The notes under the pieces were generated by a model. That model did no database searches. It saw only the letters and a list, made by a program, of their open reading frames with translations, and was not told the DNA's origin. The position numbers were made by a program, and so were the translations under genes. Positions 1 through 64,000 of a stretch of 64,000 nucleotides of DNA are shown here, one piece after another. The DNA lies in NCBI GenBank assembly GCA_008632985.1, contig QPGO01000087.1, forward strand, positions 186,001-250,000, read 5' to 3'. The DNA is from Psammoneis japonica. Lineage: Eukaryota. The stretch's first letter is position 1; each line of letters starts with the position of its first letter.

Positions 1-3000
1 CTGCAGTCACAACGTCAATGTCTTTGCGCGTCGCTTCAGTCTCTTTAGCTCCAGGCGAGCTAACTTTGCACGGGCTAGTTGCTGAAGCGCCAGGGAGAGG
101 AACTGTATCTGTACAAATCGGTAGCGGCAAACATGTCGTCTCCGGTATCGTTGGATAATGCACGCCTTGTATTGAGCAACATGACTGCATAAGCTTTTCT
201 GGCTAAAGCTCCTCTGAATCTGGTCTGGGACCATTTTGCTATATACAAGGTAGCCAACAACGTCCTTCTAGTAACATGTCTCGCCATGCACACTGAATAT
301 GTACGCGGAGCGAATGTGTCTCAGTCTCCTAACGTGCTTGATGGCACTCAGCTGCCTACAAAAGGACTGCAAAACAAGCACCGCCACAAAGCATAGTTCA
401 TACCATTCCTTGGCCAGAACATTCGTGCCGCAGACTGTATCTGTGGCCGCAGCGTTAATTTTTCTAGTACGAATGACTTCGAGAGAATCAAAAGCGCGAC
501 GACGAAGAAACACCTTTGTTCGACCCATTTGAATTCCAACATCGTCTGATTCGAAACGACCACTACAACCATGAAGATCCACATGATGAGGTGACGGCAG
601 AAAATAAAATGCAATCGAAGAGAAAAAACACACCCGAGTATTCCCTACCTCTGCTTTCTAACACTTTCTTCAGAATCTGCATCAATAATATGGCAACTTG
701 CCTCGCAACAGCGTCCACTACAGCGACGCAGAGATCTGATTCACAATTATTGTACCGCTGACGGGGCACTCCTCTCAATTCATCCATGGCAAGAATACGG
801 TATCGCTGCACAAACGCATCGTGAGCAAAACGCTGCGGAAATCCGACTCGAGATACCCGAATGGCTTCCAGCACTCCCGCACAACGCAGTTGGTCGGCAA
901 TGATTTGCGGACAAAAGCGATTCGGCACCATTCATCATTGGGTTTAAGGCAGCGAACATAATGAGGAGTTGTCTTCTCGATCCGATCTCGAAGCTCCCGG
1001 AGTTGTCGGCTAAACTGACTGCCCACACTCTCACGCATAATGGAGCTGGACGTGCGTTGGAAATGTTTTCGAACCCTGTTTCCTCCGCCACTATCAGTAG
1101 TGGTTGTGCTGCTGCTGGGAGAAGGCTCTCTCAGAATTTCACCAAAGACCGGAAGTAAGGGATGAGACGAGGACATTAAAAGATCAGTTGTTTCATTGGC
1201 AAGCTCGTCCTTGTTCTTTTCTATAAAGTGCGCCGTGTCGTACTCGACAAAGCCAGCGTAGTGATGCACCGAAAACACACACGCCACCCGTTGCGTATTG
1301 GAAGCCTGAAAGCGAGGATTGACCGAGCAGATTTCATATGTCGCACGTGCAAACGAGCTATCCGTACAACGTGGTAGTCGACATTGCTCATCCAACACGG
1401 AAAGAATGCCAGTGTGCTTCTTCTCAATCACGTCAAGGATCTCCTGGTTGTCAGGAAATGTAATAAATGACCACTCGATACCTTTCGTGAATAGAATGCA
1501 AGTGATGATGTAAGCACAGATAATGCGTCCGACAAGACGCTATCAAGGACCAACTCTGATTTTGAAACTCACCTTCCTCTTCGTATTCTTTTTGTTCCAA
1601 CTTGAAGACAAACTTGTTGAATTGCTGCTGCAGAGCCTCGTTGCAGAAATTAATACAGAGCTGCTCAAACGAATTCACGTCAAACGATTCAAACCCAAAG
1701 ATATCCAAAACTCCAATATACGCTGAACCAGTGGAATGTCTTGTTGTTGTCGACGACGGACTGTGATGGAGCTGTTGACTCTGCGTACAATGTGAGCAAA
1801 CATGGCCCCGTACGTTGCCTTGATAAGAGCCTCCAGGGCCTTGTTGGCTTGAGCAATCGACAATTTTTGACGAGGGTTTCTCCCCTTGCTTCAATCGCAC
1901 AGGTACAAAGCGCCCGATTCAAGTCATCCAACGTAATGCCCAAAGGTTAAGCATCGGATTCAATGACTTGTTGGACTCGTCCAGAACGCTCGCGTCGGAG
2001 TCTGTTTCCCAAAAGGTCAAATTGGACGCATGAAGCAAGGCACTCGCCACAGTAAAGAGTTCCACTTGTTCCATTTTTGAAAACCCAACCGTATCTAGAG
2101 CCTGAATCAAATCCTTGTACGTGGCACCGTCCTGGACACCATCTCTTCGATCAAAGGTACCAGAGCCAGACGTCATTTTGAAATCACGAGCCGACATGTT
2201 TGCAATCAGGAGAATTCGCTTTTCCTTGAAACTAGCACCCGCCAACAATTCGTAAAAGACATGATAATTCCGTTCACCCGGTGCTTGCGATAAAAGCCGG
2301 ATTTTTTCCAATAGATACGTTTCGATCGAGGCACCCACCAATTTACCGGAAGAACCGGTAAATTGAATCTCGATAAATTTACCAAATCGCGAAGAATTGT
2401 CGTTTCGTACCGTTCGGGCATTGCCAAAGGATTCCAAAATGGGATTGGATTGCAACACTTGAGATTCAATGCAAGCATCATCATCGTCATCATCGTTTGT
2501 CATGACGACGTGACTTCGTGACAGCGTGGCGAGATAACGCATGATAATTTTCGTCGTGACCGTTTTGCCCGCTCCCGACTCGCCCGACACTAAAATGGAT
2601 TGATTGGTGTGCATGTCGGTTCGATCCATTTGCAAGGCACGCAGCATGGTGCTGTACGCATCTTGGGCAATGGCATAAACATGCGGTGGAGGGCGAATGG
2701 CTACGTCTTGTTGTTGCTGCTCTATGCAATATTCCTTCATGACTTGGGCACCATACAAGTGTTTGCATTCGTGAAAGGGATTGAGTGCCAATAATATTTT
2801 GCCTGTATACGTGTAAATCAAATCTTGTTCATAACGCTGTTTGAGACAATACACCACGGCCGGTTCGTGCAGGTGTACCAGGGTCGTCAAGTCGTTCATC
2901 TCTGGAGGAGGAGTTTGCAGTTGCCACCACGTGTTTGCCATGTGAACAATCGGTTCGTTTCCGACGACGCGAGGCAGTGTGACTGTTGCGTCTTGTAGTT

Positions 3001-3394
3001 GTGGCGGTTCAAATTCAGTATCATCCAGTGTGACAGTGAGTGGAGTATTGTTGTTACTGGTTGTTTTCTGCCGATTTTCGTACAGAAGCGAAATTTCGCT
3101 TTGTCGAAGCTGGAGAGCTAACTTTTCGTAGCTTGACATGACCGAAAGGATTTGACGAATTAATTGCTGTCGGCTGTGGTTGGTTTTCTGCTTTGCCCTG
3201 ATTATTCTTCAAAGGCGTAGCAGACGATCTTGTAGCAACAACATGAGCTCGTGCCCATCCCCAGCAAGCATCGGATCGCCCTCGTTTGCGGGACGGCTTG
3301 TAACTGGGAGGCAGGGACCGCCATTTTGCAGCGCTGCTTTTACCGCATCGATGGAAACCCAAACATGGGTCGTTTCATTTCGTTGTCGTGTCAT
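1..3394 (-). CDS. Myosin heavy chain: motor domain and start of neck; 3' end runs off the window; several apparent frameshifts plus introns
   Basis: Motor motifs across consecutive ORFs: [16 protein letters not shown]-loop [80 protein letters not shown]. Start inferred at ATG 3394. Confidence 0.93.
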
Positions 3395-3996
3395 TTGGAT
3401 TGCAAAGTGCTACACAAGAACGCAATCGACACCATGGCCAAAGAAGCAAAAAAAATCGTGGTCGGGTGTACTGTGTGGCGTGGGGTGTGGGTTCTCTCGC
3501 TGTCGTGTTTCAAAAATGACATACCAACATGAATAATTTTTGTAAAATAGTTTCGATAGTGATTTAGACAATTCTCAACGCATGAGATATAAATATTATA
3601 TTTTCATTGCATTGGTTCTACTGACGTTGTGTGACAATAACCTCCAAGAGCTTGTATATAGTATAATTACACAACATACAAGTTCATGCAGACGACACTC
3701 CGAGTATTTTCAATGTACATATTCATTCTCTAAGGTTATTTAAAATAAGTGTTGCACATACAATCTCATTTTTTGAAAAATGCGCGGTAAACGGAGGCAC
3801 GACAGGCACGACCACGTCGATCGACGCGCACGGCCACAAAAAATTTAGTCGCACAAAGCTCGCCGTTTGACATTGTCACAAGTTTCCCTAACCAATAACA
3901 AAAGCTAAAGAGATCATCTCGTGAGCAAACCATAACCTTGCCATAACAACGAAAAGCACCGTCAGTTTTGTTGTGGACATATCAAAGTAATACACA

Positions 3997-5311
3997 ATGA
4001 GCCCACATCGACCAAAACAACAACAAGAAGAAAATGGCGCAAGACCGCCACAGCAGTTTGAGAATTTCTATTATCTTTCACCACAAGCAGCCGCAGCTCT
4101 GCCTGCGTTTCATTATGTCGGAGAAGACCGGTCGCTCTTATACCACTATGTGTTGTCTCCGCTAGCCGCCTATTTGGTTCAAAACTGGACGCCACGCACC
4201 TTGGCTCCCAATACCATTACGCTCTTGGGACTTGTTTAATGATTGCGTCGTATCTCGCAATGTACAGTTATGTTCCCGACATGGAGGTTGATTTGAACGA
4301 TCCACCGCCGCGTTGGCTCTTTTTTCTCAATGGCATTTCCATGCTCATTTATCAAACGCTCGACAATATGGACGGTAAGCAATCACGCAAAACCAATTCA
4401 AGCAGTCCACTCGGTTTGTTGTTTGATCACGGCTGTGATGCGGTCAATTCTGTCTTTGGGTCCGCCAATTGGCTTGTGGCCATGGGCATGCATCCTGTGA
4501 AGATTTTTGGGCCTTTTGGATCTTGGTGATTGGTCCCATGTACATGTTTTATGCCGCCACGTGGGAAGAATACTACACGGGAAAATTGGTTTTGCCCATT
4601 GTCAATGGACCGAGCGAAGGACTCTTTTTGGGAGCGACATTGAGTTTGACGACTGGTGTATTGGGAATTGATTTTTGGCAAGACACGACTTGGTATGATT
4701 CAATCATTGAACCATATCTAATACCGCTGCTGCCGTCATTTGTAATTCCAACCGAGGCGTGGAGAAATGCCGACGTGATTGTGATTGCATCGTCTCTTGG
4801 GTTTCTTCAAGAAACCGTCTTGAAGGGCATTCACGTGTGTCGTCGCTACGGACTGCAATCGTTGTCGGGATTGTTTCCCTTTTGCGTCATGAGTGCTTGT
4901 TGGTTTGGGATTGGCTATACCGATAGAAATGTTTGGATACGTGCACCACGGACCGGCATGCACTTGTGCAGTTGTCTCTTTGTGGAAATGTGCACACAAT
5001 TAATGTTGGATCACATCACCGCACAACGATTCAATCCATACCGATGGACGCTTGTGCCGCTTGTGCTATTGACTGTCTTGGTGGTCACTGGCGTTTGGGA
5101 GGCAAGCTCTACCACGGACCATTATCTCGTCGTGTACACGACGGCATTAATGACGTACACCCTCATGAAAATGGCACTGGTGATTCACGAAGCGTGTGCC
5201 ATTTTGAATATTTGGTGTTTTGATATAGTCACGCCTCGAAAAGCTGCCTCAGAAATGATGGAAAATGGAGCAAGCCATTCAACTCAACGCCAAAGAAAAA
5301 AGACATCATGA
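3997..5311 (+). CDS. CDP-alcohol phosphatidyltransferase (choline/ethanolamine phosphotransferase, CEPT/AAPT-like); split by two apparent frameshifts (~4239, ~4500)
   Basis: APNTITLLG, YQTLDNMDGKQSRKTNSSSPLGLLFDHGCD (CDP-alcohol signature), WEEYYTGKLVLP..NGPSEG, multiple hydrophobic segments. Confidence 0.92.
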
Positions 5312-5457
5312 GATATTGTTCTGCTTTTCTCGCGCAGAGGCGTGCCATGGCGCATAGTCTCAATGCGTAAACACCAAAACGTTACAAGAACTTGCTACTA
5401 TTTGTTGAAGAGAAAAGACAGGAGCCTATTACTTTTCTTAGAAATCACCATTTTTTG

Positions 5458-7299
5458 CTACGGACTGGATTTGCGTTTGTCAATTTCACTGAGTGACGTG
5501 GCAGACATGGAGGCATTGAGTGAAGTATTAGATATGGAGGGCGCAATTATTTCCTTGGTCTCTCCCGTGTAGACATCCATCATTTGAACCACTTTGGATC
5601 GCCGATCCAGCTCTTTAAAGTTCACCGATCCCCTCTTTTCCGCATCGTCGGCCGTTTCGATATTCGTTTCGTCTCCGGAACCACTCGCCTCGGTGTCATC
5701 CTGTTCTATGGCAACCGCCACACCGGCTAGACGCAAAATGGATTTGAGAATATACGTGGTTTCCACTGGCGATGTAATCCAAATGCAGGGACAAACATCC
5801 CGTGCGGCAAAGTCATTGCCCGTGTTGAGGAATTGATCACCAATGTGAAGGGTCTCGTCCACGGGTATCCCAAGATAGGATTGTAGAATTTGTACACCCA
5901 CTCGTTTGTTTCCAACATCTACCCACACGTCACGTCCTCCGTTAAAGGCACAAAACGGCAAGGACGGTCCCCGGCCACCGCGTAGCTTTTGCAACTCTTC
6001 AATCACACGAAGAACCGATTCATCGAGTGCCTCACGAGAAATGACATCACCGCTTGTCGGAATGAGACCGACGGCTCGTTTTTTGCGAATAAAGCGTGCA
6101 CGAAGCTTTTGCTCTGAAATGCTGGTTCGAATCGATGCTTCCGCGACATCCAGTAGTTCGGTAATGTCTTGTTCGGTCCAGTTGGCCGGAGAACTCTCGT
6201 CAAAATACTTGGTCGATGTCATCCAACCACCCGGTCCCGTCTCTTTGACTGCGTGGAGTTTGTAATCGCTGCCCAACTGAAAATAAAAGGAAGGAATAGT
6301 AGACAAAGATCTTGATGGGTGAATCATTAAATAGGGTTTTCAAAGAAAAGAGCGAACAACTTACGCGTAGGAGATAATTGCACTCTCCACCAAACAGGTA
6401 GAATCGTTCACACTCTGCGTCTGATAGCCCATGAGTAGCGAAAAAGTGCAGGAGTCCACTCAGACGAAACATGTACTTTTCGGTTTGGTACTCGTACCCA
6501 GCAGCCGTCACCACAGCCACCGTGACGCCCTGTTTGAGAAGCAGATAGAGATAACTGGCAAGCTTTGGGTTGGAATCGAAATTCGCTCCGTCACTGTATA
6601 GTGTTTGATCTCCATCAAAGGATATCAACTTTGGTCCACTAAAGCTATCGTCCTCACCAGTACAAGTCCCGTCCTCCGAGCCATCGAGGGAAAGGGGAGG
6701 AGGTGAAAGCTGCGGCGCCACCAAGAGTGGAGAGGGAGAATCATGCTCCGAGGTGGACCACCGAATCAACGCCCTGTCCTCTTCTCCGCGAGATGACACC
6801 CCCTCCTTGTCTCCTTTTCGCATGGCCATGATTTGTGCCAAATTTAAAATATGACGAATTTCATTAAAGGAAATGTACACGTGCCTCCGTTTTGTCAATC
6901 GGTGCTTGGCGTTGTACGCTTCAAACGCTCGGCGGAGTGGAAGACGCGTGTGAAAGGTCCCCACAGTGGGCACGAGTAGCTTTAAACGTGAGGGCTGGTC
7001 CAGACCTTGTGCGACCATTTGACGGTGCTCATCAATGAGCTCTTCAAAATGACTAAAGGTATCCGCGCCGGTGGTTTCGAGAGCGTCCAGCACAAAGCTA
7101 TGCATGAGCATACTCTTCATCCTGTACGAAAAACAAGAAGGGAAAACAATGTCGTGCAATGTGTGTGAGTATAAGGAGACGACTGACGAGCTCTGATGAG
7201 CAGTTAGACAACGACTACAAAAAAAACTCACCACTCAATCAACCCATCCCGACGGTGCGGAGTGAGGAGGTAGTTTCGTCTCCTCGATGAAAAGGACAT
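5458..7299 (-). CDS. ISN1: IMP-specific 5'-nucleotidase (HAD family), about 3 exons
   Basis: Exon 1 MSFSSRRRNYLLTPHRRDGLIEW then gtgag donor; SFNEIRHILN, HAD motif FDGDQTLY, VTAAGY, GGECNYL, CAFNGGRDVWVDVGNK, HIGDQF..GNDF. Confidence 0.92.
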
Positions 7300-7649
7300 T
7301 GTTTACTTCTTGACGCAAATCAAATATTATAGACTGAGTAATCTTAACTACAGATGCGTGTATTCGATAGAAATGCGGGAAAGAAGCTGAACGGCAACGT
7401 CAAGTATGAGACGACGACGACAGAGGCATCATTGTGGGCCAGAACCGCTTGCCAAACCAAAACGAACGCGAATCACGCGAATCTTTAATTTCCGGATTTC
7501 TTATAAGTTTTCGTTCTTAGGTTGGTGCGCTTTTTGGCTTTTGGAAACCGCCGCCGCCCGAAAAGCCGAAAAATCATCACGCGCACTTTTCAATGTTTTC
7601 TGTGTTGCAGTGTGTGGCTAATAGATACGTAAACAACAGCAATAACATC

Positions 7650-8429
7650 ATGTCGCAACATACAACTTCCTTTGAAGTACGAGTAGCCAAAGAAACCTTC
7701 AAATTCAACGCGGCACATTTTGTGGCTTTTCGTGGATTTCGTGAACGCCTCCATGGGCACAATTACCTCGTTTCGGTACGGCTTTTGGGTTCGAGAAAAA
7801 TTGGCCCGGACGGATATTTAATTGACTTTGGATGCGTCAAGGATGTGGCAAAAGTGGTTTGTAAGGAACTTAATGAGCACTTTCTTTGTCCCACATTGTC
7901 GGATGTAATGGATATAAGAGTATCTTCTCAAGAAAATGGGCAAGAAATCGTGTCTCTGGAATGTGAGGATGGATCCACGTTTGTCTTTCCAAAAGGCGAC
8001 TGTGCCATGTTGCCTATTGTTCATGCTACAGCAGAAGAACTAGCAATTTATTTGTGGGGGAGAATTTTAAATGGACTTGATGCAGACTATCTTTTGAAAA
8101 GAGGGATTCACACCATGGAGGTTACTGTGGCCGAAGCGATAGGCCAAGATGCCACGTTTCGCATGGAGATTCCGGACGGAGTTGACGGTGATAGCAAGGT
8201 GTTTGATGTGGCAAGCTATATCATGGGTGGTGATGTGATACCAATGCCTTGTCTGGAGAACAAAGAAGCTCGAAACTGCCGCGCCGGCAATTGTAAAGGC
8301 TGCCTAACTCAAGTATCCTCGCAACTACAGCTGCTTGCCGATGCCATTAACTCTGGGAAGCTGCTGTCGGAAGGGTCGACCAAACAAATCTCTGTAAAGG
8401 ACCTCGAGAATGCAATAAAGAACTCCTAG
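7650..8429 (+). CDS. 6-pyruvoyl-tetrahydropterin synthase / QueD-family protein
   Basis: FNAAHF, ERLHGHNY, GYLIDFG, TAEELA, V.E motifs of the T-fold PTPS family. Confidence 0.9.
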   Translation: MSQHTTSFEVRVAKETFKFNAAHFVAFRGFRERLHGHNYLVSVRLLGSRKIGPDGYLIDFGCVKDVAKVVCKELNEHFLCPTLSDVMDIRVSSQENGQEIVSLECEDGSTFVFPKGDCAMLPIVHATAEELAIYLWGRILNGLDADYLLKRGIHTMEVTVAEAIGQDATFRMEIPDGVDGDSKVFDVASYIMGGDVIPMPCLENKEARNCRAGNCKGCLTQVSSQLQLLADAINSGKLLSEGSTKQISVKDLENAIKNS

Positions 8430-8553
8430 TAGCTTAATTTAGCATCGAATATGCTTCCCACAACCTGCGGGAATGTCAACCACACGGTGCATAGCTTGAT
8501 ATAAGAAACATGCCACTTGACAAACACAAAACTCCGTATGAACCCTGAGTGCT

Positions 8554-9661
8554 TTACTCCTTCTTCTTTTTTGGCGGGGCCTTCTTGGAAGCAAGAGAGT
8601 AGGCAAAAGTACCACAGATAGCGATTGCTGATCCAATGACTGTATTGCGTTCCATGGCTTCTTGGAAAACTATGGAAGACACCACAATGATAATGACACG
8701 CTTGGCCGTGTTGAGGACGGATGAAGTGACGGCTCCAACATGGGCGGTAAAGGCGAAGGCACATTCGTTGTAAAAGTAAAAGAAGAACCCAGAAAGAATA
8801 ATGTTCTTCATGACAGCGTTAAAAGTGTGCTCCTCGACAGCAGCGTCCCACGTTTCCTTCAAGGTTGGGAGTTCGTTGACAACCACAAAAGGAATGGTGC
8901 AGCAGAATGAAATAATGTTCATGACGGCATAAACGTTAGCGGCATCCATGTTCTTGGAAGGGTCCGACTTGAGAGCTTTGGTAACGGAACTTCCGAGCTT
9001 GCCCTTCATGGCGGCAGAAGCGTTGGCCATGGAGGCAAAGAGGAAAGCCTGAACATTGATGTCGACGCCCTTTCCTTCCTTGACGCAGGCAAGTCCGACA
9101 CCTCCAACAATGGGGATGAGCATGGCATAAGCGAGCATCGGCTTGATCTCCATGGGAGGGACAAGCACTCCAACAACCGCGGCAAACGCGGGTTCACACG
9201 CCTTTACGATTTGAGCAAAGCTCACGGCGCCAACCGCAGACGCCAAGACGGATCCGCAGTGGGCCAAACAGGCGCAGAGACCAATGGGAATGCATGCGGC
9301 AATGTCCGACGAGGTCAGGTTGGGAGTCTTGCGGAAACCAGTACCCCACATGATGGCGCTCATGATGATACCCACAACCAACTGCGCAGAACTGACGAAC
9401 CAATGAGCGTGAATCATGTTGGACGCCTGCTTGCTGTAAATGTTGTAGAGCGTGTTTCCGGCATACCACAACACCACCAAGGCGGCCTTCAATCGACAAC
9501 AAAAGAGAAACAGTACAAGATAGTCAGACATGCTTCTCCTGAAAACAATGCAACACGTGGCAACAGACACTAAATCGGTGGTCGAGATCGTTCAGATTCT
9601 CGAAGGAACGATAATAACTTACAAGTTTGGCGTTTGAAGCTCCTCCTTCCTTTGAACTCAT
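8554..9661 (-). CDS. Triose-phosphate/phosphate translocator family protein (short exon 1 + intron)
   Basis: WYAGNTLYNIYSK, VSFAQIVKACEPAF, FYFYNE, TSSVLNTAKRVIIIV; exon 1 MSSKEGGASNAKL followed by gtaag. Confidence 0.92.
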
Positions 9662-10188
9662 ATTGGACAGGGTGTCAATGTGTAAGATGAACTCAGACCT
9701 AACAATAAACTTGTCGAAGAACAAATTGAAATGCATTGCTCCGACGACCAACGACCAACCAAAACGACACGCACGATCTCCGGGAAAAAAGGGTTCCACC
9801 GGGAACAAACGTCAGTCAACTGTGATGCGTCCCGATTCTACGTAAAATCAGTACTAAGTTCCACGTAAGTTCAAAAATCCGCCAAAACCACGTCATTCGA
9901 TCAAAATTTCAAAATCCGAAGGAAAATAATATTCAATGATGGAGATTGAAATATATCATAACGGAAAGACCTCAACGGAAGAGCCAAAACTGTGCTCACA
10001 AAATGAAGATCGAGCTCTGTCGTTTGTCAAAACCGACACATCCTCACTAATTGTATGTATACGGTAGGCGACAAGAAAGACTCCTCGCTCGCTCCGTGGG
10101 GAAGTATCTTAACTTTAGTAAAAACTACTCTTAAGGATGAGTCTGGTACATGCTGATACGACAGGCGACGACACCGTTTTTACACCAC

Positions 10189-12140
10189 CTATTCAATTTC
10201 ATCATCACTAACCTCCACACGACCAGCGGTAGGTGTCAACCAGCTCTCGATACTCTGCTGCACAGAGACGGGAGAACCGCCGTTGCCGGCAAGTTTGACC
10301 TTGACATGGCGAAAGTACGCTCTTTGATACGTTAGCACAGAGACTGCCCTGCGATAGTGGGCTTGCGACGAAAATAGCTTTACACGCCTGAGAAACTGGG
10401 TGTACTGCTCATCCAAAAGATTCATGGTGTTCACCATTGTATCAATATCCTCGGGACTGCAAAGCATTTCACTAGAACTGTCTTTCGTTGTCGCTGTACT
10501 AAGGTATGTGCAAAAGCCAGCTTGAACAGCGGCGCATACACATTGCACCGTAGCCAGACACCTAGGACCATCCATGATTAGTTCATCTCCAATCATCTCG
10601 ATCGAGACAAGCCCGACATAGGCAGAGGCAATAGCCTTCCATTGTAGAGACTCCTTGGAGCGTCTCGCAAGACCTTCATTCCCGTCTTTCTCCAAAAAAG
10701 ACTCGACATGGCCGTCCCAATCCTTGTAACCAAGACACTTCTGAAGAGCCCCAATCGCTAGCCAAGCTTTGAATTCTGCCAACTCCTTCTGAATCTTGTT
10801 GCTCTCGTTATCGATGGGAAACAACCAAACCATCAAGAACAAGCATAGCCATGCTTGAGTGTCGTCCTGATCCTCTGTCGAAGGAGAACCAGGTCCCAGC
10901 GTAGGACACTGGTTGAGGATCCGGACCACGGCGGAGTCCATCCACTTGGACAGCTCGTCTCGAGAAAGCCTCGCCACGACCGATCCCAACACAATGTGCA
11001 AAACAGATTGAAGTGCTTCCAGTACACTGATTTTTAAGGATGAAACATAAAGCAACGTACAGAGCAAAATGAGAGCAGAAGTCTTGCAAACCATCGCATA
11101 CACACCAGTCCAGACGCTTACTCTCGGCCACTGTGTACCGCCACGTCGAGCCCGGCCCTTTCCAAAGCACATAGACATTCGCTTGCTGTTTCGGAAAAAA
11201 CAGCAGAGTCGTCGCCCTCCACACAATCGTCGTACGTTGCGATACATTGCTTAGAGAGCTGAAAGAAATGTAAAAGTCCCAAAGCAATTTCTCGCTGCAC
11301 CACGTTTGGCTGATCCGATTGGGTTTCGTTTTTTTCGGATGCCCGAGACAAACCAAACCAACTCTCCAAACGAGGAACGACTTGCTTCATCGTCATGATG
11401 GGTTCTGACGGCACAAAACCATCCTTGAGGAGACGCAAAAGTGTCTTATGGGCGGCAGACGTAAATACATCAAAGTTTTCGTCACAGTCACCACTGCAAG
11501 CCACACAAAAGAGCCAGTCACAGAGGCCTTTCGGTAGCACCTTTTCATTTAGTGTCTTCACGTGGTCCACGAGTAAGCATTCTTCTAGAAACTCTAAAAG
11601 CATTCCATCTCGCAAGATATTCCGAAGAACTTTTGTCAGAGACTTCTTGGAGGAATCTTTCTCGATCTCCTTCAGAACATTCTTGAGCGCACTCGTCGCG
11701 TTCTGTTCTGAAACAAACAGAGACTTCGCATCTGCAGCTCGTAAGGGATCCAGTGTCTTGCGAACACCAAGCAGGGACGATTTTCCGGTAGTTATGGCTG
11801 ACGCCAACGCCGCACGACGGTCTGCATCCATTCCGTTGTCTTCCGCTGCTTCAATACCTTCAATTTCGTTCTGAATGTCGCTACGGCGACGCCCCTTGGT
11901 GGCTGAAGCATTTTGCACAACGCTCTCCGCCTTGGCAAGAGACTCGTCCTGAGCGGCTTCTTCTCGTTTCATTTGCTCTTTGCGCTCCATACGACGATGG
12001 GCCTTGCCGGCGTATTCAAGCTGATCGTCGAGATAAGCCATGTCGCTCATGCGTGCCTTTTCGGCCGTTCGCTTTCGTTTCTTGGTAAAGCTCAGATTCA
12101 TGTCCAGCAACGAATCATCGTCGGAATCATCGGACAACAT
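10189..12140 (-). CDS. Hypothetical protein, probably two exons, N-terminal acidic/basic NLS-like region
   Basis: Two long same-strand ORFs (11118-12140, 10189-11247) with normal codon content, probable intron near 11.03-11.13 kb; KKRKR motif. Confidence 0.65.
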
Positions 12141-12558
12141 GATGGACGATATGTATAGTCTCTCTACAGAGAATATAGAGAGCAGTGGATTATTCCGAGT
12201 GACAGCAACAGTAGCAATGCACGGTATATGCTGTTACAACTTGTGAGTGTCTTTTGAGACGGCGGATTTTTTCCCGTGATTTTTAGATGGCGCGACATGG
12301 AAACGCGCGTTTTCGCCGCGCATGGGTGATTTGACCGGATTGGCGAGATTTTGCGATTTTCTTTCTTTTGTTGCTTTTTCGTGAAGAATTGCAAAACGGC
12401 ATTTTGTGTGCGCGCGATGCGCGAAACGAAAAAACCCTCTCAACCTTCGCTTCGCTGTGTTTTCGGGTTGCAACCAACAACACCGCTTTAGGCAACGAGG
12501 AGAAGTAGGTTTCATCGCTTGTGTGATTCACATCGTCGTGTTGCATTAGTCTAGAACC

Positions 12559-14004
12559 ATGACGAGCTTGTCACGCCCAGCCGTGTCTCTAAAATTGCAT
12601 TTTGAGATGACGTCGGGGAGAGCGACGAGAGTTTGGGCATCAACAAGGTTGAGCGGCAGCGCCAATCACTTTTTTTCAAGACACGCCCACGTTTTTTATG
12701 CTGGTGTTTCAAGGGGTGTCGAGCAGCTTCCGAGGAACTGTGTTCGATTGTTTTCTGTGTCTGATCAAAGTCATAATGATGTGGCTGGGAACGACACGAA
12801 GAACTTACTTGAAGCTACTGCAGAAAAGGCCCGTTTGTTGTTTTCTGGAGATTGTTCTTCAGAAAAGACCGCAGCGAATGCAGCTGTTGTTGTCCGAGAT
12901 TTACTGGATATAACTTCTCGTACAGAACATTTATTGAAAGAGATTGAAGCCAGAGGCCCAGATGTTTGTGTAACGAATTTACATCGTTCCTTGTTGGGTG
13001 TCGCTTCTTGGTGTCTCAAGCTCTCTCCACAAGACGATGCGTTGTTGACCTTGGCTCTCGCCTTGGAACGCCGAGCAAGGGAATTGTCCTTGCCGTTTCA
13101 TATGCCGTTATATCAGAGACTTGCCGTGGCTGTAGCTGGACACTATTCTGGCGAGAAGTCTCGTTCTTCTGTCATTTTAGATGTATCCAACTGGGCGAAC
13201 GGAGCGCTCGAGCCCGTCAAATCAAGTTTCTTCAACGAGCCCCTTGCAACCTTGGTTCGTCAAAATCAGCTTGGAGAGGCCATTGAGCTACTGAAAGGAA
13301 TGCATTCTGAGCACAATATGGATTCTATAGATTACGATGCGACTGTGGAAATCTTGGACACGCTAAAGATGAATGCCAATTTGGAAGATGATGCGGACGC
13401 CATGGAACTGTTTCTCATGTTGAACAAGTCGCTTGTGCATGAGCCATCCGGTCCCGTAACGTCAGACCAAGTGGAATCCTTGGAAGATACAGTGGCGTCC
13501 ATGGTGGAAAGTGAACGCACATTGGAAGAAATCATGGACCTCGCCGAACGCTTGGCTTCTGGAGACGTTGAGGACGACGGCACCTTGGCTGCAGCGATTG
13601 ACTCTATCCTGGAATTCGCCAAGAGCCCAAACAATTTGAAAGAGTTGGCCGGTGCGCTCAAGGACAGGATAGGAGAGCCATCTGAGGCTTCCAAGAATGA
13701 AACTGTGTTTCAAGGAGTGGCACAAGTCGATCCCAAAAGTGGCGAGATCTTGCAACTGTCGTATTCTGCGGACGACCCGTCTTCTGACTGTAGTAGCAGT
13801 GACGATGAAGTTCATGACTTGGCCAAAGAAATCGTTTATGTGCGAGATGCGACGAAATGGAAGTTGCCCGACGTCGCGGACCAACTGATAGAGTTGAACG
13901 GGGGCAAGGAAGTATTGTACACGTCAGAGTATGAGGAAATGATTCTTGCAGGCATGGCCGAGGAGGAAGAACGAGAGGAGGAGTCTGACCCATTTTTATT
14001 ATGA
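12559..14004 (+). CDS. Hypothetical helical protein with putative mitochondrial presequence
   Basis: 481-aa ORF, Arg/Ser-rich N-terminus, one PPR-like segment (FFNEPLATLVRQNQLGEAIELLKGM), acidic tail. Confidence 0.7.
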   Translation: MTSLSRPAVSLKLHFEMTSGRATRVWASTRLSGSANHFFSRHAHVFYAGVSRGVEQLPRNCVRLFSVSDQSHNDVAGNDTKNLLEATAEKARLLFSGDCSSEKTAANAAVVVRDLLDITSRTEHLLKEIEARGPDVCVTNLHRSLLGVASWCLKLSPQDDALLTLALALERRARELSLPFHMPLYQRLAVAVAGHYSGEKSRSSVILDVSNWANGALEPVKSSFFNEPLATLVRQNQLGEAIELLKGMHSEHNMDSIDYDATVEILDTLKMNANLEDDADAMELFLMLNKSLVHEPSGPVTSDQVESLEDTVASMVESERTLEEIMDLAERLASGDVEDDGTLAAAIDSILEFAKSPNNLKELAGALKDRIGEPSEASKNETVFQGVAQVDPKSGEILQLSYSADDPSSDCSSSDDEVHDLAKEIVYVRDATKWKLPDVADQLIELNGGKEVLYTSEYEEMILAGMAEEEEREEESDPFLL

Positions 14005-14349
14005 TTTCAATTTCATGTCGTTCACTTGACCTCCTACTGTAGGCCCTAGGTCCCTGCCACTTAGGTTCTTCAAAGACATTGCATTGTATTTTTGGTGGAT
14101 AACCCGCGGACACAACGTTAACGATAGCGTCTCGCGACAGGTCATAAGTTGACACGAATCGAATCATCTCTCCATAGACAACCAAAATTCACAATAAAAA
14201 CTATACGTTATGTAATCTAAGGTTTCGTTCTATCTGCTACCTACCGGTATTACTGCTTTTTTGGTTTAGTCGTAGGCAAGGAACCAGTGTCCCCAGAGGT
14301 TTATTTAAGCCTGTTTAGGCATCTACTCTACTGCATTTACGATGGACCT

Positions 14350-17300
14350 CACTCGGACCGATTTTTCGTCACCGTCCGCTGAAGAATCCGCGAGAACTCA
14401 CGGTGTTTATAACAACAACGGGATTAGAGTGCGCCGGGGCGGGGACGTACGGGCGGCGACATTTCAGTCGGGCTTGTGCATCCCGTGGGCGGACGGCATT
14501 CAAGACCTGCCCCGCCCGGGGATGGACGGAAAGGGGGTGGATGACGGAGGGCATTCAACAATTTCTGAGCCAGGGGCTGAAAAGGGATGGATGGGTTTCA
14601 ACACCCATTTCATTGACCACTCAGTGGTTGGTGATTCCAGACTTTTTCGTGTGGGTCGGCAGGCCAGTGGGTTGGTCTGTGGGTTGGTGGGTCGGTTTGT
14701 GTGCAACAACTCTGTCACCATTTTAAAGTGTGTCCCTTGTTGCTGCAAACAGTGTGAGCAGTTCAGTGGAGTTGGGTTGTGGCTCAAAATTGGAGAAGGA
14801 ACATTCGGTGCATTGGAGTTTGTGGGGACTTCCTGAAAAATGACAAATTCCCTTTGGCAGGTCAGTGGAGCTGGTGTTTTTCAACAGAGTTCAAAATTTG
14901 GGAAAACCAGGGTTGCAAAGCCAATGTGGCACAAGCTGCACCTGAAACAGTCATGTTGAAAAAGCTGTGTCAAGCAACAAGTGACATCAGCATGGCAGCA
15001 ATGGGAAAAAAGAGTGTCCGTGTTGCATGTCACCACCTTGCCACAGCCCTGAAGCTTGCGCGAACTGTCAAATCTGACAGCTGTTCACATTGCTGGTGGC
15101 ACTGCCACTCTGCCCTGCATTCTCTCACACACCTGCTGCACAGCCCTGCCACACTTTCCCATGTGCATGGGCAGTGATGCCATTGCCAATGCCACCCAGC
15201 CAGCCTGGTTTGCTGTGCCAGTCGGGACACCAGAAAATGTCCTGGCATGCATGAGGGGCAGGCACTGGCTGAAGAGTCCATCCCCTGGAAAGCACAGCCA
15301 TTGCTGCAAATGAGCTGGTGAGTTCCTTGGGATCTAGAGCCACCAGTGGCAGGCAATTTATCTCAGAAGATCAGCCTCTTGGTGCAAATGGGCGCAGCAC
15401 ACATGACCAAACAACAGGATGGATGGGACTTGTTTGCCAACTCCTCTTCATCAGATTTGCAAATTTGGTGCTGTTGCCCAGCTGGCCAGCTGGCCTCATG
15501 GGTGAACAGGTCATCAGTTTGGAGGCTCAGCCCTGGCACTGCTTGAGGGCAGCTGTGCTGAAAGTGCAAAGCACTTTTCCATACAAAAACATGCTGGCTC
15601 CATGCCAAGCAAATGGCAAAGCCATGCACTGACCTCAAAGTGAGTTCAACACATGCAATTTGGTGTGTTTCAGTGCAAAATGATGCACGCCAATGTGCTC
15701 ACCCACACACACACACAAAAAAACACAAAACACAACACTGCAACACCGCTGATGCTGAGAGCATGAAAACGCCAATGCCACACCAACCAGCACACTCTGT
15801 CAGAGAATGCAACCTCTCCCAATCCTTTTCTTGCATCTGAGGAAAGTGGCAGCAAGAAAAACAAAAGATCAGTGCAGTGCAAGCCAGTGTGCATGAAGCT
15901 CAAAAAAGCAGACTGAGCATGATCTGCTCAATCGCAGCTTTTGTGCACTGCAGAGCTCACAGCACAACCAAATGGCTCAGCTGAGCTCCAACGTTCCCAG
16001 CGATGCTCAACCAAGCATCAAATGTGACCCTGGAGTTCAGATGAGCGTGCAAAAGCAGTTTGCGTTCTTTTCAGACTTGGGCAAAACTGCCAACACCATG
16101 TCAGCAGTGTGACAGTCCTGCCCCTCTGGTGTGCACCAGAGATGACACCTCAGCAGACTCTGCTCAGGCCCTTGCCGCCTGTGGTGACAAAAAGCCTGAG
16201 AAACCAGAAAAAGAGACAGAGATGAGGTGTCCCAGTCATTGCAGCAGATGCTTCCTTTTCTTGCACTGCCAGAAAATGCCAGTGTGCACCCGGAAGTGGG
16301 GGCTGATGTATGTGCAAGAACATCACTCATGAACTCAAAGGACTCACTCTCTGTTTTTGTTTCTGGGCTGGGGCCAGGGTGCACTGGAAGCCAGGAGGAA
16401 ATTCTTTTAGGGTGGTGGTGCAGTGCACATGGCAGCAGCAGTGGCTGCAATGGCACCCCCCATCTCCACTCTTCCTGCCTTCACAGCAAGCGTTTGTTGA
16501 AGAAGAGGGCAGCTGGCTCCATTCTTGCCCATTGTCCAAGCAGGAGAAAGGAAAAACTCTCAGGCTGCTGCTGCTGCAGTGCTCTCACTGCTGCTGCTCC
16601 CCCACACTGCTGCTCCTTGTGATTCTGTGGGCATTTGCCCAGGAGCAAGGAGGAGCTCTTGTTGCACCACCTGGAGGAGCAGTGCTGTGACAAGCTGCAA
16701 AGTCTGGACATCCCAAATGCTGTGGAATTGTGTGTGGAGGAGCATGCCAACATTAGAGGGCAGTGAGCAAGGTCAGTGCAAGGAGGCTCTGATTTTTGAA
16801 ATCAACCATGCACTTGGAGCATTGACAACCACAGCCAAAGCCCAGCCAGGAGATCAACCCAGATGTTGCTCTGGACAGGAGGGCAGAATGTGGAATGTTG
16901 GCATTGGCCACTGCAGCATCAACACAACATGAGATTGCATCATTTTGCCCTTCAATCTTGGCCAACACCCAGCTGTGGGGTCACACAAATGGCAAAAAGA
17001 GTGCTCCATGTGAGACTTTGGCACCATCTGGCATGATGGCAGTCCTCACATTGTTGTTGTCCTCTGACCATCATTTCAAGACAGATGCAATGGATGCCAC
17101 GGACATTTTTGCACAGAAAACTTGCACCCAACCCAACCACTGAGTGGTCAATGGAACCCCAATTTTTGTTGATTTTACAAAAACTCAAACTGGTTTTTGC
17201 CAGAACTCCCATCTCCACTCCTCACTTTGGTGTGATCCAGGCAGGCCTGGCATGTTCTGTGTGTGCACCCTCCTGTGTGTGTGTGCTTGCACTGGGGTGC

Positions 17301-20300
17301 AGATTGCAGATTCTAGATTTTTCTTTCAGAACAAATGCAGATTTTTGCGGCCCACAAAATGTTGGTGTGGATTCTCTTGTTGGAGCAGGTTGTTTTCTAT
17401 GATGATTGGGATGGCATTCATTGACAACTGTTCAGATGTGGGTGTTGAGACACTCAGAGAAATTTGTGCCTTTTGTGGCATGACCAAAAGATCACAGAAG
17501 AAGCAATCCTCACTTTGGTTTGCAAGCAACAATCTCATGAAAATGAACTTGACAATTGACACAGCCAGATCTCAATCCACAACTGCCGCTGTGAGTTTTG
17601 GCACCCAGGGCTGTGGCCAGAGCACTGCTTTAATTGTTGGAACAGAGAAAATGGACATGAAGGCAACCAGCAGCAACTCCACCAATCCCAGCTGCAATGT
17701 GTGCCACCTTTCTCACTGCTTGTGATGTGGAACAGCATTTTCTTGTGGTGTTGACATTGTTGTTGATGAATGAGCTGCTTGAGATTGCGTTGATGCCCAT
17801 CTCATTCCACAGCAACTCCAGGGTGCCATCTTTGATCTTGCATCAAATTTGACCTCAAAATGTTGGCAAACAGAAACCTTCTTTCTCAATGACAAGAACA
17901 AACTGTTTCCATCTCCAAGAGGTGCTGTCAATGAGCTCTGCACACTGTCCAAAGTCAGCAACATTTTGGCTGTCCAGGAAGATGCCATCATTGACAATGG
18001 TGTGCTGCCCAGCCATGGAGGAGTCTTTGCAACCCTCGCACATTCCAGTGTCTTCTTGTTTGCAAAATTCCTTCTGTCAGGGGCCCACAGCACATTTGCA
18101 ACATGTGCTTCAACTGTGATCTTTGCAAAAAGTGTTGCAACACTGGCACACACAACAAGGACCATGCGTTTGAAAGGCCAGTGTGAGTCATCAGCTCTTC
18201 CACACCTTTCCTGCTCTTGCACAAGGAGCCCCCATTGCACACAAGCATTGCTTGTGCTGCAATGGAGCCAGTGGGAAATGCAAGTGTGCCAGTGATAAAA
18301 GCAAGTGCACAGTGGCTCATGACTCCACCTGCCAAGGTTGCCTGCCTCAACATTGGCACCAAAGAACCTTGCTGCAAGTGTGCTGAGTGCTGGGATTTTT
18401 TTCTTTGCCAGAAGTGCTGTGCAATGCCAAAGAGCATGTGCTTGCAAATGGCTTTCTCAAACTGGCTGGGGTCAACTTGCAACCAGTTTCTGTGGCTCCT
18501 TTGTTGTTCTCCTCCTGAGGAAAAACCAAGTCCTTCACATTCCAACAAGAACACCATTGTTCCTGTGACCACAGCAGTTGTGGAGATCATGACAGACAAG
18601 ACAACAACACCTGGCATCAAAGCTGAAGTTGTGGCGACACTTTTGCTGGGGCAAGAGGTGGCACTCATTAACTTGCCAGAAGCAAAGAGATGAGTGGTTG
18701 ACATCCCAAGGTTGTCCCAGAAGGAGAGTTTGAAGCCAGAGAGAACATCCAAGTCTCCTGCAAACCTTTTGCCAAGGAGACATTGGCCAAGCCAATGAAT
18801 CTCATTGGAAAGGACATGAGTGGTGTCATCTGGCAGTTGCCAGCCCTGATGGCCAAGTTGACCTTGTTGGTGGTGTGCAGGAGGCACAGCTCTCTTGGAT
18901 GATGGGCACTGAAAATTGAGCCCAAGAACCTTTAAGTCATTGAAGACATCTGAGTCTTGAGTGGGTGTGTTGTGTGACATGTCAAGTTGTTCCAATCATT
19001 GTGCCAATGGGCAAGGTGTCAACACAATGTCATGGTGTCCATCAGCTCATTTTGCATGCTTTTGCAGCAGAGTGGCTCTGTGGGTTTCCCACTGTCTTGC
19101 TGAGGCAAGATGCCAAGATGCCACAAAATTAATTTTGGTTGCACTGGCCCACTTCTGCAAGTGGAGCTCTGATGCACAATGTTTGACAGCCCACCAGCCC
19201 ACACCTCATTGACAAGGCACCCAGTTGTGGGTGTGATGAGGACTGAGGCAGCATCAAGTCCACTCACCAGAGATGGACAGCCTCCAGTTTTGCAAACCAC
19301 ACCTTTGGATTTCTCCAGGCAACCACTTCTTGGCAGAGCAGGTGCAAACTGCCCTTTGCTTTGCAGTCTGGTCCAAACCCAGTGGTGCAGAGCTTTCCCT
19401 TTGTCTTGTGAGCATGAGCAGATGAGCCACATGACAGATGCAGACATTTCAAGAGGAGTGTGTGGTGCATGTCACAGCTGTGCTGTGAGATCACAACTTT
19501 CTGATCTCCACAAAGCTGGTGAAAGCCTCCTCAAGGTTGTCATGCTGTGCATTGACAAAAGTCAGTGAAAACCTTTGGGTTCTTCATCACCAGGTCCCTC
19601 CAAGATGGTGTCATCCACCATGACATGTGCTGGAGAGTCCACCTCAAGGGTGTTTGGGCACCTTTGGAGAGAACACATGGCACAAAGCTTCTGCCACCCA
19701 CAAATGTGGGATCATGTGTGAGCAGCCAGGTGCACATCTCTGACAATCATGGTGGCCAAAATGGACACAAGATCCACCCAAGATTTTGTTGATGTGCTGT
19801 GGTGGCAGCATGTCTGAGGACTCAACATGCTCATGAAAAAGCAGTTGCCACTCTGCAACTCCAAAAGCATGAGCTCAATGTGATGTTTCTTTCCTTGCTG
19901 GAGTCCACATTTCTGTCTGGTGCCTCTGACATGCTCAAGAAACTGCCAGTGCAAAAGATTGTTTTGCTTGGCTTTCAGCTTCTTGTCACTGACACTCCAA
20001 AGCAACCATGTGAACCCTTTGATTCTGACTGAGTCTGCTCTCACTGGATGATCATGCTTTCAAACTCTGCCAAAAAATGCTTTCTTCCTTGTTTTTGGCT
20101 TCTTCAGCCTTTCTGTCACAGAGCTCAACAAGTTGTGTCTGTTTGTTCTACAATTTTGTCTGCTTTTCTTTTGGAGAGGTTGACTCAGAGCAGGCAATTT
20201 TTTTTTCTTTGACAGTGCAGATTCACTCTCCTCCTGAAGCTTCATTGTTTGATCATCATGAAGTGTGCTTTGCTGTCCATCCCACCTTGAAGCATTGCTG

Positions 20301-23300
20301 CTGCACTGCTTTTCTGTTTTTCTTTGTTGGGGCAGTCAATGACCTCCAACAACTTTGCCACTTCTGCTTCACATTTTTCTGTGCAGCCACACATCTTTGT
20401 TCTCTTTCCAAGAGTCTGATCCCTTTGTTTTCTTGAAGAATTCCATGTGGCACAAGAGCAAACTCAAGTCAAGATTGAGGTCATCTTTGGGGAAGTGATG
20501 CAACAGATCTGTTGGCAATGAGAAGGCTGAGCTTCAGCTTCCTCCAATTGAGAGAAAGTCATTGCAGAAGCCCCCAATGAACACCAGCAGAGCAAGATGC
20601 AGCACTCTGTGATGAGGTGTGTCTCTTGGAGGCCTGGCTTGCTTTTCCACTGTTCACATCAGCGCCATTTTGCATCTTGCCATCAGGGCCATTTGAAACA
20701 TCATTCTTGAAGATGCCCGTGGGGTCAAGAATTCCAGTCAAGCAATGTGACCCCATCATTCTTTTCTTGAGCAGAAATCTTCAGTTCCTCAACTGAGAGG
20801 ATTGCAAAGAGAAACAGCCACTCTGACAGAATGCTCACAATGTCCAGAATGTCCTCTGGCAACCATTCCTTGAACAACAACATGTCAATGTGATCTGGAG
20901 CTTGAGCAATCCCCAGAGGCAAAGATTTCTGGTTGTGAGAGACATTTGCAATTCTCCCAAAGAGCTGCAGGAATGAGTTGTCATGACATGTCCGTTGGTC
21001 CTCTCCTGTGATCAGCCAGCAGACTGTGACAGTTTGTGAGGATGAGGATCTTTGCACTGGTGTTTGCTTGCTTCATCACACCCTTTGTGTTTGCCATGTT
21101 TGCAACGTGCATCTTGGCCACAATGTTGTCCCAAAACCCTGGCCAGCAGCAGCAGGGCATCTGAGGTGCAGATGTCTTTGATGTTTCAGCATGACCAATC
21201 TTTCAGTGGATCGTGTCATTCCTGCTTAGACACAGGGAGTCATTCCCACTTACACACAGGGATCTCTGTCACAATCAACATGACCTCATCTCATTGTTCC
21301 CCTTCTGCCATCAGCTTTTTGCTGTGATGATGAGCTTTGCAAGGCTTTTGATGCCTTTCTTTTGAAGGGGCTTTTCTGTCATGTTGCAACCAAGCAAGTG
21401 TCTGGCTGCAGTGCACTTGCCACAACCAGTGTTTTGTGGCACTGGAACAGGAGCATCTTTTCCCAAGATGCTTGGTGCACTTCTCACCCCATTTTCCATT
21501 CACAGTGGTGGCACAGCAATGTTGTCTGATTTCTTCTGCTCATGTGGGCAGCATGTGGTGTTCTGTCATGTCATTGTCAATCTCTGCTTCTGGCAATGCA
21601 GTGGGCTTGACAACAAATGTCTTCATGGCTGTCATCATGTTCTGCAGTGCTCACAATGCAGATTTGAGATTTTGGCTCTTTCCTCCCAGGATCAAGAATT
21701 TCATGATGAGTTTGATCACTTTTGCTTTTTACAATGCAAGATGTGTCAAGAAGCTTTGAAGCTTTCCCACAATTTTTTCATCCTTGCTGTGTCCTGTTTT
21801 GGCAACATGGACGCTGCTGTTGTTCAACGACATGACATTTTTCACTTGACTTGGGCACAACTTTTTTCTCATGAAACTTGCTTCTGCACATTGCAATCAC
21901 AGCATGCATGAATCATGATGACTGGCACTGAGCCTGAATTTGATCAGAGTCTCAAGAGGTTCTGGCACTTCCTTCCAATCTTCCAATGCCAAAAATTGAC
22001 CAACTTTGGCTTCCAAACCTGCACCCATCTTTCAAGAGTTGCCAAGTTGCCCCCCTCAAGTTTGTTGGTGTCTTTCTTCAAGCTGGCTTCAATGTGGTTA
22101 ACAGCACCTAAAACCTGCTCACTCTACAGTGCAGCCTGGCTTGATTTGGTGATCCTGGGGCTGGCAGCATCCCCAGGCTGCACATGCTGGCAGATCTCTG
22201 TGCTGTTGTCACCACTGTTGAGGATCAAAAAGGGGGCCCAAGATCCACTTGCCATCTTGTGCCACTGCTGCTGTTGGCTCTGTGGTGGCATTGTCATCCA
22301 CTGAAACTTTGTCAAAGGGCTGCAGTTTAGAAAGCAGCAGGAATGAAAAAGAGTGACTGCACAAATCACTGAGGAAGTGTTTTGGTGATCAGGGCAGCCA
22401 GCAAGTGGCTTGCAAGTGGCATCTGTTGGTGGTGAAAGCACAGGCTCAAGTTGAACAACAGGCCTTCTGTCATCTTCTCCACTCTGCAGCAGCTGACTCC
22501 ACTTTGAACAGAATGCAGTCAACTCCAGCATTGCAGCTGTCAGCAGAGGCAGCCCAAGCTCTCCAGGAGACCCAGTCACCAGGACACTGGCCCACATCCT
22601 GCCTGTTCCCAGGCCATTTTTGGCAGTGAGTGCAGAAGGTGGACTGCCAAATTTGGGTGGGAGCAAAGTGTGGGTAGAGTGCCTGATGAATGCAAGGGGC
22701 CAGATGATTTGCAAGCAGAGAGCATGAGCTGCAAGAGAGCATTCATGAACAAAAACAGCACATGACAGGCTCAGCTTGGGGGCATGCAGGCAGCAGAGCA
22801 TTTTTTTTGAAGCACCAGCAGCCAACAGGGTAAACGACATCAATGTTGACTTGAGTGAATGTGGCCACAGCACTGCCAGCTTAAAGGAAGTGAGCAGAGA
22901 TGTCTTTTGGAAGAGAGCTCCAGCAGTCAGCTGGGACCAAGGATGGCAGCAGCAGCAGCAAGGTGCAAGTGATGTTGGAGGGCACAATGGGTTTGAAGTG
23001 GTGCTGGTGCATGGTGTGAAGCAAGGGGCAAGGTGTGCTGGTGTGCTGCCAGAGATGAAGTGTGCAGTGCACCATGGCCAGGACCAGTTGGAATTGCAGG
23101 TCACCACTGTGGCCGCATGCCAATCACTTTAGCCAGTGTCTTTTGAGTGGTGACCTCCAAGGTGATGCAGGTGGCAGCCCACAGTTTGGCATTGGTGGCA
23201 GTGGAGACAAGTCCAGGCAAGCAGGGCTGGCAAGTGGTTCAACTCAGCACAGTTGGGAGGGGGCTTTGTCCAGCAGTGCATCACATTTGCTGGGGTGGAG

Positions 23301-25750
23301 CAAGGAGAAAAAAACAAAGGTGATCATGTCAGCATTGCACAAGCCATGGATGGTGCACTGGCAAGTGCCACGGCACTGATTCTGCAGATGGCATGAGTCA
23401 AAGTGGGGCAAAAAAAGCAGCAAGCATCAAGTTGGAAAAGCTGAGTGGCATCATCTTCTGTGCTGCTGTTTGCTGGGTCAGGTGAGCAGTTGTTCTTGAG
23501 AATCAGGGCAGCAACAATGCCATCAATGTTTGACAATGGCCCACAGCAGAGAGGTGGTGCTGGCCATGCTGGCAGAGGTGTGGCAGAGCTCTTGCAGTGC
23601 CAAGGCATTGTGTGCTGCCAGGTTGTTGGCATTGTCCTTGGTGGCATGCTTCTCCTGCACATCAAAACAGCTGGCCCTGAAATCCTGGTGCAAAAATCAA
23701 AACAGATGGTGCTGAAATCCTGGTGCAAAAACCTTCCCATGAGTTTGGCTGAGGCCAAAGTTTGTGATGGTCCCATGTGAATTTGATCTCATAAAAAAAT
23801 GTGGCAGAGATGATGGAGTCAGGGAACTTGGTGTGCCTCAACATGGGGACAGCTTGCCCCAAGACTGCCATGTCTGCAGACCTCCTGCATGCCACCCAGA
23901 TTTTGCTGGGTGTTGTTTTGCTCTTGGTCATGTCATCATCAGTCTTTTCCAGGTGCACTGCTTGGGCATTGGCTGCAATCATGTGCTGTGCCCCTGCCAC
24001 CAGCAGCACTGCAGTGAGATCTTGAGTGTCATGCAGGGTGCCAAAGCAGTGTGGTGGCAGGCACAGAAAATCTGGGAGGGGGGGGGGGGCACTCTTGCAG
24101 GGCATCAATTGGAGGCTGGTCACTGTGGAAGATTTTGGCTGTCTCATGGCACAACCAAGTGATTGGGGGCATGCCTTCACTGACAATTGCTCATTGCTCC
24201 CTGGCAGCATGCTGCACCGGTTTCTAGATGTGAGGCCAGCAGAGCCAAAAAGAAGCACAAGGTCGTGCTTGTTGGGTGTGAAAATGGGGTGACTGGCATT
24301 CATCACTTTGGTGTCTTGGTCTGCAGGGTTGAAGCGACTCACCATCTGCTCCTCTCCTCTGGGACTCCTCCCAACAGTTGATCAAGCAGCTTGCTGTGGA
24401 GGGATGCTGCAGCAACCAAAACCTTGCAATTTTTTCTGTGCAATTGTGCATTGGGTGTGGTGTGTTGTCACGTTGTCCATTGCGCACAACCATTCAAGTG
24501 AAAAAAGTTGAGCGGCCCACACAGGCACAGAATTTTTTTCAGCTTTGCATTTGAGGGCAAAATCTGCCTCTGTGATGGTCATTTGCCATCTTTCATTGTG
24601 ACATGTCTCATTTCACTGGGTCCAATGGCCACAACCCTGTTTTGTTTGACAAGTGCCCCACAATGTGATGTCAAGAAAGGATGAGTTGGACAACGATTTG
24701 AGTCAAAAATCTGACTGAGAAGATTCTGCAGATTGCCACAGTGTTGGTGCAATCCCAGCTGCTGCAAATGTGCAACAATCACCTGAAAGCCCTGCAGACT
24801 CCTCTGTTGTCAGCAGTGATGAAGGCTCTCTTCAAGAAGCAATGCACCGAGTAAATTCGTCATCGAGCCGCCTTGACGAACATGCGACAACAAAGAGAAC
24901 TGAGACTGAATGGAGTTTTGTCTTGTCACAAACAAAGCAGGTTCCCATGGTTTCTTGCTGGTTTGAATTCAAATGACATGCCCCACATTGTAAGTTGTTG
25001 ATTGATTGTGTGTCTTGCATTGTGTCTCACAAACACTCAACACTTGTTTCGTCAAACCTTTTTTTTTTTTTCGAAAATTTTCCCACAAACAGCATGTCGT
25101 CCGAGTCGAGTGTGTCAGTGCTCCTGACCCTGTGTCTTAAAGGCTTTTGACAGCAAGGATCAATGAGCCCCTCTTCACTCTGAAGCTCCATGAAAACCTT
25201 CTTGGCCCACTTGTCACTGACTTTTGCTGCTCATCCAAGCTCTGCTCCGGCCCGCCCTCGTCGCGGTCACACAGCTCCTTGCACTTCTCCACCAACTCCA
25301 TCTTCTTCAGCATGTCGCAGGGAATGCCATCAGACGCACACCACCACTTGCATTGTGGGACAGTCCCAAGACAGCGACGGCATGCGAAGAAATGCCGGCC
25401 ACAGCATTGTCCCCTTCAAAACAACACAAAAAACTCGAGTGCTTTGTGCGGACAATGCAAGAGTCTCGCTGACAAATTTGAAACAAGTTTTGAAGTGACA
25501 ACATTGATGTTGACATAAAGCGACAAATGACGAAAGCCTTTGATGGAGCGAAAAGAAGGCCGCATTGTGACAAAAGACGGCGAATGACCGCCGAGGCAGA
25601 ATTCGCCCTTGTTCTCACGAAAAAAAAACAGTGACATCGCGTCGGGAGCTGCGCGAAAAAAGTCGCTCGAACGGTTTCAGGTTGTGCGCGATTGGATTTT
25701 AGATTCCAGATTGTGGAGTAGCTTTTGGAGATGACGCAGCGGCGACCCAT
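14350..25750 (-). mobile_element. Heavily mutated transposon block 1 (TpA/CpG-depleted), tentatively KDZ (Kyakuja-Dileera-Zisupton)-like; boundaries approximate
   Basis: No intact ORF; strong compositional contrast with flanks. Minus-strand remnants in KDZ-like order at ~18.6-17.4 kb: CLVC.D, GGVM, HWP....VCASVAT, PWL, FHE, LNT/TSEQL (frameshifted). Family call is weak. Confidence 0.5.
23661..23730. repeat. 35-bp tandem duplication
   Basis: atcaaaacagctggccctgaaatcctggtgcaaaa followed by atcaaaacagatggtgctgaaatcctggtgcaaaa. Confidence 0.85.
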
Positions 25751-26330
25751 ACTCGGCCTTGTTTGAGCTATTCTTCATCGTTTTCGTTCATTGAAGACAC
25801 AGATATTACTTTTATAAGGTATAATTGTTGGGTGAGGCCCTTGGTTTGGCGAGAAACGGAGTTTTCGTTGTGTAGAAATCAAAACATGGGTCTTTTCCCT
25901 GTTGTCTTAGCTATTTTTGAGCGGCAAAACCCATACTTTGATATTTGTTCGTTCCTTTCACTTCCTCTGATGACGCTCATTGCCATTATCGACTCACCAT
26001 TGTCAAGAAAAGTTTTTCCTGTCTTGGGTGTGCTGTGTGTTCGATCTGTGGCGAGAATTATTACACTGTCACATTGACACGAAACACCGCAAAATCAGGA
26101 ATTGTCACGACCCATACTTTGATCTGCATTCATTCAATACACCTCCTCTGTTGCGCACCATTGATGGTATCTCTTTGTTATAGATACAAAAAGCATCTCC
26201 TGTCTTGTGCATGCTGTGTTTTGATTTGTGGCTAGAAATATCGGTCATACTCGTGTGGTCTCATGTCGGCATTTTGTGACTAACACCGACCCGCGTACTT
26301 TGATGTTTGTTCATTCATTTCGTCTCTTTA
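25745..26330. repeat. Degenerate ~180-bp tandem repeat (3-4 units)
   Basis: acccatact-like anchors at 25745, 25929, 26110 and 26289; tcctgtcttg..tgctgtgt..gat.tgtggc.agaa.ta shared at ~26017 and ~26198. Confidence 0.7.
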
Positions 26331-26661
26331 CTCACACTTCTTTGATCTAATCTCTTCTATATAGTTTCGAAAGGATCATGCTGCTTTGTATTTGCTTTTG
26401 ATGGGGTCGGATCGCGCGAAAGCCAATACTACGACAAGTTGACAGTTGACACGCATCAACCCCTCCGGCCGGCAGAGCCACGAAATAAAGGAAGACGGAG
26501 CACATTGCACTATTGAACATGATGCCAAGTGAGCATCACATGGAAAACGCCACAAGCGCACTAGACGACAACACAAAGCTTAATGCATGACTGTGTAATT
26601 AAATGAATGTTGATGCAAAACGCAAAACCTCCCTTGTTCCCTTGGAAAGGAACATGACGGT

Positions 26662-29247
26662 TCACTGGAACTGTGGGCGCACTTTCTCAAAACTGGCCAA
26701 CATCTGGGCTGCTGTTGGACGATGGTGAGGATTCGCGGTGTAGGCTGGCTCCAAAATGCGTGCAATGTCTCCCGGTACATCGTCCATGGGAGGGGCTCTG
26801 CCCCCCGCAATCTCTGTCATGAGTGCAAAAACGCTGGTGGACTGTCGAGCCTTGCGGGGGACACAGAGAACCTCGTAAATGACAAGCGCAACGGCGTGTA
26901 CGTCCGTTGCAGTTGAGGCTCCCTCATTTGTGGCTTGTTCCGCAGCCATGTAGAAAGGTGTTCCCACGCCGGTCGTTGCAAAAGTCTTGTCGATCGACCG
27001 GGCAGTGCCGAAATCGGTCAGCATGGGCTGATCGTTGTCGTCCAAAAGGACATTCGCGGGCTTGATATCACGGTGAATCAATGGATTGGGCTCTCGAGTT
27101 GCCATGTATTTTATCGCCCGAAGCAGACCAATGCCAATCTTGAAGGTAAAGGCGAAACCAAAGTGCCCCCCTGATGACGGCGAAGGTTGGGCGCTATCGT
27201 CGACCTTGGATAACCGATCAGCAAGACTTCCTTTTCGGAACAAAGGCATCACTACAAGCAAGGTATTGTCTTTCCTGGACCAACCCATGATGGTAGCAAT
27301 GTTTGGTTGCGTCAATGATCGACCAACGGCGATTTCGCGACGCTGGCAGTCGTCGTCGTCCCAAGGGATTTCTTTAATCGCCACGTCGCTGTCATCCCAC
27401 TTGCCCACAAAAACTTTTCCAAAGGAACCTTCACCGAGAGATTTGCCTCCGTACGTTAGATCTGCGATATCAATGTGGCAGCCCATAATGGCGCTGTCAT
27501 ACGATTTGGCCGATCCGACTGTTTGAATCGAAGACATGGTCGTGTTGAGTGTCGTGGAGCAGGCAGAAAATGACGACGGGGATGAAGGAGGCTCCACGCT
27601 GGGACTGACTACGCCCTTGCTCTGACAAAAGCTGAGTTCGCCTTGCGTCAAATCACCGCTACCAATCTTGATCGCTTGGCCGACTTGAGTGAATGAGACG
27701 GCCCACCGGAACTTGCTCTTGAAACTCAAGTCTCCGACCTCCGGTACAGCTTCTCTGCCATTGACTTTGATGCTGAGGTTGCCATTATCAAATAACAAAG
27801 ACACCAAGTCTCCTGCATTGAAGCCCCTTCCAGTCGCTTTCGTAGACCCATTCACAAGCAAATCGCCTCGACTCGTCAGGCCCAACGAGTTGCTCAACCC
27901 GGAGGCTCCAAGGTGGTGATTAGAATGGTTCTTCGTGTCTTCGTCCATGACACCAAGCATCATGAGTTGATCTGGCTTTAGCGAAAGGATGCGAATGTCA
28001 ATACTTTCATTCCCACTGGCATTGACAACACGCTGAGAATGTAGCGTAGCCGTGAACTTCTTGACGCAAACTGCAATTCGATCGCTGTCATCGCAGTCGA
28101 CCGATTTCATGTTGTCCTTCCAACGAAGCTCCCCGCTGTCAGATGATCCAGCTCTAAGACCATCTACTAGTAGGTCAATCAACTTATCGACCAGCTCATC
28201 TTTGCTTCTGCCCGAAGAAGGAGTGGATACAGGATGACCCAACTTGCCGTCACCGCGCATTTCAACGAGCTGGCCTTGAGCCGAAAGGGCTAACCCAACA
28301 CGAAAGTCACCGGTAAGACGAATTGACTTGAGTTCGTCACAGTCCACCTCCTTCCCATCAAACTCAAAAGATATTTGCCCGTTGTTTATACACATGACGA
28401 GCTCGCATGGGTCGGCGGTGTTAACTTCGGCTGCGAAAACAACGTCTCCTTTCACAACCACAATAATGCTTCCATCCTTGAAGAGGCACCCGAGAGTACC
28501 TGAGGTCATTCCAACTAGCTCATTGCGACAGATCTCCTGGCAGTCGACGGGCAAGGTACCCAAGCCAACGGAATTGTCGCAGTTCCGGAGGACGACGGCT
28601 GCGATCTTGTGGTGTCCTTCAGGGCTTATGACTTGTTCAGAGTAGAAGGTGAAGTTCGTAGATTTCTTGGCAGAAAGCATCTCCCGATTGACATCTCCGG
28701 CACTCCAGACATCCGCGAAAGTCACTGGGCAAGTGAAGAATACTTCGGCCATTTGTCCTTCAGTAACCATTGACACGCCGAGCTTGTAACTTCCATGGAA
28801 TGCCATAGCTTCAAGTTCGTCCGAATTGACTTTGGAACCATCCACAAAGTAGGACAACGTGCCATTTCGAATGTGCATGGTAATGGAAAATGAGTTTCCG
28901 GCATGGTAAGTGCCTTCGAAAAACGTCTTGTCTCCTTTGACGAGTTTTACCGAGTTGCGCGTGACGCGGCATCCGATGGATCCAAAGATCTCGCTGTCGC
29001 CGACAATGTTGTTGCGACAGGCCTTGGTTTGGTGCTCCGGGACAAGTCCAAATGCAATCATATCATAATTGCTCTCATGGATCTTGCATGTTACGCCCGA
29101 TTCACAGGCGGTTGAGAATTCTTTGGTAGAGTACTGTGTGAAAGAGCACGACTTCTTACACGTGATCCTACCTCTGGAGGAAACCTTCGAGGCGGACCAG
29201 TTATCTTTGAACTCAACAGAAGATGCGAGACTTTGGCCCATGGTCAA
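26662..29247 (-). CDS. Intronless protein kinase (TKL-like) with three N-terminal beta-rich SPRY/B30.2-like repeats
   Basis: LGEGSFGKVF, VAIK, IHRDIKPANVLL, TDFG, GTPFYMAAE, RPTA. Three ~150-aa units with shared ends (GTLSYFVDG..YKLGVSM..EGQ / GQISFEFDG..FRVGLAL..QGQ / GNLSIKVNG..FRWAVSF..VGQ). Confidence 0.88.
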   Translation of the reverse strand: MTMGQSLASSVEFKDNWSASKVSSRGRITCKKSCSFTQYSTKEFSTACESGVTCKIHESNYDMIAFGLVPEHQTKACRNNIVGDSEIFGSIGCRVTRNSVKLVKGDKTFFEGTYHAGNSFSITMHIRNGTLSYFVDGSKVNSDELEAMAFHGSYKLGVSMVTEGQMAEVFFTCPVTFADVWSAGDVNREMLSAKKSTNFTFYSEQVISPEGHHKIAAVVLRNCDNSVGLGTLPVDCQEICRNELVGMTSGTLGCLFKDGSIIVVVKGDVVFAAEVNTADPCELVMCINNGQISFEFDGKEVDCDELKSIRLTGDFRVGLALSAQGQLVEMRGDGKLGHPVSTPSSGRSKDELVDKLIDLLVDGLRAGSSDSGELRWKDNMKSVDCDDSDRIAVCVKKFTATLHSQRVVNASGNESIDIRILSLKPDQLMMLGVMDEDTKNHSNHHLGASGLSNSLGLTSRGDLLVNGSTKATGRGFNAGDLVSLLFDNGNLSIKVNGREAVPEVGDLSFKSKFRWAVSFTQVGQAIKIGSGDLTQGELSFCQSKGVVSPSVEPPSSPSSFSACSTTLNTTMSSIQTVGSAKSYDSAIMGCHIDIADLTYGGKSLGEGSFGKVFVGKWDDSDVAIKEIPWDDDDCQRREIAVGRSLTQPNIATIMGWSRKDNTLLVVMPLFRKGSLADRLSKVDDSAQPSPSSGGHFGFAFTFKIGIGLLRAIKYMATREPNPLIHRDIKPANVLLDDNDQPMLTDFGTARSIDKTFATTGVGTPFYMAAEQATNEGASTATDVHAVALVIYEVLCVPRKARQSTSVFALMTEIAGGRAPPMDDVPGDIARILEPAYTANPHHRPTAAQMLASFEKVRPQFQ

Positions 29248-30038
29248 TAACTCAGTTTGTTGAAATGAAAGCTTAGGTATTTGTGAGACTTCCTTTCACG
29301 GCGAATCAACGAAATCATGCATCATAGGGTTCGCATCGGACTGCCGCGAATGGAAGCATGACTGAAATCAATCGCGGTTATCTTCCTGCTAATTGTCGGA
29401 AGGGCGTACAGTCAGTATCAAGGAAATCGCACACATGATGTGTCATTCGCGGTGATCTTCCGGACTATTTTCGGAAACAAGCTTGTTGCAGTAATCGAAA
29501 CATACGGTGCGGTGGATAGAAAAGCTCACTCTATAGGAGAGAGTAGAACTACTTCTCTACTCTCTACTCTAGCTAGAGTACCGGTAGAGCTAGCTCTACT
29601 CTCTCTATCTAGAGCTACAGTAGTAGAGAGTAGTCGTACCTACCTCGTAGGAGTACCTGTACTCTAGCTAGCCCGAACAGGACTGGAAATCGCGGATTAG
29701 ATTCGATGCACAAAGATTTTTTGAAGGTCGAGACTTACTCTGCTCAATTTACTTCTTAGTCTTGTTGCATTGATATACCGTACCGATAAAAGAGAGATAA
29801 ATAAAGTAGACATTTCAAATAATGTCCTATGCACGTGAAATCGACGTAGCCGATGACGTCCAAAAAAGTTCAAAAAATCCAAAAAAATTCGGAAGGCGCA
29901 TTCCAATTCATTCCCATGATCGATTCGATCTTCGATCGCAGCGACATCAAGAATATCAGGTGATGCGAATCGGTGCTGTGCCATCACACCGGTACAGAAT
30001 CCATTGCTCTGTCTCTTTTGAAAGAATAAGGTGTCAAA

Positions 30039-32198
30039 ATGGCCACATTTGCGCCCTCATACCAACAAGGTTCGCATGCCGAAGTCTCTGATGCTGAAGC
30101 ACGACTCCGGCTCGCACGACATGGTCGCTGCCCGGATCACCCTGACATTCAGCTGAAGAAACGAAAGGGCATAAAGTGGAAGACAGTCAAGGAGGAGTGC
30201 TATCGCTGTAAAGAAGAATTCAAACTCAAGACACAATGCTGCCCTGTCCACCCTTTTGTCATTATGAGCAAGGCAAAGAAATTCCGTTGCGGCATGATGA
30301 TGCGTCACCTCGTCTGCCCCCTTTGCCTCGAGGGAGAAATCTCGGTAGGCAAAACGTCGAAGAACGAGCTACGAAGGAAGGTGGACCTCCTCACCAGACA
30401 ATATGCTGAGCTTGCCTCTGATGCACGCTTCAAGTGCGACGAAATCGAGAACCTCCAATCCGAGCTCAGGATTCTTGAGGGCAAATTAAACACGGGAGTG
30501 ACGGTAGAAAGTACGGATCTCCTCGATCAGCTCCTCGAAAAGGCATTGCCGATGATCGAGGATCTAGTGGCGGCACACGAACGTACAAAACCACCCGAAC
30601 CGGTCGATCACATGCAAACCATACGAGCCAACATGATGAAGCTTGAAGCCCGCGTCAAGGTGTGCGAAGGTACTTCCCAGCGTGTGGTGGCCGATGCCAT
30701 GCATGAAGTGTTGCAGCAGCTGGAATCACTTCGGAATGATAAAAACATGCTTGCCATTCAGTCAGAGAAGCAGCGACAGGCGTTTCGAAACGAACTAGAT
30801 GAGCTACAGACCGATCTTGGGATCGTCAAACGAACCATGAAAGAACTTCCGGCACAGGTGGAGTGGAATACAGATACCGTCAAGCAGCTCCTCGAATCAT
30901 ATTCAACCTTGGAAAAAGAATTAGAAAGTAAGTTTGCCGAATATGATAGCTTTATTGCATCTCAGAAGACTTTCAATTCGCAGATTCGCAACCAAGTGGC
31001 TGCACTTGAGACGGCGGTGGCGCAGGAAAAGAATATCACCGCAGAACGACTCGAGGAAATGCAACGGCAACTCGATGCCATTGCCAAGTCGACGACTCAT
31101 ACATTCCAACCGAAAAACGTCATGATGGTCAATGACATGTCGGATGAAATGACAAGGCTTAAGCAACGTATTGAAGTACTGGAACTTGAACTCCAACGTC
31201 GGCAGCCGCAGTGTCCTTCTCATGTTCACCCTGTAAAGATGCCGGTGGCACAGGTGGATCCTCTCACGACCGATAATGAAGTTCCTTCCTCCTCGAATGC
31301 ACCGACCTTTACTGCCACCGTCCCGAAATGTACGCTCAAACGGCACAAAAATCCCGTCACTTGTTGCACCGTATTTGCCAATAACACTCGAGCGCTCAAT
31401 GGTAGCTGGTGCAACGCGATCGAGGTCTGGGACTTGGTGGATGAAACGAACATTGCCACGCTTGAAGGACACAAAAATGGTGTCAATTGTTGCACCGTAT
31501 TTGCCAATGACTGTCGTGCAATAAGCGGGAGCGGCGACGGAACGCTCAATATTTGGGACTTGGTACATCACAAATGCATCGCCACTCTCAAAGGCCACTC
31601 AAGTTACGTCACCTGTTGCGCCGTTTTTGCCAATGACAGGCGTGCGGTTAGTGGAAGCTGGGACAAGTTCCTCAAGGTTTGGAATTTGGAGAATGGAATG
31701 TGCCTCACCACTCTCAAGGGACACACTGGTTACGTTACTTGTTGCGCCGCATTGGCAAGCGGCACGCGGGCAATCAGTGGGAGCTACGACAACACCGTAA
31801 AGGTTTGGGACTTGTCGAATGGAGCATGCCTCACTACTCTCAAGGGACACAAGCGGTCGGTAACTTGTTGTACTCTGTTTGCCAATGACACCCGTACCCT
31901 CACTGGTAGTTTGGACGCAACGCTCATGGTTTGGGACTTGTTGAGTGGGATACACCTTACCACTCTTAAGGGACATGCGGGTTCCGTATTGTGCTGTGCT
32001 GTGTTTGCAAGTGACACTCGTGTCATCAGCGGGAGCCGTGATCAGACCCTCAAGGTTTGGGACTTGAAGAAGCAGGTGTGCCTTGTCACTCTCAAGGGAC
32101 ACACTGATGATGTCACTTGTTGCACTGTGTTTGCCAAGGACACTCAAGCAGTCAGTGGGAGCTCAGACAGCACTCTCAAGGTTTGGCAGCTTGCTTAA
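30039..32198 (+). CDS. Intronless protein: two CxxH...CxxC modules, long coiled coil, seven highly similar WD40 repeats
   Basis: GRCPDHPDIQL...CYRC and CPVHP...CPLC; heptad-rich middle; 7 x 42-aa TLKGH..VTCC.VFA.D.RA.SGS.D.TLKVWDL. Confidence 0.92.
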   Translation: MATFAPSYQQGSHAEVSDAEARLRLARHGRCPDHPDIQLKKRKGIKWKTVKEECYRCKEEFKLKTQCCPVHPFVIMSKAKKFRCGMMMRHLVCPLCLEGEISVGKTSKNELRRKVDLLTRQYAELASDARFKCDEIENLQSELRILEGKLNTGVTVESTDLLDQLLEKALPMIEDLVAAHERTKPPEPVDHMQTIRANMMKLEARVKVCEGTSQRVVADAMHEVLQQLESLRNDKNMLAIQSEKQRQAFRNELDELQTDLGIVKRTMKELPAQVEWNTDTVKQLLESYSTLEKELESKFAEYDSFIASQKTFNSQIRNQVAALETAVAQEKNITAERLEEMQRQLDAIAKSTTHTFQPKNVMMVNDMSDEMTRLKQRIEVLELELQRRQPQCPSHVHPVKMPVAQVDPLTTDNEVPSSSNAPTFTATVPKCTLKRHKNPVTCCTVFANNTRALNGSWCNAIEVWDLVDETNIATLEGHKNGVNCCTVFANDCRAISGSGDGTLNIWDLVHHKCIATLKGHSSYVTCCAVFANDRRAVSGSWDKFLKVWNLENGMCLTTLKGHTGYVTCCAALASGTRAISGSYDNTVKVWDLSNGACLTTLKGHKRSVTCCTLFANDTRTLTGSLDATLMVWDLLSGIHLTTLKGHAGSVLCCAVFASDTRVISGSRDQTLKVWDLKKQVCLVTLKGHTDDVTCCTVFAKDTQAVSGSSDSTLKVWQLA
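31330..32195 (+). repeat. Coding tandem array of ~126-bp WD40 units with high nucleotide similarity
   Basis: Recurrent actctcaagggacac, acttgttgc, tttgccaatgac, aaggtttgggacttg at 126-bp spacing. Confidence 0.9.
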
Positions 32199-35100
32199 CA
32201 GTTTAGGATGGTTCACCCAGCTTCACAGTTTAGATTGCAATGCAAAACTTTGATTGAAAAAAGACAAAGGACTGACAATGTCAGTGTGATGTTGGTTAAT
32301 TTGGTCATGACTTTTTGTTTATTTCCACTCAAAAATGCCTGCTGTTGAGTTATCCAAACTGCACCTCACGCACAGCAAGCTTTCACACGGGTGTTTGGCA
32401 CTGTGACCACAGCAAACCATGTGGTGACATGCTGCCCACTCTCTTAGACTCCTCAAGGCAGCACAAGTGGCAGCTGCCACTGAGAGTGTGGCCTTGGTGC
32501 ATGGTGTCTTGTCACCCCTGTTGACATCCACCACTGCAAATTTGGGTTTTGCAGCTGCTGAGCAGGTCTGCTTTGGGATCTTCTCAATCTTTTTTGCTGG
32601 GTGCATTGTTTTGTCTTTTTTTGCCATCTTGTCTTGTTGCTTGCACCTGCAAGAAAGATTTTCTTTCCTCTGCTGTTGCATCTGTTTTTTCTCTGTGACC
32701 CACAATGTCTGGATGTTGCATGCAAGGGAAGGGTGTTGGCATGCTTGTGTAGATGACTCTTGACAGATGAGACATTTTGGGTGGCTGCTGGGCAGATCTC
32801 CTTCCAGGTCTTCTCAGTTTTTGCTGTGCTGGCAGTGCTCTGTGCTTTTGTTGTTAAAGATGGCAGGTTTGCAGCACTGCACACTGCTTTCCTGCCTCTG
32901 GGTTGGCATGCTTGGGTGCATTTCACAGGCCTCGAATGATGTGCTGCTGGTGTGAAAAAAGACATCAAAAGTTGTTGAACAAATGTCCCAATGACTCAAA
33001 GTCATGCAGAAAGCTGTGCTCATGACATGTGGCTTGTGACCAAAAACATTGATGTCACAGCACAGCATTGCAAGACCCCACCCAGAGCTGCAGCATGCCT
33101 TGTGCTGTGAAGGAATGCTGGTGGTAGAAATTTGGGCTGGGTCATGACAAACCACAAAATGGGGGACAATTTTGCAAGGCCTGCTGGGACAAACTTCAGT
33201 TGCAGCAGTGCACTTGTGCCCCCCACTCTCCCTGCAGGTGATGGCAGCAGGTGCCAGAGCTGGAAGTGATGTCATCAGCTTTAAAGAAAGACACCCAGCA
33301 AATTGGAGAACAGCAAAAGAAGTTGCCAGAAGAGCAAGGAATGCACCAAGGCCAGTGTGCTGAGCTCAGATGAGAGGGTTGGTGTTTTGCCTTTCTGCTC
33401 CCCCCCTCCTCACTGCAGTTAAACTTTTTTGGCTGCAGGGAGGGAAAATACATTTTGGTTGTTTTGTGCATCTGAGGGCAGGGTGAGATCAAACCCAACA
33501 TGTGCTGCTGCCCAACATGCTCACCAACTTGTGATGCATCATTCTTGGAGACATTTTAGCCCCCCTTGCCGTGCACCACCCCCTGATTTGCCCCATGAGC
33601 CCTGCACACTGACACATCTTGGGTTTTGTTCTGAGCTGCTGTGTTGCCAGCTTGAGAGCTCAGAGACAATGTGAGGAGTTGCCATGCGGTGCATCACCTC
33701 CCAACACATCAAGAGGAAAAAGCAAAACTGTCAGGTGCTGATTTGGTGGATGTTGAAGCAGTGGACATGAGGAGTCAGAAATGTTGTGATTTTTTACCCC
33801 ACTTGCCATTGACAAAAACAGAGTCTTGTGGTGATTGGAGAATGTGGGGAATGCAGCATTTGTGACTCTGTGGAAGTTTGCAACAAATGACCCCACAATG
33901 GGAAATGGGGTCTCTTTCAAAACAAACTTTGCAATCTGGACACATGCTGCAGTTTGTCCAAATGGCAAACTTCACATCATTGGAGGAGACTTTCAAGCTT
34001 TGGCCTGTGAAAAGCATGCTGTGACAAAACTTGGCACTGTCTGACATTTTAAAGCCATGTTGAGCAAAATGTCATGGAAGAACAAGCAGCTTGTGTGATG
34101 CAGGCATTTTGGCATGGGCGCAGTTGTCGATCACTGAGCCCTCAACTTCACAGCTTCAGCAGGCTTTCTCAAACATGGAGAAGTGCATGTGTGTGTTTGC
34201 TTCTTTGCTGGTGTGGGTGTCACTTCTGCTGGAGTGATGCCTTCTGCCATCCACACATCCATGCTGCCCATGAGGCAGGCTGAAAAGCTGCCAGAGAAGT
34301 GCTTTGTGAGCTGATCTCCAAGTTTCTTGCACAGTGCTGCTCTCCAACAGTTGAGAAGGGATGAAGGTGCTGTTGGAGGAGAGAATCTTCTGCATGCTTC
34401 TGTGCTCACGTGCCTCAGACATGGCTGGACAGGGCATTTTCCAGCTCAATGCCAACAACTTGACACAACAGAGTTCAACAGGTGCAGGGTCACATGATCG
34501 CACGACACAGAGGAGGCATTTTGTCTCAAAGAATCCCCCTGCCCTCAAGAACACATTTCATGTCACTGAGCAAGTGGCTCTGGTTGCAAACCTTCTGATG
34601 CTTGATGCTGCTTTGTTGTCAATCTTCTTCAAACATTCTCCCCTGCAGAGTGTGCTTGGAGTGGGTCACCCTCTGCTTGCCGTGTGGCATGACACCAGTG
34701 CACGGCTTTGGACACATGAATCAACTCTCATAAAATCTGCTTCCTCATTGCATGCAATGATGAGGAAGCACTTGTAACTTGCTTGTCAATTGAGTGACAA
34801 GATAAAATTCAGAACAAGGTCAACAACTTTTTGCTGAAATGCAGAGTTGAAGAACTCCATGCAAAAAGGCTGTGAGTGGCATGCCAAAACAGAAAGGAAC
34901 CGGCAAAATTGTAGAAAACATCAGCCAGTCTGTGGAGGCAGGTGTGCACCAGAGGTGCACAAGCATCATCTGTTGTCAGCCGCACACACATTTGCACACT
35001 CAGCATGCACAAATGACAAAACGATGAGGTGGGTCACATGCACAGATCTTCAATGCAAGATCTGTCACAACGTGCTGCACCCACAAGAAATTTTGTGGAG

Positions 35101-35677
35101 CAAAATTGAAATTTCCACAATTTCCCTCCACAAACGCATTCAGCCCAACACACTTGGCATCCACATTCTGTCACACCCAACAACACTGTCACTCGCATTG
35201 ACGTCAGACTGTCTGCATCTGGGACACCAATGATCCAGGTGTTGCACTGGCCGTCAAGATTTTTTGAAATAAAACCCGACATGTTTTTCATTCAATCCAA
35301 GTTCATGCTGATTTGTCAAGTCTGTGTTTGTGAAACATTCAACAACAAACATCTCCATCCCCCAATTTAACTGTTTGCCCCCCCTTCCGACAAGCCTGAT
35401 GTGTTTGTTTAATTTTGTGTTAATTTCTGGATGGTGTGTCAATCAATTTTCTGCATCAAAGTTGCCACATGCATTCATCAAGGTAGACTCCACTTGCCTT
35501 CTAAATTTTCTCTCCCTGCCCATTCCACCCTTCTGTCCATGATGCCCCCCCCCATTGCACCTTTTTTCTTGTCCTCTGCTTCCACCCTGTGTCACCAAAT
35601 CTCCAAGTGATTGTTGCTGCACATGCCATTCCATTCGATTCTCTTCTTGACACTCCTTTGTCTCTGTGCATTGGCCA

Positions 35678-38600
35678 TGTCATCTGATGGTCTTGTTTGT
35701 CCTTGGTGCAAACGAGCTGGTTTCTTGTCTGAGTGCGGTCTCAGTGGGCATGTTGCAACCAACTGCCTCTGCTCTGCCATTCTGACCAAGTCTTTTGGTT
35801 GTCCTCATTGCGGACAACATGGTTTTGACTCAGAAAACAATGTGCAGTGTCACCCATCTTGGCACTGCGCTGCTGCATCTGTTCTCCCTTCCCCATTGAC
35901 ACAGTTGTGCCACAAAACCCAATCATCTTCCCTGTCCGGTGGGACATCTCTTTCCTCTCATCCTCTGGATTCCGCCTCCGTTTCCTCCCTTGGGTCCAAC
36001 ACCGACAAACCCAAATGCCCCCATTGCCGTGCCCCCTTTTCCAACATTGCCCTTCATCCACAGAAGTGCTTGCCCTGCCATGAAAAGGAGGAAACGTCCC
36101 TTTGCCGGTTTGCCACATCTTCAAATGCTGCAAATTCATTGCCCCCTCCAGACGACGAATCACTTGATGACCATGATGATCCTGCTGTGTTTGGTTTCAC
36201 CAATGATGATGAACCCCAGCCTTCCCTTCCCAAAGTCCTTTGGAATCCAGATCCACCTCCTCCCACACAATCTGACAACTCTTCTCCAGCTGGCCCTCCC
36301 TCTGCCAGAAATGGACTGCACCCACCCTCCGTCAGACGCTCTGGTTGATTGCGTTCTGCCGCCAATGTTGCTGCCGCCAGTGCAGCCACCAAAAATGCCC
36401 GCCAATTTGTTTTGTTTGCAGATGATGGTGTGTCTGCCCTTGGAGAGGACAGTCCTGTGAATGTCCATGAGTTCATTGGAGCTGAACATCTTGATGGCAG
36501 TTGTGGGCCCCCCTCAATCTCACGTCCAACAGAAGAGCCTGTTCCTCCTCCCCCCAGTGTTGAATCCATTTCGGTTTCTTCCTTTGATCAACACAATCCT
36601 CTGGGACCGGCATGTGATGTCGCCCCTGATGAGGACTTTGATGCACCTCCAGTCCACTCACCCAGCATTGCACCCATGGTGCATTTGCCACATCTGTGTC
36701 ATTGGTCAGGTGTTGCAATTGACTTCATTGACAAAGCAATGAGAATTTTGCATGTGAAGAGCATGCAGAAAAAAGATTGGACATGTCAAAGCCCCCCATC
36801 ACAACCGCCGTGGCAATGAAGCAACTCCTTGGGCCATTTCCCAATGTCCCTCTCCCCCGCACTGCTGCTGTGATGCTTGAATGCAACAATCCAATGCAGC
36901 AGCAGAAGGATGGTCCACAATGTCGTCACTCCCCACCTTTCCCAGTTTGCAGTCTCACCAAGACCCTTCAGGATCTTTTCACTGAGCCAGTGTTCCGTGA
37001 TCTTTCCAAGTTGCAGGTTAATCCAAATGATGTTTGGTCACCTCATGAGCCCCCACTGATGGTGATTTGGATTCCAGCACTGGCCAGGCTGATGGTGTTG
37101 AGATGTTGTTTCCAGATTGTCCTGGTGGCTGGTGATTGTCCACTCAAAGTCAAGACATGGGTGATGGAGAGTGGCAACAACATTGCTCCAATGCCAAGGA
37201 AATGGCCTGTGATTTTCACGTTCACCTTGTCAATTGTTCGGACAAGACCAGAGTCAATGCAGTCAATCCTCAAGGGATGGAGCCTGCAAAGCACTCACTC
37301 ACCATGATTCAAGAGGACTCACACCGTGACTGTTGTTGTTGGTGTCCACTTGGTTTCATGCCCAATTTGGACAAGAAAGACAAGTCTGGGCACCTTGTTG
37401 TTGCCAACTGTCACTGCATTCTCAAGGAGGTGCTCTGTGGGCTGCTTCATTGCCAGGCAAATCTGCCCATTGTCCATGCAACAATGGGCAATCAATGCTG
37501 CTGTGTCAGAGCCACAATGCATTGCAACTCCCTGTTGGGGGACATCCCCAATCAAGAACGCAGTTGTGGCAGAGTCATGAGCCAAAGCAAGACCAAGCGG
37601 TTGTCTCACAACTGCCATGTGCCCTCTCACCTTTCTGATGATCCCCTCCATGCTTGCCAATTCCTTGACCAAGCTTTCATTGAGTTGCTCACTGTTGCTG
37701 CATTGGGTCCAGATCCCAAGGATGACAACAGTCATTGGCACCAGCATGTTGAAAATGTTTCCCGTGAGCATCGTGCAATGACCGCCAAAAAAAGGTTGAG
37801 AATGAGCTTGCTTCATCCCTCATTTGCCGAATGACCACATGCTCCAAAATGTCAAGGAAAGTGTCTGGACAGCACGCAGTGGACAATGCTCACTTTCCAC
37901 TCAACATGGGTGACAACCCATGCAGTGCATTTGGAATGACCATTGCTGACACAATGCATGCAATGGAGGTGGGTGTCATCCCTCAAATGATGGAGGCAAC
38001 AGTTGGAGAGATGTCTGCCAAACGGAAAGAGGAATGTGACCAGATTGCATTGAAATTGTTCTGCACAGCCCGGTGTCGTCCAGGTCAGAGACATGACTGT
38101 CCATGCATTTGAGCCAATGAGGGACTTTCCACACTCAGCCAACTTGCGTGTGACGAGAAGATGGGCAAGCTTTTTGCACTTGCCATCATTGGTCACACAC
38201 ATGCTGGCAGAAATCTGCCAGAAAAGAGGTGCGATCCATCCTTTGACAGCAAAAAGAAAGAACTGCTGACAGCTTTAAAGGAAAGAAGCAACAAGAAGAA
38301 CAGTTGACCAAATCGTCAGAGAGTGAACCCAAGGAAGAGGACCCTGATTCCGTTGAGCCATCCAATGAACAAACAGGCAAAACACACACCACCCCTGTTG
38401 ATGAGAATGTGCCTGATGCACTGCCTAAAGAGACATGGTCTGATGTCCCCTGCGATTCATCCAACTTCCATCACTGCAACTGTGTGATGCAACAGATGCA
38501 TCGTCATGGCCTGTTGGAATTTTGGGAACCATTTTCCAATCAGCTAGATGATGATCGTTTTTTGTTGCACCATGAGATTGCATGCTGGGATGAAACAAAA

Positions 38601-39957
38601 TCATTGAGACAGAAACAATGTGCTGTTGAGACTTCAGCTGATCAATTGTTGACACCTGGACTGCATGGTGTGGTTGGCGGATCAGTGGATGATCGTGACA
38701 ACTTTGCAAGACAAAATTGCCAAGCACTGTCATTTGTGCTGAAGCAGAAAACAAACTTCCGGACTCCTTCACGATGCTCGTAGATGACAAAATGACAGCA
38801 GAAAAATCTGTGGATTGTGGAGTTGATGAGTTGTTGGACTTGTTGCATCACATGCTGCTTTTCCATTTGTTTTGCATTTGTGGGAAGGAACTCTGTGGAA
38901 AAACAGGAAAGGTGGATTTCAAGTGCAGCGTCATCCTGCTTGTGTTCAAGACAAAATCATGCCTTTGCCATGCAATGAACACTCACTTGTTCTGGACTGC
39001 CAAGTTCCATTCTTTGCTGCATCTCATTGTCCACTCTTTCCTTTTTGGGCAGACCATAAATTTCTCTGCCATGATTGGAGAGAGTCACCTGAAATTCTGG
39101 GCCAAGATGCCAGCAAAAACTTGCCAGGTTGCATTGGGTGCAGACAATTTCTTGGACCAACTTGTTGTTTGTTTGCATGACATGGCAGTGCTCAAGAAGG
39201 CACACAGCCTTCTCATCCCTCCCACGGTTGGTCAGGTGAACACATTTTCCTCTGAAGAAAAATTGATGCACCCTTTGTTTGTTGTGAACAGAATTGCCCA
39301 AACTTGCTGCCAGTGTTCAGGAAGCAACGAGAACAGGGTTGTCCCGGAAACGGCAGAGTTGGGCTCCACCCCGCCACTGCAGTTTTTGTTGTTGGCAATG
39401 GAGGAATTGTCAGCTGAGCATGATGAAGTTGTGGTTTGCATGGAGTTTGCCCCACCAGACAAAGGGATTTTAATGCGGGCATGCCTCAATTGTGACAACA
39501 ATGGGTTGTTGTGTAATGCACCCAGGGTCTTGTACGAAGAGGGCGCCGGTGAGAAAAAAGGCACCCTTTCATGCTCCGTGGTTTTGTGTCAGCTGATGAT
39601 GGAACAACACCACTTGCCACAGGACAGTCATGCAAGGAACAGACAAAGACATTGCATGACATGTCTTCCAATGGTGTGGTCGAGCACTGGGAACTTGAAA
39701 CATCAACTGTTGGTCATGGCAGAGATTCTCAGATGATCCCAAAATTTTGCTGTGCAAGCAGAGATGTAATCACAACGGGGTTTTTTTCTGTCCTGGTGCC
39801 CAACAACTGCAATGGAGAAACCATTGAAATGGTGGGATGCTTGAACTCATTGTTGTTTGTTGTGGACAGACACAATGACTGGCCGAAACATTTCCTGTCC
39901 AACAAAGTGCTCCAGCTTCACCTGGACAAATGCCAGAAATGGGAAAATGAGAAATGA
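35678..39957 (+). pseudogene. Plavaka-family transposase pseudogene
   Basis: N-terminal Zn finger CPWC..GF.S..GLSGH; SDKT......EP.......W.PLGFMPNL; LLGD......CG; ADTMHAMEVGVI; WTAKFHSLLH....FG..NF....GESHLKFWAKMPAKTCQ. Broken by frameshifts and TGA stops. Confidence 0.8.
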
Positions 39958-40031
39958 CAACGTGCCTTGGGAAAAAGGAAACATTCACAATTGTTTTGTG
40001 AGCAAACAGACATTGTTCGAATGAGTCAGCT

Positions 40032-40562
40032 CTAAAAGTGTGTTGACTCATCTAAAAGCATTGGTTGGTCGAGGTGGTTCTGTGTCCCAATGTCATCAAA
40101 AAGCATCTGCCCAGTGAAATTGTTGAAGAAAATCTTTGCGTTGTTCTGATGGTGCAAACGGCACACTGTGCAATCTTCAGAGAGGAAAACCTGATTGATC
40201 AGGGCAGGATGATGACCGGGAGAGTCAGGCCAGATGGCAGCACACCAGTCAGAGCCCAAATCATGACAAGGATGGTGGAACTCAATGCTGCAGGCATCAC
40301 AGGAAGGAAGAAGCAAACAACAGGCAATCGCAAAACCAGCACAACCACCGCCAATGTCAATGAAATTAAAAGGGCTTCGAGCATGAGCAGCAAAGAGAGC
40401 AGGGTGACAAATGACCTTGGCAGACAAGGCAAAGCTTGCCGCACCACCATGTGATTCCACACCGCCACCAGCAAAACGACCCATTTGATGATTGGTCGGC
40501 GGCGTGTCACTGCAATGCAGGGAACGCGCGTTCCTACAATGGGAACGATTCACAACAACCAC
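40032..40562 (-). pseudogene. DOT1-like class I SAM-dependent methyltransferase relic
   Basis: ES(H<Y)G, FIDIGGG(C<Y)AGF motif I, SIEF post-I, IFFNNF matching DOT1 IFVNNF, in DOT1-like order. Confidence 0.6.
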
Positions 40563-40769
40563 ATCTCAGTGACAACATGATGCTTCAGTGCCGTTGGAGG
40601 ACCAAAAGAGAATGTGTGAAATTGTGGAGGGGTGCGTTCCCTTGTGCACATGCACACGCATCATTGAGAAGTGGATTGGATCAGTTTGGGCAACAGAGAG
40701 AGCAGTTGGAGAGAGATGGCACAGCTCAGGGAAGTTGAGGGAATGATTGATTGAGATGTGATTGAACAA

Positions 40770-42360
40770 AAAAGAGGCAATGAGAGATGTGGATTTGCAC
40801 AAAAGAACAGGGGGTTTGACACAATTTTTTAAACCAAATGAAGCTGATGTTGTGTCAGGAAACAGGCGCAATGCATGCATTGAGACAAGCACACAAGATG
40901 TGTTTTTTGACACTGATTTAAATGACATGGCAATCTTCATTGAGGCATTGAATTGGCTTGCAATGGAGCACAATTCAAAACAGTGGAAGGTTGATAGAAA
41001 TTCAAACATGGGGTTGGAAATGAGCACTCAAAAATGATGCAAACACCTGTTTGAATCAAGAGAGGACACGCAAGCAATGACAAAACAGAGAAAATCACAT
41101 GCAAAGTGCACTCATTTTGCAACTTGCCTGTTCACAAACCAACAGGGCAAGGACAACAGTTCAACACAAGAGGCAGGAGCCATTGAGAAGGACAAAGAGA
41201 CAGTTGTCACAGGAGCAACAGAGGGAGGAAGTGAAACTTCAAGTGGCAAGTTGGGTTGAAAAGGGCATGACAAAGAGTTGCTGATGAACTGACAACCTGT
41301 GATTTGCCTGTGTGGTGTCACGCAAAGTTGCCATGAGTCCTGCAGTGGCAGCCTTGTTCAATGCACAAAGAAACAAACATGGGGAATTAAACAGATTCCA
41401 GTTCACAGGTGGGGATTTGAGTTCGGCGGTGACTCCCATGGAGGGATGTCTTGTGTTGGATCGTGCACCAGCAGTGGGCAAGAAATTGACAGGATCAATG
41501 CTGACAAAGGCAAAAAATGAAAAAGTGTTTGGCTGCATTGCAAGTTCACAATCTTTGACCAAGAACTTGCCACAGGAGGAGATCACATGAAAACAGTTCT
41601 GCAGGAGTCAAGGAGCATGGTGTCTTCACTGGAGGTGTTCTGGGAAGAATGCAAAGAGGTGTTCAGAACCAAACTCAACTGCAAGAGGAACAATGTGCAG
41701 GACAACATCAGGAGGAGAGTGACAGGCAAGCAGCTGTGTGCGTGCCTTTGATTGTGTTGGAGGCGACTGTCTGACAGGGTGAGTGTCACTTCCTTTGATT
41801 TTGTCTGTGCAGTTGCTGCTTTAGAGGGATCGCTGGTGGAGTGCAAGGATTTGACAAAGGGAAGAGCTGACAAGGACACATGCACTTGGTTCTTGGAAAC
41901 TGTGGTGCCGACGGTGGTGGGACAAGCGCAGTTTGGCAGAAGCACAACTGACATGCTCCAAGAGTGGCTCTCCATTTCATCGGAGGTGTTTGCTCTGCCA
42001 GTGTGCTTGAACTGCCACAACAAGGTGATGGACACGGCAGAGAAGTTGGAAAAGGAAGACAATGTTGCAAGGAGAAGGAAGCTGACAGTGCAAGATGCTG
42101 CTCCTACAAAGCACACAGTGCAGGCAGCGGGGGAATTGGCAAAGAGGAACCAAGGATGGAGCAAGGATGGGATCAAGAAGTGCAATGATCTGTGTCAGTG
42201 GGTGGTGAAAGACAGAGAGAACAACCAAGGATTTGGTGCATGGTTTGAGGAGAAAAGGCGAGAGAAGACAAACTTGTCCAGGGAGGAAAACAAGAAAACA
42301 CAAAAGAGAGGAAAAGAGAAAGGAGAGAGAGGAAGGAGGATGGGCAGCGCCAATGGGTGA
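40770..42360 (+). pseudogene. Transposon accessory ORF remnant (KYT...GWS.xG...YN.L-type domain)
   Basis: WFLETVVPTVVG..F, ISSEVFAL..CLN, TK(H<Y)T...NQGWSKDGIKK(C<Y)NDL..WVVKDR; resembles second ORFs I associate with this transposon type. Confidence 0.5.
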
Positions 42361-44054
42361 GGACCTGCCATTGCAGGTGGTGGCTGCCAGCAATGGAGTG
42401 GAAGCAATTGCTGCCATGGCAACCAACCAAACTGGTGTGTAAACACAAATTGCAGCAAACAACAAAATCCAAAAAAACAGATGAAAAACATTCTGCAAAG
42501 CAGTTTAAAAACAAGAACATGTGGCAGTTGGAAATTTGGATTTGAAAACAACATGGCAAAGAGATAAAATGTGGGATGACTTGGCAGACAAGGAGGGTGG
42601 ATTACAAGCAGCAACAAATGTGTTTAAAGAACAAGAAACCACAAATGTCAAATGGGGCGCAGATCGCCATTGTGTGCAAGAATGACCACACTTAAAAGTG
42701 GGAAGCGATTTGGGCTTTAGAAGCTCACAAACTTGTGCAGTTCTCATGTTGTGTTTAAGGAAAGACTTGGCTCATGAGTCAACAATGATCTGGGATTGCA
42801 GTCAACAAATGCCCAGATTGTGGCAGACGGTCAGACCCAGATTGTTGGCATCCCAGATGTGTGCGACATGCCAAGGTCACAGTTTCTGGCACACAATCAA
42901 TGCAAATGCAATTGGAGTGATTGCAAATTGTTTTGTAACAAGATTGGTCAGTGATGCATTGCCACCAATGCCGCGCATCCATTGTTGGGTTGTTCTCGAG
43001 TTCCAGAAGGGAAAAAGCCGGCTGCTGTTGCTTTGAGAGCTTCATTCATTCACCTGCTTGGACAGGGATTCAAGGGAAAAGGCAAAATGGTCATTGCAAG
43101 ACACCATTTTTACCTCAAGTTGATGGAGAGGAATGGAATCAAGAAATCCACATGACTTGCCACCGAGGATGGAGCGCAGATCAAGTTGGATCCGTTCTTG
43201 CCTGGTGCCGGAGGTGCACTTCGAAATGTCGCTGCTCCCATGGATTTGGATGCTGCCTGCAGCATGGGCATTGTGCATGAATCCAAGCATGTGTTGCTGG
43301 AGGAAAACATGGATGGAACCAACAAGCATGGACATGTCCAAGCACCGCTTGCCTCCAGAGGTGATGTGCAGGCCATCATCAACTCATTTTCCTCAGAACG
43401 AGCAGCTCGTGCCATCATCAGAAAATCTGTTGAAGGCAACAATGTTGAAGAAGCAATGGAGGAGGAGGAGGTTTCATCAGCCACTGCCGGTTGGACTGGC
43501 CCATTGGCACCTTCTGTTGTGCAACTCACACACAAACTGAGTGCCTTGTGCACAGAAACAATCGTCAGCAGCAGCGAGCCCACGGACAATGACAGTGATG
43601 AGGGGAGCTCATGTGCCATCCAGATGTTGTGGCTGTTGTGAAACTATGCTGCAAGCACTGTGACAAGATTGACTTGGTGCCACTTGGAAGAAACAAACAG
43701 AACATTCAAGCACACTTGCGTCCGTGTTCGTCTTATTGTCGCAATGAGCACACAACAAACAAATTATTGCACAATGTCGTGCTGAGTGTGCGAATGCGTG
43801 TGCGGACGACAACAGACGATTTATGCATCTCTGGTGCGTGCGTGCGTGCGTGCACGGTGCGTGCGCAGCAACCAGCAGCCATCATCCATCAGCCATCAGC
43901 GATCTACCGGTATCATTCGCAAGGAGGGAGATCGCAACGAGAAACTGTTTCGCAAGTAGTGCTTACAGCCAGTCTCTTCTTTACCGCTACTCTGTGCATT
44001 CGACAAAGGAAAGCTCTCTGGCGTCTTTGTATCCTGAAACGAGATTTTGGCATC

Positions 44055-44807
44055 ATGAAAATTGTATTTGTTCTGTCGTCCGTTTTGACGCTGACAGTTG
44101 AGGCGTGGGTTCCCTCTGGAACACTGCAACGCAGAGGAGTACGTAGTTCGGGGTTGAGACTTTCATCTGTGGCAATGCCGGGAAATCTACATGGTCAGAA
44201 CTCGTGCTTCATGCCAGTCCGGCAGCTTGATCAGGATTACTACTCTCCAAGAATTGTCCAGGTAGGCAAATGTGAGCGTTTCTCCGTTTCGTTTTGATTT
44301 TATTAAGTCGCCTCATCAGAATGACTTATCGACATCGTCTGATTGTAGATTGCCGGCGCATATCCCGGACTGACAGAGGAAGAATTCTTGGCAGTCACGT
44401 CCGAGCCTGCTGCCGAACTCGGGCAGTGGACTTATGATTTTAGCGATCCGGATGGACCGCAGGTAGGAACCGTAGCGATTGAAGGCAGTAGTACAGTTGC
44501 GGCTTGTGAAGATCCTGTAGTAATCATTGCGGAGCATGAGTCTGTAGGCGTTGGACTTCCAAAGGCAATCACTGAACCTGTGGACCTTGTTGTGCTTGTA
44601 GACAGGGCCAAAAGAACATTTGCGGAGCGTACGTTTTTAGTTCTGGACAGCCCAGGAACCGGTTTGATCATTGCTGGGTTCGCCACTAAAGCTGAACTAC
44701 CAGACGACTGTAATATCCTTGGCCAGGTAGTTCTTGTGCAGATCCCTTGGCTCCCTAGTATGAAACCGACAAAATCTGGCTTCATGGAAGCGGACGAGTA
44801 TTTCTAG
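44055..44807 (+). CDS. Conserved hypothetical protein, probably plastid-targeted; intron 44262-44348
   Basis: Signal peptide ending EA-WVP (ASAFAP-type motif); GT..AG intron joins the two exons in frame. Confidence 0.8.
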
Positions 44808-45419
44808 TAGCTGGAGCACGCGGGGTTGAAATTCTGGACTCAGTCAGGAACAATGTCTAAGCGAAGAAAATGGTGAAGTATTGTAGCAAATCCCAAAACA
44901 AGGCTTGGAGAAAAAAATAATTGTGCCGTACGTGCCATGTCACTAGTAGATGGATTCTGCTCAAAGCAGCTTCTCGCTCTATCTAGGTCCTAACAGTGCG
45001 GCATCACTTTCCGTAGGCGTCAGCCTTCGTTTGAGTCAGTCGTCAACTACACTCAAAAATGCCCATTCTGTGGTATATGGCAGCTAGTCAAATGAACAAG
45101 ACACAAGCATCGGTTGGCTAGGACAAAGACTCGCCACTTTAGTGCTCTAAACCTGGTGAGATGCAGCAGAACTCTGTACTGCACCCCCCTTGCTGTGGTC
45201 CTACACTACTCGATCACGCTTCGAAGCATCCACGACCACGACTATCGTACAGTACCGGTAGGGCCCTTGCCACCTAGTAGCAAGCTTGCTACTTTAAATT
45301 CGCAGGGCTACTCTCTGCCGTAGGTACCCTCTCTAGCTAGAGAGAGAGAGAGAGATCAGATTAGCCAAGCTACTCTAGAGAGTGCACAGGCTTAAATTGT
45401 GACTCTACAGTAGGGCCCT

Positions 45420-45894
45420 GTACCTTTTGCATTTTCGATTCAATGCCAAGGTGAACCTGGTGGTGACAAGTCAATGATTCATTCGTCATCATGCTGATGC
45501 CTCGACCGTCACATTCAACATCAATTTGGACAGTGAGAAGACATGGACGGGATCCTCTCTCATCTTGTTCCAGTAGGATGCATCAGGTCGAGTGGGCCCC
45601 TGGCATGGCCGTAATGCACTTGGGCAGGACGATGCATGCAGCACTTCATAGAGTCAGGCACAGGCACCAACTGGGTCATTTGGACGTTTGGAACCGGCGG
45701 TGGATGGACGTGTCTACGGAAGTCCGATTTTCTTCTTGGAAACGAATGGATGCAATGACTGCAAAGAAATCATGACCCCCCAAAAGAGCAAAGAGCGCTG
45801 GACCAAGCCGGTGGATGATGCTAAAGAGGCAGTGTACATGGATCGTTGGTCGCCGTTTCAATTGCCTTGTCAAAGTTATTTGTATTGGATGTGA
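45420..45894 (+). pseudogene. Fragment of a 2OG-Fe(II) oxygenase (PLOD/OGFOD2-like), 5'-truncated, frameshifted
   Basis: FSIQ(C<Y)..GDKS, IRHHADASTVTFNINL...WTGSSL, PGMAVMHLGRTMHAAL, IESGTGTNWVIW across frames. Confidence 0.7.
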
Positions 45895-46053
45895 ATTCGT
45901 TTGGTACAAATTATAAGTATGTGTTACTTAACGTTAAGAAATAATGTAGGTTGATAAAAATACGGTGTATCTTGCCACCTGGCTGGGGACGATAATAATA
46001 TCAACGTGTCAAACCAAGGATTGAGAAAAACCCACGTCGCGGCCATACAATGC

Positions 46054-46824
46054 TCAAAAGAAAACCCACGTGGTTGGGTTGGTCCCACCATGATCCAGCT
46101 TGGTCTCTAAAGATCCAGTCAGCTTAAGAACTTTGTAGCCGTACCATCCACAACATCCACTGTCATCAGTGTCAGAACTCCTTGCAAGGACAAACTCTTG
46201 TCCGTAAGTGAGAACGTCTCCCGTCTGCAGGCTGCTGTTGGGTGGTGGTCGAACGTACATCCAAGTAGCTTGACTAAAGCTGTCTGTGGCAAACTTCATC
46301 ATACGGCCATCCCTCTCCTTAAGTTTCCGCGGATGCACTTCACTATCGGCTCGGATGATAACCCGGTCACCGAACCTGATTTCGCCACCATAGCCCGAGT
46401 TACCTTGCTTGTGAACAGTGAACCCACCAAACCAATGATCGCCCCAAAAACCGGAGACTGTAACCATTTGCGTGCCCCCACCATGAAAAGCTTTCGCTGG
46501 AAGTTGCCTGTTTTGATTTGGATAACGCATCACCCGACATCCATACATGCCACAATTGCTTGTCCACCCATCAACAAAAGTCGATCCTTTGGACCAATGT
46601 ATCCTTTCTGTGTATTCGACCGGGTCACCGATCGTGTGCATTACTCCATCGTCGTCCCAAGAGCCCAGGCGGCGGGCTGCCATGTCTGTGTTGTTGGTAA
46701 TGCTTCCACGGAGATGGGGTGTCAGCGGATCCTCATTGCTGTCGTGGAGATTGGACCCAAAGGCACCAGAAGGCACCGTTGCGACCAAGAAGAAAGTGTA
46801 AATTACAAAGGAAGAAAGCTTCAT
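46054..46824 (-). CDS. Secreted protein with three-fold internal repeat (beta-trefoil-like)
   Basis: Signal peptide; HLRG...RRL pro-region; repeats GDPVEYTERI / GEIRFGDRVII / GDVLTYGQEFVL; CGMYGCRVM and CGWYGYKVL. Confidence 0.75.
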   Translation of the reverse strand: MKLSSFVIYTFFLVATVPSGAFGSNLHDSNEDPLTPHLRGSITNNTDMAARRLGSWDDDGVMHTIGDPVEYTERIHWSKGSTFVDGWTSNCGMYGCRVMRYPNQNRQLPAKAFHGGGTQMVTVSGFWGDHWFGGFTVHKQGNSGYGGEIRFGDRVIIRADSEVHPRKLKERDGRMMKFATDSFSQATWMYVRPPPNSSLQTGDVLTYGQEFVLARSSDTDDSGCCGWYGYKVLKLTGSLETKLDHGGTNPTTWVFF

Positions 46825-47066
46825 GGTGTTATCGTTGCCTTAGTTCGTAAGTTTGCGTGCTGCATTTTGGCAAATTCTCAGTTTTATGATCACCGTTGCA
46901 CCTCTCTCAACTTCCAAGAAAGATGCCAACTTCGCTCGAAAATGCTGCATGCAGTTGCGTGTTGTGCCAATAAATTACAGTAATGCATGGCGCGTGTACC
47001 GTACGGTACTACCGGTAGGCTTTATTTCTGCGAATTCTTTGTCCATAACATTCTGAGTTCGTGTGT

Positions 47067-47930
47067 ACTGACGTCAGTCATGTTTAACCAAAGAGAACCC
47101 AAACGCAGCTAGCCAGAGTACAGATACTTCAGTACTGAATGTAATGCATCGGCAATGCCTTATGTAAAAGGTCTTTTGTGATGTCATTATGCACGAATGA
47201 CAAAAAGTGACATCACAGTGCAACTCCGACAGCAAACTGCCCGCCAAAATAACGGCATCACGTAGAATTTCGAAGAGCTCGTACGAAGTTCTGGGTTTCG
47301 CGCGCTGACAGCAGACTTGCGTCGTTCTTGCGTCACTCGTCTCAACACCGTTTTCAACAAAATATTTTGTTCAGACCGTCCAAATCTCCCACCAACAGGT
47401 GCGCATCTATCGATCATGTTGTGTGTTGCCTGTGTTTGCAATGAAATAGTTGTTGTCGATGAATGGTCATTTTGAATTTGTGGAGAGTGCCATTTTTGAT
47501 CCGATCAAGAATGCCGATCGCGTCACATCTTGAACGTCATCGTCGACACCATACGCCTTGGTGATGTAATCGTGACGCGCATTTTGCCAGCTGCTGCGAT
47601 TTTTTTAGACTGACGTCAATGCGATTATTTTAGCTATGAAACTGCCGGAAATTGCTGAATGTGACACTGGGTTCGTTGAATCTCCACGTAGAAAATGTAC
47701 TGGACGCTACGCTTGTTCTTTCTACGACCGGTTCGGGAAGTGACGTCCCGCTGTAGAATCTAGTACTGGATTGTCGTAGCTTGGTGTTCGGATTTATGGT
47801 CGTGTTGTTCTGCACGTCAGCTTGCTCGCTTCAAACGCCACCTTGAAAAGCACTCGATCGCTCCAATTGCACAACGCAACATCACGTCTGCTGACATCAA
47901 CATCACGTCCCCCTGTTCCAACTGACGTCG
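47067..47930. promoter_or_regulatory. Cluster of TGACGT / CRE-type bZIP sites
   Basis: TGACGTCA at 47069 and 47611; TGACGT or ACGTCA at 47534, 47741, 47814 and 47923. Confidence 0.55.
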
Positions 47931-47984
47931 TTATCACGTTGCCCCTCATTCGTCATCCTATTTGAATCCAGATTGACACCAACA

Positions 47985-49112
47985 ATGATGAAGTCCGAAG
48001 GCCCGATCGATCCTGCTCTCGGAGTACCTCCTGAAACGCTCGTCGAAGCAGATGGAGCATTGCCAATGCGTAAGCGGAAGAAGACAGACGAAGAGGTTTC
48101 CGCAGAAGGTGGAGTACTAAGTGTTGCTAGGGCTGAAGACGCTGGCCTGAAACCCCTGAAACGGCCGCCAATGTCAAAAGCTCGCGAGATTCGGCTGGAG
48201 CAGAACCGCAAGGCGGCACGAGAGTCACGTCGTCGTAAGAAAGTGATGATTGAAGAACTGCAGCGGTCTGTCATTTTTTTTTCTCGTGCCAACGGAACGT
48301 TGAAGCAGCAAAATGACGAGCTCAGTCGTATCCTTATGCAAGCTCAGTCTCAAGTCAACGCTCTCGAATCCGGACAGCAGCAGCAATCGCAACAACAAGC
48401 GCAAACACAGGAGAACAAGTCTACCGAACAACAAGGTATTACTCAGCCCAAGATCGAGGGAGAAACACAGCCTCCTGCTGCAGCTGCACCTGCCCCGCAG
48501 TTTCAGTTTCAGAACCTAGCTCAACAAGCGCAAGCTCAGGCTGTTGCAACGCAAGCCATGTACGAGAGCCAAGGATTTCCTGCGGCGGCAGCACGTACAG
48601 CAGCGCAAACCATGACTGCGGGTGCTCCCCAACCCGCCAGCGCAGCTCCGCAGGCGGCCGCTCCAAGCAATGGCACGGCTGTCGCAGCTCCCGCCCCAAC
48701 TGCGGCTACCGGATTGCAGGGCAATCCTCAAACCGGAGCCACCATGCAGGCGATGGCAAACTTCCAACAAGCTGCCGCTGCCGCAGTTCAAGCCGCCATG
48801 GCAATGACTCCCGGTGCCGCTGCCCCCGGTAGTAACCCACAGCAGGCCTACACGGACACGCTCAACGCGTTTGCTATGCAACAAGCTGCCGCCGCCGCGG
48901 CCGGTCAAGCAGCCCCATTTGCGGTTCTGGGAATGCCGCAAATGCAACAACCGGGCTTTGTACAAGCTGTGCCAGCAGGAAACCAAGTCGCCTGGCAGCA
49001 GCAACAACAGCAGCAGCCGCAAGCGCCGCAAGCACCACAAGCTGCTCCCGCCGCGGGTCAACCAGCGGCGCCTACAGCGCAAGCTCAACCAAGTGCTGGT
49101 GGGTCTGCTTGA
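47985..49112 (+). CDS. bZIP transcription factor with Gln/Ala/Pro-rich C-terminus
   Basis: REIRLEQNRKAARESRRRKKVMIEEL basic region followed by leucine zipper. Confidence 0.93.
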   Translation: MMKSEGPIDPALGVPPETLVEADGALPMRKRKKTDEEVSAEGGVLSVARAEDAGLKPLKRPPMSKAREIRLEQNRKAARESRRRKKVMIEELQRSVIFFSRANGTLKQQNDELSRILMQAQSQVNALESGQQQQSQQQAQTQENKSTEQQGITQPKIEGETQPPAAAAPAPQFQFQNLAQQAQAQAVATQAMYESQGFPAAAARTAAQTMTAGAPQPASAAPQAAAPSNGTAVAAPAPTAATGLQGNPQTGATMQAMANFQQAAAAAVQAAMAMTPGAAAPGSNPQQAYTDTLNAFAMQQAAAAAAGQAAPFAVLGMPQMQQPGFVQAVPAGNQVAWQQQQQQQPQAPQAPQAAPAAGQPAAPTAQAQPSAGGSA

Positions 49113-49967
49113 GCAGGGGAATAACACACTCACTCATTCTGGGAGGGAAGAAACTAGTTGTTTCTAATGTTATAATAGTGCACTCGTGTCAAAATGTGTC
49201 ATAGAACATAGAACTGGTGCTGAGCGCTCGAGGTTCAAAGTGGAACCTTGTCCTTTAGTCGAGTGGGTCTTTCGGAGAGATCGCAGGACCTGATGCAAAA
49301 TTCAAAGCTTGGCGTTGGCGCTACTACAGTACTATCTTCTCGCTTATGCAAATTTCAAAGAGAAGATTAGAGAGAGTCTAGTCCATCTCTAAGAGAAGGA
49401 CTCTCTCTATAGAGAAGGACTCTCTCTAATACCGGATACCGGAAAGCTGTCATCAACGTTGCAACCGCCAACCGCCACACCCTATTTGTCCAGGAAAATC
49501 TAAAGCGCAGCTTGAAGCTTGGCAAATCTCAATACGGTACTGTAAGCATCATGTCGTTTGTGTCTGTTCAATATCTTTGAACCAAATTTTGGCGGGAAAA
49601 CTACAAAGTCTACTCAATGCCATCGCGCATCAGCGACAGATGAAAAGTAGCAAGATACGGTAGTTTGAGTATGTAATCACGCTTTCACTCCAACGACAAG
49701 ATCAGGACGGACAGAGTTCACCCAAACGAACCATCAGCGCTGCTGCTGCTTGCTGACATTGTGAAAGCCATTTAATGCTGTCGGTCTGTTATTATTCGAC
49801 GTCCCTCGGAAAAGTGCGACATTTCTGTTGCAACAGTTCGGACCGCGTGTGGTCGTTGGTCGTTTATTCGGCTGACAGGCGGAGAACACAGAGAACTGGT
49901 CGGTCGATGGAGCATGGCATTGGATGCATTGTATTGAAACGACAGCGCTCGAATACATTCATTGCTA

Positions 49968-49971
<4 letters not shown>

Positions 49972-50006
<35 letters not shown>

Positions 50007-50034
50007 GAGAGAGAGAGGAGAGAGAGAGAGAGAG
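49972..50034. repeat. (CT)n-(AG)n inverted microsatellite centred on CTAG
   Basis: Long ctctct tract directly followed by agagag tract. Confidence 0.9.
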
Positions 50035-50217
50035 CAGAACGCACTGTGCGTTTCCTACTCACTAGATTCCGGTGCAGTATTCTGCAAGGCCCGGAACCAC
50101 ACGCTGGTACAGTACACCAGATGTCAAAAGATCCAGTAGAGCAACACTGCTTGGGATGCTTCGTTGCAGCATCAAAACCTCGATATGGCACCAGCCATTA
50201 CTGACGTTGTCTAGGCT

Positions 50218-50355
50218 CATGACCACCCGCAAACCCGACTTTCTTTCTTATCGCCCGGTCCATTCAACAATTTGAATAGACGCCCACATGACCACCCGCA
50301 AACCCGACTTTCTTTCTTATCGCCCGGTCCATTCAACAATTTGAATAGACGCCCA
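50218..50355. repeat. Perfect 69-bp tandem duplication
   Basis: catgaccacccgcaaa...gaatagacgccca at 50218-50286 and 50287-50355. Confidence 0.95.
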
Positions 50356-50834
50356 TAATGCGTCTCATCCTGGCACACAGTTTAAAGAACTGCTCCAAGA
50401 CATCACACCTGAACTTTTTCAGTTGATTCTTTAAAAAACGAAATGGCGAACAAGTTTTTCACACCTCCTTGTGCAACGCCGGCGTCAAACAAAAACATGC
50501 ATCTCGTGTTATTTGAGGCTTGTTGGTGTCCGCCATTGCATTATACACTAGACGGTCGTTTCGGAGTTTTCCTTCCGGGACTTGTTGCTATCCTGTTTTA
50601 CTACACGACAATGATGAAGCTGGTAGTACCGACAGGGCCCTATTGTCTTGGTGGAAGACAATGGTGGGTTTTTACGCTCTCTCGCACCGGCATTTCAGTT
50701 TGTGTACAGTACAGGATGGCTTGATCGCACGAAGACGGAAGTCGAATGCTTGCTGTGGTACCGGTAGTGTTGCACGTCTTGCAAAAGAACGGGCTTATAT
50801 CTACTTTCTGTGTGGCAAATTAGAAGTAGATACT

Positions 50835-53800
50835 TTAGTGGGGGTAATGGTATCTTGTGTAATGGTACCAACGACTGCTTCGCCATGTGGGCTGAGGGCT
50901 TGGCGAGACATGATTATTGTCAAAGGAGCACGTACAGATGTTGTCGTAAGAACCTCGGCTGCAGGGCACTGATTCTCCAGCTGCCGAGCAGCTGTTTCTC
51001 CTTGTGTTTTCCAACGCGGAAATGCATGTCGCACCTTGGTGCCTGCAGAAATCATCGCAGCTATCGCCATCGAGATACACGTACGCCGTGCATTCAGTTT
51101 CATTCTCCTCGCACAAGCGAAAGTCTTCTCCGTTGTGGCTTTCGCAACTTGGTTGGGCAGGTGCGGGTGGCGGCGGTGGATCTCCAGTGCTGCCTCCGAG
51201 CGCACATGTGCAAATTCCGTCGTATAACCCGCTCTTGCTGCACTCCTCCGGCCTCGAGGCTTTGCAGGTAGCATGGTAGCCGTGATTCTGTTCAGCTGAT
51301 ACACAGGAAACCCCATGTTGTTCGCAAAAGTCAGCGCAACTTTTGCCGCGTAATTTGACGTAAGCGGAGCATTCCGATTCACTCTCTTTGCACAAGAGTA
51401 GATCTTCACCACGGAAATCTTTACAAGTCGACGCCACTCGTGAAGGCGATTTGGCGGCGGACTGCACGCTGCTATCTCTCAATGAGCATTTGCATACGTT
51501 GTTCGGGCTTGGATCACTGCACCTATTGGGATAAGATGTTCTACAGGTAGCACCAGGGCCAGAAACTCGAGACGCCGATATGCAAGTACCTCCCTGCTGC
51601 ACACAGAAGTCATCGCAACTGTCCCCATCTAGCTCTACATAGACGGTACATTCCATCTCTGCTTCGTCTTCATCACACAAGTGTATGCCCTCTTCGTATC
51701 CAACGTTACACAATGTTGACGGTATGATGGTCGACACTGGGCACGTGCTGCATGCGACGGGACAAGCAGCGAAACCCGACTCTGTATCCCCATCAGCATT
51801 CTTGCCCGGTATCCAGCAAGAGAATGGTTTCGACTCCAGATATTTGCAATCCCTCCTTTCACCGAATATACTGGCATACCAGTTTTTGTCATCCTCGCAA
51901 GGATGACCTTCAATTGATGTGGGTGAACCTGACTCCGGAGCCGGAGTTGTCTCCGATGCATCACTGACGCCGCATACCCCACATGACAGAGGGCAACCAT
52001 CAAAGCCGGACACTGAATTACCTTTGGCATCTACCCCGTCAAACTTGCATCGCTTTGTCGGTGCCTTTGCAATATACTTGCACGACTTCGTTTTACCACG
52101 TAGGATATAGACCCAATCCCTATTGTCGTGGCAATCCGATTCTTTGTCGGTGATGTGCGCCGCGTTTGTATGGGAAATAGTCAGGGCAGTTGGAAAAGAT
52201 GCCGGGCGAGGAAATGATGTTGGAGTTTTCGTTGGGAGCAAAGTAGGCTGAATTGTCGGAGCTGACGTTGCTGGCGTTGGAGAATTACTGGGCGCTAAAG
52301 TTGGCCAAGTAGTTGGACTTGAGGTTTGGGGCTTCGTTGGCAGTAAAGTCGGGTTACTTGTTGGCGGCATCGTCGGTAGCGAGGTAGGCTGACTTGTTGG
52401 GGTGGAAGTTGCAATCGTTGGACGATTTGTTGGAGATGAAGTGAGGGTTTTTTGTGCTTCAGAAGGTGATCGATTTTGAGGAAATGACGGAGTCTGCATC
52501 GGCGACAATGGCTTAGTCGTTTCAGGTTCTGGACAGGCTCCACAGGTGAGTGGACAAGCTTCATAGCCTGAAGCGGGTTGCCCGTTTGCATTTTCCCCTA
52601 CTAGATTGCATCTCGACTCAGATCTGAATTTTAGATATCTGCACCGCTTTTCCGATCCTCGTCTTGTCTTGAAGATCCAGAACTTATCATCCACACACCC
52701 ATCATCTGTTGCATGATTTGGCGGCAGCTTTGGGGAAGGATCGGAAATTGTAACTTGACGCGAAGGAGAATGAGTTGGTACGGGAGTTGTGAGAGATACG
52801 CCATCTTCAGATGAACCATATCTTTCGTTTATACCAAACCCATCTTCGGACGAATCATCTCCTGCACTCATACCAAACCTGACTACCTCAATTCTTCCAA
52901 ATTTGCCACCGACTTTCTCAACCTCACCATCAAAGGAAAGGGAGTAGACACCGTCTCCATATTCACAGCATATTCCATCGCCCTCTTTGTCTCTTATAGT
53001 AAAGACGTAGCTATCGCGTGGCAAACAGAGCCGCGTGGTGTACGTTGTATTCGCTTTATGCCGCGACCCCGTTTGGATGACATCCTTTTTTGAATTTGTG
53101 AGAGCCCAAGACGTCTCCTCGCCCCACTCATCTGTCGTCAGATTTAGCATAAAGACCTTGTCATCACAAAGGAACTCGGTAGGTGAAGGTGTGGGAGGCT
53201 GGGTATAGAAAGGATCTTGTTGGCAACCGCCCACGGCTCCTTTTGAAAGTGGCTGTGGAGACTCACCACCTGCTGTGCATCCTTCACGTTTCAAAAGATC
53301 ATATGCCGCCTTTCCTTGCACAATACCGAAACCGGTATCATCGTCGCAACCCGACTCTCCTAAGTCTCTGGCGGTTCGGATCAAAACATTCCTGATTTGG
53401 TGATTTGTGCATTCTTCAAAATCAGACCACACCATGGCAGCAATTCCAGCTACAAAAGGTGTTGCCATAGAGGTACCTGGGTTGGAAGAAGAAAGAGAAG
53501 GATTTAGTGTAGGCGTACAAAGTTGGTCAATTGGGCTTTCAATACACGCACCACTCCAGGAACCAATGCCGTATCGTCCACCAGATACAGGGACTGTGGA
53601 CAAAATACGGACACCGGGAGCAGCAATCTCCACTTGGTCATTGTACTGGGAAAAAGTTGCAACGTCTTCGTCTTCTCCAACTGCAGACACTGACATAACG
53701 GTAGGGAAAGAGGCTGGAAAAGAGTATGTCGTGTCACCAGCATTGCCAGATGCAGCTAAAAGTAAGGCACCGGCGTCGTACGCCTTCTGGAACGCATCTC

Positions 53801-54689
53801 GTGTGAGATCACTTATTCTTGGACCCCCAATACTCATGCTTATGACCTTGGAACCTGCCGCGAGGCATCCATCAAGGGCCCTCAACACCAGGAATTCAGA
53901 GCCATCACCTCTCCGATTCAACGCCTTGCTGACATGCAGGTTAAAACCACTTAAATCTCTGATGACACCAGTGACACCAAGGCCGTTATTTCCAATTGCT
54001 GCAATCGTTCCCGCGACATGTGACCCATGCCCGTACTCATCGACCTTCCAATCGCCGATTCCAGTGTTTGTCCCGGTGACGCCTTCGGTCGGGAGATCTG
54101 GATGCCCAAACGTATAGCCACTGTCAATGATGCATATTGTCATATTTGCTGCTTGTCGAGAAATTCTTGGAATGTCCCACAATTGGTCTACCTGGACCAG
54201 TTTGACGCCGTACCCAACACGTTCCATTAGACCCCGGTTTTGTTCCTCTGCAGACAATGACAACATGGAGGAACGGTTTAGTTGCTGCAGCGCATGTACC
54301 TTGTGGTTAACCTCGACGAAATCAATATTTGGGTCATCCAGCAAAGAACGTAGGGCCTCTTTGTCCTTTGCCTCGATCGATACAATGGGATGTTTTGGGA
54401 GTTTCTCATAGCTGTTCGACACCTTCCGCGCAGAAGACCTCCCTTCTCGATTCTTGTATCTAACGAAAAGAGAGAATTCTTCAGGAAGAGCCTCTTGATC
54501 ATCAGCGGCGATTCGAAGGATCTCGGTACTACCGGCGTTCTGTTGGAGCCATTTCTCCTTGTTCTTTTTTCGCAGTAGTCTCTTCAGTGGTGCGTCCCTT
54601 TCTCCTGGTGATTGGCAAAGAGTGGGCTGCAGCATCATGAGGGATAGTAACGCTACGACCACTGGCATGTGAAAGAAGGCAGGTCTCAT
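50835..54689 (-). CDS. Secreted subtilisin-like (S8) protease with PT-rich linkers, three small Cys modules and three larger C-terminal Cys modules; 75-nt intron 53477-53551
   Basis: Signal peptide from ATG 54689; triad motifs IIDSG, HGSHVAGTI, GTSMA; AASGN oxyanion; C.DD..W...C....C...CP..C.C x3. Confidence 0.93.
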   Translation of the reverse strand: MRPAFFHMPVVVALLSLMMLQPTLCQSPGERDAPLKRLLRKKNKEKWLQQNAGSTEILRIAADDQEALPEEFSLFVRYKNREGRSSARKVSNSYEKLPKHPIVSIEAKDKEALRSLLDDPNIDFVEVNHKVHALQQLNRSSMLSLSAEEQNRGLMERVGYGVKLVQVDQLWDIPRISRQAANMTICIIDSGYTFGHPDLPTEGVTGTNTGIGDWKVDEYGHGSHVAGTIAAIGNNGLGVTGVIRDLSGFNLHVSKALNRRGDGSEFLVLRALDGCLAAGSKVISMSIGGPRISDLTRDAFQKAYDAGALLLAASGNAGDTTYSFPASFPTVMSVSAVGEDEDVATFSQYNDQVEIAAPGVRILSTVPVSGGRYGIGSWSGACIESPIDQLCTPTLNPSLSSSNPGTSMATPFVAGIAAMVWSDFEECTNHQIRNVLIRTARDLGESGCDDDTGFGIVQGKAAYDLLKREGCTAGGESPQPLSKGAVGGCQQDPFYTQPPTPSPTEFLCDDKVFMLNLTTDEWGEETSWALTNSKKDVIQTGSRHKANTTYTTRLCLPRDSYVFTIRDKEGDGICCEYGDGVYSLSFDGEVEKVGGKFGRIEVVRFGMSAGDDSSEDGFGINERYGSSEDGVSLTTPVPTHSPSRQVTISDPSPKLPPNHATDDGCVDDKFWIFKTRRGSEKRCRYLKFRSESRCNLVGENANGQPASGYEACPLTCGACPEPETTKPLSPMQTPSFPQNRSPSEAQKTLTSSPTNRPTIATSTPTSQPTSLPTMPPTSNPTLLPTKPQTSSPTTWPTLAPSNSPTPATSAPTIQPTLLPTKTPTSFPRPASFPTALTISHTNAAHITDKESDCHDNRDWVYILRGKTKSCKYIAKAPTKRCKFDGVDAKGNSVSGFDGCPLSCGVCGVSDASETTPAPESGSPTSIEGHPCEDDKNWYASIFGERRDCKYLESKPFSCWIPGKNADGDTESGFAACPVACSTCPVSTIIPSTLCNVGYEEGIHLCDEDEAEMECTVYVELDGDSCDDFCVQQGGTCISASRVSGPGATCRTSYPNRCSDPSPNNVCKCSLRDSSVQSAAKSPSRVASTCKDFRGEDLLLCKESESECSAYVKLRGKSCADFCEQHGVSCVSAEQNHGYHATCKASRPEECSKSGLYDGICTCALGGSTGDPPPPPAPAQPSCESHNGEDFRLCEENETECTAYVYLDGDSCDDFCRHQGATCISALENTRRNSCSAAGESVPCSRGSYDNICTCSFDNNHVSPSPQPTWRSSRWYHYTRYHYPH

Positions 54690-55370
54690 CGTGGCGTTGA
54701 TACCACGAGTAAGGGGGGGTATCAACTTCTCTCTTTCACACACAATGCAGACAACGATGTGAGTAACGATGCTGTGTCTTAGCGATGAAAATGACACACG
54801 ATGCGTCGGCTTGGGATTTCTTCAGGCTCAATTTTTATTTCACGAGTACATTAGGTGATCAATGATATGAAAGTCATAGGCCCTCTACTACAAGGTGTCT
54901 GTGACTCGAAAGGGCTTAAATTTTATCAAGATTCTTCAGAACGATGGAATGAAAGGAAGGGTCATGGTAGATTTTAAAATATTGTGTATGAATAAAGAAT
55001 AACGTTCAATATGTTGTATGACCTTTTGTAGAGGATTTATTGGAGTACACGTATGATGACCGAAGAACATTGTATGTACTTGTTGCATACCGGTACACTT
55101 AGATCTTATAAATGGTACTTTTAGAAAAGTATTGCACGTTATGTTAGTGAAGACAAGGAATACGTTCATTCGAGAATGAGGAATGTACTTTCTCCATAGT
55201 CAGGGTTGTCGGCACGGTCATCATTCACCATTCTTCTGGTCACATTTTGGATTTTGTTACAAGGGGCTATATGTTGTCTTCCTCGTCCTCTTTCATCATT
55301 ATTCCTCCGCCCAGCATCATTCTCCATCGCAGGTAACATCACTCATAAACAGAAGGACAATTTCGCGACC

Positions 55371-56623
55371 ATGGGAAGAATCTCTATTACCAGTATCTTC
55401 CGCTTAACAGCGCTACTAGCAGCATGCACATGTGGAACAGCCAGTGCTTCTTTGCGCGGCATTCTCTTCAATGAGCAAAGGGATCTTGAACAACAAGCCC
55501 CCGACGATGTGACGTACCGCTACAGCATTGATATTGAGGAAGACGTGGATGAAGGAGGACCGGATGACAATGATATTGGGCCCTCGGACGGAGTTGTCAT
55601 ATGCATTCAAAAATCAATGGCTTCAAACATGAATGACTTTGCCCAGAAGTATCATGCTGAATACGCTCAGAAGATGGAACATCACGAAGAGACCGGCATC
55701 AGACATCTATTCGAAGGCATGGCATGGGCGATAAGCAGAATCTTGTTCAATCGAGACGAAGAAAAAATTTCGATGACCGTCGTAGACGATGATGCCGCAA
55801 GATTGAGGGTTTTTGATGGCGACGAACTCGTTACCAAGGAGAAGATTCCATTGCTGGAAGACCACGACGTAGAGGATATTGCAGAAGCCCTAGTCCTAGA
55901 GGCATTTACCCCTCCAAGAAGCAGAAGAAAAAAGAAAGGGAAAAACAGGAGAAGACGCAAGTTCGTTCTCAACATCAAGGCTACCTGCGAGTTGTGTCTA
56001 AACGACAACAAGGACGCCGGAAGGCGAGCCTTGGACTCTGCCCCAGAAGACGACTCAAGTGAGCCTAGTTTTGAGACATGGATGAATGAACATCTCAGAC
56101 AGGTGATTACACTTGACTGTGAGGAGACAGTTTTTGCAAGAACAATGTTCTCAAAAGAGGTGAACGGAATAGTGACATCCTCAAGTGATCCTACCTTTCA
56201 CTTACTGCCCAAAATGGCGGGATCGAAGAACCAGTGGAGTTGTTGCTAACCTCCCAGCCCACAACGAGCCCAAAACCTTTGCCAACAGTCAATCCAACTC
56301 CATCACCGACACAAAACGTGACTCTGTTCAATCAGCCGCCTCCACCAACGACAAACTCATCAATCGCACGTACAGACCGAAGCACTGATGATGACTGCTT
56401 CAAGAAGTGTGGAAGCCGTCGTGTTGACATGTGCAGTGCGAACGATTCTCAGTGTACCTTTTTTGTCGATTTAGGTGGTGGCAAATGCCAAAAGTGCTGC
56501 CAAAAGCGAGGCGGCACGTGCCTATCAGCCGAGAAAACGGTGGACAAGAGCTGCGCTCACGGGGGAGGAGCGCATGGGTGTAGGAGCAAGGCTACTACCG
56601 CCATTTGTACCTGCACATTGTAG
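55371..56623 (+). CDS. Secreted hypothetical protein with PT linker and C-terminal Cys-rich module; frame change near 56.2 kb (intron or indel)
   Basis: Signal peptide MGRISITSIFRLTALLAACTCGTASA-SLRG; downstream ORF 56234-56623 continues with PT repeats and a Cys module. Confidence 0.65.
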
Positions 56624-57247
56624 CTGAAATGGTGCAGTTCCTAGTTTATCTATAAAACAGCATGGCATCTTCGACATTGCAGAGTCGAGAGATGATGTGA
56701 CTAGAAAGAATGGAAGGCAGGTGCAACTGAAAATTTGTCGTGCAGCCTTACGTTAGCACTACACGACCAATGTGTATGAAACGCCTATTTCTTCTCGCAG
56801 CCTCGTTCCATAGACCAGCTGCTGTTCCCACAATCGGGCTGTTGTGAAAACAGATTGGATTGGGTGCATGTTTTGAGTTCAGCAGGAGTCCGCACCATAG
56901 GACAGAAGTGGGTCAGATGCAACGACGAGTAAGGTACGACACGACCTCCCAAGCTGGAGTGCGACACGACTACTACTCTAGCTCTAGAGTAGTAGAGACC
57001 TATTTCCAAGGATTTATCCTTGCCTATTTTGGCCTATTTCCACATTGTGTGTTGAATGAAAGCGCCACCATGATTGGAATGAAAGCGCCACCAACTAACT
57101 TCCACACGACTGAAACGGAGTGAATTCGCTGGAAAGGCAAGAATGAATGTTGAAACCCCACAAGAAACAATGCTTCGAAAGAACCGTTCTCAGAGCAAAG
57201 AAAAAAGCACGCACACACTTGCACACAAAGGCTTGTCTTTGGTGACC

Positions 57248-57895
57248 ATGATGTTTCGTCGCAGCAGGAAGAAGTTACAGAATGTGCCTCTTGGTGACTC
57301 GTCTATTCACAAGGAAAAAGGTGGAGGCAAAAAATCGAATTCCCTAAAGGATGTTACATTGTTGCAAGGGGAAACGTGGGCTCGAGGACCAAACAAGCGA
57401 GACGGAAGCGAAACTGATACAGCATCTTCGTGGTCTTCCAATGACTCCTCCTCCGACGTGAGCGACCATTGTCAACCTCAAGACTCGTACGAAACCCTAC
57501 CCATGGTCACTCTCGATCCAACCAGACATCGCTTGTGGTACTATTCAAGCAATCACGTTCTTGTCAACAAGGAACGGACGCTTCGCGGTATCTATCCTGT
57601 CACTCGTTCAAGAGAGCTAGATGAAGTTGCGTGTCATCACGCTCAAGAAATGGCTGCTTCCGAGAGAGTCCAAAACATGGATGCTCCGCAATACCTCCAA
57701 GAAACGTGCAGCCGACTCGGAATGAACGTGGCGAGTGGCAAGTCCATAAGAACGATTCACAAGGCAATGATGAGTCGATCTGAATCTTATAGGGAGAATA
57801 TACTGGATGAGAAGTTTGCATACATGGGAATGGGCACGGCTAAAGGACAGTCGGGTGAACTTTACCTCTGCCAAATATTCACCACCGGCATATGA
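57248..57895 (+). CDS. CAP/SCP (cysteine-rich secretory protein family) domain protein
   Basis: LVNKER...L...A..HAQEM, NVASG, RENILD..F..MGMG......LYLCQIF. Confidence 0.85.
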   Translation: MMFRRSRKKLQNVPLGDSSIHKEKGGGKKSNSLKDVTLLQGETWARGPNKRDGSETDTASSWSSNDSSSDVSDHCQPQDSYETLPMVTLDPTRHRLWYYSSNHVLVNKERTLRGIYPVTRSRELDEVACHHAQEMAASERVQNMDAPQYLQETCSRLGMNVASGKSIRTIHKAMMSRSESYRENILDEKFAYMGMGTAKGQSGELYLCQIFTTGI

Positions 57896-58244
57896 CGTGT
57901 AGTAAAGGATTTTTACTTTAAGAATACTCTACCCTTCGATCCTTGAGAAATCTAGTTGTAGGCATGTCACTTCATGTGATGTGGGAAGAATGGAGACAGA
58001 GCCCAGATAGAGCACTTACCACTCCCAAGTTGGAGGTCTGGAAGCACTTCCTTATGCTTTTGCGGGCATGCATGTACCTATCACGATGCGTGTGACGGAA
58101 GGACACACGAAACTCGCGAACTGGAACACACGACAACCAACAACCAACAACACCAACCAACAACTGCGAAGCAACGACCCTGCCTCGCATCTGATGGTGG
58201 CTTTTGGATGGCAAAAGGTGATCTTAACGAACGACAAATACTGT

Positions 58245-60185
58245 ATGTCCCGATTATTGTTATTCCGCCGTGTGGGACAGAATAGATCTTATGATTGTGT
58301 GAGAACGCAACGTACAATCGTCGCAAGCCAGCAGCCGCCGCCCTACCATTGTTGGCGACAACAAACACGGCAATTAAGTAACGCAAATAAAGAAGACTAT
58401 GGGACAATACCCGATTTAATGTTTGAGGACGAAGACGATGAAGCTTTTTCTCCACCACCTTGGCAGTCTCTGTTGGAACCATCGGCCAGGGCGGCATGGA
58501 GATCATCGGCTCAAGGTCCTCCGCCAAACTTGGCCCAGGCACACTTTGAAATATTACAAGAATGCCAAAATACATCGCGACAGCTTCGAAGAACTCATAA
58601 ACTAACAGTAAAGTCCCATATGGCACTCGAGGAAAGACGAGAGCGTGAACGACGTCGTGCTGTCAGCCACAGAGTTAGGGCGGATTCGTTAGCATACAAG
58701 AATGAATTACGTCGAGATGCCCAGGCCAGCGCTGTGTGCTATGGGCCAGAGAAAACTCTAGCCAATTTGAAGCATCGTCTCTTGCCAAATTATGCAATAG
58801 CCAAGCGCGTTCTGATGGAGGCACAAAGCCTACTGACGGCGGATCCTTCCTTTCAACCACTCCGCGTCATTGATTTTGGGGCTGGCTGTGGAAGTGCGTC
58901 AGCGGCAGCCATGGACGTCTTTGATACGTTGGAATGGATCCATGGGATAGACCCAAGTCGTAGTATGCGCGATGGAGCCGAACGGGTACTCCAAGCAGTA
59001 GCCAAGGAAAAATCGGTTTCGCCTCCCCGAATCACCTTGAGCGAAAGTTTGTCAACCGAAAGGACGAATTCGTCATTTGATGTCGCGCTTTGTGCTTATA
59101 CGGCAGTGGAACTACCGCATGTCGCTTCCATGCTTACAGCTGCTGCCATTCTCTGGGAAAAGCTGCGGCCCAATGGAATCTTTGTCATGATTGAACCAGG
59201 AACGCCTGATGGATTCAACTCTGTTCGAGCCGTTCGCGATATGCTGCTTGAATGTTGCCCTCCAAATAAATCGGAGGATCTCAGTGGCGAGCAGTGCCAT
59301 GTCCTTGCTCCCTGCACTCATAATGGAAAATGCCCAATGGAGAGGCACCAACGAAATTTTAGAAGCAAAAACAAAGAAACCATTACGCCGGAGGGAAATG
59401 AGCTCGAGCCTGCACTTTTAGATGGTGCTTTCGATAATGATGGCGGTGATGATGATGAGGATAATGACAGTCACATTGAATTGGATGAGCTTTCCGAGAC
59501 GGTAGAGCAGGTCTACGATGAAGGAATGACGACAAATGGCCAAGGGACGGAGACACACGCGTTTGATACGGCCTTTTGCAGCTTTGTCCAGACATTCCCG
59601 GGTGGGAGTCACCGAAGTTCGGGAGAGAAATTTTCGTACCTTGTCGTGCAAAAACGGGTAGTAAAACCACAAGACGATGCTGTGTCCGATGATGACCTTA
59701 TCCCTGATGGTTTTGGCAACGTGACGGAATTGCTTGTCAAAACATACAAAGCTGGGAAGTCGAACCATCGTGGAAACAAAGCAAGACACGAAGCAACGGA
59801 CAAGGATAGTCATGCAAAGCTTCTCGAGGAAGCACGCGATTTACAAGGGACATTTGTGGCATCTACTATCGACAAGCTTGATCTCGAGATGCTCCACGGC
59901 GATTCCAATAGACAATCGTTTGGACGTATCGTTCGTGCACCGCTCAAAAAGCGCGGCCATGTCTTGGTCGACTATTGCTCATCAGATGGACAAGGAAATG
60001 GAAGAATCGTCCGTCACCGGGTCGGCAAAGGATGGAGTGCAAAGGTGGCACCTGGATTGTATACTGCGGCGCGAAAGGCACGATGGGGTGGGTTCTGGCC
60101 TGATACCAAAGACCTACGTATAGGAGGAGATACCGGTACATCAGAATCATCCTACGCAACAACACAGGAGGAAGGTCCTAAGTAA
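58245..60185 (+). CDS. RSM22: Mitochondrial small-subunit assembly methyltransferase-like protein (Rsm22/METTL17)
   Basis: VIDFGAGCGS, MIEPGTPDGF, HVLAPCTHNGKCP, EKFSY, RIVRAPLKKRGHVLVDYC, Y.AARKARWG; mitochondrial-type presequence. Confidence 0.9.
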   Translation: MSRLLLFRRVGQNRSYDCVRTQRTIVASQQPPPYHCWRQQTRQLSNANKEDYGTIPDLMFEDEDDEAFSPPPWQSLLEPSARAAWRSSAQGPPPNLAQAHFEILQECQNTSRQLRRTHKLTVKSHMALEERRERERRRAVSHRVRADSLAYKNELRRDAQASAVCYGPEKTLANLKHRLLPNYAIAKRVLMEAQSLLTADPSFQPLRVIDFGAGCGSASAAAMDVFDTLEWIHGIDPSRSMRDGAERVLQAVAKEKSVSPPRITLSESLSTERTNSSFDVALCAYTAVELPHVASMLTAAAILWEKLRPNGIFVMIEPGTPDGFNSVRAVRDMLLECCPPNKSEDLSGEQCHVLAPCTHNGKCPMERHQRNFRSKNKETITPEGNELEPALLDGAFDNDGGDDDEDNDSHIELDELSETVEQVYDEGMTTNGQGTETHAFDTAFCSFVQTFPGGSHRSSGEKFSYLVVQKRVVKPQDDAVSDDDLIPDGFGNVTELLVKTYKAGKSNHRGNKARHEATDKDSHAKLLEEARDLQGTFVASTIDKLDLEMLHGDSNRQSFGRIVRAPLKKRGHVLVDYCSSDGQGNGRIVRHRVGKGWSAKVAPGLYTAARKARWGGFWPDTKDLRIGGDTGTSESSYATTQEEGPK

Positions 60186-60227
60186 GGCTGTTTTGGCAGT
60201 ACACTTCGTAAGGCCCGAAGAATTAAT

Positions 60228-63200
60228 CTAGTCTTCCTCTGTTTCCTTCGACCACTCAGGAGGCCAATGCTTGATGATGCTAAACATGGGCCTCTCTTTA
60301 GGCTCAGACGCATCTGGATCCTCGGGCTCATCTCTTTTCCGCTTCATCCCATTGTAGGGCATGTCAAATATCACGTTATGATAATCACGAGTACGGCTTC
60401 TATCAGTCCAACCCATGAGGTCATCGCTCACGTTGTCCACGTCGGCACAGACGAATGGGAAAGGATAACCCGGTTTCTTGACTTGGGGGACATAGGCAAA
60501 AATCTCCTGATCAGTACTGAAATCAATCCGTTGGTCGGTGCCCTGTGGACTGTAGGTTCCACAGAACCAGCTTTTTATGTAACGAGTCACAATGCCCCCT
60601 AAGATTGCAATGACCATCCCCACAACAACTGCCACCGAACTCCAGCCATAAATATTCGTGAGAGTTTCTTGCGAATCAGTCATCCATTTGAGATCACCCT
60701 GCTGGCTGGCGACGGCAGGGAAAGAAAAGCCAGAAGACGCGCTTATTCGTTGGTTGCAGAAAACTACAGATTCATCTTGAGTCACCGTGACACTTATTGT
60801 ATCTCCATCCAAAGTTGTGGCCGTGTAATTTCCAGAAACACCTGTTTGAGGATTATCCGGGTCGCAAACATTGTCGTACGGAAATGACGCATATGCGTAA
60901 GATGAGACGATGGCAAACACCACAAGAGCCAATGTAAAGAAGTAACGACGACTGAAAATTGCAATCTCGGTTCCAATGAATGGTGCTGAGCTCCAGATTC
61001 TCATCAAGCACCATTTGTCAGCGTAATACTGTATGATTAAGATGCCGAACCCGAAAAAGAACGTTGCGGGGAAAAGGGAAGAGTAGTAAAAGCATAAAAA
61101 GAGGACCTTGGTGAAATCCTGTGGAAAGTCCAGGGAGAAGATGAGCTACATGATAGAGCCACGAAGTGTACGTAGTGGACGCAAGACACTTACCGTGTAG
61201 CGTTCCCCAAGGTTGTACGGTGTGCCCTGGAAGTTCAAATTCATAGTTTCTTGGTTCCTCTCTCGCGGCCCAAAAATATGCTTTCTAATGTTTCCAGTGA
61301 TGTCGAGCAATCGAAGCGTCGGCGTAATCCAAAGCTCTGACCACAGAATACCATTAATCGTACGTAGCACATCGCTATTGCCGTCGCTTATTGTGGCAGT
61401 AAATGGCGTAATGAGCTGGACAATTATCGCCGTATTACACCAACGGAATAGCGTAATCTTCAAGTATAAGGACTTCTGAAAATCGCCCTCGGTGGAGTGT
61501 CGCTCAAAAATCATGAGAATCTTGACAATCATGGGAATGGTGGAGTTGAAAACCGAAACCAGTGGTCCAGACAAAAAGGGGCCGACTCTCTCTCGACTCA
61601 GGTTAACAAGATATCCTGCAAATGCAATCAGTCCAACGGTAATTCCAAGGTTCACCAGACGAATGATGATCTTGGTCTTTTTAGAAACGTGTAGATCGAT
61701 CCATCGCACGGCGTTTGGTTCTGTGGGTTCTTCTACTTTCAGGACCCGGTCCTTGAAGAGAGGTACAGAACTGTGTGCATTGTTTGACATTACCTCCATT
61801 TTGCTCACGTTCAAAGCAGAAAGAGCCGCGCGCTGTCCGGCTTCGGTCTCAAATGTAATAAACACATTAGTGGCGTCGTACTTATCCTTTTGAAGCTCTC
61901 TGATTTCTTCTTCGGTCTGTAGCAACCAAAGGGAGCAGAGCAGAAGTGAGTGCCTGTCAAAGGCAAAAAACCAAAATCGATCTGCACAACCTACACACCT
62001 TAAAGATTTTATCAACCAAGGTTTCAGGGAGGAGAAAGTAATCAAAGAGCCGCAAGATGGGTAAGACAGTACACCCCATCAGTTTCTCCATACAACTGGG
62101 AGTATCGGACTCTCTCTCATGAACCATCTGATCAACCGCAACTCGTACTTCGTCTTCACTGTCCATGTTGACGCTCTTGGGTAGCTGCCTTCGAAGCTTT
62201 TCCCTGTAAATTCGACGCAGAATTAACTTATGTACAAGGTCGCCATTGTTTAAAGCAATCGTGACAACTGTCACCTGCTTTTCCGCAAACTGACTAAAGA
62301 ATTCACGCCACTCCTCGGGATCAAGAGCGTCAGGCGGTGGGTTCTTCACTAAGACACTGTAGTCAGTGCTCGTAAGCTTGTCTTCATCGAATCTGATTTC
62401 ACGAAGTCGCTGATACCAGCCAAGTAGGATAACGGACACCATTATGAACAAGAAGGATGCCCAATTGACCATACCCTGCCCCAGCTCTGCTCCCAAGCAA
62501 TCGTTGCGAAGGGCAAACACCAACTCGTTCCCTTGACTGTCTTCCCCGATTGCCAAGCGACCGCCGTCTTCGTCGAAGCGGTCTTCAGTGCAGCCTTCTG
62601 AGCAGACAACCCATTCAGTTCTAGTACATACCGTTGAGCCATCGAGAGCAAATGGGAGATCACCTGGTCTCTCTCCGCTGTACTCTGTGCTGCTATAGTA
62701 CGTGATGTTTGCAATGTTGATTAGCCCAGCGATAAGAAAAATAAACGCCATAATCCTTACGGTAGTAAAGTACACCCCCACTCCGAGTCCCCATTCATTG
62801 AGACGGGACTCTGGAGTCATCCATGGCGAGTACAGTTCTGTGTAAATGTTTTTCTCCGGATCATCGCGTTGTCCGGGTTCTGCACGCTGAAGCTCGCCTT
62901 GAGAGCCCTCTCCAACGAAATGGCGGGCCAGAGTAATGTGCTCATAATATGCCCAAGCCTTTCTCAAAGAAGGGCCATTTTCGCCAGCAAACTTCTGAGG
63001 AAAGTACCATTTTTTCTGAGAACGAGGTGAAGACAACGGGCAAGAATGTGAGTCGCGCGAACACGAGGCAACGATACGATTCCTTTCTATTCAACCGTTT
63101 GATTCATCTCTATATCACGGCCAAACATCTTTACTCACATCTATCAAGAATTTTTCCACAAATCGTCTCGATAGAGTTTGTCGCTTCGAATCTTCCGTCT

Positions 63201-63390
63201 CGGTATCTTGCAACAACCGCTCAATTTCAGCTTCCGAGAGGAATCCGCCACCGGGTGAGCTGAACTGGCCACGGCGAGAAGGGACGTGGGGCTGCGATAG
63301 ACCTGAGGATGGAAGCCGAGTCACATACGGTAACTCGCTGCCGGCCTTGGTTGCCTCGCCGCCGTCTTTTTCCTCTTGTTCCGTTGACAT
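60228..63390 (-). CDS. Multi-pass membrane protein, OSCA/CSC1/TMEM63-like, about 4 exons
   Basis: GLGVGVYF, TSTDYSVLVKNPP, VFITFETE, VEEPTEPNAVRW, ERHST, ERYT, many TM segments; GT-AG introns near 63.1, 61.95 and 61.15 kb. Confidence 0.75.
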
Positions 63391-64000
63391 GGTCGGTCTA
63401 CGAATCGGGTCGGTAGACTATGCAAGTGTGTGAATGGAATGGCCGTTTGCAGTTAGTTGCGCTTCTGGAGTTCGTGTCCCGGCCGTTGTTCTCGACGTCG
63501 CGGTTCGCGGTCGGTTACGACGGTTTGGTGCGAAGAATGAGTCGTTCGACTCGAATTTGACCGGTTCAAATTGGATTGAAAAGAAATAGACTAGGCTACT
63601 CTAGAAGGACTTTAGAGGCCTTGAAAATCGAAGAACGAAGCTCAATGATCCTTTATCGCGAAGGTAGGTCAGGGAGGATATTCAGTTCCTGCTGCACCTC
63701 AGATGAAAATTGGCACAGTACGACGCATGATACCGGTATTAATCAGTCCATACGCGACATCGTAGCCATACTTGTTGTTCTTTTTGGTGCTCTACTGTAC
63801 CGTAGAGTGATTGTCTAGCTACCACACTCTCGACTACAACTACTTCTACCGTACATTGCAATACCTGCAGAAACATTATCATTTTTTGATGGTTTTTAGT
63901 TAAACATAAGATGAACACAGAGGTATTTACAAGATCAAATATTATGATCCATGAAATGAAGAGCCGCAGTATTGGTCGCCCAATAGAAAACGCCCGAACC

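Follow-up and report, generated by a model that had tools for sequence, protein, structure and literature searches.

Two blocks of diatom DNA almost free of TpA and CpG resemble the TpA hypermutation reported in a chlorarachniophyte

Introduction

The closest described system is found in the chlorarachniophyte Bigelowiella natans, where Mettrop et al. (2026, 10.64898/2026.01.13.699255) report that silent integrated viruses undergo TpA→TpG/CpA hypermutation, observed live. In two hypermutable regions, 230 of 231 mutations were A→G or T→C and fell on TpA, and the large region corresponds to an integrated virus that is silent and present in one copy. The same preprint describes further TpA-poor clusters in this genome that are rich in CpA and TpG, as well as an enrichment of RT and DDE domains among TpA-poor coding sequences. 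Its authors favour adenine deamination, without proof, and cite ADAT2 enzymes with activity on both A and C of DNA. Fungal RIP, in contrast to loss of TpA, converts CpA to TpA, thereby creating TpA and lowering GC, and needs duplicated sequence (abstracts, and the Discussion of 10.64898/2026.01.13.699255). For diatoms, a mutation-rate paper (PMC6604790) cites reports that P. tricornutum has methylated cytosine; the term "TpA" has 0 occurrences in the accessible text of that paper. Our literature search found TpA hypermutation in the B. natans preprint only, and nothing on it for diatoms.

Here we describe a window of 64,000 nt from the diatom Psammoneis japonica (contig QPGO01000087.1), in which two blocks are nearly devoid of TpA. 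An initial annotation had held that no described pathway removes TpA in this way; that statement is outdated, as the preprint reports the same signature arising live. By analogy, the diatom blocks appear to be a new and saturated instance of a category already known from B. natans.

Results

Two sharply bounded blocks are depleted of TpA and CpG

The blocks, A and B (Table 1), have edges at 14449, 25700, 32038 and 43841 that are sharp within ∼50–450 nt, and the neighbouring DNA is normal. In 1-kb windows, TpA observed/expected (O/E) is 0.00–0.18 across 15001–25000 and 32001–44000, compared with 0.39–0.80 elsewhere; CpG O/E is 0.00–0.22 in block A and 0.03–0.60 in block B, compared with 0.68–1.30 elsewhere; and the O/E values of TG and of CA are 1.42–2.26 inside the blocks versus 0.92–1.50 elsewhere. 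By direct count, block A (14450–25700) holds 33 TA, 100 CG, 1299 TG and 1261 CA, and block B (32000–43850) holds 60, 169, 1357 and 1264, respectively. The block cores contain 89 TA where flank density would predict 857, and overall the blocks have ∼10% of the TpA density and ∼16% of the CpG density of the flanks. Retention calculated from the counts is 15% (A) and 25% (B) for CpG and 8% (A) and 13% (B) for TpA, such that −ln(retention) for TpA is, as a relative estimate, ∼1.3–1.4 times the CpG value.

The deficit of TA + CG is ∼941 in block A and ∼902 in block B, against TG + CA surpluses of ∼890 and ∼862, and mononucleotide composition is alike in blocks and flanks (A, 0.258 versus 0.259). 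Flank sequence with 90% of its TA and 84% of its CG converted approximated the 16 dinucleotide frequencies of the blocks with a sum of squares of 0.00036, compared with 0.0069 for unconverted flank sequence. As a separate observation, AT is lower in the blocks than in the simulated sequence (0.056 versus 0.067) and GC is higher (0.069 versus 0.060).

ORF composition was compared between blocks and flanks using stop-to-stop ORFs of at least 70 aa. Tyr makes up 0.1% of residues in the blocks and 2.2% in the flanks, Cys 6.0% and 3.5%, His 5.1% and 3.4%, and Arg 4.1% and 7.8%; TGA terminates 152 of 169 ORFs in the blocks versus 103 of 197 in the flanks. The O/E windows, the counts and these ORFs bear out what had been noticed by eye, namely near-absent TpA, scarce CpG and excess TG/CA between normal flanks, with ORFs that lack Tyr, are rich in Cys and His and mostly end in TGA. 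We conclude that the depletion pattern is real and extreme. Because TA-free sequence yields ORFs of ∼250 aa by chance, we discarded ORF length as evidence of coding; two block A ORFs of 335 and 334 aa barely exceed the chance length in TA-free DNA (P ∼0.05).

Table 1. Features of the window (positions are those of the whole 64,000-nt stretch)
Feature	Position	Strand	Basis
Block A, TpA-free zone	14449..25700	.	1-kb-window O/E and dinucleotide counts
Block A, CpG-poor core	∼14546-25247		CG position lists
Small multi-copy element, TIR-like arms 24552-24614 and 25552-25611	24552..25611	.	
CpG-rich, TpA-free segment	25248..25700	.	34 CG, 2 TA in 452 nt
Host WD40-repeat gene	30030..32198	+	WD40 Pfam; X2 contig 29914-32223
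Block B, TpA- and CpG-poor zone	32038..43841	.	1-kb-window O/E and counts
Putative Plavaka-like (CACTA/KDZ-type) DNA transposon, degenerate	34942..43841	+	TIR pair and transposase homology
Left TIR arm, block interior	34942..35007	+	Arm-to-arm alignment
Cys/His-rich ORF 5' of transposase	35611..36345	+	Weak zinc-ribbon matches, E = 0.003, below Pfam cut-off
Degenerate transposase, several frames	36813..39963	+	tblastn map; collinear with 1000-1445 aa homologues
ORF with KHT...KCNDL strings	41752..42357	+	0 Pfam families, no homologue found
Right TIR arm, block edge; CpG and one TpA kept	43778..43841	-	Alignment, position lists

Block A is present at single-copy depth

Raw reads and assembly agree in block A, where contigs from run X1 match over 14608–24089 with three differences; the assembly may itself have been built from X1, whose independence is uncertain. 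A 9484-nt contig from this run (k = 31) has a k-mer depth of 69.3, compared with 62.1–62.9 in the flanks, and almost no further contig of at least 85% likeness was found over 15.7–24.3 kb. A search for internal repeats in block A found none. Since block A lies at flank-like depth, the process that shaped it is independent of repeats and copy number, and the earlier description of that process as repeat-targeted is not supported. Run X2 contains a GT..AG joint (28904→29107) and is hence cDNA-like; its contigs cover 13001–14182, 25789–26278 and 26363–32223. No X2 contig of at least 99% likeness lies on 14335–25000 or 32344–33000, and such missing cover is not the same as silence.

TpA loss is strand-symmetric and spares TTAA

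Block A has a TG:CA ratio of 1250:1204 and block B one of 1332:1244; in runs tests on the order of TG and CA, the blocks scored z = +1.2 and +0.9 and the genic flanks −3.0. The near equality of TG and CA and the lack of strand runs, together with the identification of a DNA transposon in block B, point to action on DNA. We conclude that DNA is the substrate of the TpA process, which converts sites one at a time and without preference for either strand.

TTAA is over-represented among surviving TA: 28 of the 89 TA in the blocks lie in this context, compared with 64 of 1560 flank TA (Fisher P = 1e-15). A four-parameter per-strand model with the preference 5'-T-A-[T>C>G>>A] fits all 10 TA contexts, and in this model TTAA survives because A is a weak 3' neighbour. 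Tetranucleotide products were likewise described better by the per-strand model (SSE 13.96, r 0.56) than by a symmetric model (SSE 20.84, r 0.12). Among paralogue events, 3 of 17 fell in the supposedly resistant T-A-A context, where by rough estimate the model expects ∼4% and chance ∼21%; this small sample therefore gives the context rule no confirmation.

Three comparisons polarise the change from TA to TG/CA

We polarised the direction of change using copies of a small repeat, homologues of the block B transposase, and the two TIR arms. The small element lies in a region with a depth of ∼260 and many transition differences, and its other genomic and RNA copies keep TA and CG. Of 183 differences between the window and other copies, 40 were listed: at 17 of these the window reads TG/CA and the other copy TA (the reverse at 1), at 11 the window reads TG/CA and the other copy CG (the reverse at 4), and 7 are other changes. 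A single X2 contig and a lesser share of the X1 depth supply most of the TA-bearing variants. Two adjacent-pair sites, 25325/6 and 25405/6, carry opposite products in the window and another copy (TG in one, CA in the other), which indicates that a single ancestral site was converted independently in each.

The transposase homologues come from other organisms and are distant (21–56% identity per segment). Of 275 aligned pairs with Tyr in the homologue, the window has Cys in 91, His in 39 and Tyr in 1; conversely, a homologue Cys never corresponds to a window Tyr, and a homologue His does so once. At seven majority-Tyr columns the window has Cys encoded by TGY five times, Gln twice and Tyr never, whereas a majority Cys is retained in 5 of 5 columns and a majority His in all 7. 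Single transitions have turned conserved Tyr and Arg into Cys and His, and Tyr content is 0.3% in the window ORF versus 1.5–3.9% in the best 25 homologues. In 21 metagenome loci carrying transposase relatives, TpA O/E is 0.36–0.72, with 1 of 134 1-kb windows below 0.3; judged by these relatives, the transposase family is not intrinsically TpA-poor. Finally, the interior (left) TIR arm has CA/TG opposite CG of the right arm at five sites and opposite TA at one. The three polarisations and the mass balance support the proposal that a second process turns TpA into TpG/CpA in delimited blocks.

CpG loss and TpA loss have separate footprints

The TpA-free and CpG-poor zones differ in their edges, and the segment 25248–25700 is CpG-rich yet TpA-free, so the two losses are separable. 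A related locus, L007, shows CpG loss alone (CG O/E 0.11, TA 0.55). Conversion of CpG to TpG/CpA is seen in the TIR arms, at paralogue sites and in a WD40 unit; that methylation underlies it would be expected. The last 126-nt unit of the host WD40 gene (32085–32198) sits within the edge of block B and keeps 0 of 10 consensus-CG sites, 7 of which are now TG/CA; other units keep 2–4. CpG loss thus extends into the 3' end of a host gene. The WD40 units were also considered as a polariser for TpA and set aside, having too few TA sites (in the last unit, two TG/CA and three other).

Block B contains a probable Plavaka-like transposon, and block A yielded no match

The right edge of block B coincides with the right TIR of a putative transposon. 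Over 66 nt, the arms of its TIR pair agree at 85% of nucleotides and at 95% of positions in purine/pyrimidine space; the pair emerged only after purine/pyrimidine collapsing, an ordinary repeat search having given no LTR or TIR. This TIR-like pair marks the ends approximately, and neither CACTA-type termini nor a target-site duplication could be pinned down. The ORF at 38699–39733 has 75 homologues (best E = 1.8e-47). The Plavaka domain PF18759 was found in 3 of 13 homologues scanned (P0138, P0176 and P0146; E 2.7e-10 to 6.9e-07), and in these the Plavaka region aligns to 37163–37819 in the tblastn map. On this homology, the block B transposase is most probably Plavaka-like. The inverted terminal pair of ∼66 nt and the collinear transposase resemble Plavaka/KDZ elements, from which the locus differs in that its gene is frame-broken and its ORFs stay below the Pfam threshold. 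The Cys/His-rich ORF upstream is possibly a zinc-finger N terminus of the transposase.

In a Pfam search (E ≤ 0.01) of 93 and 91 ORFs of at least 70 aa, the blocks gave only the WD40 gene and three sub-threshold matches (Zn_ribbon_19, DUF7385 and DUF2023); there were 0 matches in the 93 block A ORFs, and none at threshold in the window's own block B ORFs. At E ≤ 1, 22 long ORFs returned only sub-threshold zinc-ribbon matches and noise. A word-indexed homology search restricted to near lengths found no homologue for 37136–37831 (+) or, in block A, for 17991–18995 (−). The block A ORF at 22127–23128 (−) had no usable match in the ESM Atlas, and three block A ORFs had none in viral_contigs. Two peptide strings singled out earlier as altered motifs were located, KCNDL at 42178–42192 (+) and MQAFWHG at 34098–34118 (+), and searches with the ORFs bearing them found no homologues. 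Rfam gave 0 matches in the whole window, and a tandem-repeat search found nothing relevant there. Blank homology searches do not prove block A to be non-viral or non-mobile. The claim that the pattern is confined to transposon DNA is therefore supported for 34942–43841, the only part shown as transposon; it is not supported for block A, which gave no match in these searches, nor for the host gene reached by CpG loss, and 32.0–34.9 kb gave no identification as foreign DNA.

Discussion

The diatom blocks share with B. natans a change that appears as TpG or as CpA in place of TpA, depending on the strand, confinement to delimited regions, and no need for repeat homology (10.64898/2026.01.13.699255). 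They differ in several respects. The host is a stramenopile rather than a rhizarian; only the end state is seen, with ∼90% of TpA gone, whereas the NCLDV region of B. natans has a Rho of 0.45; and the identified target is a DNA transposon, with no viral genes found, rather than an integrated virus. The diatom blocks co-deplete CpG, a term with 0 occurrences in the main text of the preprint, and show TTAA immunity and a 3'-neighbour rule, whereas no sequence preference other than TpA is given in the accessible text of the preprint, where "TTAA," "context" and "trinucleotide" have 0 occurrences each. Fungal RIP is similar in making irreversible, context-specific transitions on unwanted DNA and leaving a dinucleotide scar; we rejected it as the cause because TpA is lost, base composition, including GC, is unchanged, and block A is at single-copy depth without internal repeats. 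Decay of methylated CpG accounts for the CpG→TpG/CpA half, as seen alone in L007, but is unable to remove TpA, and the edges of the two zones differ.

Our preferred reading, with a probability of roughly 0.75, is that two separate context-specific transition processes drove two delimited single-copy stretches between expressed genes near to completion. One would be CpG→TpG/CpA, the expected decay of methylated CpG, and the other TpA→TpG/CpA (A:T→G:C), of the same kind as in B. natans. It would be silent, methylated chromatin that marks the target, and not homology between repeats or the limits of an element, and adenine in DNA would be deaminated to hypoxanthine and read as G. An ADAT2/TadA-like deaminase is a tentative candidate for the enzyme, with the odds slightly against it.

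Several alternatives would explain the depletion without mutation of silent DNA in place. That it is an assembly or base-calling artefact at modified bases is scarcely credible, given the X1 contig that spans block A at normal depth (with the reservation that X1 may not be independent) and an amino-acid polarisation and frame structure that make biological sense. RNA-level A-to-I editing by an ADAR/ADAT-like enzyme, followed by reverse transcription and reintegration, would suit the 5' U that known A-to-I editors favour (10.64898/2026.01.13.699255, Discussion); however, TG equals CA, strand-specific conversion or clustering by strand is not seen, the element identified, a DNA transposon, has TIRs, and the blocks are single-copy, which makes this extremely improbable. 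It is very improbable, too, that the inserts were already depleted of TA and CG on arrival, having evolved to avoid them, perhaps as an escape from nucleases or sensors of the host. Block A leaves some room for this, as no relatives were found that would reveal its ancestral composition. For block B it is largely refuted: homologous transposases have normal Tyr and their loci normal TpA, the transposase gene is broken into several frames, conserved Tyr and Arg became Cys and His by single transitions, other small-repeat copies keep TA, the TIR arms differ at CG and TA sites, and CpG loss extends into a host gene.

The remaining alternatives change the chemistry. A→G on one strand of double-stranded sequence is T→C on the other, and the context rule can equally be read from the T, with its 5' neighbour ranked A>G>C>>T, so the same process might act on thymine: either TET/JBP-type oxidation of T in V-T-A to 5hmU/5fU, mispairing with G, or a TDG/MBD4-type T:G glycosylase in methylated chromatin that fixes replication T:G as C:G. 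In keeping with this, 5-formyluracil is mutagenic towards T→C, TpG.T is the second-best target of TDG after CpG.T, and KDZ/Plavaka transposons are linked with TET/JBP genes in fungi. Hyperactive T:G→C:G repair should, however, shield CpG, of which 84% is lost, and the B. natans authors prefer adenine deamination, albeit without proof (10.64898/2026.01.13.699255); we consider thymine chemistry unlikely. A single dual-specificity deaminase taking C at CpG and A at TpA would account for both depletions occupying the same blocks, and activity of ADAT2 enzymes on both bases is cited in the preprint. We nonetheless regard it as improbable, since the footprints differ (the 34 CG and 2 TA of 25248–25700, the CpGs kept in the right TIR arm), retention is unequal in both blocks, the B. 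natans mutations (230 of 231 A→G or T→C) come without a CpG component (10.64898/2026.01.13.699255), L007 lost CpG without TpA, and cytosine methylation is already on record for P. tricornutum (reports cited in PMC6604790).

Returning to two processes with adenine as the favoured substrate, we offer a broader suggestion, which we would back at a little less than even odds: diatoms and chlorarachniophytes may share an old chromatin-guided DNA-editing defence that targets 5'-TAB-3' in either strand of silenced DNA, with TTAA-sparing as the fingerprint of its enzyme. Such a defence would deaminate adenine (or alter thymine) in silent DNA; combined with CpG methylation, it would strip silent inserts of TA and CG without any need for repeats, and it could leak into adjoining host genes.

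The blocks display the end state, with no TA, no CG, no Tyr codons and only TGA stops, and this signature is a cheap genome-wide detector. It is also a warning to annotators, in that spurious long ORFs arise mechanically in such DNA and homology searches fail. TTAA-sparing and the 3'-neighbour rule give a biochemical prediction for locating the enzyme, and a natural DNA adenine editor would interest those working on base editing. The TpA process also bears on the dating of transposons and on models of diatom mutation rate. If our reading is true, TpA hypermutation is not a chlorarachniophyte oddity but occurs in diatoms, which are major primary producers of the ocean, and this would suggest that a genome defence distinct from RIP and APOBEC is widespread among eukaryotes.

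Depletion of TpA and CpG in two blocks of the window

In 1-kb windows, the observed/expected ratio (O/E) of TpA was 0.00–0.18 in blocks A and B, the two TpA- and CpG-depleted blocks, and 0.39–0.80 outside them; that of CpG was 0.00–0.22 in block A and 0.03–0.60 in block B versus 0.68–1.30 outside, and TG/CA reached 1.42–2.26 within the blocks. Together with the dinucleotide counts (see table), these ratios confirmed the initial annotation's observation that TpA and CpG are scarce and TG/CA abundant in both. The block cores held 89 TA against 857 expected from flank density. By arithmetic on the counts, a TA+CG deficit of ~941 in block A and ~902 in block B stood beside TG+CA surpluses of ~890 and ~862, and mononucleotide composition was the same in blocks and flanks. 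In a simulation, flank sequence in which 90% of TA and 84% of CG were turned into TG/CA matched the block dinucleotide table (sum of squares 0.00036, versus 0.0069 unconverted). The residual after this conversion, over 14600–25200 plus 32050–43700 (AT 0.056 vs 0.067 predicted; GC 0.069 vs 0.060 predicted), could reflect another ancestral composition or an additional minor process.

The ORFs of the blocks had been described as nearly Tyr-free, loaded with Cys and His, and mostly ended by TGA, a description upheld by their composition: Tyr 0.1% (flanks 2.2%), Cys 6.0% (3.5%), His 5.1% (3.4%), and Arg 4.1% (7.8%), with TGA closing 152 of 169 block ORFs versus 103 of 197 in the flanks. Because TAA and TAG are gone, long block ORFs are expected by chance; without these two stops, the longest ORF in simulations was 247 aa on average.

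Features of the window, with positions, strand, and remarks
Feature	Position	Strand	Remark
Triose-phosphate transporter	8554–9588	-	80–89% identity to diatom proteins
Block A	14450–25700		TA 33, CG 100, TG 1299, CA 1261
Small element with TIR-like arms	24552–24614 + 25552–25611		Multi-copy, read depth ~260
WD40 gene	30030–32198	+	Neighbouring host gene
Block B	32000–43850		TA 60, CG 169, TG 1357, CA 1264
Inverted pair (TIR arms)	34942–35007 + 43778–43841		95% identity as R/Y, 85% as nucleotides
Frame-broken transposase	36813–39963	+	Collinear tblastn map with homologues

Block contents, copy number, and flanking genes

Save for the WD40 gene, none of the 184 block-overlapping ORFs (≥70 aa) reached the Pfam cut-off; three ORFs of block B had sub-threshold Pfam matches. 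As transitions keep the purine/pyrimidine class, we recoded the window as R/Y and repeated the repeat search, which brought out the inverted pair. The right edge of block B is the right end of this pair. ORF 38699–39733 (+) had 75 homologues in an exhaustive HMMER search (best E = 1.8e-47), and the Plavaka transposase domain PF18759 was present in 3 of 13 homologues scanned. Because of the inverted pair, these homologues, PF18759, and the broken collinear frames, we read 34942–43841 as a dead Plavaka-like DNA transposon. Homology searches assigned no identity to block A as a whole or to 32.0–34.9 kb.

X1, a public sequencing run, was compared with the window as k-mer contigs. It contains 99% of the words sampled from 17000–23000, and a single 9484-nt piece of it spans 14608–24089 with 3 differences at a depth of 69.3, contigs beside block A having depths of 62.1 and 62.9. 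From this depth and agreement we conclude that block A is single-copy and that the assembly is matched by reads, X1 possibly being the data behind the assembly itself. Ordinary repeat searches found no internal or mutual repeats in either block. The initial annotation had held the depletion to be confined to transposon DNA and repeat-targeted; a transposon is indeed present at 34942–43841, but block A is single-copy and the depletion does not end exactly where elements do. The sole differences from the X1 contig within block A are at 20971, 21106, and 21392, two of them at CpG/TpG-CpA sites (window CG vs reads TG; window CA vs reads CG), and could be alleles with ongoing CpG decay. At 14608–14652 and 25674–26340, k-mer depth bins rise to 2185 and 1510 (vs ~65) and the contigs have numerous loose ends and joints; this is high-copy or low-complexity DNA bordering block A.

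The window belongs to the nuclear genome of a raphid pennate diatom. Its flanks encode typical eukaryotic proteins (myosin, ISN1, PTPS, kinase, WD40, bZIP, and subtilase), and the named matches of the triose-phosphate transporter include Craspedostauros, Bacillariaceae, and Nitzschia. Contigs of a second public run, X2, cover 13001–14182, 25789–26278, and 26363–32223, and the blocks sit between such stretches. In the kinase gene (26662–29295, minus strand), an X2 contig omits 202 nt with GT..AG ends (28905–29106), which looks like a spliced intron; because of this joint, X2 looks like cDNA. The right flank also holds a 68-nt near-perfect palindrome (49972–50039) and an exact 69-nt tandem duplication (50218–50355).

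Direction of change

Contigs from other copies show 183 differences from the window, 40 of which are listed. Among these 40, the window has TG/CA where the other copy has TA in 17 cases and the reverse in 1, TG/CA where the other copy has CG in 11 and the reverse in 4, and changes of other kinds in 7. The window carries TG or CA at 25325/6 and 25405/6, opposite CA or TG in another copy; independent conversions of a single ancestral site in the two copies would give this pattern.

The transposase alignment was polarized likewise. Across 275 aligned pairs with Tyr in the homologue, the window has Tyr in 1, Cys in 91, and His in 39, and the reverse changes (homologue Cys to Tyr and His to Tyr) number 0 and 1. 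The 7 majority-Tyr columns hold TGY-encoded Cys (5) or Gln (2) and never Tyr; majority Cys is retained in 5/5 columns and majority His in 7/7, and 18 majority-Arg columns have TGY in 4 and CAY in 3. The conserved FHAFYKYG appears as FHLFCICG, and the 25 best homologues contain 1.5–3.9% Tyr. With P0121, the closest homologue of ORF 38699–39733, as query, Tyr to Cys occurs in 83 of 490 pairs (4 of 590 for another homologue, P0122); the copy behind P0121 may itself be partly hypermutated.

Between the TIR arms, interior CA/TG stands opposite CG (5 sites) or TA (1 site) in the edge arm. The 3′ end of the WD40 gene (31329–32210) consists of seven in-register 126-nt units, 66–71% identical. The last unit keeps 0 of 10 consensus CG, 7 being now TG/CA, and the other units keep 2–4; CACCGTATTT stands in two earlier units and CACTGTGTTT in the last. 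The TAA stop of this gene sits within TTAA, the sole TpA context surviving in the blocks. At 21 metagenome loci with transposase relatives, found by a search biased toward copies retaining two conserved motifs, TpA O/E was 0.36–0.72, with only 1 of 134 1-kb windows below 0.3, and these relatives are thus not equally TpA-free. Taken together, the other copies, homologue Tyr, TIR arms, WD40 unit, and normal-TpA relatives refute an intrinsically TpA-poor composition for block B.

Separation of TpA loss from CpG loss

The two losses are separable. Positions 25248–25700 hold 34 CG and 2 TA, and at 3 of 4 block edges the TpA-poor zone extends ~100–450 nt past the CpG-poor zone; at the 32.0 kb edge the two limits coincide, and the TAs left there are mostly TTAA or TTAG. 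From the counts, -ln(retention) for TpA is ~1.3–1.4 times that for CpG, and the per-site speed of the TpA process has therefore equalled or exceeded that of decay at presumably methylated CpG. Among the metagenome loci, L007 has CpG decay alone (CpG O/E 0.11, TpA normal at 0.55), and L017 (1.5 kb; TA 0.36, CG 0.16, TG/CA 1.88) may represent double depletion still under way in a different organism.

Strand symmetry and sequence context

TG and CA products were equal (1250:1204 in block A, 1332:1244 in block B) and showed neither runs (z = +1.2 and +0.9, respectively) nor local overdispersion (chi-square P = 0.64 and 0.13); the genic flanks do have TG/CA runs (z = -3.0). This symmetry fits DNA-level events on either strand, site by site, and the equality and lack of strand runs argue against editing of one RNA strand.

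TTAA was kept at 80% of flank density and all other NTAN contexts at 0–24%; TTAA makes up 28 of 89 surviving TA versus 64 of 1560 flank TA (P = 1e-15). A per-strand model in which survival is set only by the base 3′ of the A (A 0.86, C 0.16, G 0.33, T 0.10) fits 10 of 10 contexts and, fitted to survivors, outperforms a symmetric model on NTGN gains (SSE 13.96 vs 20.84; r 0.56 vs 0.12). Against this context rule, 3 of 17 paralogue TA events fall in T-A-A, above the ~4% expected by the model and near the ~21% expected by chance (our own rough estimates).

Discussion

The initial annotation knew of no described pathway, yet a preprint on Bigelowiella natans (bioRxiv 10.64898/2026.01.13.699255) reports TpA hypermutation of A to G and T to C, and it was the sole report on such hypermutation found; in the searched passages of PMC6604790, a paper on mutation rates in diatoms, TpA does not occur. 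In the B. natans mutation-accumulation lines, 231 of 302 new substitutions lay within two regions, one being an integrated giant virus, silent and single-copy, and the other a virophage; 230 of the 231 were A to G or T to C, stated to fall on TpA, at a rate of ~6e-7 per site per generation (bioRxiv 10.64898/2026.01.13.699255). That genome also has 124 TpA-poor, CpA+TpG-rich clusters, with RT/DDE domains enriched in TpA-poor CDS, and the available text makes no mention of diatoms, CpG, TTAA, or wider context (bioRxiv 10.64898/2026.01.13.699255). From the matching TpA signature we therefore infer the same kind of process here, in a category very recently described and already in print. Our case differs in its diatom lineage and saturation, in its identified target (a DNA transposon rather than giant virus and virophage), and in being joined with CpG decay and an added context rule. 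Relative to RIP, the direction is opposite and repeats are needless. The earlier interpretation is thus partly supported, as to the TA to TG/CA direction (17:1 among the 40 listed of 183 differences; Tyr to Cys/His) but not as to repeat targeting or novelty of the pathway.

As for chemistry, adenine deamination is also proposed by the B. natans authors (bioRxiv 10.64898/2026.01.13.699255). Adenine in DNA would be deaminated to hypoxanthine and read as G, the simplest route being through an ADAT2/TadA-like enzyme, since enzymes of this type naturally act on an A after U. A thymine-directed route, by oxidation to 5hmU/5fU or by T:G-directed repair, is as compatible with the sequence alone as the adenine route, but we consider it unlikely, and T:G-directed repair in particular is hard to reconcile with so strong a decay of CpG. 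Whichever base is attacked, the blocks lie between X2-covered stretches, copy number is ignored, and the depletion does not end exactly at element boundaries; the target would therefore be a chromatin state, silent and CpG-methylated, rather than sequence homology.

Follow-up and report, generated by a model that had tools for sequence, protein, structure and literature searches.

Rapid loss of TpA and slower loss of CpG in transposon-rich DNA of the diatom Psammoneis japonica: evidence for two separable processes

A stretch of 64,000 nucleotides (hereafter the window; G000:C86:186001-250000, contig QPGO01000087.1) from the 91.4-Mb assembly of the diatom Psammoneis japonica was analyzed. It contains two blocks, at ca. 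14.45–25.7 kb and 32.0–43.9 kb, in which CpG and TpA are both scarce and CpA and TpG abundant, with unchanged GC content. In the core of block 1, CpG amounts to 2.3 and TpA to 2.9 per kb, versus 56.8 and 38.5 in the flanks. Host genes identified with Pfam lie in TpA-normal DNA, with the exception of one gene end; a transporter gene located in the flank finds its best named relatives among raphid pennate diatoms (Craspedostauros, 83%; Nitzschia, 80%; Epithemia, 79%). In the block interiors, none of 71 open frames of at least 105 amino acids, and none of 10 longer block frames, had a Pfam match, and the margins of the blocks consist of dispersed repeats. A perfect 69-bp tandem duplication was observed in normal DNA at window 50218-50355. 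The blocks, their margins and the affected gene end are as follows.

14449..25699, unstranded: block 1, TpA-poor extent (2.9 TpA per kb versus 38.5 in the flanks).
14546..24847, unstranded: block 1, CpG-poor extent, nested within the TpA-poor extent.
24848..25699, unstranded: right margin of block 1, where TpA is erased and, by comparison with homologous copies, about half of the CpG persists (26 of 56 ancestral CpG lost).
14449..14604, unstranded: left margin of block 1, preceding the first detected repeat (start near 14605), with 11 CpG and 0 TpA versus 3.4 expected, a weak deficit.
32038..43718, unstranded: block 2, CpG-poor extent (core with 13 CpG and 4.5 TpA per kb).
43719..43904, unstranded: right margin of block 2, made of two repeat ends (to 43777 and ca. 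43850); 18 CpG and 3 TpA versus 5.7 expected, not significant.
31988..32198, plus strand: final WD40 repeats of a host gene whose frame is open (30030-32198), located on the left edge of block 2; depleted in TpA and CpG.

A sequence-only reading of the window had singled out the right margin of block 1 as DNA that keeps many CpGs and has very few TpA. Positions 24840-25700 hold 45 CpG, where 48.9 are expected from the window flanks and 2.0 from the block core, and 5 TpA, where 33.2 are expected from the flanks (Poisson p 1.5e-9) and 2.5 from the core; in flanking DNA every 860-bp window has at least 15 TpA. The imbalance was confirmed at this margin, and the change points for CpG (24848) and TpA (25700) have 850 bp between them. 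The same imbalance had been described for two further margins, where it is much weaker. Between 14450 and 14700, 14 CpG accompany no TpA when 6.0 are expected with the high GC allowed for (p 0.0025), but the 97 bp between the change points at this edge contain 0 TpA versus 1.5 expected (p 0.22); at block 2, neither positions 43700-43900 (3 TpA versus 6.4 expected, p 0.12) nor the 186 bp between the change points (p 0.18) gave a clear deficit. The end of a high-copy repeat at window 14605-14906 marks the left end of block 1; the depth of a short-read run, X1, is ca. 2100 in this bin, and joints skip 302 bp. The fourth edge of the window, which had gone uncited, is reversed by 314 bp when all TpA are counted (CpG 32038, TpA 32352). 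All seven TpA in 31990-32460 lie in resistant contexts (TTAA, TTAG, TTAT), one of them being a stop codon, and when susceptible TpA only are considered the TpA border lies outside by 50 bp.

The right margin of block 1 is formed by a single 1.2-kb element, abutted by a further repeat.

24474..25697, unstranded: chimeric element, internally deleted and non-coding, with terminal inverted repeats (ends approximate); the left repeat lost most CpG and the right one keeps them.
24472..25064, minus strand: family-A part, corresponding to one end of a 2-kb inverted-repeat element; full copies of this element occur on C128, C119, C14 and C102.
25086..25676, plus strand: family-B part; the change is polarised by the C4 copy, in which TpA is kept, and TpA products are shared with the copies on C25 (17/19) and C46 (12/14).
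25723..26408, plus strand: abutting family-C repeat that retains most of its TpA, with 17/29 kept versus the majority state of young copies; outer limit of the TpA-poor block.

The family-B part is the end of an element related to family A, and 24474 to ca. 25697 is regarded as one chimeric element because the C25 copy joins the same two parts. No target-site duplication was identified for this element, and the two open frames of it that were tested had no Pfam match. Loss of TpA affected 43 of 46 sites overall, and CpG was lost at 28 of 31 sites in the left half, on the block side, versus 26 of 56 in the right half, on the outer side (p 6e-5). A 41-nt inverted repeat in block 2 (window 34965-35005 and 43780-43820, 8.8 kb apart) presents the same asymmetry, with CpG gone from the inner arm and kept in the edge arm. 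In the family-B half of the chimeric element, the agreement of TpA products exceeds the expected 0.6 for C25 (p 0.005) and C46 (p 0.04) and amounts to 7/20 for C30; in the family-A half the match to C25 is only 12/18. The loss of TpA in the right half, the only half for which the products indicate it, appears to have been mostly inherited from a parent copy, via transposition or some other duplication. Since these changes are common to copies elsewhere, they would predate the insertion, and the margin cannot therefore show a TpA footprint: it documents a CpG gradient well and a footprint of TpA loss poorly. As the low TpA of a margin may go back to the parent copy, composition alone cannot map such a footprint.

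The direction of change was assessed in aligned copies of the three families. The family-B copy on C4 has 23 TpA in 602 bp and seven other copies have 1–4; at its TpA sites the other family-B copies have CA or TG, depending on the copy. Relative to it, the C10 copy carries 28 TA>CA or TA>TG changes and no TA>CG (counts including 120-bp flanks), and because C10 is without CG at these sites while keeping 45 CpG, the ancestral state is TA. The C4 copy (L003:113-2120), spared the TpA erasure that its seven relatives underwent, lies in TpA-normal surroundings. Changes of CA>TA and TG>TA are rare in aligned copies. Among four full copies of family A, 56 columns are mixed between CA and TG, none of the copies reading CG there, and the pairwise agreement of products ranges from 13/39 to 42/65, that is, near half. 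This near-half agreement and the mixed columns indicate that the family-A copies were converted separately after insertion.

The speed of both losses was estimated from the same alignments. In five family-A copies, 59–86% of TpA (40/68 to 76/88) and 14–24% of CpG (13/91 to 32/136) were lost, and 2–8 private non-YpR transitions were found per ca. 1090 columns. The TpA:CpG rate ratio was 5.5–8.3 in all five, and on a rough estimate the excess of TpA change over other transitions may be about a hundredfold. The family-C copy on C92, considered with 3 kb of surroundings, lost 25 of 28 TpA and 2 of 35 CpG (p 4e-12) in comparison with its close relative L019, with CA>CG at 1 of 26 and TG>CG at 1 of 56 sites. 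The rate ratio varies, being ca. 7 in family A, more than 30 in the C92 copy and low in the C4 copy, and since it is not constant the two processes are not locked together. The aligned copies and the counts for the C92 copy therefore indicate that the TpA and CpG processes are separable. Eight young family-C copies, several of them 91–96% alike, keep 26–31 of 43–47 TpA columns; L025 keeps 2/40 and L027 6/46, and both lie in or beside depleted domains. As far as these alignments reach, they establish a dependence of TpA loss on position, the young family-C copies keeping most TpA and the two in or beside depleted domains losing it. A sharp internal border was observed in the family-A copy on C101 (L098, L095), in which only 4 of the first 25 scored TpA were converted and conversion is nearly complete thereafter.

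The relative position of TpA and CpG borders was surveyed in 660 kb (659,997 positions; 350 kb of C86, 110 kb of C10 and 200 kb of C4), amounting to 0.7% of the genome and picked near known copies. Both dinucleotides are low in 35.1% of this DNA, TpA only in 12.7% and CpG only in 0.6%; TpA loss accompanies every CpG-poor segment, and five TpA-poor segments have no CpG-poor part, with no case of the reverse. A 49-kb TpA-poor stretch, alternating between CpG-poor and CpG-normal, was observed at G000:C86:300580-349999, where it runs up to the limit of the analyzed DNA, 331 bp short of the end of the contig. At 54 of 74 edges the border of TpA depletion is the outer of the two (median offset 127 bp), with an offset greater than 300 bp in 19 edges and a reversal of more than 300 bp in 3; reversed edges number 20/74 on all TpA and 15/72 on susceptible TpA. 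A shared sharp border, used as null, gave 51% of edges with TpA outside and a median of 1.5 bp. By simulation, one shared field tapering over 150–300 bp, with TpA changing 7-fold faster (a ratio taken from the same data), gave 86–90% with TpA outside and medians of 91–181 bp, with 9–14% of reversed edges, which is below the observed proportion. Five offsets of 2.5–4.4 kb were not produced by the taper and would need younger elements beside older ones.

Profiles of TpA and CpG drawn separately over many borders had been proposed as a check. Borders were placed using one half of the sites, drawn at random, and profiles were computed from the remaining half, a held-out procedure that replaces the biased anchoring on a single dinucleotide. 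The profile ran 0.84, 0.55, 0.42 and 0.24, down to 0.16 by 800 bp, for CpG, and 0.50, 0.30, 0.17 and 0.10, then flat, for TpA. Both dinucleotides begin to fall near the same border, and the floor is reached at 200–300 bp by TpA and at ca. 800–1000 bp by CpG. In four family-A copies converted in place, 28/54 TpA were lost in the outer 200 bp and 175/194 inside, and 14/143 CpG in the outer 200 bp and 54/248 inside. The corresponding rates, outer versus inside, are 0.26 versus 0.89 for TpA (context-adjusted) and 0.10 versus 0.25 for CpG, so that the outer rates are about a third of the interior ones; this evidence for a shared taper comes from four copies of one family. The length of segments showed no link to their CpG loss (rho -0.05, 45 segments).

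The sequence-only reading had proposed that TpA conversion is either faster or has a wider footprint. The first of these options was borne out by the rate ratios of family A; the second is not required, since speed combined with a shared taper is enough for the typical offset, and a wider TpA field is unproven. A TpA mutator with a wider targeting of its own, guided for instance by small RNAs or histone marks, would reach element ends and unmethylated young elements, with CpG methylation in domain cores only. We regard this as unlikely, although several observations are in line with it: the five TpA-poor segments without a CpG-poor part, the level of TpA over the 100 bp beyond the neutral border (0.50, versus 0.84 for CpG), which a wider TpA field would give likewise, the absence of TpA from 14449-14604, outside the first detected repeat (p 0.034), and the loss of TpA with almost no loss of CpG in the C92 copy. 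Against it, both rates taper jointly at the ends of family-A copies, the stretch of the C101 copy that was spared TpA loss also has little CpG loss, the shared taper reproduces the median offset, and speed alone explains the young copies depleted in TpA only.

The sequence context and the strand of the changes were then compared for both dinucleotides. In doubly depleted DNA, retention of TpA ranges from 0–1% in ATAT, ATAC and GTAC up to 63% in TTAA, and CpG loss is nearly context-free (10–26% retained). Counts of A>G by strand-resolved 3' context, in copies not all of which are independent, were 125/241 (52%) for TAC, 117/314 (37%) for TAT, 54/216 (25%) for TAG and 58/277 (21%) for TAA. TAG, the context that ADAR favors, is thus disfavored here. 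Both strands were changed, with 14 TG and 11 CA in the C92 copy and 12 TG and 16 CA in another copy. Strand-coordinated (processive) editing was considered and rejected, alike neighbours numbering 163/329 in family A (163.6 expected) and 100/203 in family B, at or below the permutation means.

These features bear on the proposal that A-to-I editing of an RNA intermediate was fixed by reverse transcription, which we consider very unlikely. Matches to PF02137 were found at two loci, and ADAR-type enzymes are described in a preprint as preferring U before the edited A (10.64898/2026.01.13.699255); but the elements end in inverted repeats, as DNA transposons typically do, and each copy is changed to a similar degree on the two strands, strand runs being absent. 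Scarcely any credit is due to the idea that TpA disappears as a by-product of CpG deamination, or through base composition, selection or chance. It can draw on the under-representation of TpA in the flanks too (o/e 0.57), on the weakness of two of the three cited margins and on the slight arithmetic dependence between TpA and CpG ratios known in vertebrates. However, absolute TpA density is down 13-fold at unchanged GC, TA>CA or TA>TG is found site by site in copies that keep CpG, TpA is not removable by CpG deamination, and the copy that lost nearly all its TpA and almost no CpG refutes it, so that the independence of TpA conversion from CpG deamination, as proposed from sequence alone, stands.

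An assembly or base-calling artefact at modified bases is equally improbable: the assembly may itself derive from run X1, but the contigs of this run match 14608-24089 with 3 differences, none in TpA, its listed pieces in the margin have 0–1 differences or gaps, and related copies have the same products (29/29 identical in two C12 copies), unlike miscalls. Contigs of this run span the whole stretch, and among the 8 long pieces listed 4 letters and 1 gap differ; of the 8 read-versus-window differences whose context was checked, none is in TpA. An ongoing TpA polymorphism in the reads was also considered and rejected, the 3 differences of block 1 falling outside TpA. A second run, X2, has no cover on the blocks, which was not taken as evidence.

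The gene end at block 2 is the one exception among the host genes identified with Pfam. Positions 31988-32195 contain 0 TpA versus 6.8 expected, and the last WD40 unit has 0 CpG, the other six units having 5–10. This suggests that both processes may leak from block 2 into the WD40 gene, the frame of which is still open. One contig of run X2 spans 29914-32223, with a GT..AG joint present elsewhere.

Taken together, the data make it probable that two mutational chemistries of different speeds act on the same silenced, transposon-rich domains, and the geometry of the borders narrows the mechanism to one silenced domain and two speeds. Within the compared copies, the alignments establish for the TpA step its direction, its context and its occurrence on both strands, and in family A its action after insertion. 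A fast process would convert TpA to TpG or CpA, on either strand and site by site, about twice as often with a pyrimidine after the A, and would approach saturation soon after an element is captured by a silenced domain. A slower process would convert CpG to TpG or CpA, accumulating over ca. 1 kb inward from the edge; its pattern is apparent in the copies, and its cause would be deamination of methylated CpG. Silenced chromatin is the presumed target. Both processes would weaken near domain edges, as seen in four copies of one family, and a visible margin would arise only from unsaturated CpG decay. The element at the right margin of block 1 would have arrived with its right half erased of TpA, after which CpG would have disappeared chiefly from the part lying deeper in the block.

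Regarding the chemistry of the TpA step, deamination of DNA adenine by a TadA/ADAT2-type enzyme recruited to silent chromatin is our tentative first choice; a miscoding modified T or A is a less favored possibility, and some other chemistry is rated slightly below that. The fingerprints left for such an enzyme are the preference for TAC and TAT over TAG and TAA, the lack of strand runs and the sparing of repeats in normal DNA. The genome contains 27 matches to C5 methylases (PF00145). One locus (L135) encodes an ADAT2/TadA-like protein with an HAE...PCxxC motif and a MafB19-deam match at 5.5e-30; it is of the housekeeping type expected in any eukaryote, and so says little. No match to a TET/JBP thymine oxidase (PF12851) was found in the genome, and a control likewise gave 0, so that absence is not established. 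A cluster of related C5 DNA methylase genes was observed at L126, L127, L128 and L132 (C301, C297), with 4–7 TpA and 39–47 CpG per kb and some with stops; these genes may be mobile or foreign, and the frames neighbouring the cluster had no Pfam match.

A broader scheme can be outlined, which as a whole we hold to be doubtful. Diatoms would possess a dedicated, chromatin-recruited enzyme that rewrites genomic TpA as a defence, acting in a burst on newly silenced transposons before CpG decay, triggered by position and not by duplication, leaking into genes and sharing a common origin with the system of Bigelowiella natans described below; erased non-autonomous elements would still be copied, and the combined TpA and CpG scars would date silencing and insertion.

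Three known systems offer a comparison. Repeat-induced point mutation (RIP) of ascomycete fungi makes TpA from CpA, is triggered by duplication, requires a RID-type methyltransferase and a sexual stage, kills transposon copies and can leak into genes. The process described here is likewise a dinucleotide-specific hypermutation that ruins inserted transposon copies and may leak into neighbouring genes. Unlike in RIP, TpA is removed, not created, and duplication as such is not the trigger: most family-C copies keep TpA despite having close relatives, and loss occurs only in or beside TpA-poor domains. Deamination of 5-methylcytosine, the second system, gives CG>TG or CG>CA. The CpG changes observed in the transposons of this pennate diatom are of this type and affect both strands, as would be expected from the DNMT5a-dependent CG methylation of transposons reported in Phaeodactylum tricornutum (Hoguin et al. 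2023, PMC9998398). Removal of TpA is beyond the reach of such decay, and methylation in Psammoneis is itself presumed from the pattern of CpG loss.

The closest parallel is found in the chlorarachniophyte Bigelowiella natans, for which a preprint describes de novo A>G and T>C mutations only at TpA in integrated viral regions, with ADAT2 proposed as the enzyme, at a de novo rate raised ca. 1000-fold and active only in some lines (Mettrop et al., bioRxiv 10.64898/2026.01.13.699255). The TpA signature of P. japonica matches this hypermutation in the signature features tested: change is concentrated at TpA, it affects both strands and it is confined to foreign or mobile DNA. In both organisms, A>G and T>C at TpA yield TpG and CpA on both strands, the action is local, and TpA-poor, CpA/TpG-rich clusters are left. 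No viral region was identified in the diatom DNA, the frames searched in the block interiors having no Pfam match. The differences are that new mutations were observed in B. natans and are deduced from copy comparison here, and that the diatom shows near saturation over ca. 48% of the sampled DNA, on inverted-repeat transposons, superimposed on CpG decay and with a 3' pyrimidine preference and a taper at the edges. The main text of the preprint mentions neither 'diatom' nor 'CpG' (10.64898/2026.01.13.699255), and no report of TpA erasure in diatoms was found in the literature searched, outside which most subscription journals lie. What is added here is a comparison of 74 borders with null expectations, the evidence for a shared taper, the 3' context resolved by strand and the inherited nature of TpA loss at the right margin of block 1. 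The results indicate that a diatom carries an A:T-to-G:C mutator independent of the decay of methylated cytosine, represented otherwise, in the literature searched, by a single preprint on algae of a different lineage. Should the enzyme be a natural DNA adenine deaminase, its significance would reach well beyond algae.

Follow-up and report, generated by a model that had tools for sequence, protein, structure and literature searches.

A CpG- and TpA-depleted domain covering a transposon and the end of a WD40-repeat gene in the diatom Psammoneis japonica

Known systems of dinucleotide-directed mutation

RIP changes C:G to T:A only, mostly turning CpA into TpA, so that TpA and A+T rise while G+C falls. 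It acts on duplicated sequence, needs a RID/DNMT4-type enzyme and a premeiotic stage, and leaks into flanking genes in Neurospora and Leptosphaeria. ADAR, on the other hand, has RNA as its substrate, and prefers a U on the 5' side and a G on the 3' side of the base that it edits. Reports on fungal RIP and its escape into neighbouring single-copy genes include PMC3105345 and PMC2621366. In diatoms, transposons are 5mC-methylated via DNMT5a, and DNMT4 is present in some diatoms (PMC9998398). The dinucleotide TpA is instead a substrate in Bigelowiella natans, where hypermutation of TpA to TpG/CpA in integrated giant-virus and virophage DNA has been measured as a raised de novo rate in mutation-accumulation lines (231 TpA mutations), an ADAT2-like adenine deaminase has been proposed, and clusters of TpA-poor, TpG/CpA-rich genomic windows show an excess of transposase and reverse-transcriptase domains (Mettrop et al., bioRxiv 10.64898/2026.01.13.699255). 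No report of combined CG and TA loss was found in the literature searched, nor any of TpA or combined CpG and TpA hypermutation in diatoms, most subscription journals lying outside the scope of the search.

The locus described here was analysed in a 64-kb stretch of contig QPGO01000087.1 of the pennate diatom Psammoneis japonica, hereafter the window. With the B. natans system, as the preprint presents it, this locus shares the TpA substrate, the TpG/CpA products, the involvement of both strands, and, apart from the gene tail, a target that appears to be silent or foreign DNA, and the conversion of TpA to TpG/CpA is found here as well. The two differ in lineage, the diatom being a stramenopile and B. 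natans a rhizarian, and in completeness, with context-sensitive TA reduced to 0.03-0.06 of normal in the diatom versus a rho of 0.45 given in the preprint for B. natans. In the diatom, TpA loss is additionally coupled with CpG loss, whereas the term "CpG" occurs 0 times in the preprint text; a term search of its main text likewise turned up neither a rule for flanking bases nor edge behaviour nor any spread into host genes.

A sequence-only reading of this DNA had called the process RIP-like. The likeness holds as an analogy, since both are dinucleotide-directed transitions that ruin transposons and also damage or diversify neighbouring genes. However, TpA is a product of RIP and a substrate here. 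RIP raises TpA and lowers G+C, while the diatom process destroys TpA (sensitive sites at 0.03-0.06 of normal), adds about 84 TG and CA per kb, and includes A:T to G:C changes about as commonly as the opposite ones, leaving G+C unchanged at 0.45-0.52. CpG decay driven by 5-methylcytosine is similar in its symmetric change of CG to TG/CA in silent transposon DNA, overlapping adjacent sequence, but would account for the CG half only, and the CG depth of the diatom blocks reaches 0.08-0.09 of normal in two of three segments, with a step at the edge.

The WD40 gene and its altered tail

The gene at 30039..32198 (+ strand) is an intact WD40-repeat gene, a single ORF of 719 aa in which a coiled-coil-like N-terminal region is followed by a 7-blade propeller. 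Its product is a member of the WD40 beta-propellers: PF00400 (Pfam WD40) reaches 198 bits, where the cut-off is 27, in 6 stretches (E 3.8e-60), and in the Pfam scan a beta-propeller model covers residues 546-718. None of the 38 protein-search matches is an orthologue of the WD40 part. The best two match the N-terminal half only, and the remainder are generic WD40 proteins with identities of at most 38%. The proteins P0001 and P0003 are 55% and 52% identical to the N-terminal half, respectively, with PF08238, not WD40, as their precomputed Pfam family. A metagenome scan with the WD40 part returned 74 loci with a top identity of 42%, and no orthologue.

Seven WD40 units of 126 nt (31329..32198, + strand) lie in register and without gaps, with pairwise identities of 57-72%. 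Both repeat strings quoted in the sequence-only reading are found, at ~31361 and ~32117. From unit 1 to unit 7, the number of CG is 10, 8, 5, 9, 5, 5, and 0, and the number of TA is 4, 4, 2, 4, 6, 2, and 1, the last being that of the stop codon. The change from DTR to DTQ at a conserved arginine, reported in that reading, is confirmed, since the codon is CGN in 6 of the 6 other units and CAA (Gln) in unit 7. The CGTA-to-TGTG difference that it ascribed to unit 7 is also present, but is shared by unit 6 and in part by unit 5, upstream of the step described below. Another arrangement of the units is seen in a contig at about half depth, which joins 31823 to 32091 via 15 other letters, making it 252 nt, or two units, shorter. 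A unit-7-like piece is fused to a unit-4-like piece in a contig at depth 35.

The final CG of the ORF stands at 32037 and the final TA before the stop at 31987. The ORF tail at 32038..32198 (+ strand), comprising the end of unit 6 and the whole of unit 7, has no CG, carries the Arg-to-Gln change, and holds its sole TA, at 32196, in the stop codon. The earlier claim that CG is absent after ~32040 and that the stop is the only TA of the ORF is thus correct from 32038 onward. The gap lacking both dinucleotides spans 159 bp, versus 82 bp for the longest of 3,867 gaps in the 40.6 kb of the window that are normal, and the CG-free run is 332 bp long versus a normal maximum of 137 bp. The TA-free run, at 209 bp versus 205 bp, is borderline when TA is taken alone. 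When the last 52 codons were resampled with the amino acids fixed and synonymous codons drawn from local usage, 6.4 CG and 6.0 TA were expected, with a probability of 2.8e-4 for no CG and of 4.9e-4 for no TA; a tail free of both arose in 0 of 100,000 resamplings.

The changes had been expected to increase gradually towards repeats 6-7. Comparison of the seven units shows no such trend: the sequence stays normal through unit 5 and the first 78 columns of unit 6, and the transition is a step at 31988-32038, inside unit 6 and less than 50 bp wide. The CG-free state then continues unbroken from the ORF through the 3' flank into the adjoining block. This flank (32199..32351, + strand) has no CG and no context-sensitive TA. 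It holds five TAs, and all 6 TAs remaining in 32196-32351, that is, these five and that of the stop codon, sit in the resistant TTA/TAA context. Four one-sided TAs are seen in the flank versus ~0.7 expected from the survival of 0.18 in 32352-34945, an excess that would be accounted for only if 3'-end signals were under selection or the flank was AT-rich to begin with.

Depleted blocks and their edges

Two blocks of the window, at ~14.5-25.5 kb and 32.0-43.6 kb, are depleted of CG and TA, and the gene tail falls within the second. Per 500 bp, the stretches 14501-25000 and 32001-43500 hold 0-12 CG and 0-8 TA. TG and CA reach 1.2-2.5 times expectation in both blocks, and G+C is normal (0.45-0.52). 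Expected densities throughout presume that the blocks were once composed like the normal sequence of the window. Long spurious ORFs occur in the blocks because TGA is the only remaining stop.

Block 1 (14560..24840) has 0.08 of the normal CG and 0.04 of the normal sensitive TA, and no homologues were found for its long ORFs. At curated cut-offs, Pfam matched none of 12 long ORFs from the blocks and none of 88 ORFs that are 100 aa or longer. A homologue search with ORF 17991-18995(-) found none, the Atlas held nothing usable for 22127-23128(-) and a top score of 0.76 for 17991-18995(-), two scans of viral contigs with block 1 ORFs gave no match, and blastn and tblastx detected no similarity between blocks 1 and 2. 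The second domain is 11.6 kb long, from 32038 to ~43700, and the ORF tail forms its edge.

Change-points for CG lie at 14546, 24848, 32038, and 43719, and those for sensitive TA at 14330, 25719, 31988, and 43905, so that TA loss extends beyond CG loss at all four edges. The resulting TA-only margins are 300-880 bp wide at the edges other than the gene-tail edge. In the margin of block 1 (24841..25718), TA is lost and CG is kept, with CG at 0.90 of normal and 0 sensitive TA versus ~21 expected, and sister copies have TA where the window reads TG/CA. As the two losses have different edges away from the gene, they are probably the work of two processes.

The transposon and the segment beside the gene

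The stretch that separates gene and transposon (32352..34945) is free of most CG and TA (0.09 of normal for CG and 0.06 for sensitive TA) and mostly single-copy. One X1 contig from the same sample, at a depth of 63 that corresponds to single copy, spans 26329-35245, including the gene tail, with 0 differences; the bin 32468-33131 is at ~3x single-copy depth. For the ten ORFs that overlap 32352-34945 and are 100 aa or longer, Pfam returned no match at the curated cut-off and two weak sub-threshold ones, and it returned none for 28 shorter ORFs (45-99 aa) in 32199-35000. By tblastx, nothing elsewhere in the window resembled 32199-34945. No second copy of the gene tail or of the adjoining segment is seen within the 64 kb.

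The identifiable transposon starts at 34946, which places it 2.9 kb away from the 32038 step. It is a multi-copy DNA-transposon copy (34946..43837, + strand) with an inverted repeat of 60-66 nt as its putative bounds, with a mutated left arm at 34946..35011 (+ strand) and a right arm at 43775..43837 (- strand) that lies outside the CG-depleted zone and has its CGs intact. X1 depth is 820-3655 over 35124-43091 versus 63 for single copy, a multi-copy level, and a contig joining 35214 to 42866 represents an internally deleted copy of it. Long homologues align colinearly over 36756..39966 (+ strand), which is probably what is left of a broken Plavaka-type (CACTA-like) transposase. At E<=1e-3, a search with ORF 38699-39733 found 75 homologues (lowest E 1.8e-47), and 3 of the 14 homologues scanned carry PF18759 (Plavaka); the transposon ORFs of the window itself gave no Pfam match at cut-off. 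Because the right end of the element, including its inverted-repeat arm, keeps its CGs, domain and element do not coincide. The proposal that mutation spread from the transposon into the gene stands in one part, as a depleted domain does cover the 3' end of an intact gene, but the sequence adjoining the gene at 32352-34945 contains no recognisable transposon.

Within the Plavaka-type copy, TA loss is deeper than CG loss (0.03 versus 0.28 of normal). Since TA loss also reaches further at all four edges, the TA process appears to act faster or more widely than the CG decay.

The contig set X2 was taken as RNA-like on the basis of two canonical GT..AG joints, and these splice-like joints suggest that it derives from RNA; none of the sequencing runs listed for this DNA is recorded as RNA. 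One X2 contig spans 29914-32223 with 1 difference, ending in the 3' flank at 32223, and the WD40 gene thus appears to be expressed. X2 cover over 32468-42427 is zero. The block with the transposon is therefore uncovered, yet the 158 affected coding bases lie in an X2 contig.

Direction and sequence context of the changes

In the cores of the blocks, ~88 CG and TA are lost per kb and ~84 TG and CA are gained. The 40 best-supported of ~998 differences from other contigs of the same sample merge into 35 events; in 16 of these, the window reads TG/CA where other copies read CG (8) or TA (8), and the other 19 consist of 4 in the reverse direction, 4 swaps between TG and CA, and 11 of other kinds. 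The inverted-repeat pair agrees, with the arm inside the domain reading TG/CA at 5 CG and 1 TA of the outside arm. The direction from CG/TA to TG/CA, as originally proposed, is therefore borne out by mass balance, sister copies, and inverted repeat alike.

The paralogous WD40 units had also been expected to reveal the ancestral state, which they do for CG only. At columns with CG in another unit, the 41 pooled comparisons for unit 7 yield TG/CA in 24 cases and CG in none, while the other units retain CG in 8-15 of 32-36. TA columns vary between units, each unit sharing only 1-3 in its 16-19 pooled comparisons, and unit 7 is unremarkable there (TG/CA in 8 of 21, versus 6-8 of 16-19 in the other units).

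Both strands are hit alike. The ratios of TG to CA in the three core segments are 1218:1174, 332:265, and 949:939, and a runs test detected no strand clustering of TG versus CA in the cores (z = +0.4 to +1.5). The change of CG to TG/CA equally on both strands is the pattern expected of CpG decay driven by 5-methylcytosine.

TA loss depends on the neighbouring bases in the order TAT > TAC > TAG >> TAA. The tetranucleotide TTAA is spared, with a survival of 0.73, compared with 0.07-0.22 for the one-sided contexts TTAB and VTAA and 0-0.12 for VTAB. A two-strand additive model fits 10 of 10 tetranucleotide classes, with a per-strand dose set by the 3' neighbour of TA (T 2.44, C 1.81, G 1.12, A 0.21). 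The dinucleotide TpA is self-complementary; T to C and A to G look identical in sequence, and the rule can also be read as V-T-A. In T..B contexts, TG gain exceeds CA gain (8.7 versus 4.9 per kb), a comparison confounded by CG input, and the asymmetry between the products TTGB and TCAB is suggestive of A to G changes at T-A-B.

Hyper-editing of double-stranded RNA by ADAR resembles the TA loss in changing A to G after a 5' U/T. The 5' T matches, but the 3' order observed here is T >= C > G >> A. The targets, moreover, are a DNA transposon, a gene tail, and DNA without X2 cover, and they favour a process that acts on DNA.

Proposed explanation and its alternatives

The explanation regarded as probable is that CpG and TpA transitions affected a silent domain of 11.6 kb that reaches the tail of the WD40 gene. 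Two dinucleotide-directed processes would have run near completion between 32038 and ~43700, with the last 158 coding bases and the 150-bp 3' flank of the gene sitting inside the silent domain. The CpG step would be a C to T change, most likely through deamination of 5-methylcytosine in methylated, silenced chromatin, and the TpA step an A to G change, most likely through enzymatic deamination of adenine in DNA. As both steps would yield TpG/CpA, immune to both, G+C would stay unchanged. The target would be a domain of a chromatin type, and not the transposon sequence as such, and its edge would have been set by domain spreading and not by a past duplication. With that edge inside unit 6, the gene tail would be rewritten at synonymous and some non-synonymous sites, as in the change of Arg to Gln.

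Several observations count against this domain explanation. A step of less than 50 bp is at odds with simple spreading, which predicts a decaying gradient; the 2.6 kb beside the gene are mostly single-copy and without transposon signature; domain and element are mismatched at the right end of the transposon; and the survival of one-sided TAs in the flank is above the core level.

One alternative concerns the TA chemistry only. The T of TpA could be modified by a TET/JBP-type enzyme, for instance to 5-hydroxymethyluracil (5hmU), and miscoded as C, with no deamination of adenine. In dinoflagellates 5hmU is enriched at TpA, and fungal TET/JBP genes travel with KDZ/Plavaka-type transposons; this background, the self-complementarity of TpA, and the V-T-A reading of the context rule all favour such a modification. 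It is nonetheless rather unlikely, given the excess of TG over CA gain in T..B contexts, confounded as this is by CG input, and given that the sole experimental system with a TpA signature is one for which the preprint proposes an ADAT2-like adenine deaminase.

A strict homology trigger of the RIP type, in which the mutated tract was a duplicated segment that began at 32038 and extended into the block, the sharp edge marking the end of the duplication, would readily explain the step. The ~3x depth of 32468-33131 shows that the segment partly has relatives, and the depth-35 contig links unit-7-like and unit-4-like pieces. Such a trigger is unlikely in view of the contig at single-copy depth across 26329-35245 with 0 differences and of the lack of a visible second copy in the window, and the TA-only margins of 300-880 bp at the other edges fit dose-dependent spreading better.

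It is very unlikely that the tail was imported by gene conversion or recombination from a mutated paralogue, pseudogene, or allele, without any spread in place. The sharp edge and the alternative unit arrangement in the half-depth contig, 252 nt shorter, are compatible with an import, but the CG-free run is unbroken from ORF through flank to block, so that the donor would have needed the same flank, and no such donor copy is visible in the window.

Finally, an origin by chance, from the amino-acid composition, or by selection that removes CpG and UpA from the mRNA 3' end, which would fit the barely exceptional TA-free run and the selection proposed for eukaryotic cytoplasmic RNA (PMC3829696), is extremely improbable, given the outcome of the codon resampling, the lack of any gap above 82 bp at gene ends in the normal parts of the window, and the continuation of the CG/TA-free state for 11 kb through DNA without X2 cover.

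Implications for a proposed diatom genome defence

Domain-wide CpG and TpA transition remains the preferred explanation of the locus, and it leads to a broader proposal that is tentative and held with less than even confidence. Diatoms may possess a DNA-editing defence directed at chromatin domains more than at repeats themselves, in which both self-complementary pyrimidine-purine steps are deaminated, CpG at its C and TpA at its A (motif T-A-B), arriving at a CG/TA-free end state at constant G+C and spilling into genes with fixed changes of the Arg-to-Gln kind.

To our knowledge, TpA-directed hypermutation of DNA has so far been described in one 2026 preprint on one alga. The diatom locus would add a second lineage, in which the TpA process went to completion, and its TA target motif can be compared with those of candidate deaminases. 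If the proposed defence is real, it would be the first adenine-deamination defence seen in stramenopiles and the second independent lineage after Bigelowiella. For genome annotation, blocks of this kind conceal transposons from homology searches. For host genes, the process would represent a collateral cost, or a source of variation, by which genome defence can alter host proteins.

The WD40 gene and its end

The WD40 gene (30039..32198, forward strand) consists of one ORF of 719 aa, in which WD40 repeats are found by Pfam and a propeller model match extends to residue 718. Its C-terminal part holds seven WD40 units of 126 nt each, without gaps, starting at 31329. From unit 1 to unit 7 these contain 10, 8, 5, 9, 5, 5, and 0 CGs, and 4, 4, 2, 4, 6, 2, and 1 TAs, the only one in unit 7 being the stop codon. 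The final CG of the ORF lies at 32037 and the final TA at 31987, followed by that of the stop codon at 32196. The sequence-only reading had described a gene end free of CG and, except for the stop, of TA; both strings that it quoted are present, and the description is confirmed by the per-unit counts, the gap lengths, and codon resampling. The gap without CG or TA at the gene end measures 159 bp; across 40.6 kb of the window's normal parts, with 3,867 gaps, none is longer than 82 bp. The CG-free run at the gene end is 332 bp (normal maximum, 137 bp) and the TA-free run 209 bp (normal maximum, 205 bp), which leaves TA by itself borderline. Resampling of the last 52 codons, with the protein sequence held fixed and codons taken from local usage, led to an expectation of 6.4 CG and 6.0 TA (P = 2.8e-4 for no CG and 4.9e-4 for no TA), and both were absent together in none of 100,000 trials.

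By maximum likelihood, the CG change-point falls at 32038 (support interval 32038-32070) and that of context-sensitive TA at 31988 (31952-32112). The positional gradient over the repeats that had been proposed is not found: units 1-6 are ordinary up to the change-points, and the transition is a step within unit 6. The CGTA to TGTG difference between units 1 and 7 does exist, but upstream of the step unit 6 already has it, and unit 5 has part of it. The spill-over of the mutated domain into the WD40 gene is real.

A contig from X1, a sequencing run of the same sample, links 31823 to 32091 via 15 other letters at a depth of 35 (single-copy depth, 63). It is shorter by 252 nt, equal to two WD40 units, and may be a five-unit allele or paralogue.

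Two depleted blocks

In the 500-bp dinucleotide profile two blocks stand out, block 1 at ~14.5-25.5 kb and a second one at ~32.0-43.6 kb. Each 500 bp of 14501-25000 and of 32001-43500 holds 0-12 CG and 0-8 TA, while TG and CA reach 1.2-2.5 times expectation and G+C is unchanged. Relative to the normal parts of the window, the densities of CG and sensitive TA (VTAB) are x0.08 and x0.04 in block 1, x0.09 and x0.06 in 32352-34945, and x0.28 and x0.03 in 34946-43600. Within the blocks, TG is as frequent as CA and neither is clustered; both strands were affected, site by site.

Searches with the long ORFs of block 1 returned no homologues and did not identify its content. Since TA is almost gone, TGA is nearly the sole remaining stop codon in 14560-25240 and 32352-43600. 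The block ORFs are many, long (up to 345 codons), and overlapping on both strands, rich in Cys and His and devoid of Tyr; gene callers could mistake them for genes.

Direction of the change

Three lines of evidence independent of the WD40 units bear on direction: sister copies, an inverted repeat, and mass balance. Sister copies are contigs of the same sample, compared over 24500-44400; in X1, transitions account for 739 of 947 differing places. The 40 best-supported of ~998 differences were classified into 35 events: 16 have TG/CA in the window against CG (8) or TA (8) in other copies, 4 the reverse, 4 are TG-CA swaps, and 11 are of other kinds. A TG-CA swap is one site resolved on opposite strands in different copies. 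In the inverted-repeat pair 34946-35011 / 43775-43837, the main differences are five CGs and one TA of the outer (right) arm, all TG/CA in the inner (left) arm. Finally, the block cores have lost ~88 CG+TA per kb and gained ~84 TG+CA per kb, a balance expected if CG and TA became TG/CA.

The repeats themselves, which had been offered as an internal control for direction, serve for CG only. In columns with CG in another unit, unit 7 has no CG at all and shows TG/CA in 24 of 41 pooled comparisons; for the other units, CG is retained in 8-15 of 32-36 such comparisons. The Arg to Gln change holds as described, with CGN in all six other units and CAA in unit 7. For TA, unit 7 does not stand out from the other units (TG/CA in 8 of 21 comparisons); TA columns are barely common to the units, which makes them powerless here. 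Neither the overall divergence of unit 7 nor its transition:transversion ratio is raised above that of the other units.

Sequence context and the separation of CG and TA loss

The TAs left in the blocks are strongly enriched for a 5' T or 3' A (pooled 5'-neighbour T fraction 0.55, vs 0.21 in normal sequence). TTAA has the highest survival, 0.73; among the one-sided classes (ATAA, CTAA, and GTAA) it is 0.07-0.22, and among the remaining ones 0-0.12; of 54 ATAT expected, none is left. A model of independent hits on each strand, which presumes that the original composition of the blocks was that of the normal parts, fits all ten TA tetranucleotide classes, with a dose set by the base 3' to the A (2.44 for T, 1.81 for C, 1.12 for G, and 0.21 for A). 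Six TAs persist at 32196-32351 because this rule spares their type (six of six TTA/TAA); sensitive TAs are therefore missing continuously from 31988 into the block. In the 3' flank of the gene, four one-sided TAs are left versus ~0.7 expected at the survival of 32352-34945. CG loss depends weakly on context (survival 0.09-0.29).

The change-points are 14546, 24848, 32038, and 43719 for CG, and 14330, 25719, 31988, and 43905 for sensitive TA, so that the TA-free zone extends slightly beyond the CG-free zone at all four edges. In the margin of block 1 (24841-25718), CG stands at x0.90 and sensitive TA at 0 of ~21 expected, and the younger-looking transposon copy at 34946-43837 has lost almost all TA but only ~70% of CG. 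CG and TA loss are thus separable, probably two processes and not one, and TA loss appears to be faster or wider-reaching.

The margin of block 1 is multi-copy, its sister copies carrying TA where the window shows TG/CA, and a diverged contig from another run, X2, maps within it to 25096-25592 with 56 differences. The transposon's right end (43601-43904), inverted-repeat arm included, retains all CGs (x1.04) but just 1 of ~7 expected sensitive TAs; an X2 contig starts slightly beyond, at ~43927.

The DNA adjoining the gene

The ORF at 38699-39733 has 75 homologues (best E 1.8e-47), with a Plavaka transposase domain in 3 of the 14 scanned, and long homologues are colinear across 36756-39966 (forward strand). 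The stretch 35124-43091 is multi-copy (depth 820-3655 vs 63 for single-copy sequence), and a contig linking 35214 to 42866 represents an internally deleted copy. Together with the inverted repeat, these data indicate that 34946-43837 is probably a copy of a Plavaka-type DNA transposon.

The 2.6 kb between it and the gene (32352-34945) gave no family match at the curated cut-off and no relative within the window. It is carried by a contig (26329-35245) of single-copy depth, with depth raised in only two bins, 32468-33131 and 34460-35123. More of its CG has been lost than in the transposon, which suggests a silenced segment of greater age and not the fringe of the Plavaka copy.

Expression and other features of the window

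The X2 record is of type "DNA?", but two joints with canonical GT..AG ends and a cover limited to gene regions suggest that it is RNA. A single X2 contig, differing at one place, spans 29914-32223, which makes the mutated tail part of an apparent transcript; 32468-42427 has no X2 cover. A stretch of 202 nt (28905-29106) with the ends GTAAGT...CAG on the forward strand is absent from an X2 contig. It sits in the 5' part of a minus-strand kinase ORF (26662-29247), and could reflect a spliced transcript that is antisense or overlaps it; alternatively, the start of that ORF may be mis-set.

The window consists of compact eukaryotic DNA, and among its long ORFs are those for a myosin head, ISN1, PTPS, a triose-phosphate transporter, a bZIP factor, a subtilase, a CAP protein, and Rsm22. 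Among 668 matches, the transporter is 79-83% identical to named proteins from Craspedostauros, Bacillariaceae, Nitzschia, and Epithemia, all raphid pennate diatoms, with one further match at 89%; on this basis the source is taken to be a pennate diatom. Next to block 1, 25929-26334 holds three diverged tandem units of 181 bp, with depth raised in both X1 and X2, and at 50218-50355 a 69-bp sequence is exactly duplicated in tandem.

Possible mechanism

The domain-wide change of CG and TA to TG/CA affects both strands and has a sharp edge inside the gene. Its CG half would stem from the deamination of 5mC in silent chromatin that is methylated; in diatoms, DNMT5a is described as methylating transposons (PMC9998398). 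The TA half may reflect the process measured in Bigelowiella natans. tRNA adenosine deaminases act in an invariant U33-A34 context, matched by the 5' T here. In B. natans, the two integrated viral regions acquired 231 new single-nucleotide mutations, of which 230 were A to G or T to C, all 230 at TpA, and an ADAT2-like adenine deaminase was proposed (Mettrop et al., bioRxiv 10.64898/2026.01.13.699255). The TA half matches this TpA signature. CpG is not mentioned in the text of that preprint, and searching its main text by term brought up no treatment of flanking bases or edges. The gene tail would be affected since the domain edge ignores the gene boundary.

Mutation of a formerly duplicated tract, which would be RIP in the strict sense, is unlikely. 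TpA is a product of RIP, which makes the likeness drawn in the sequence-only reading an analogy only. Conversion of the tail from a mutated copy or allele is less probable still. Chance or selection is the least credible explanation, contradicted by the 159-bp gap (82 bp at most in normal sequence) and by the 0 of 100,000 codon resamplings. Literature searches of incomplete coverage yielded no comparable report from diatoms. The spill-over of the mutated domain into the WD40 gene offers a useful natural experiment.
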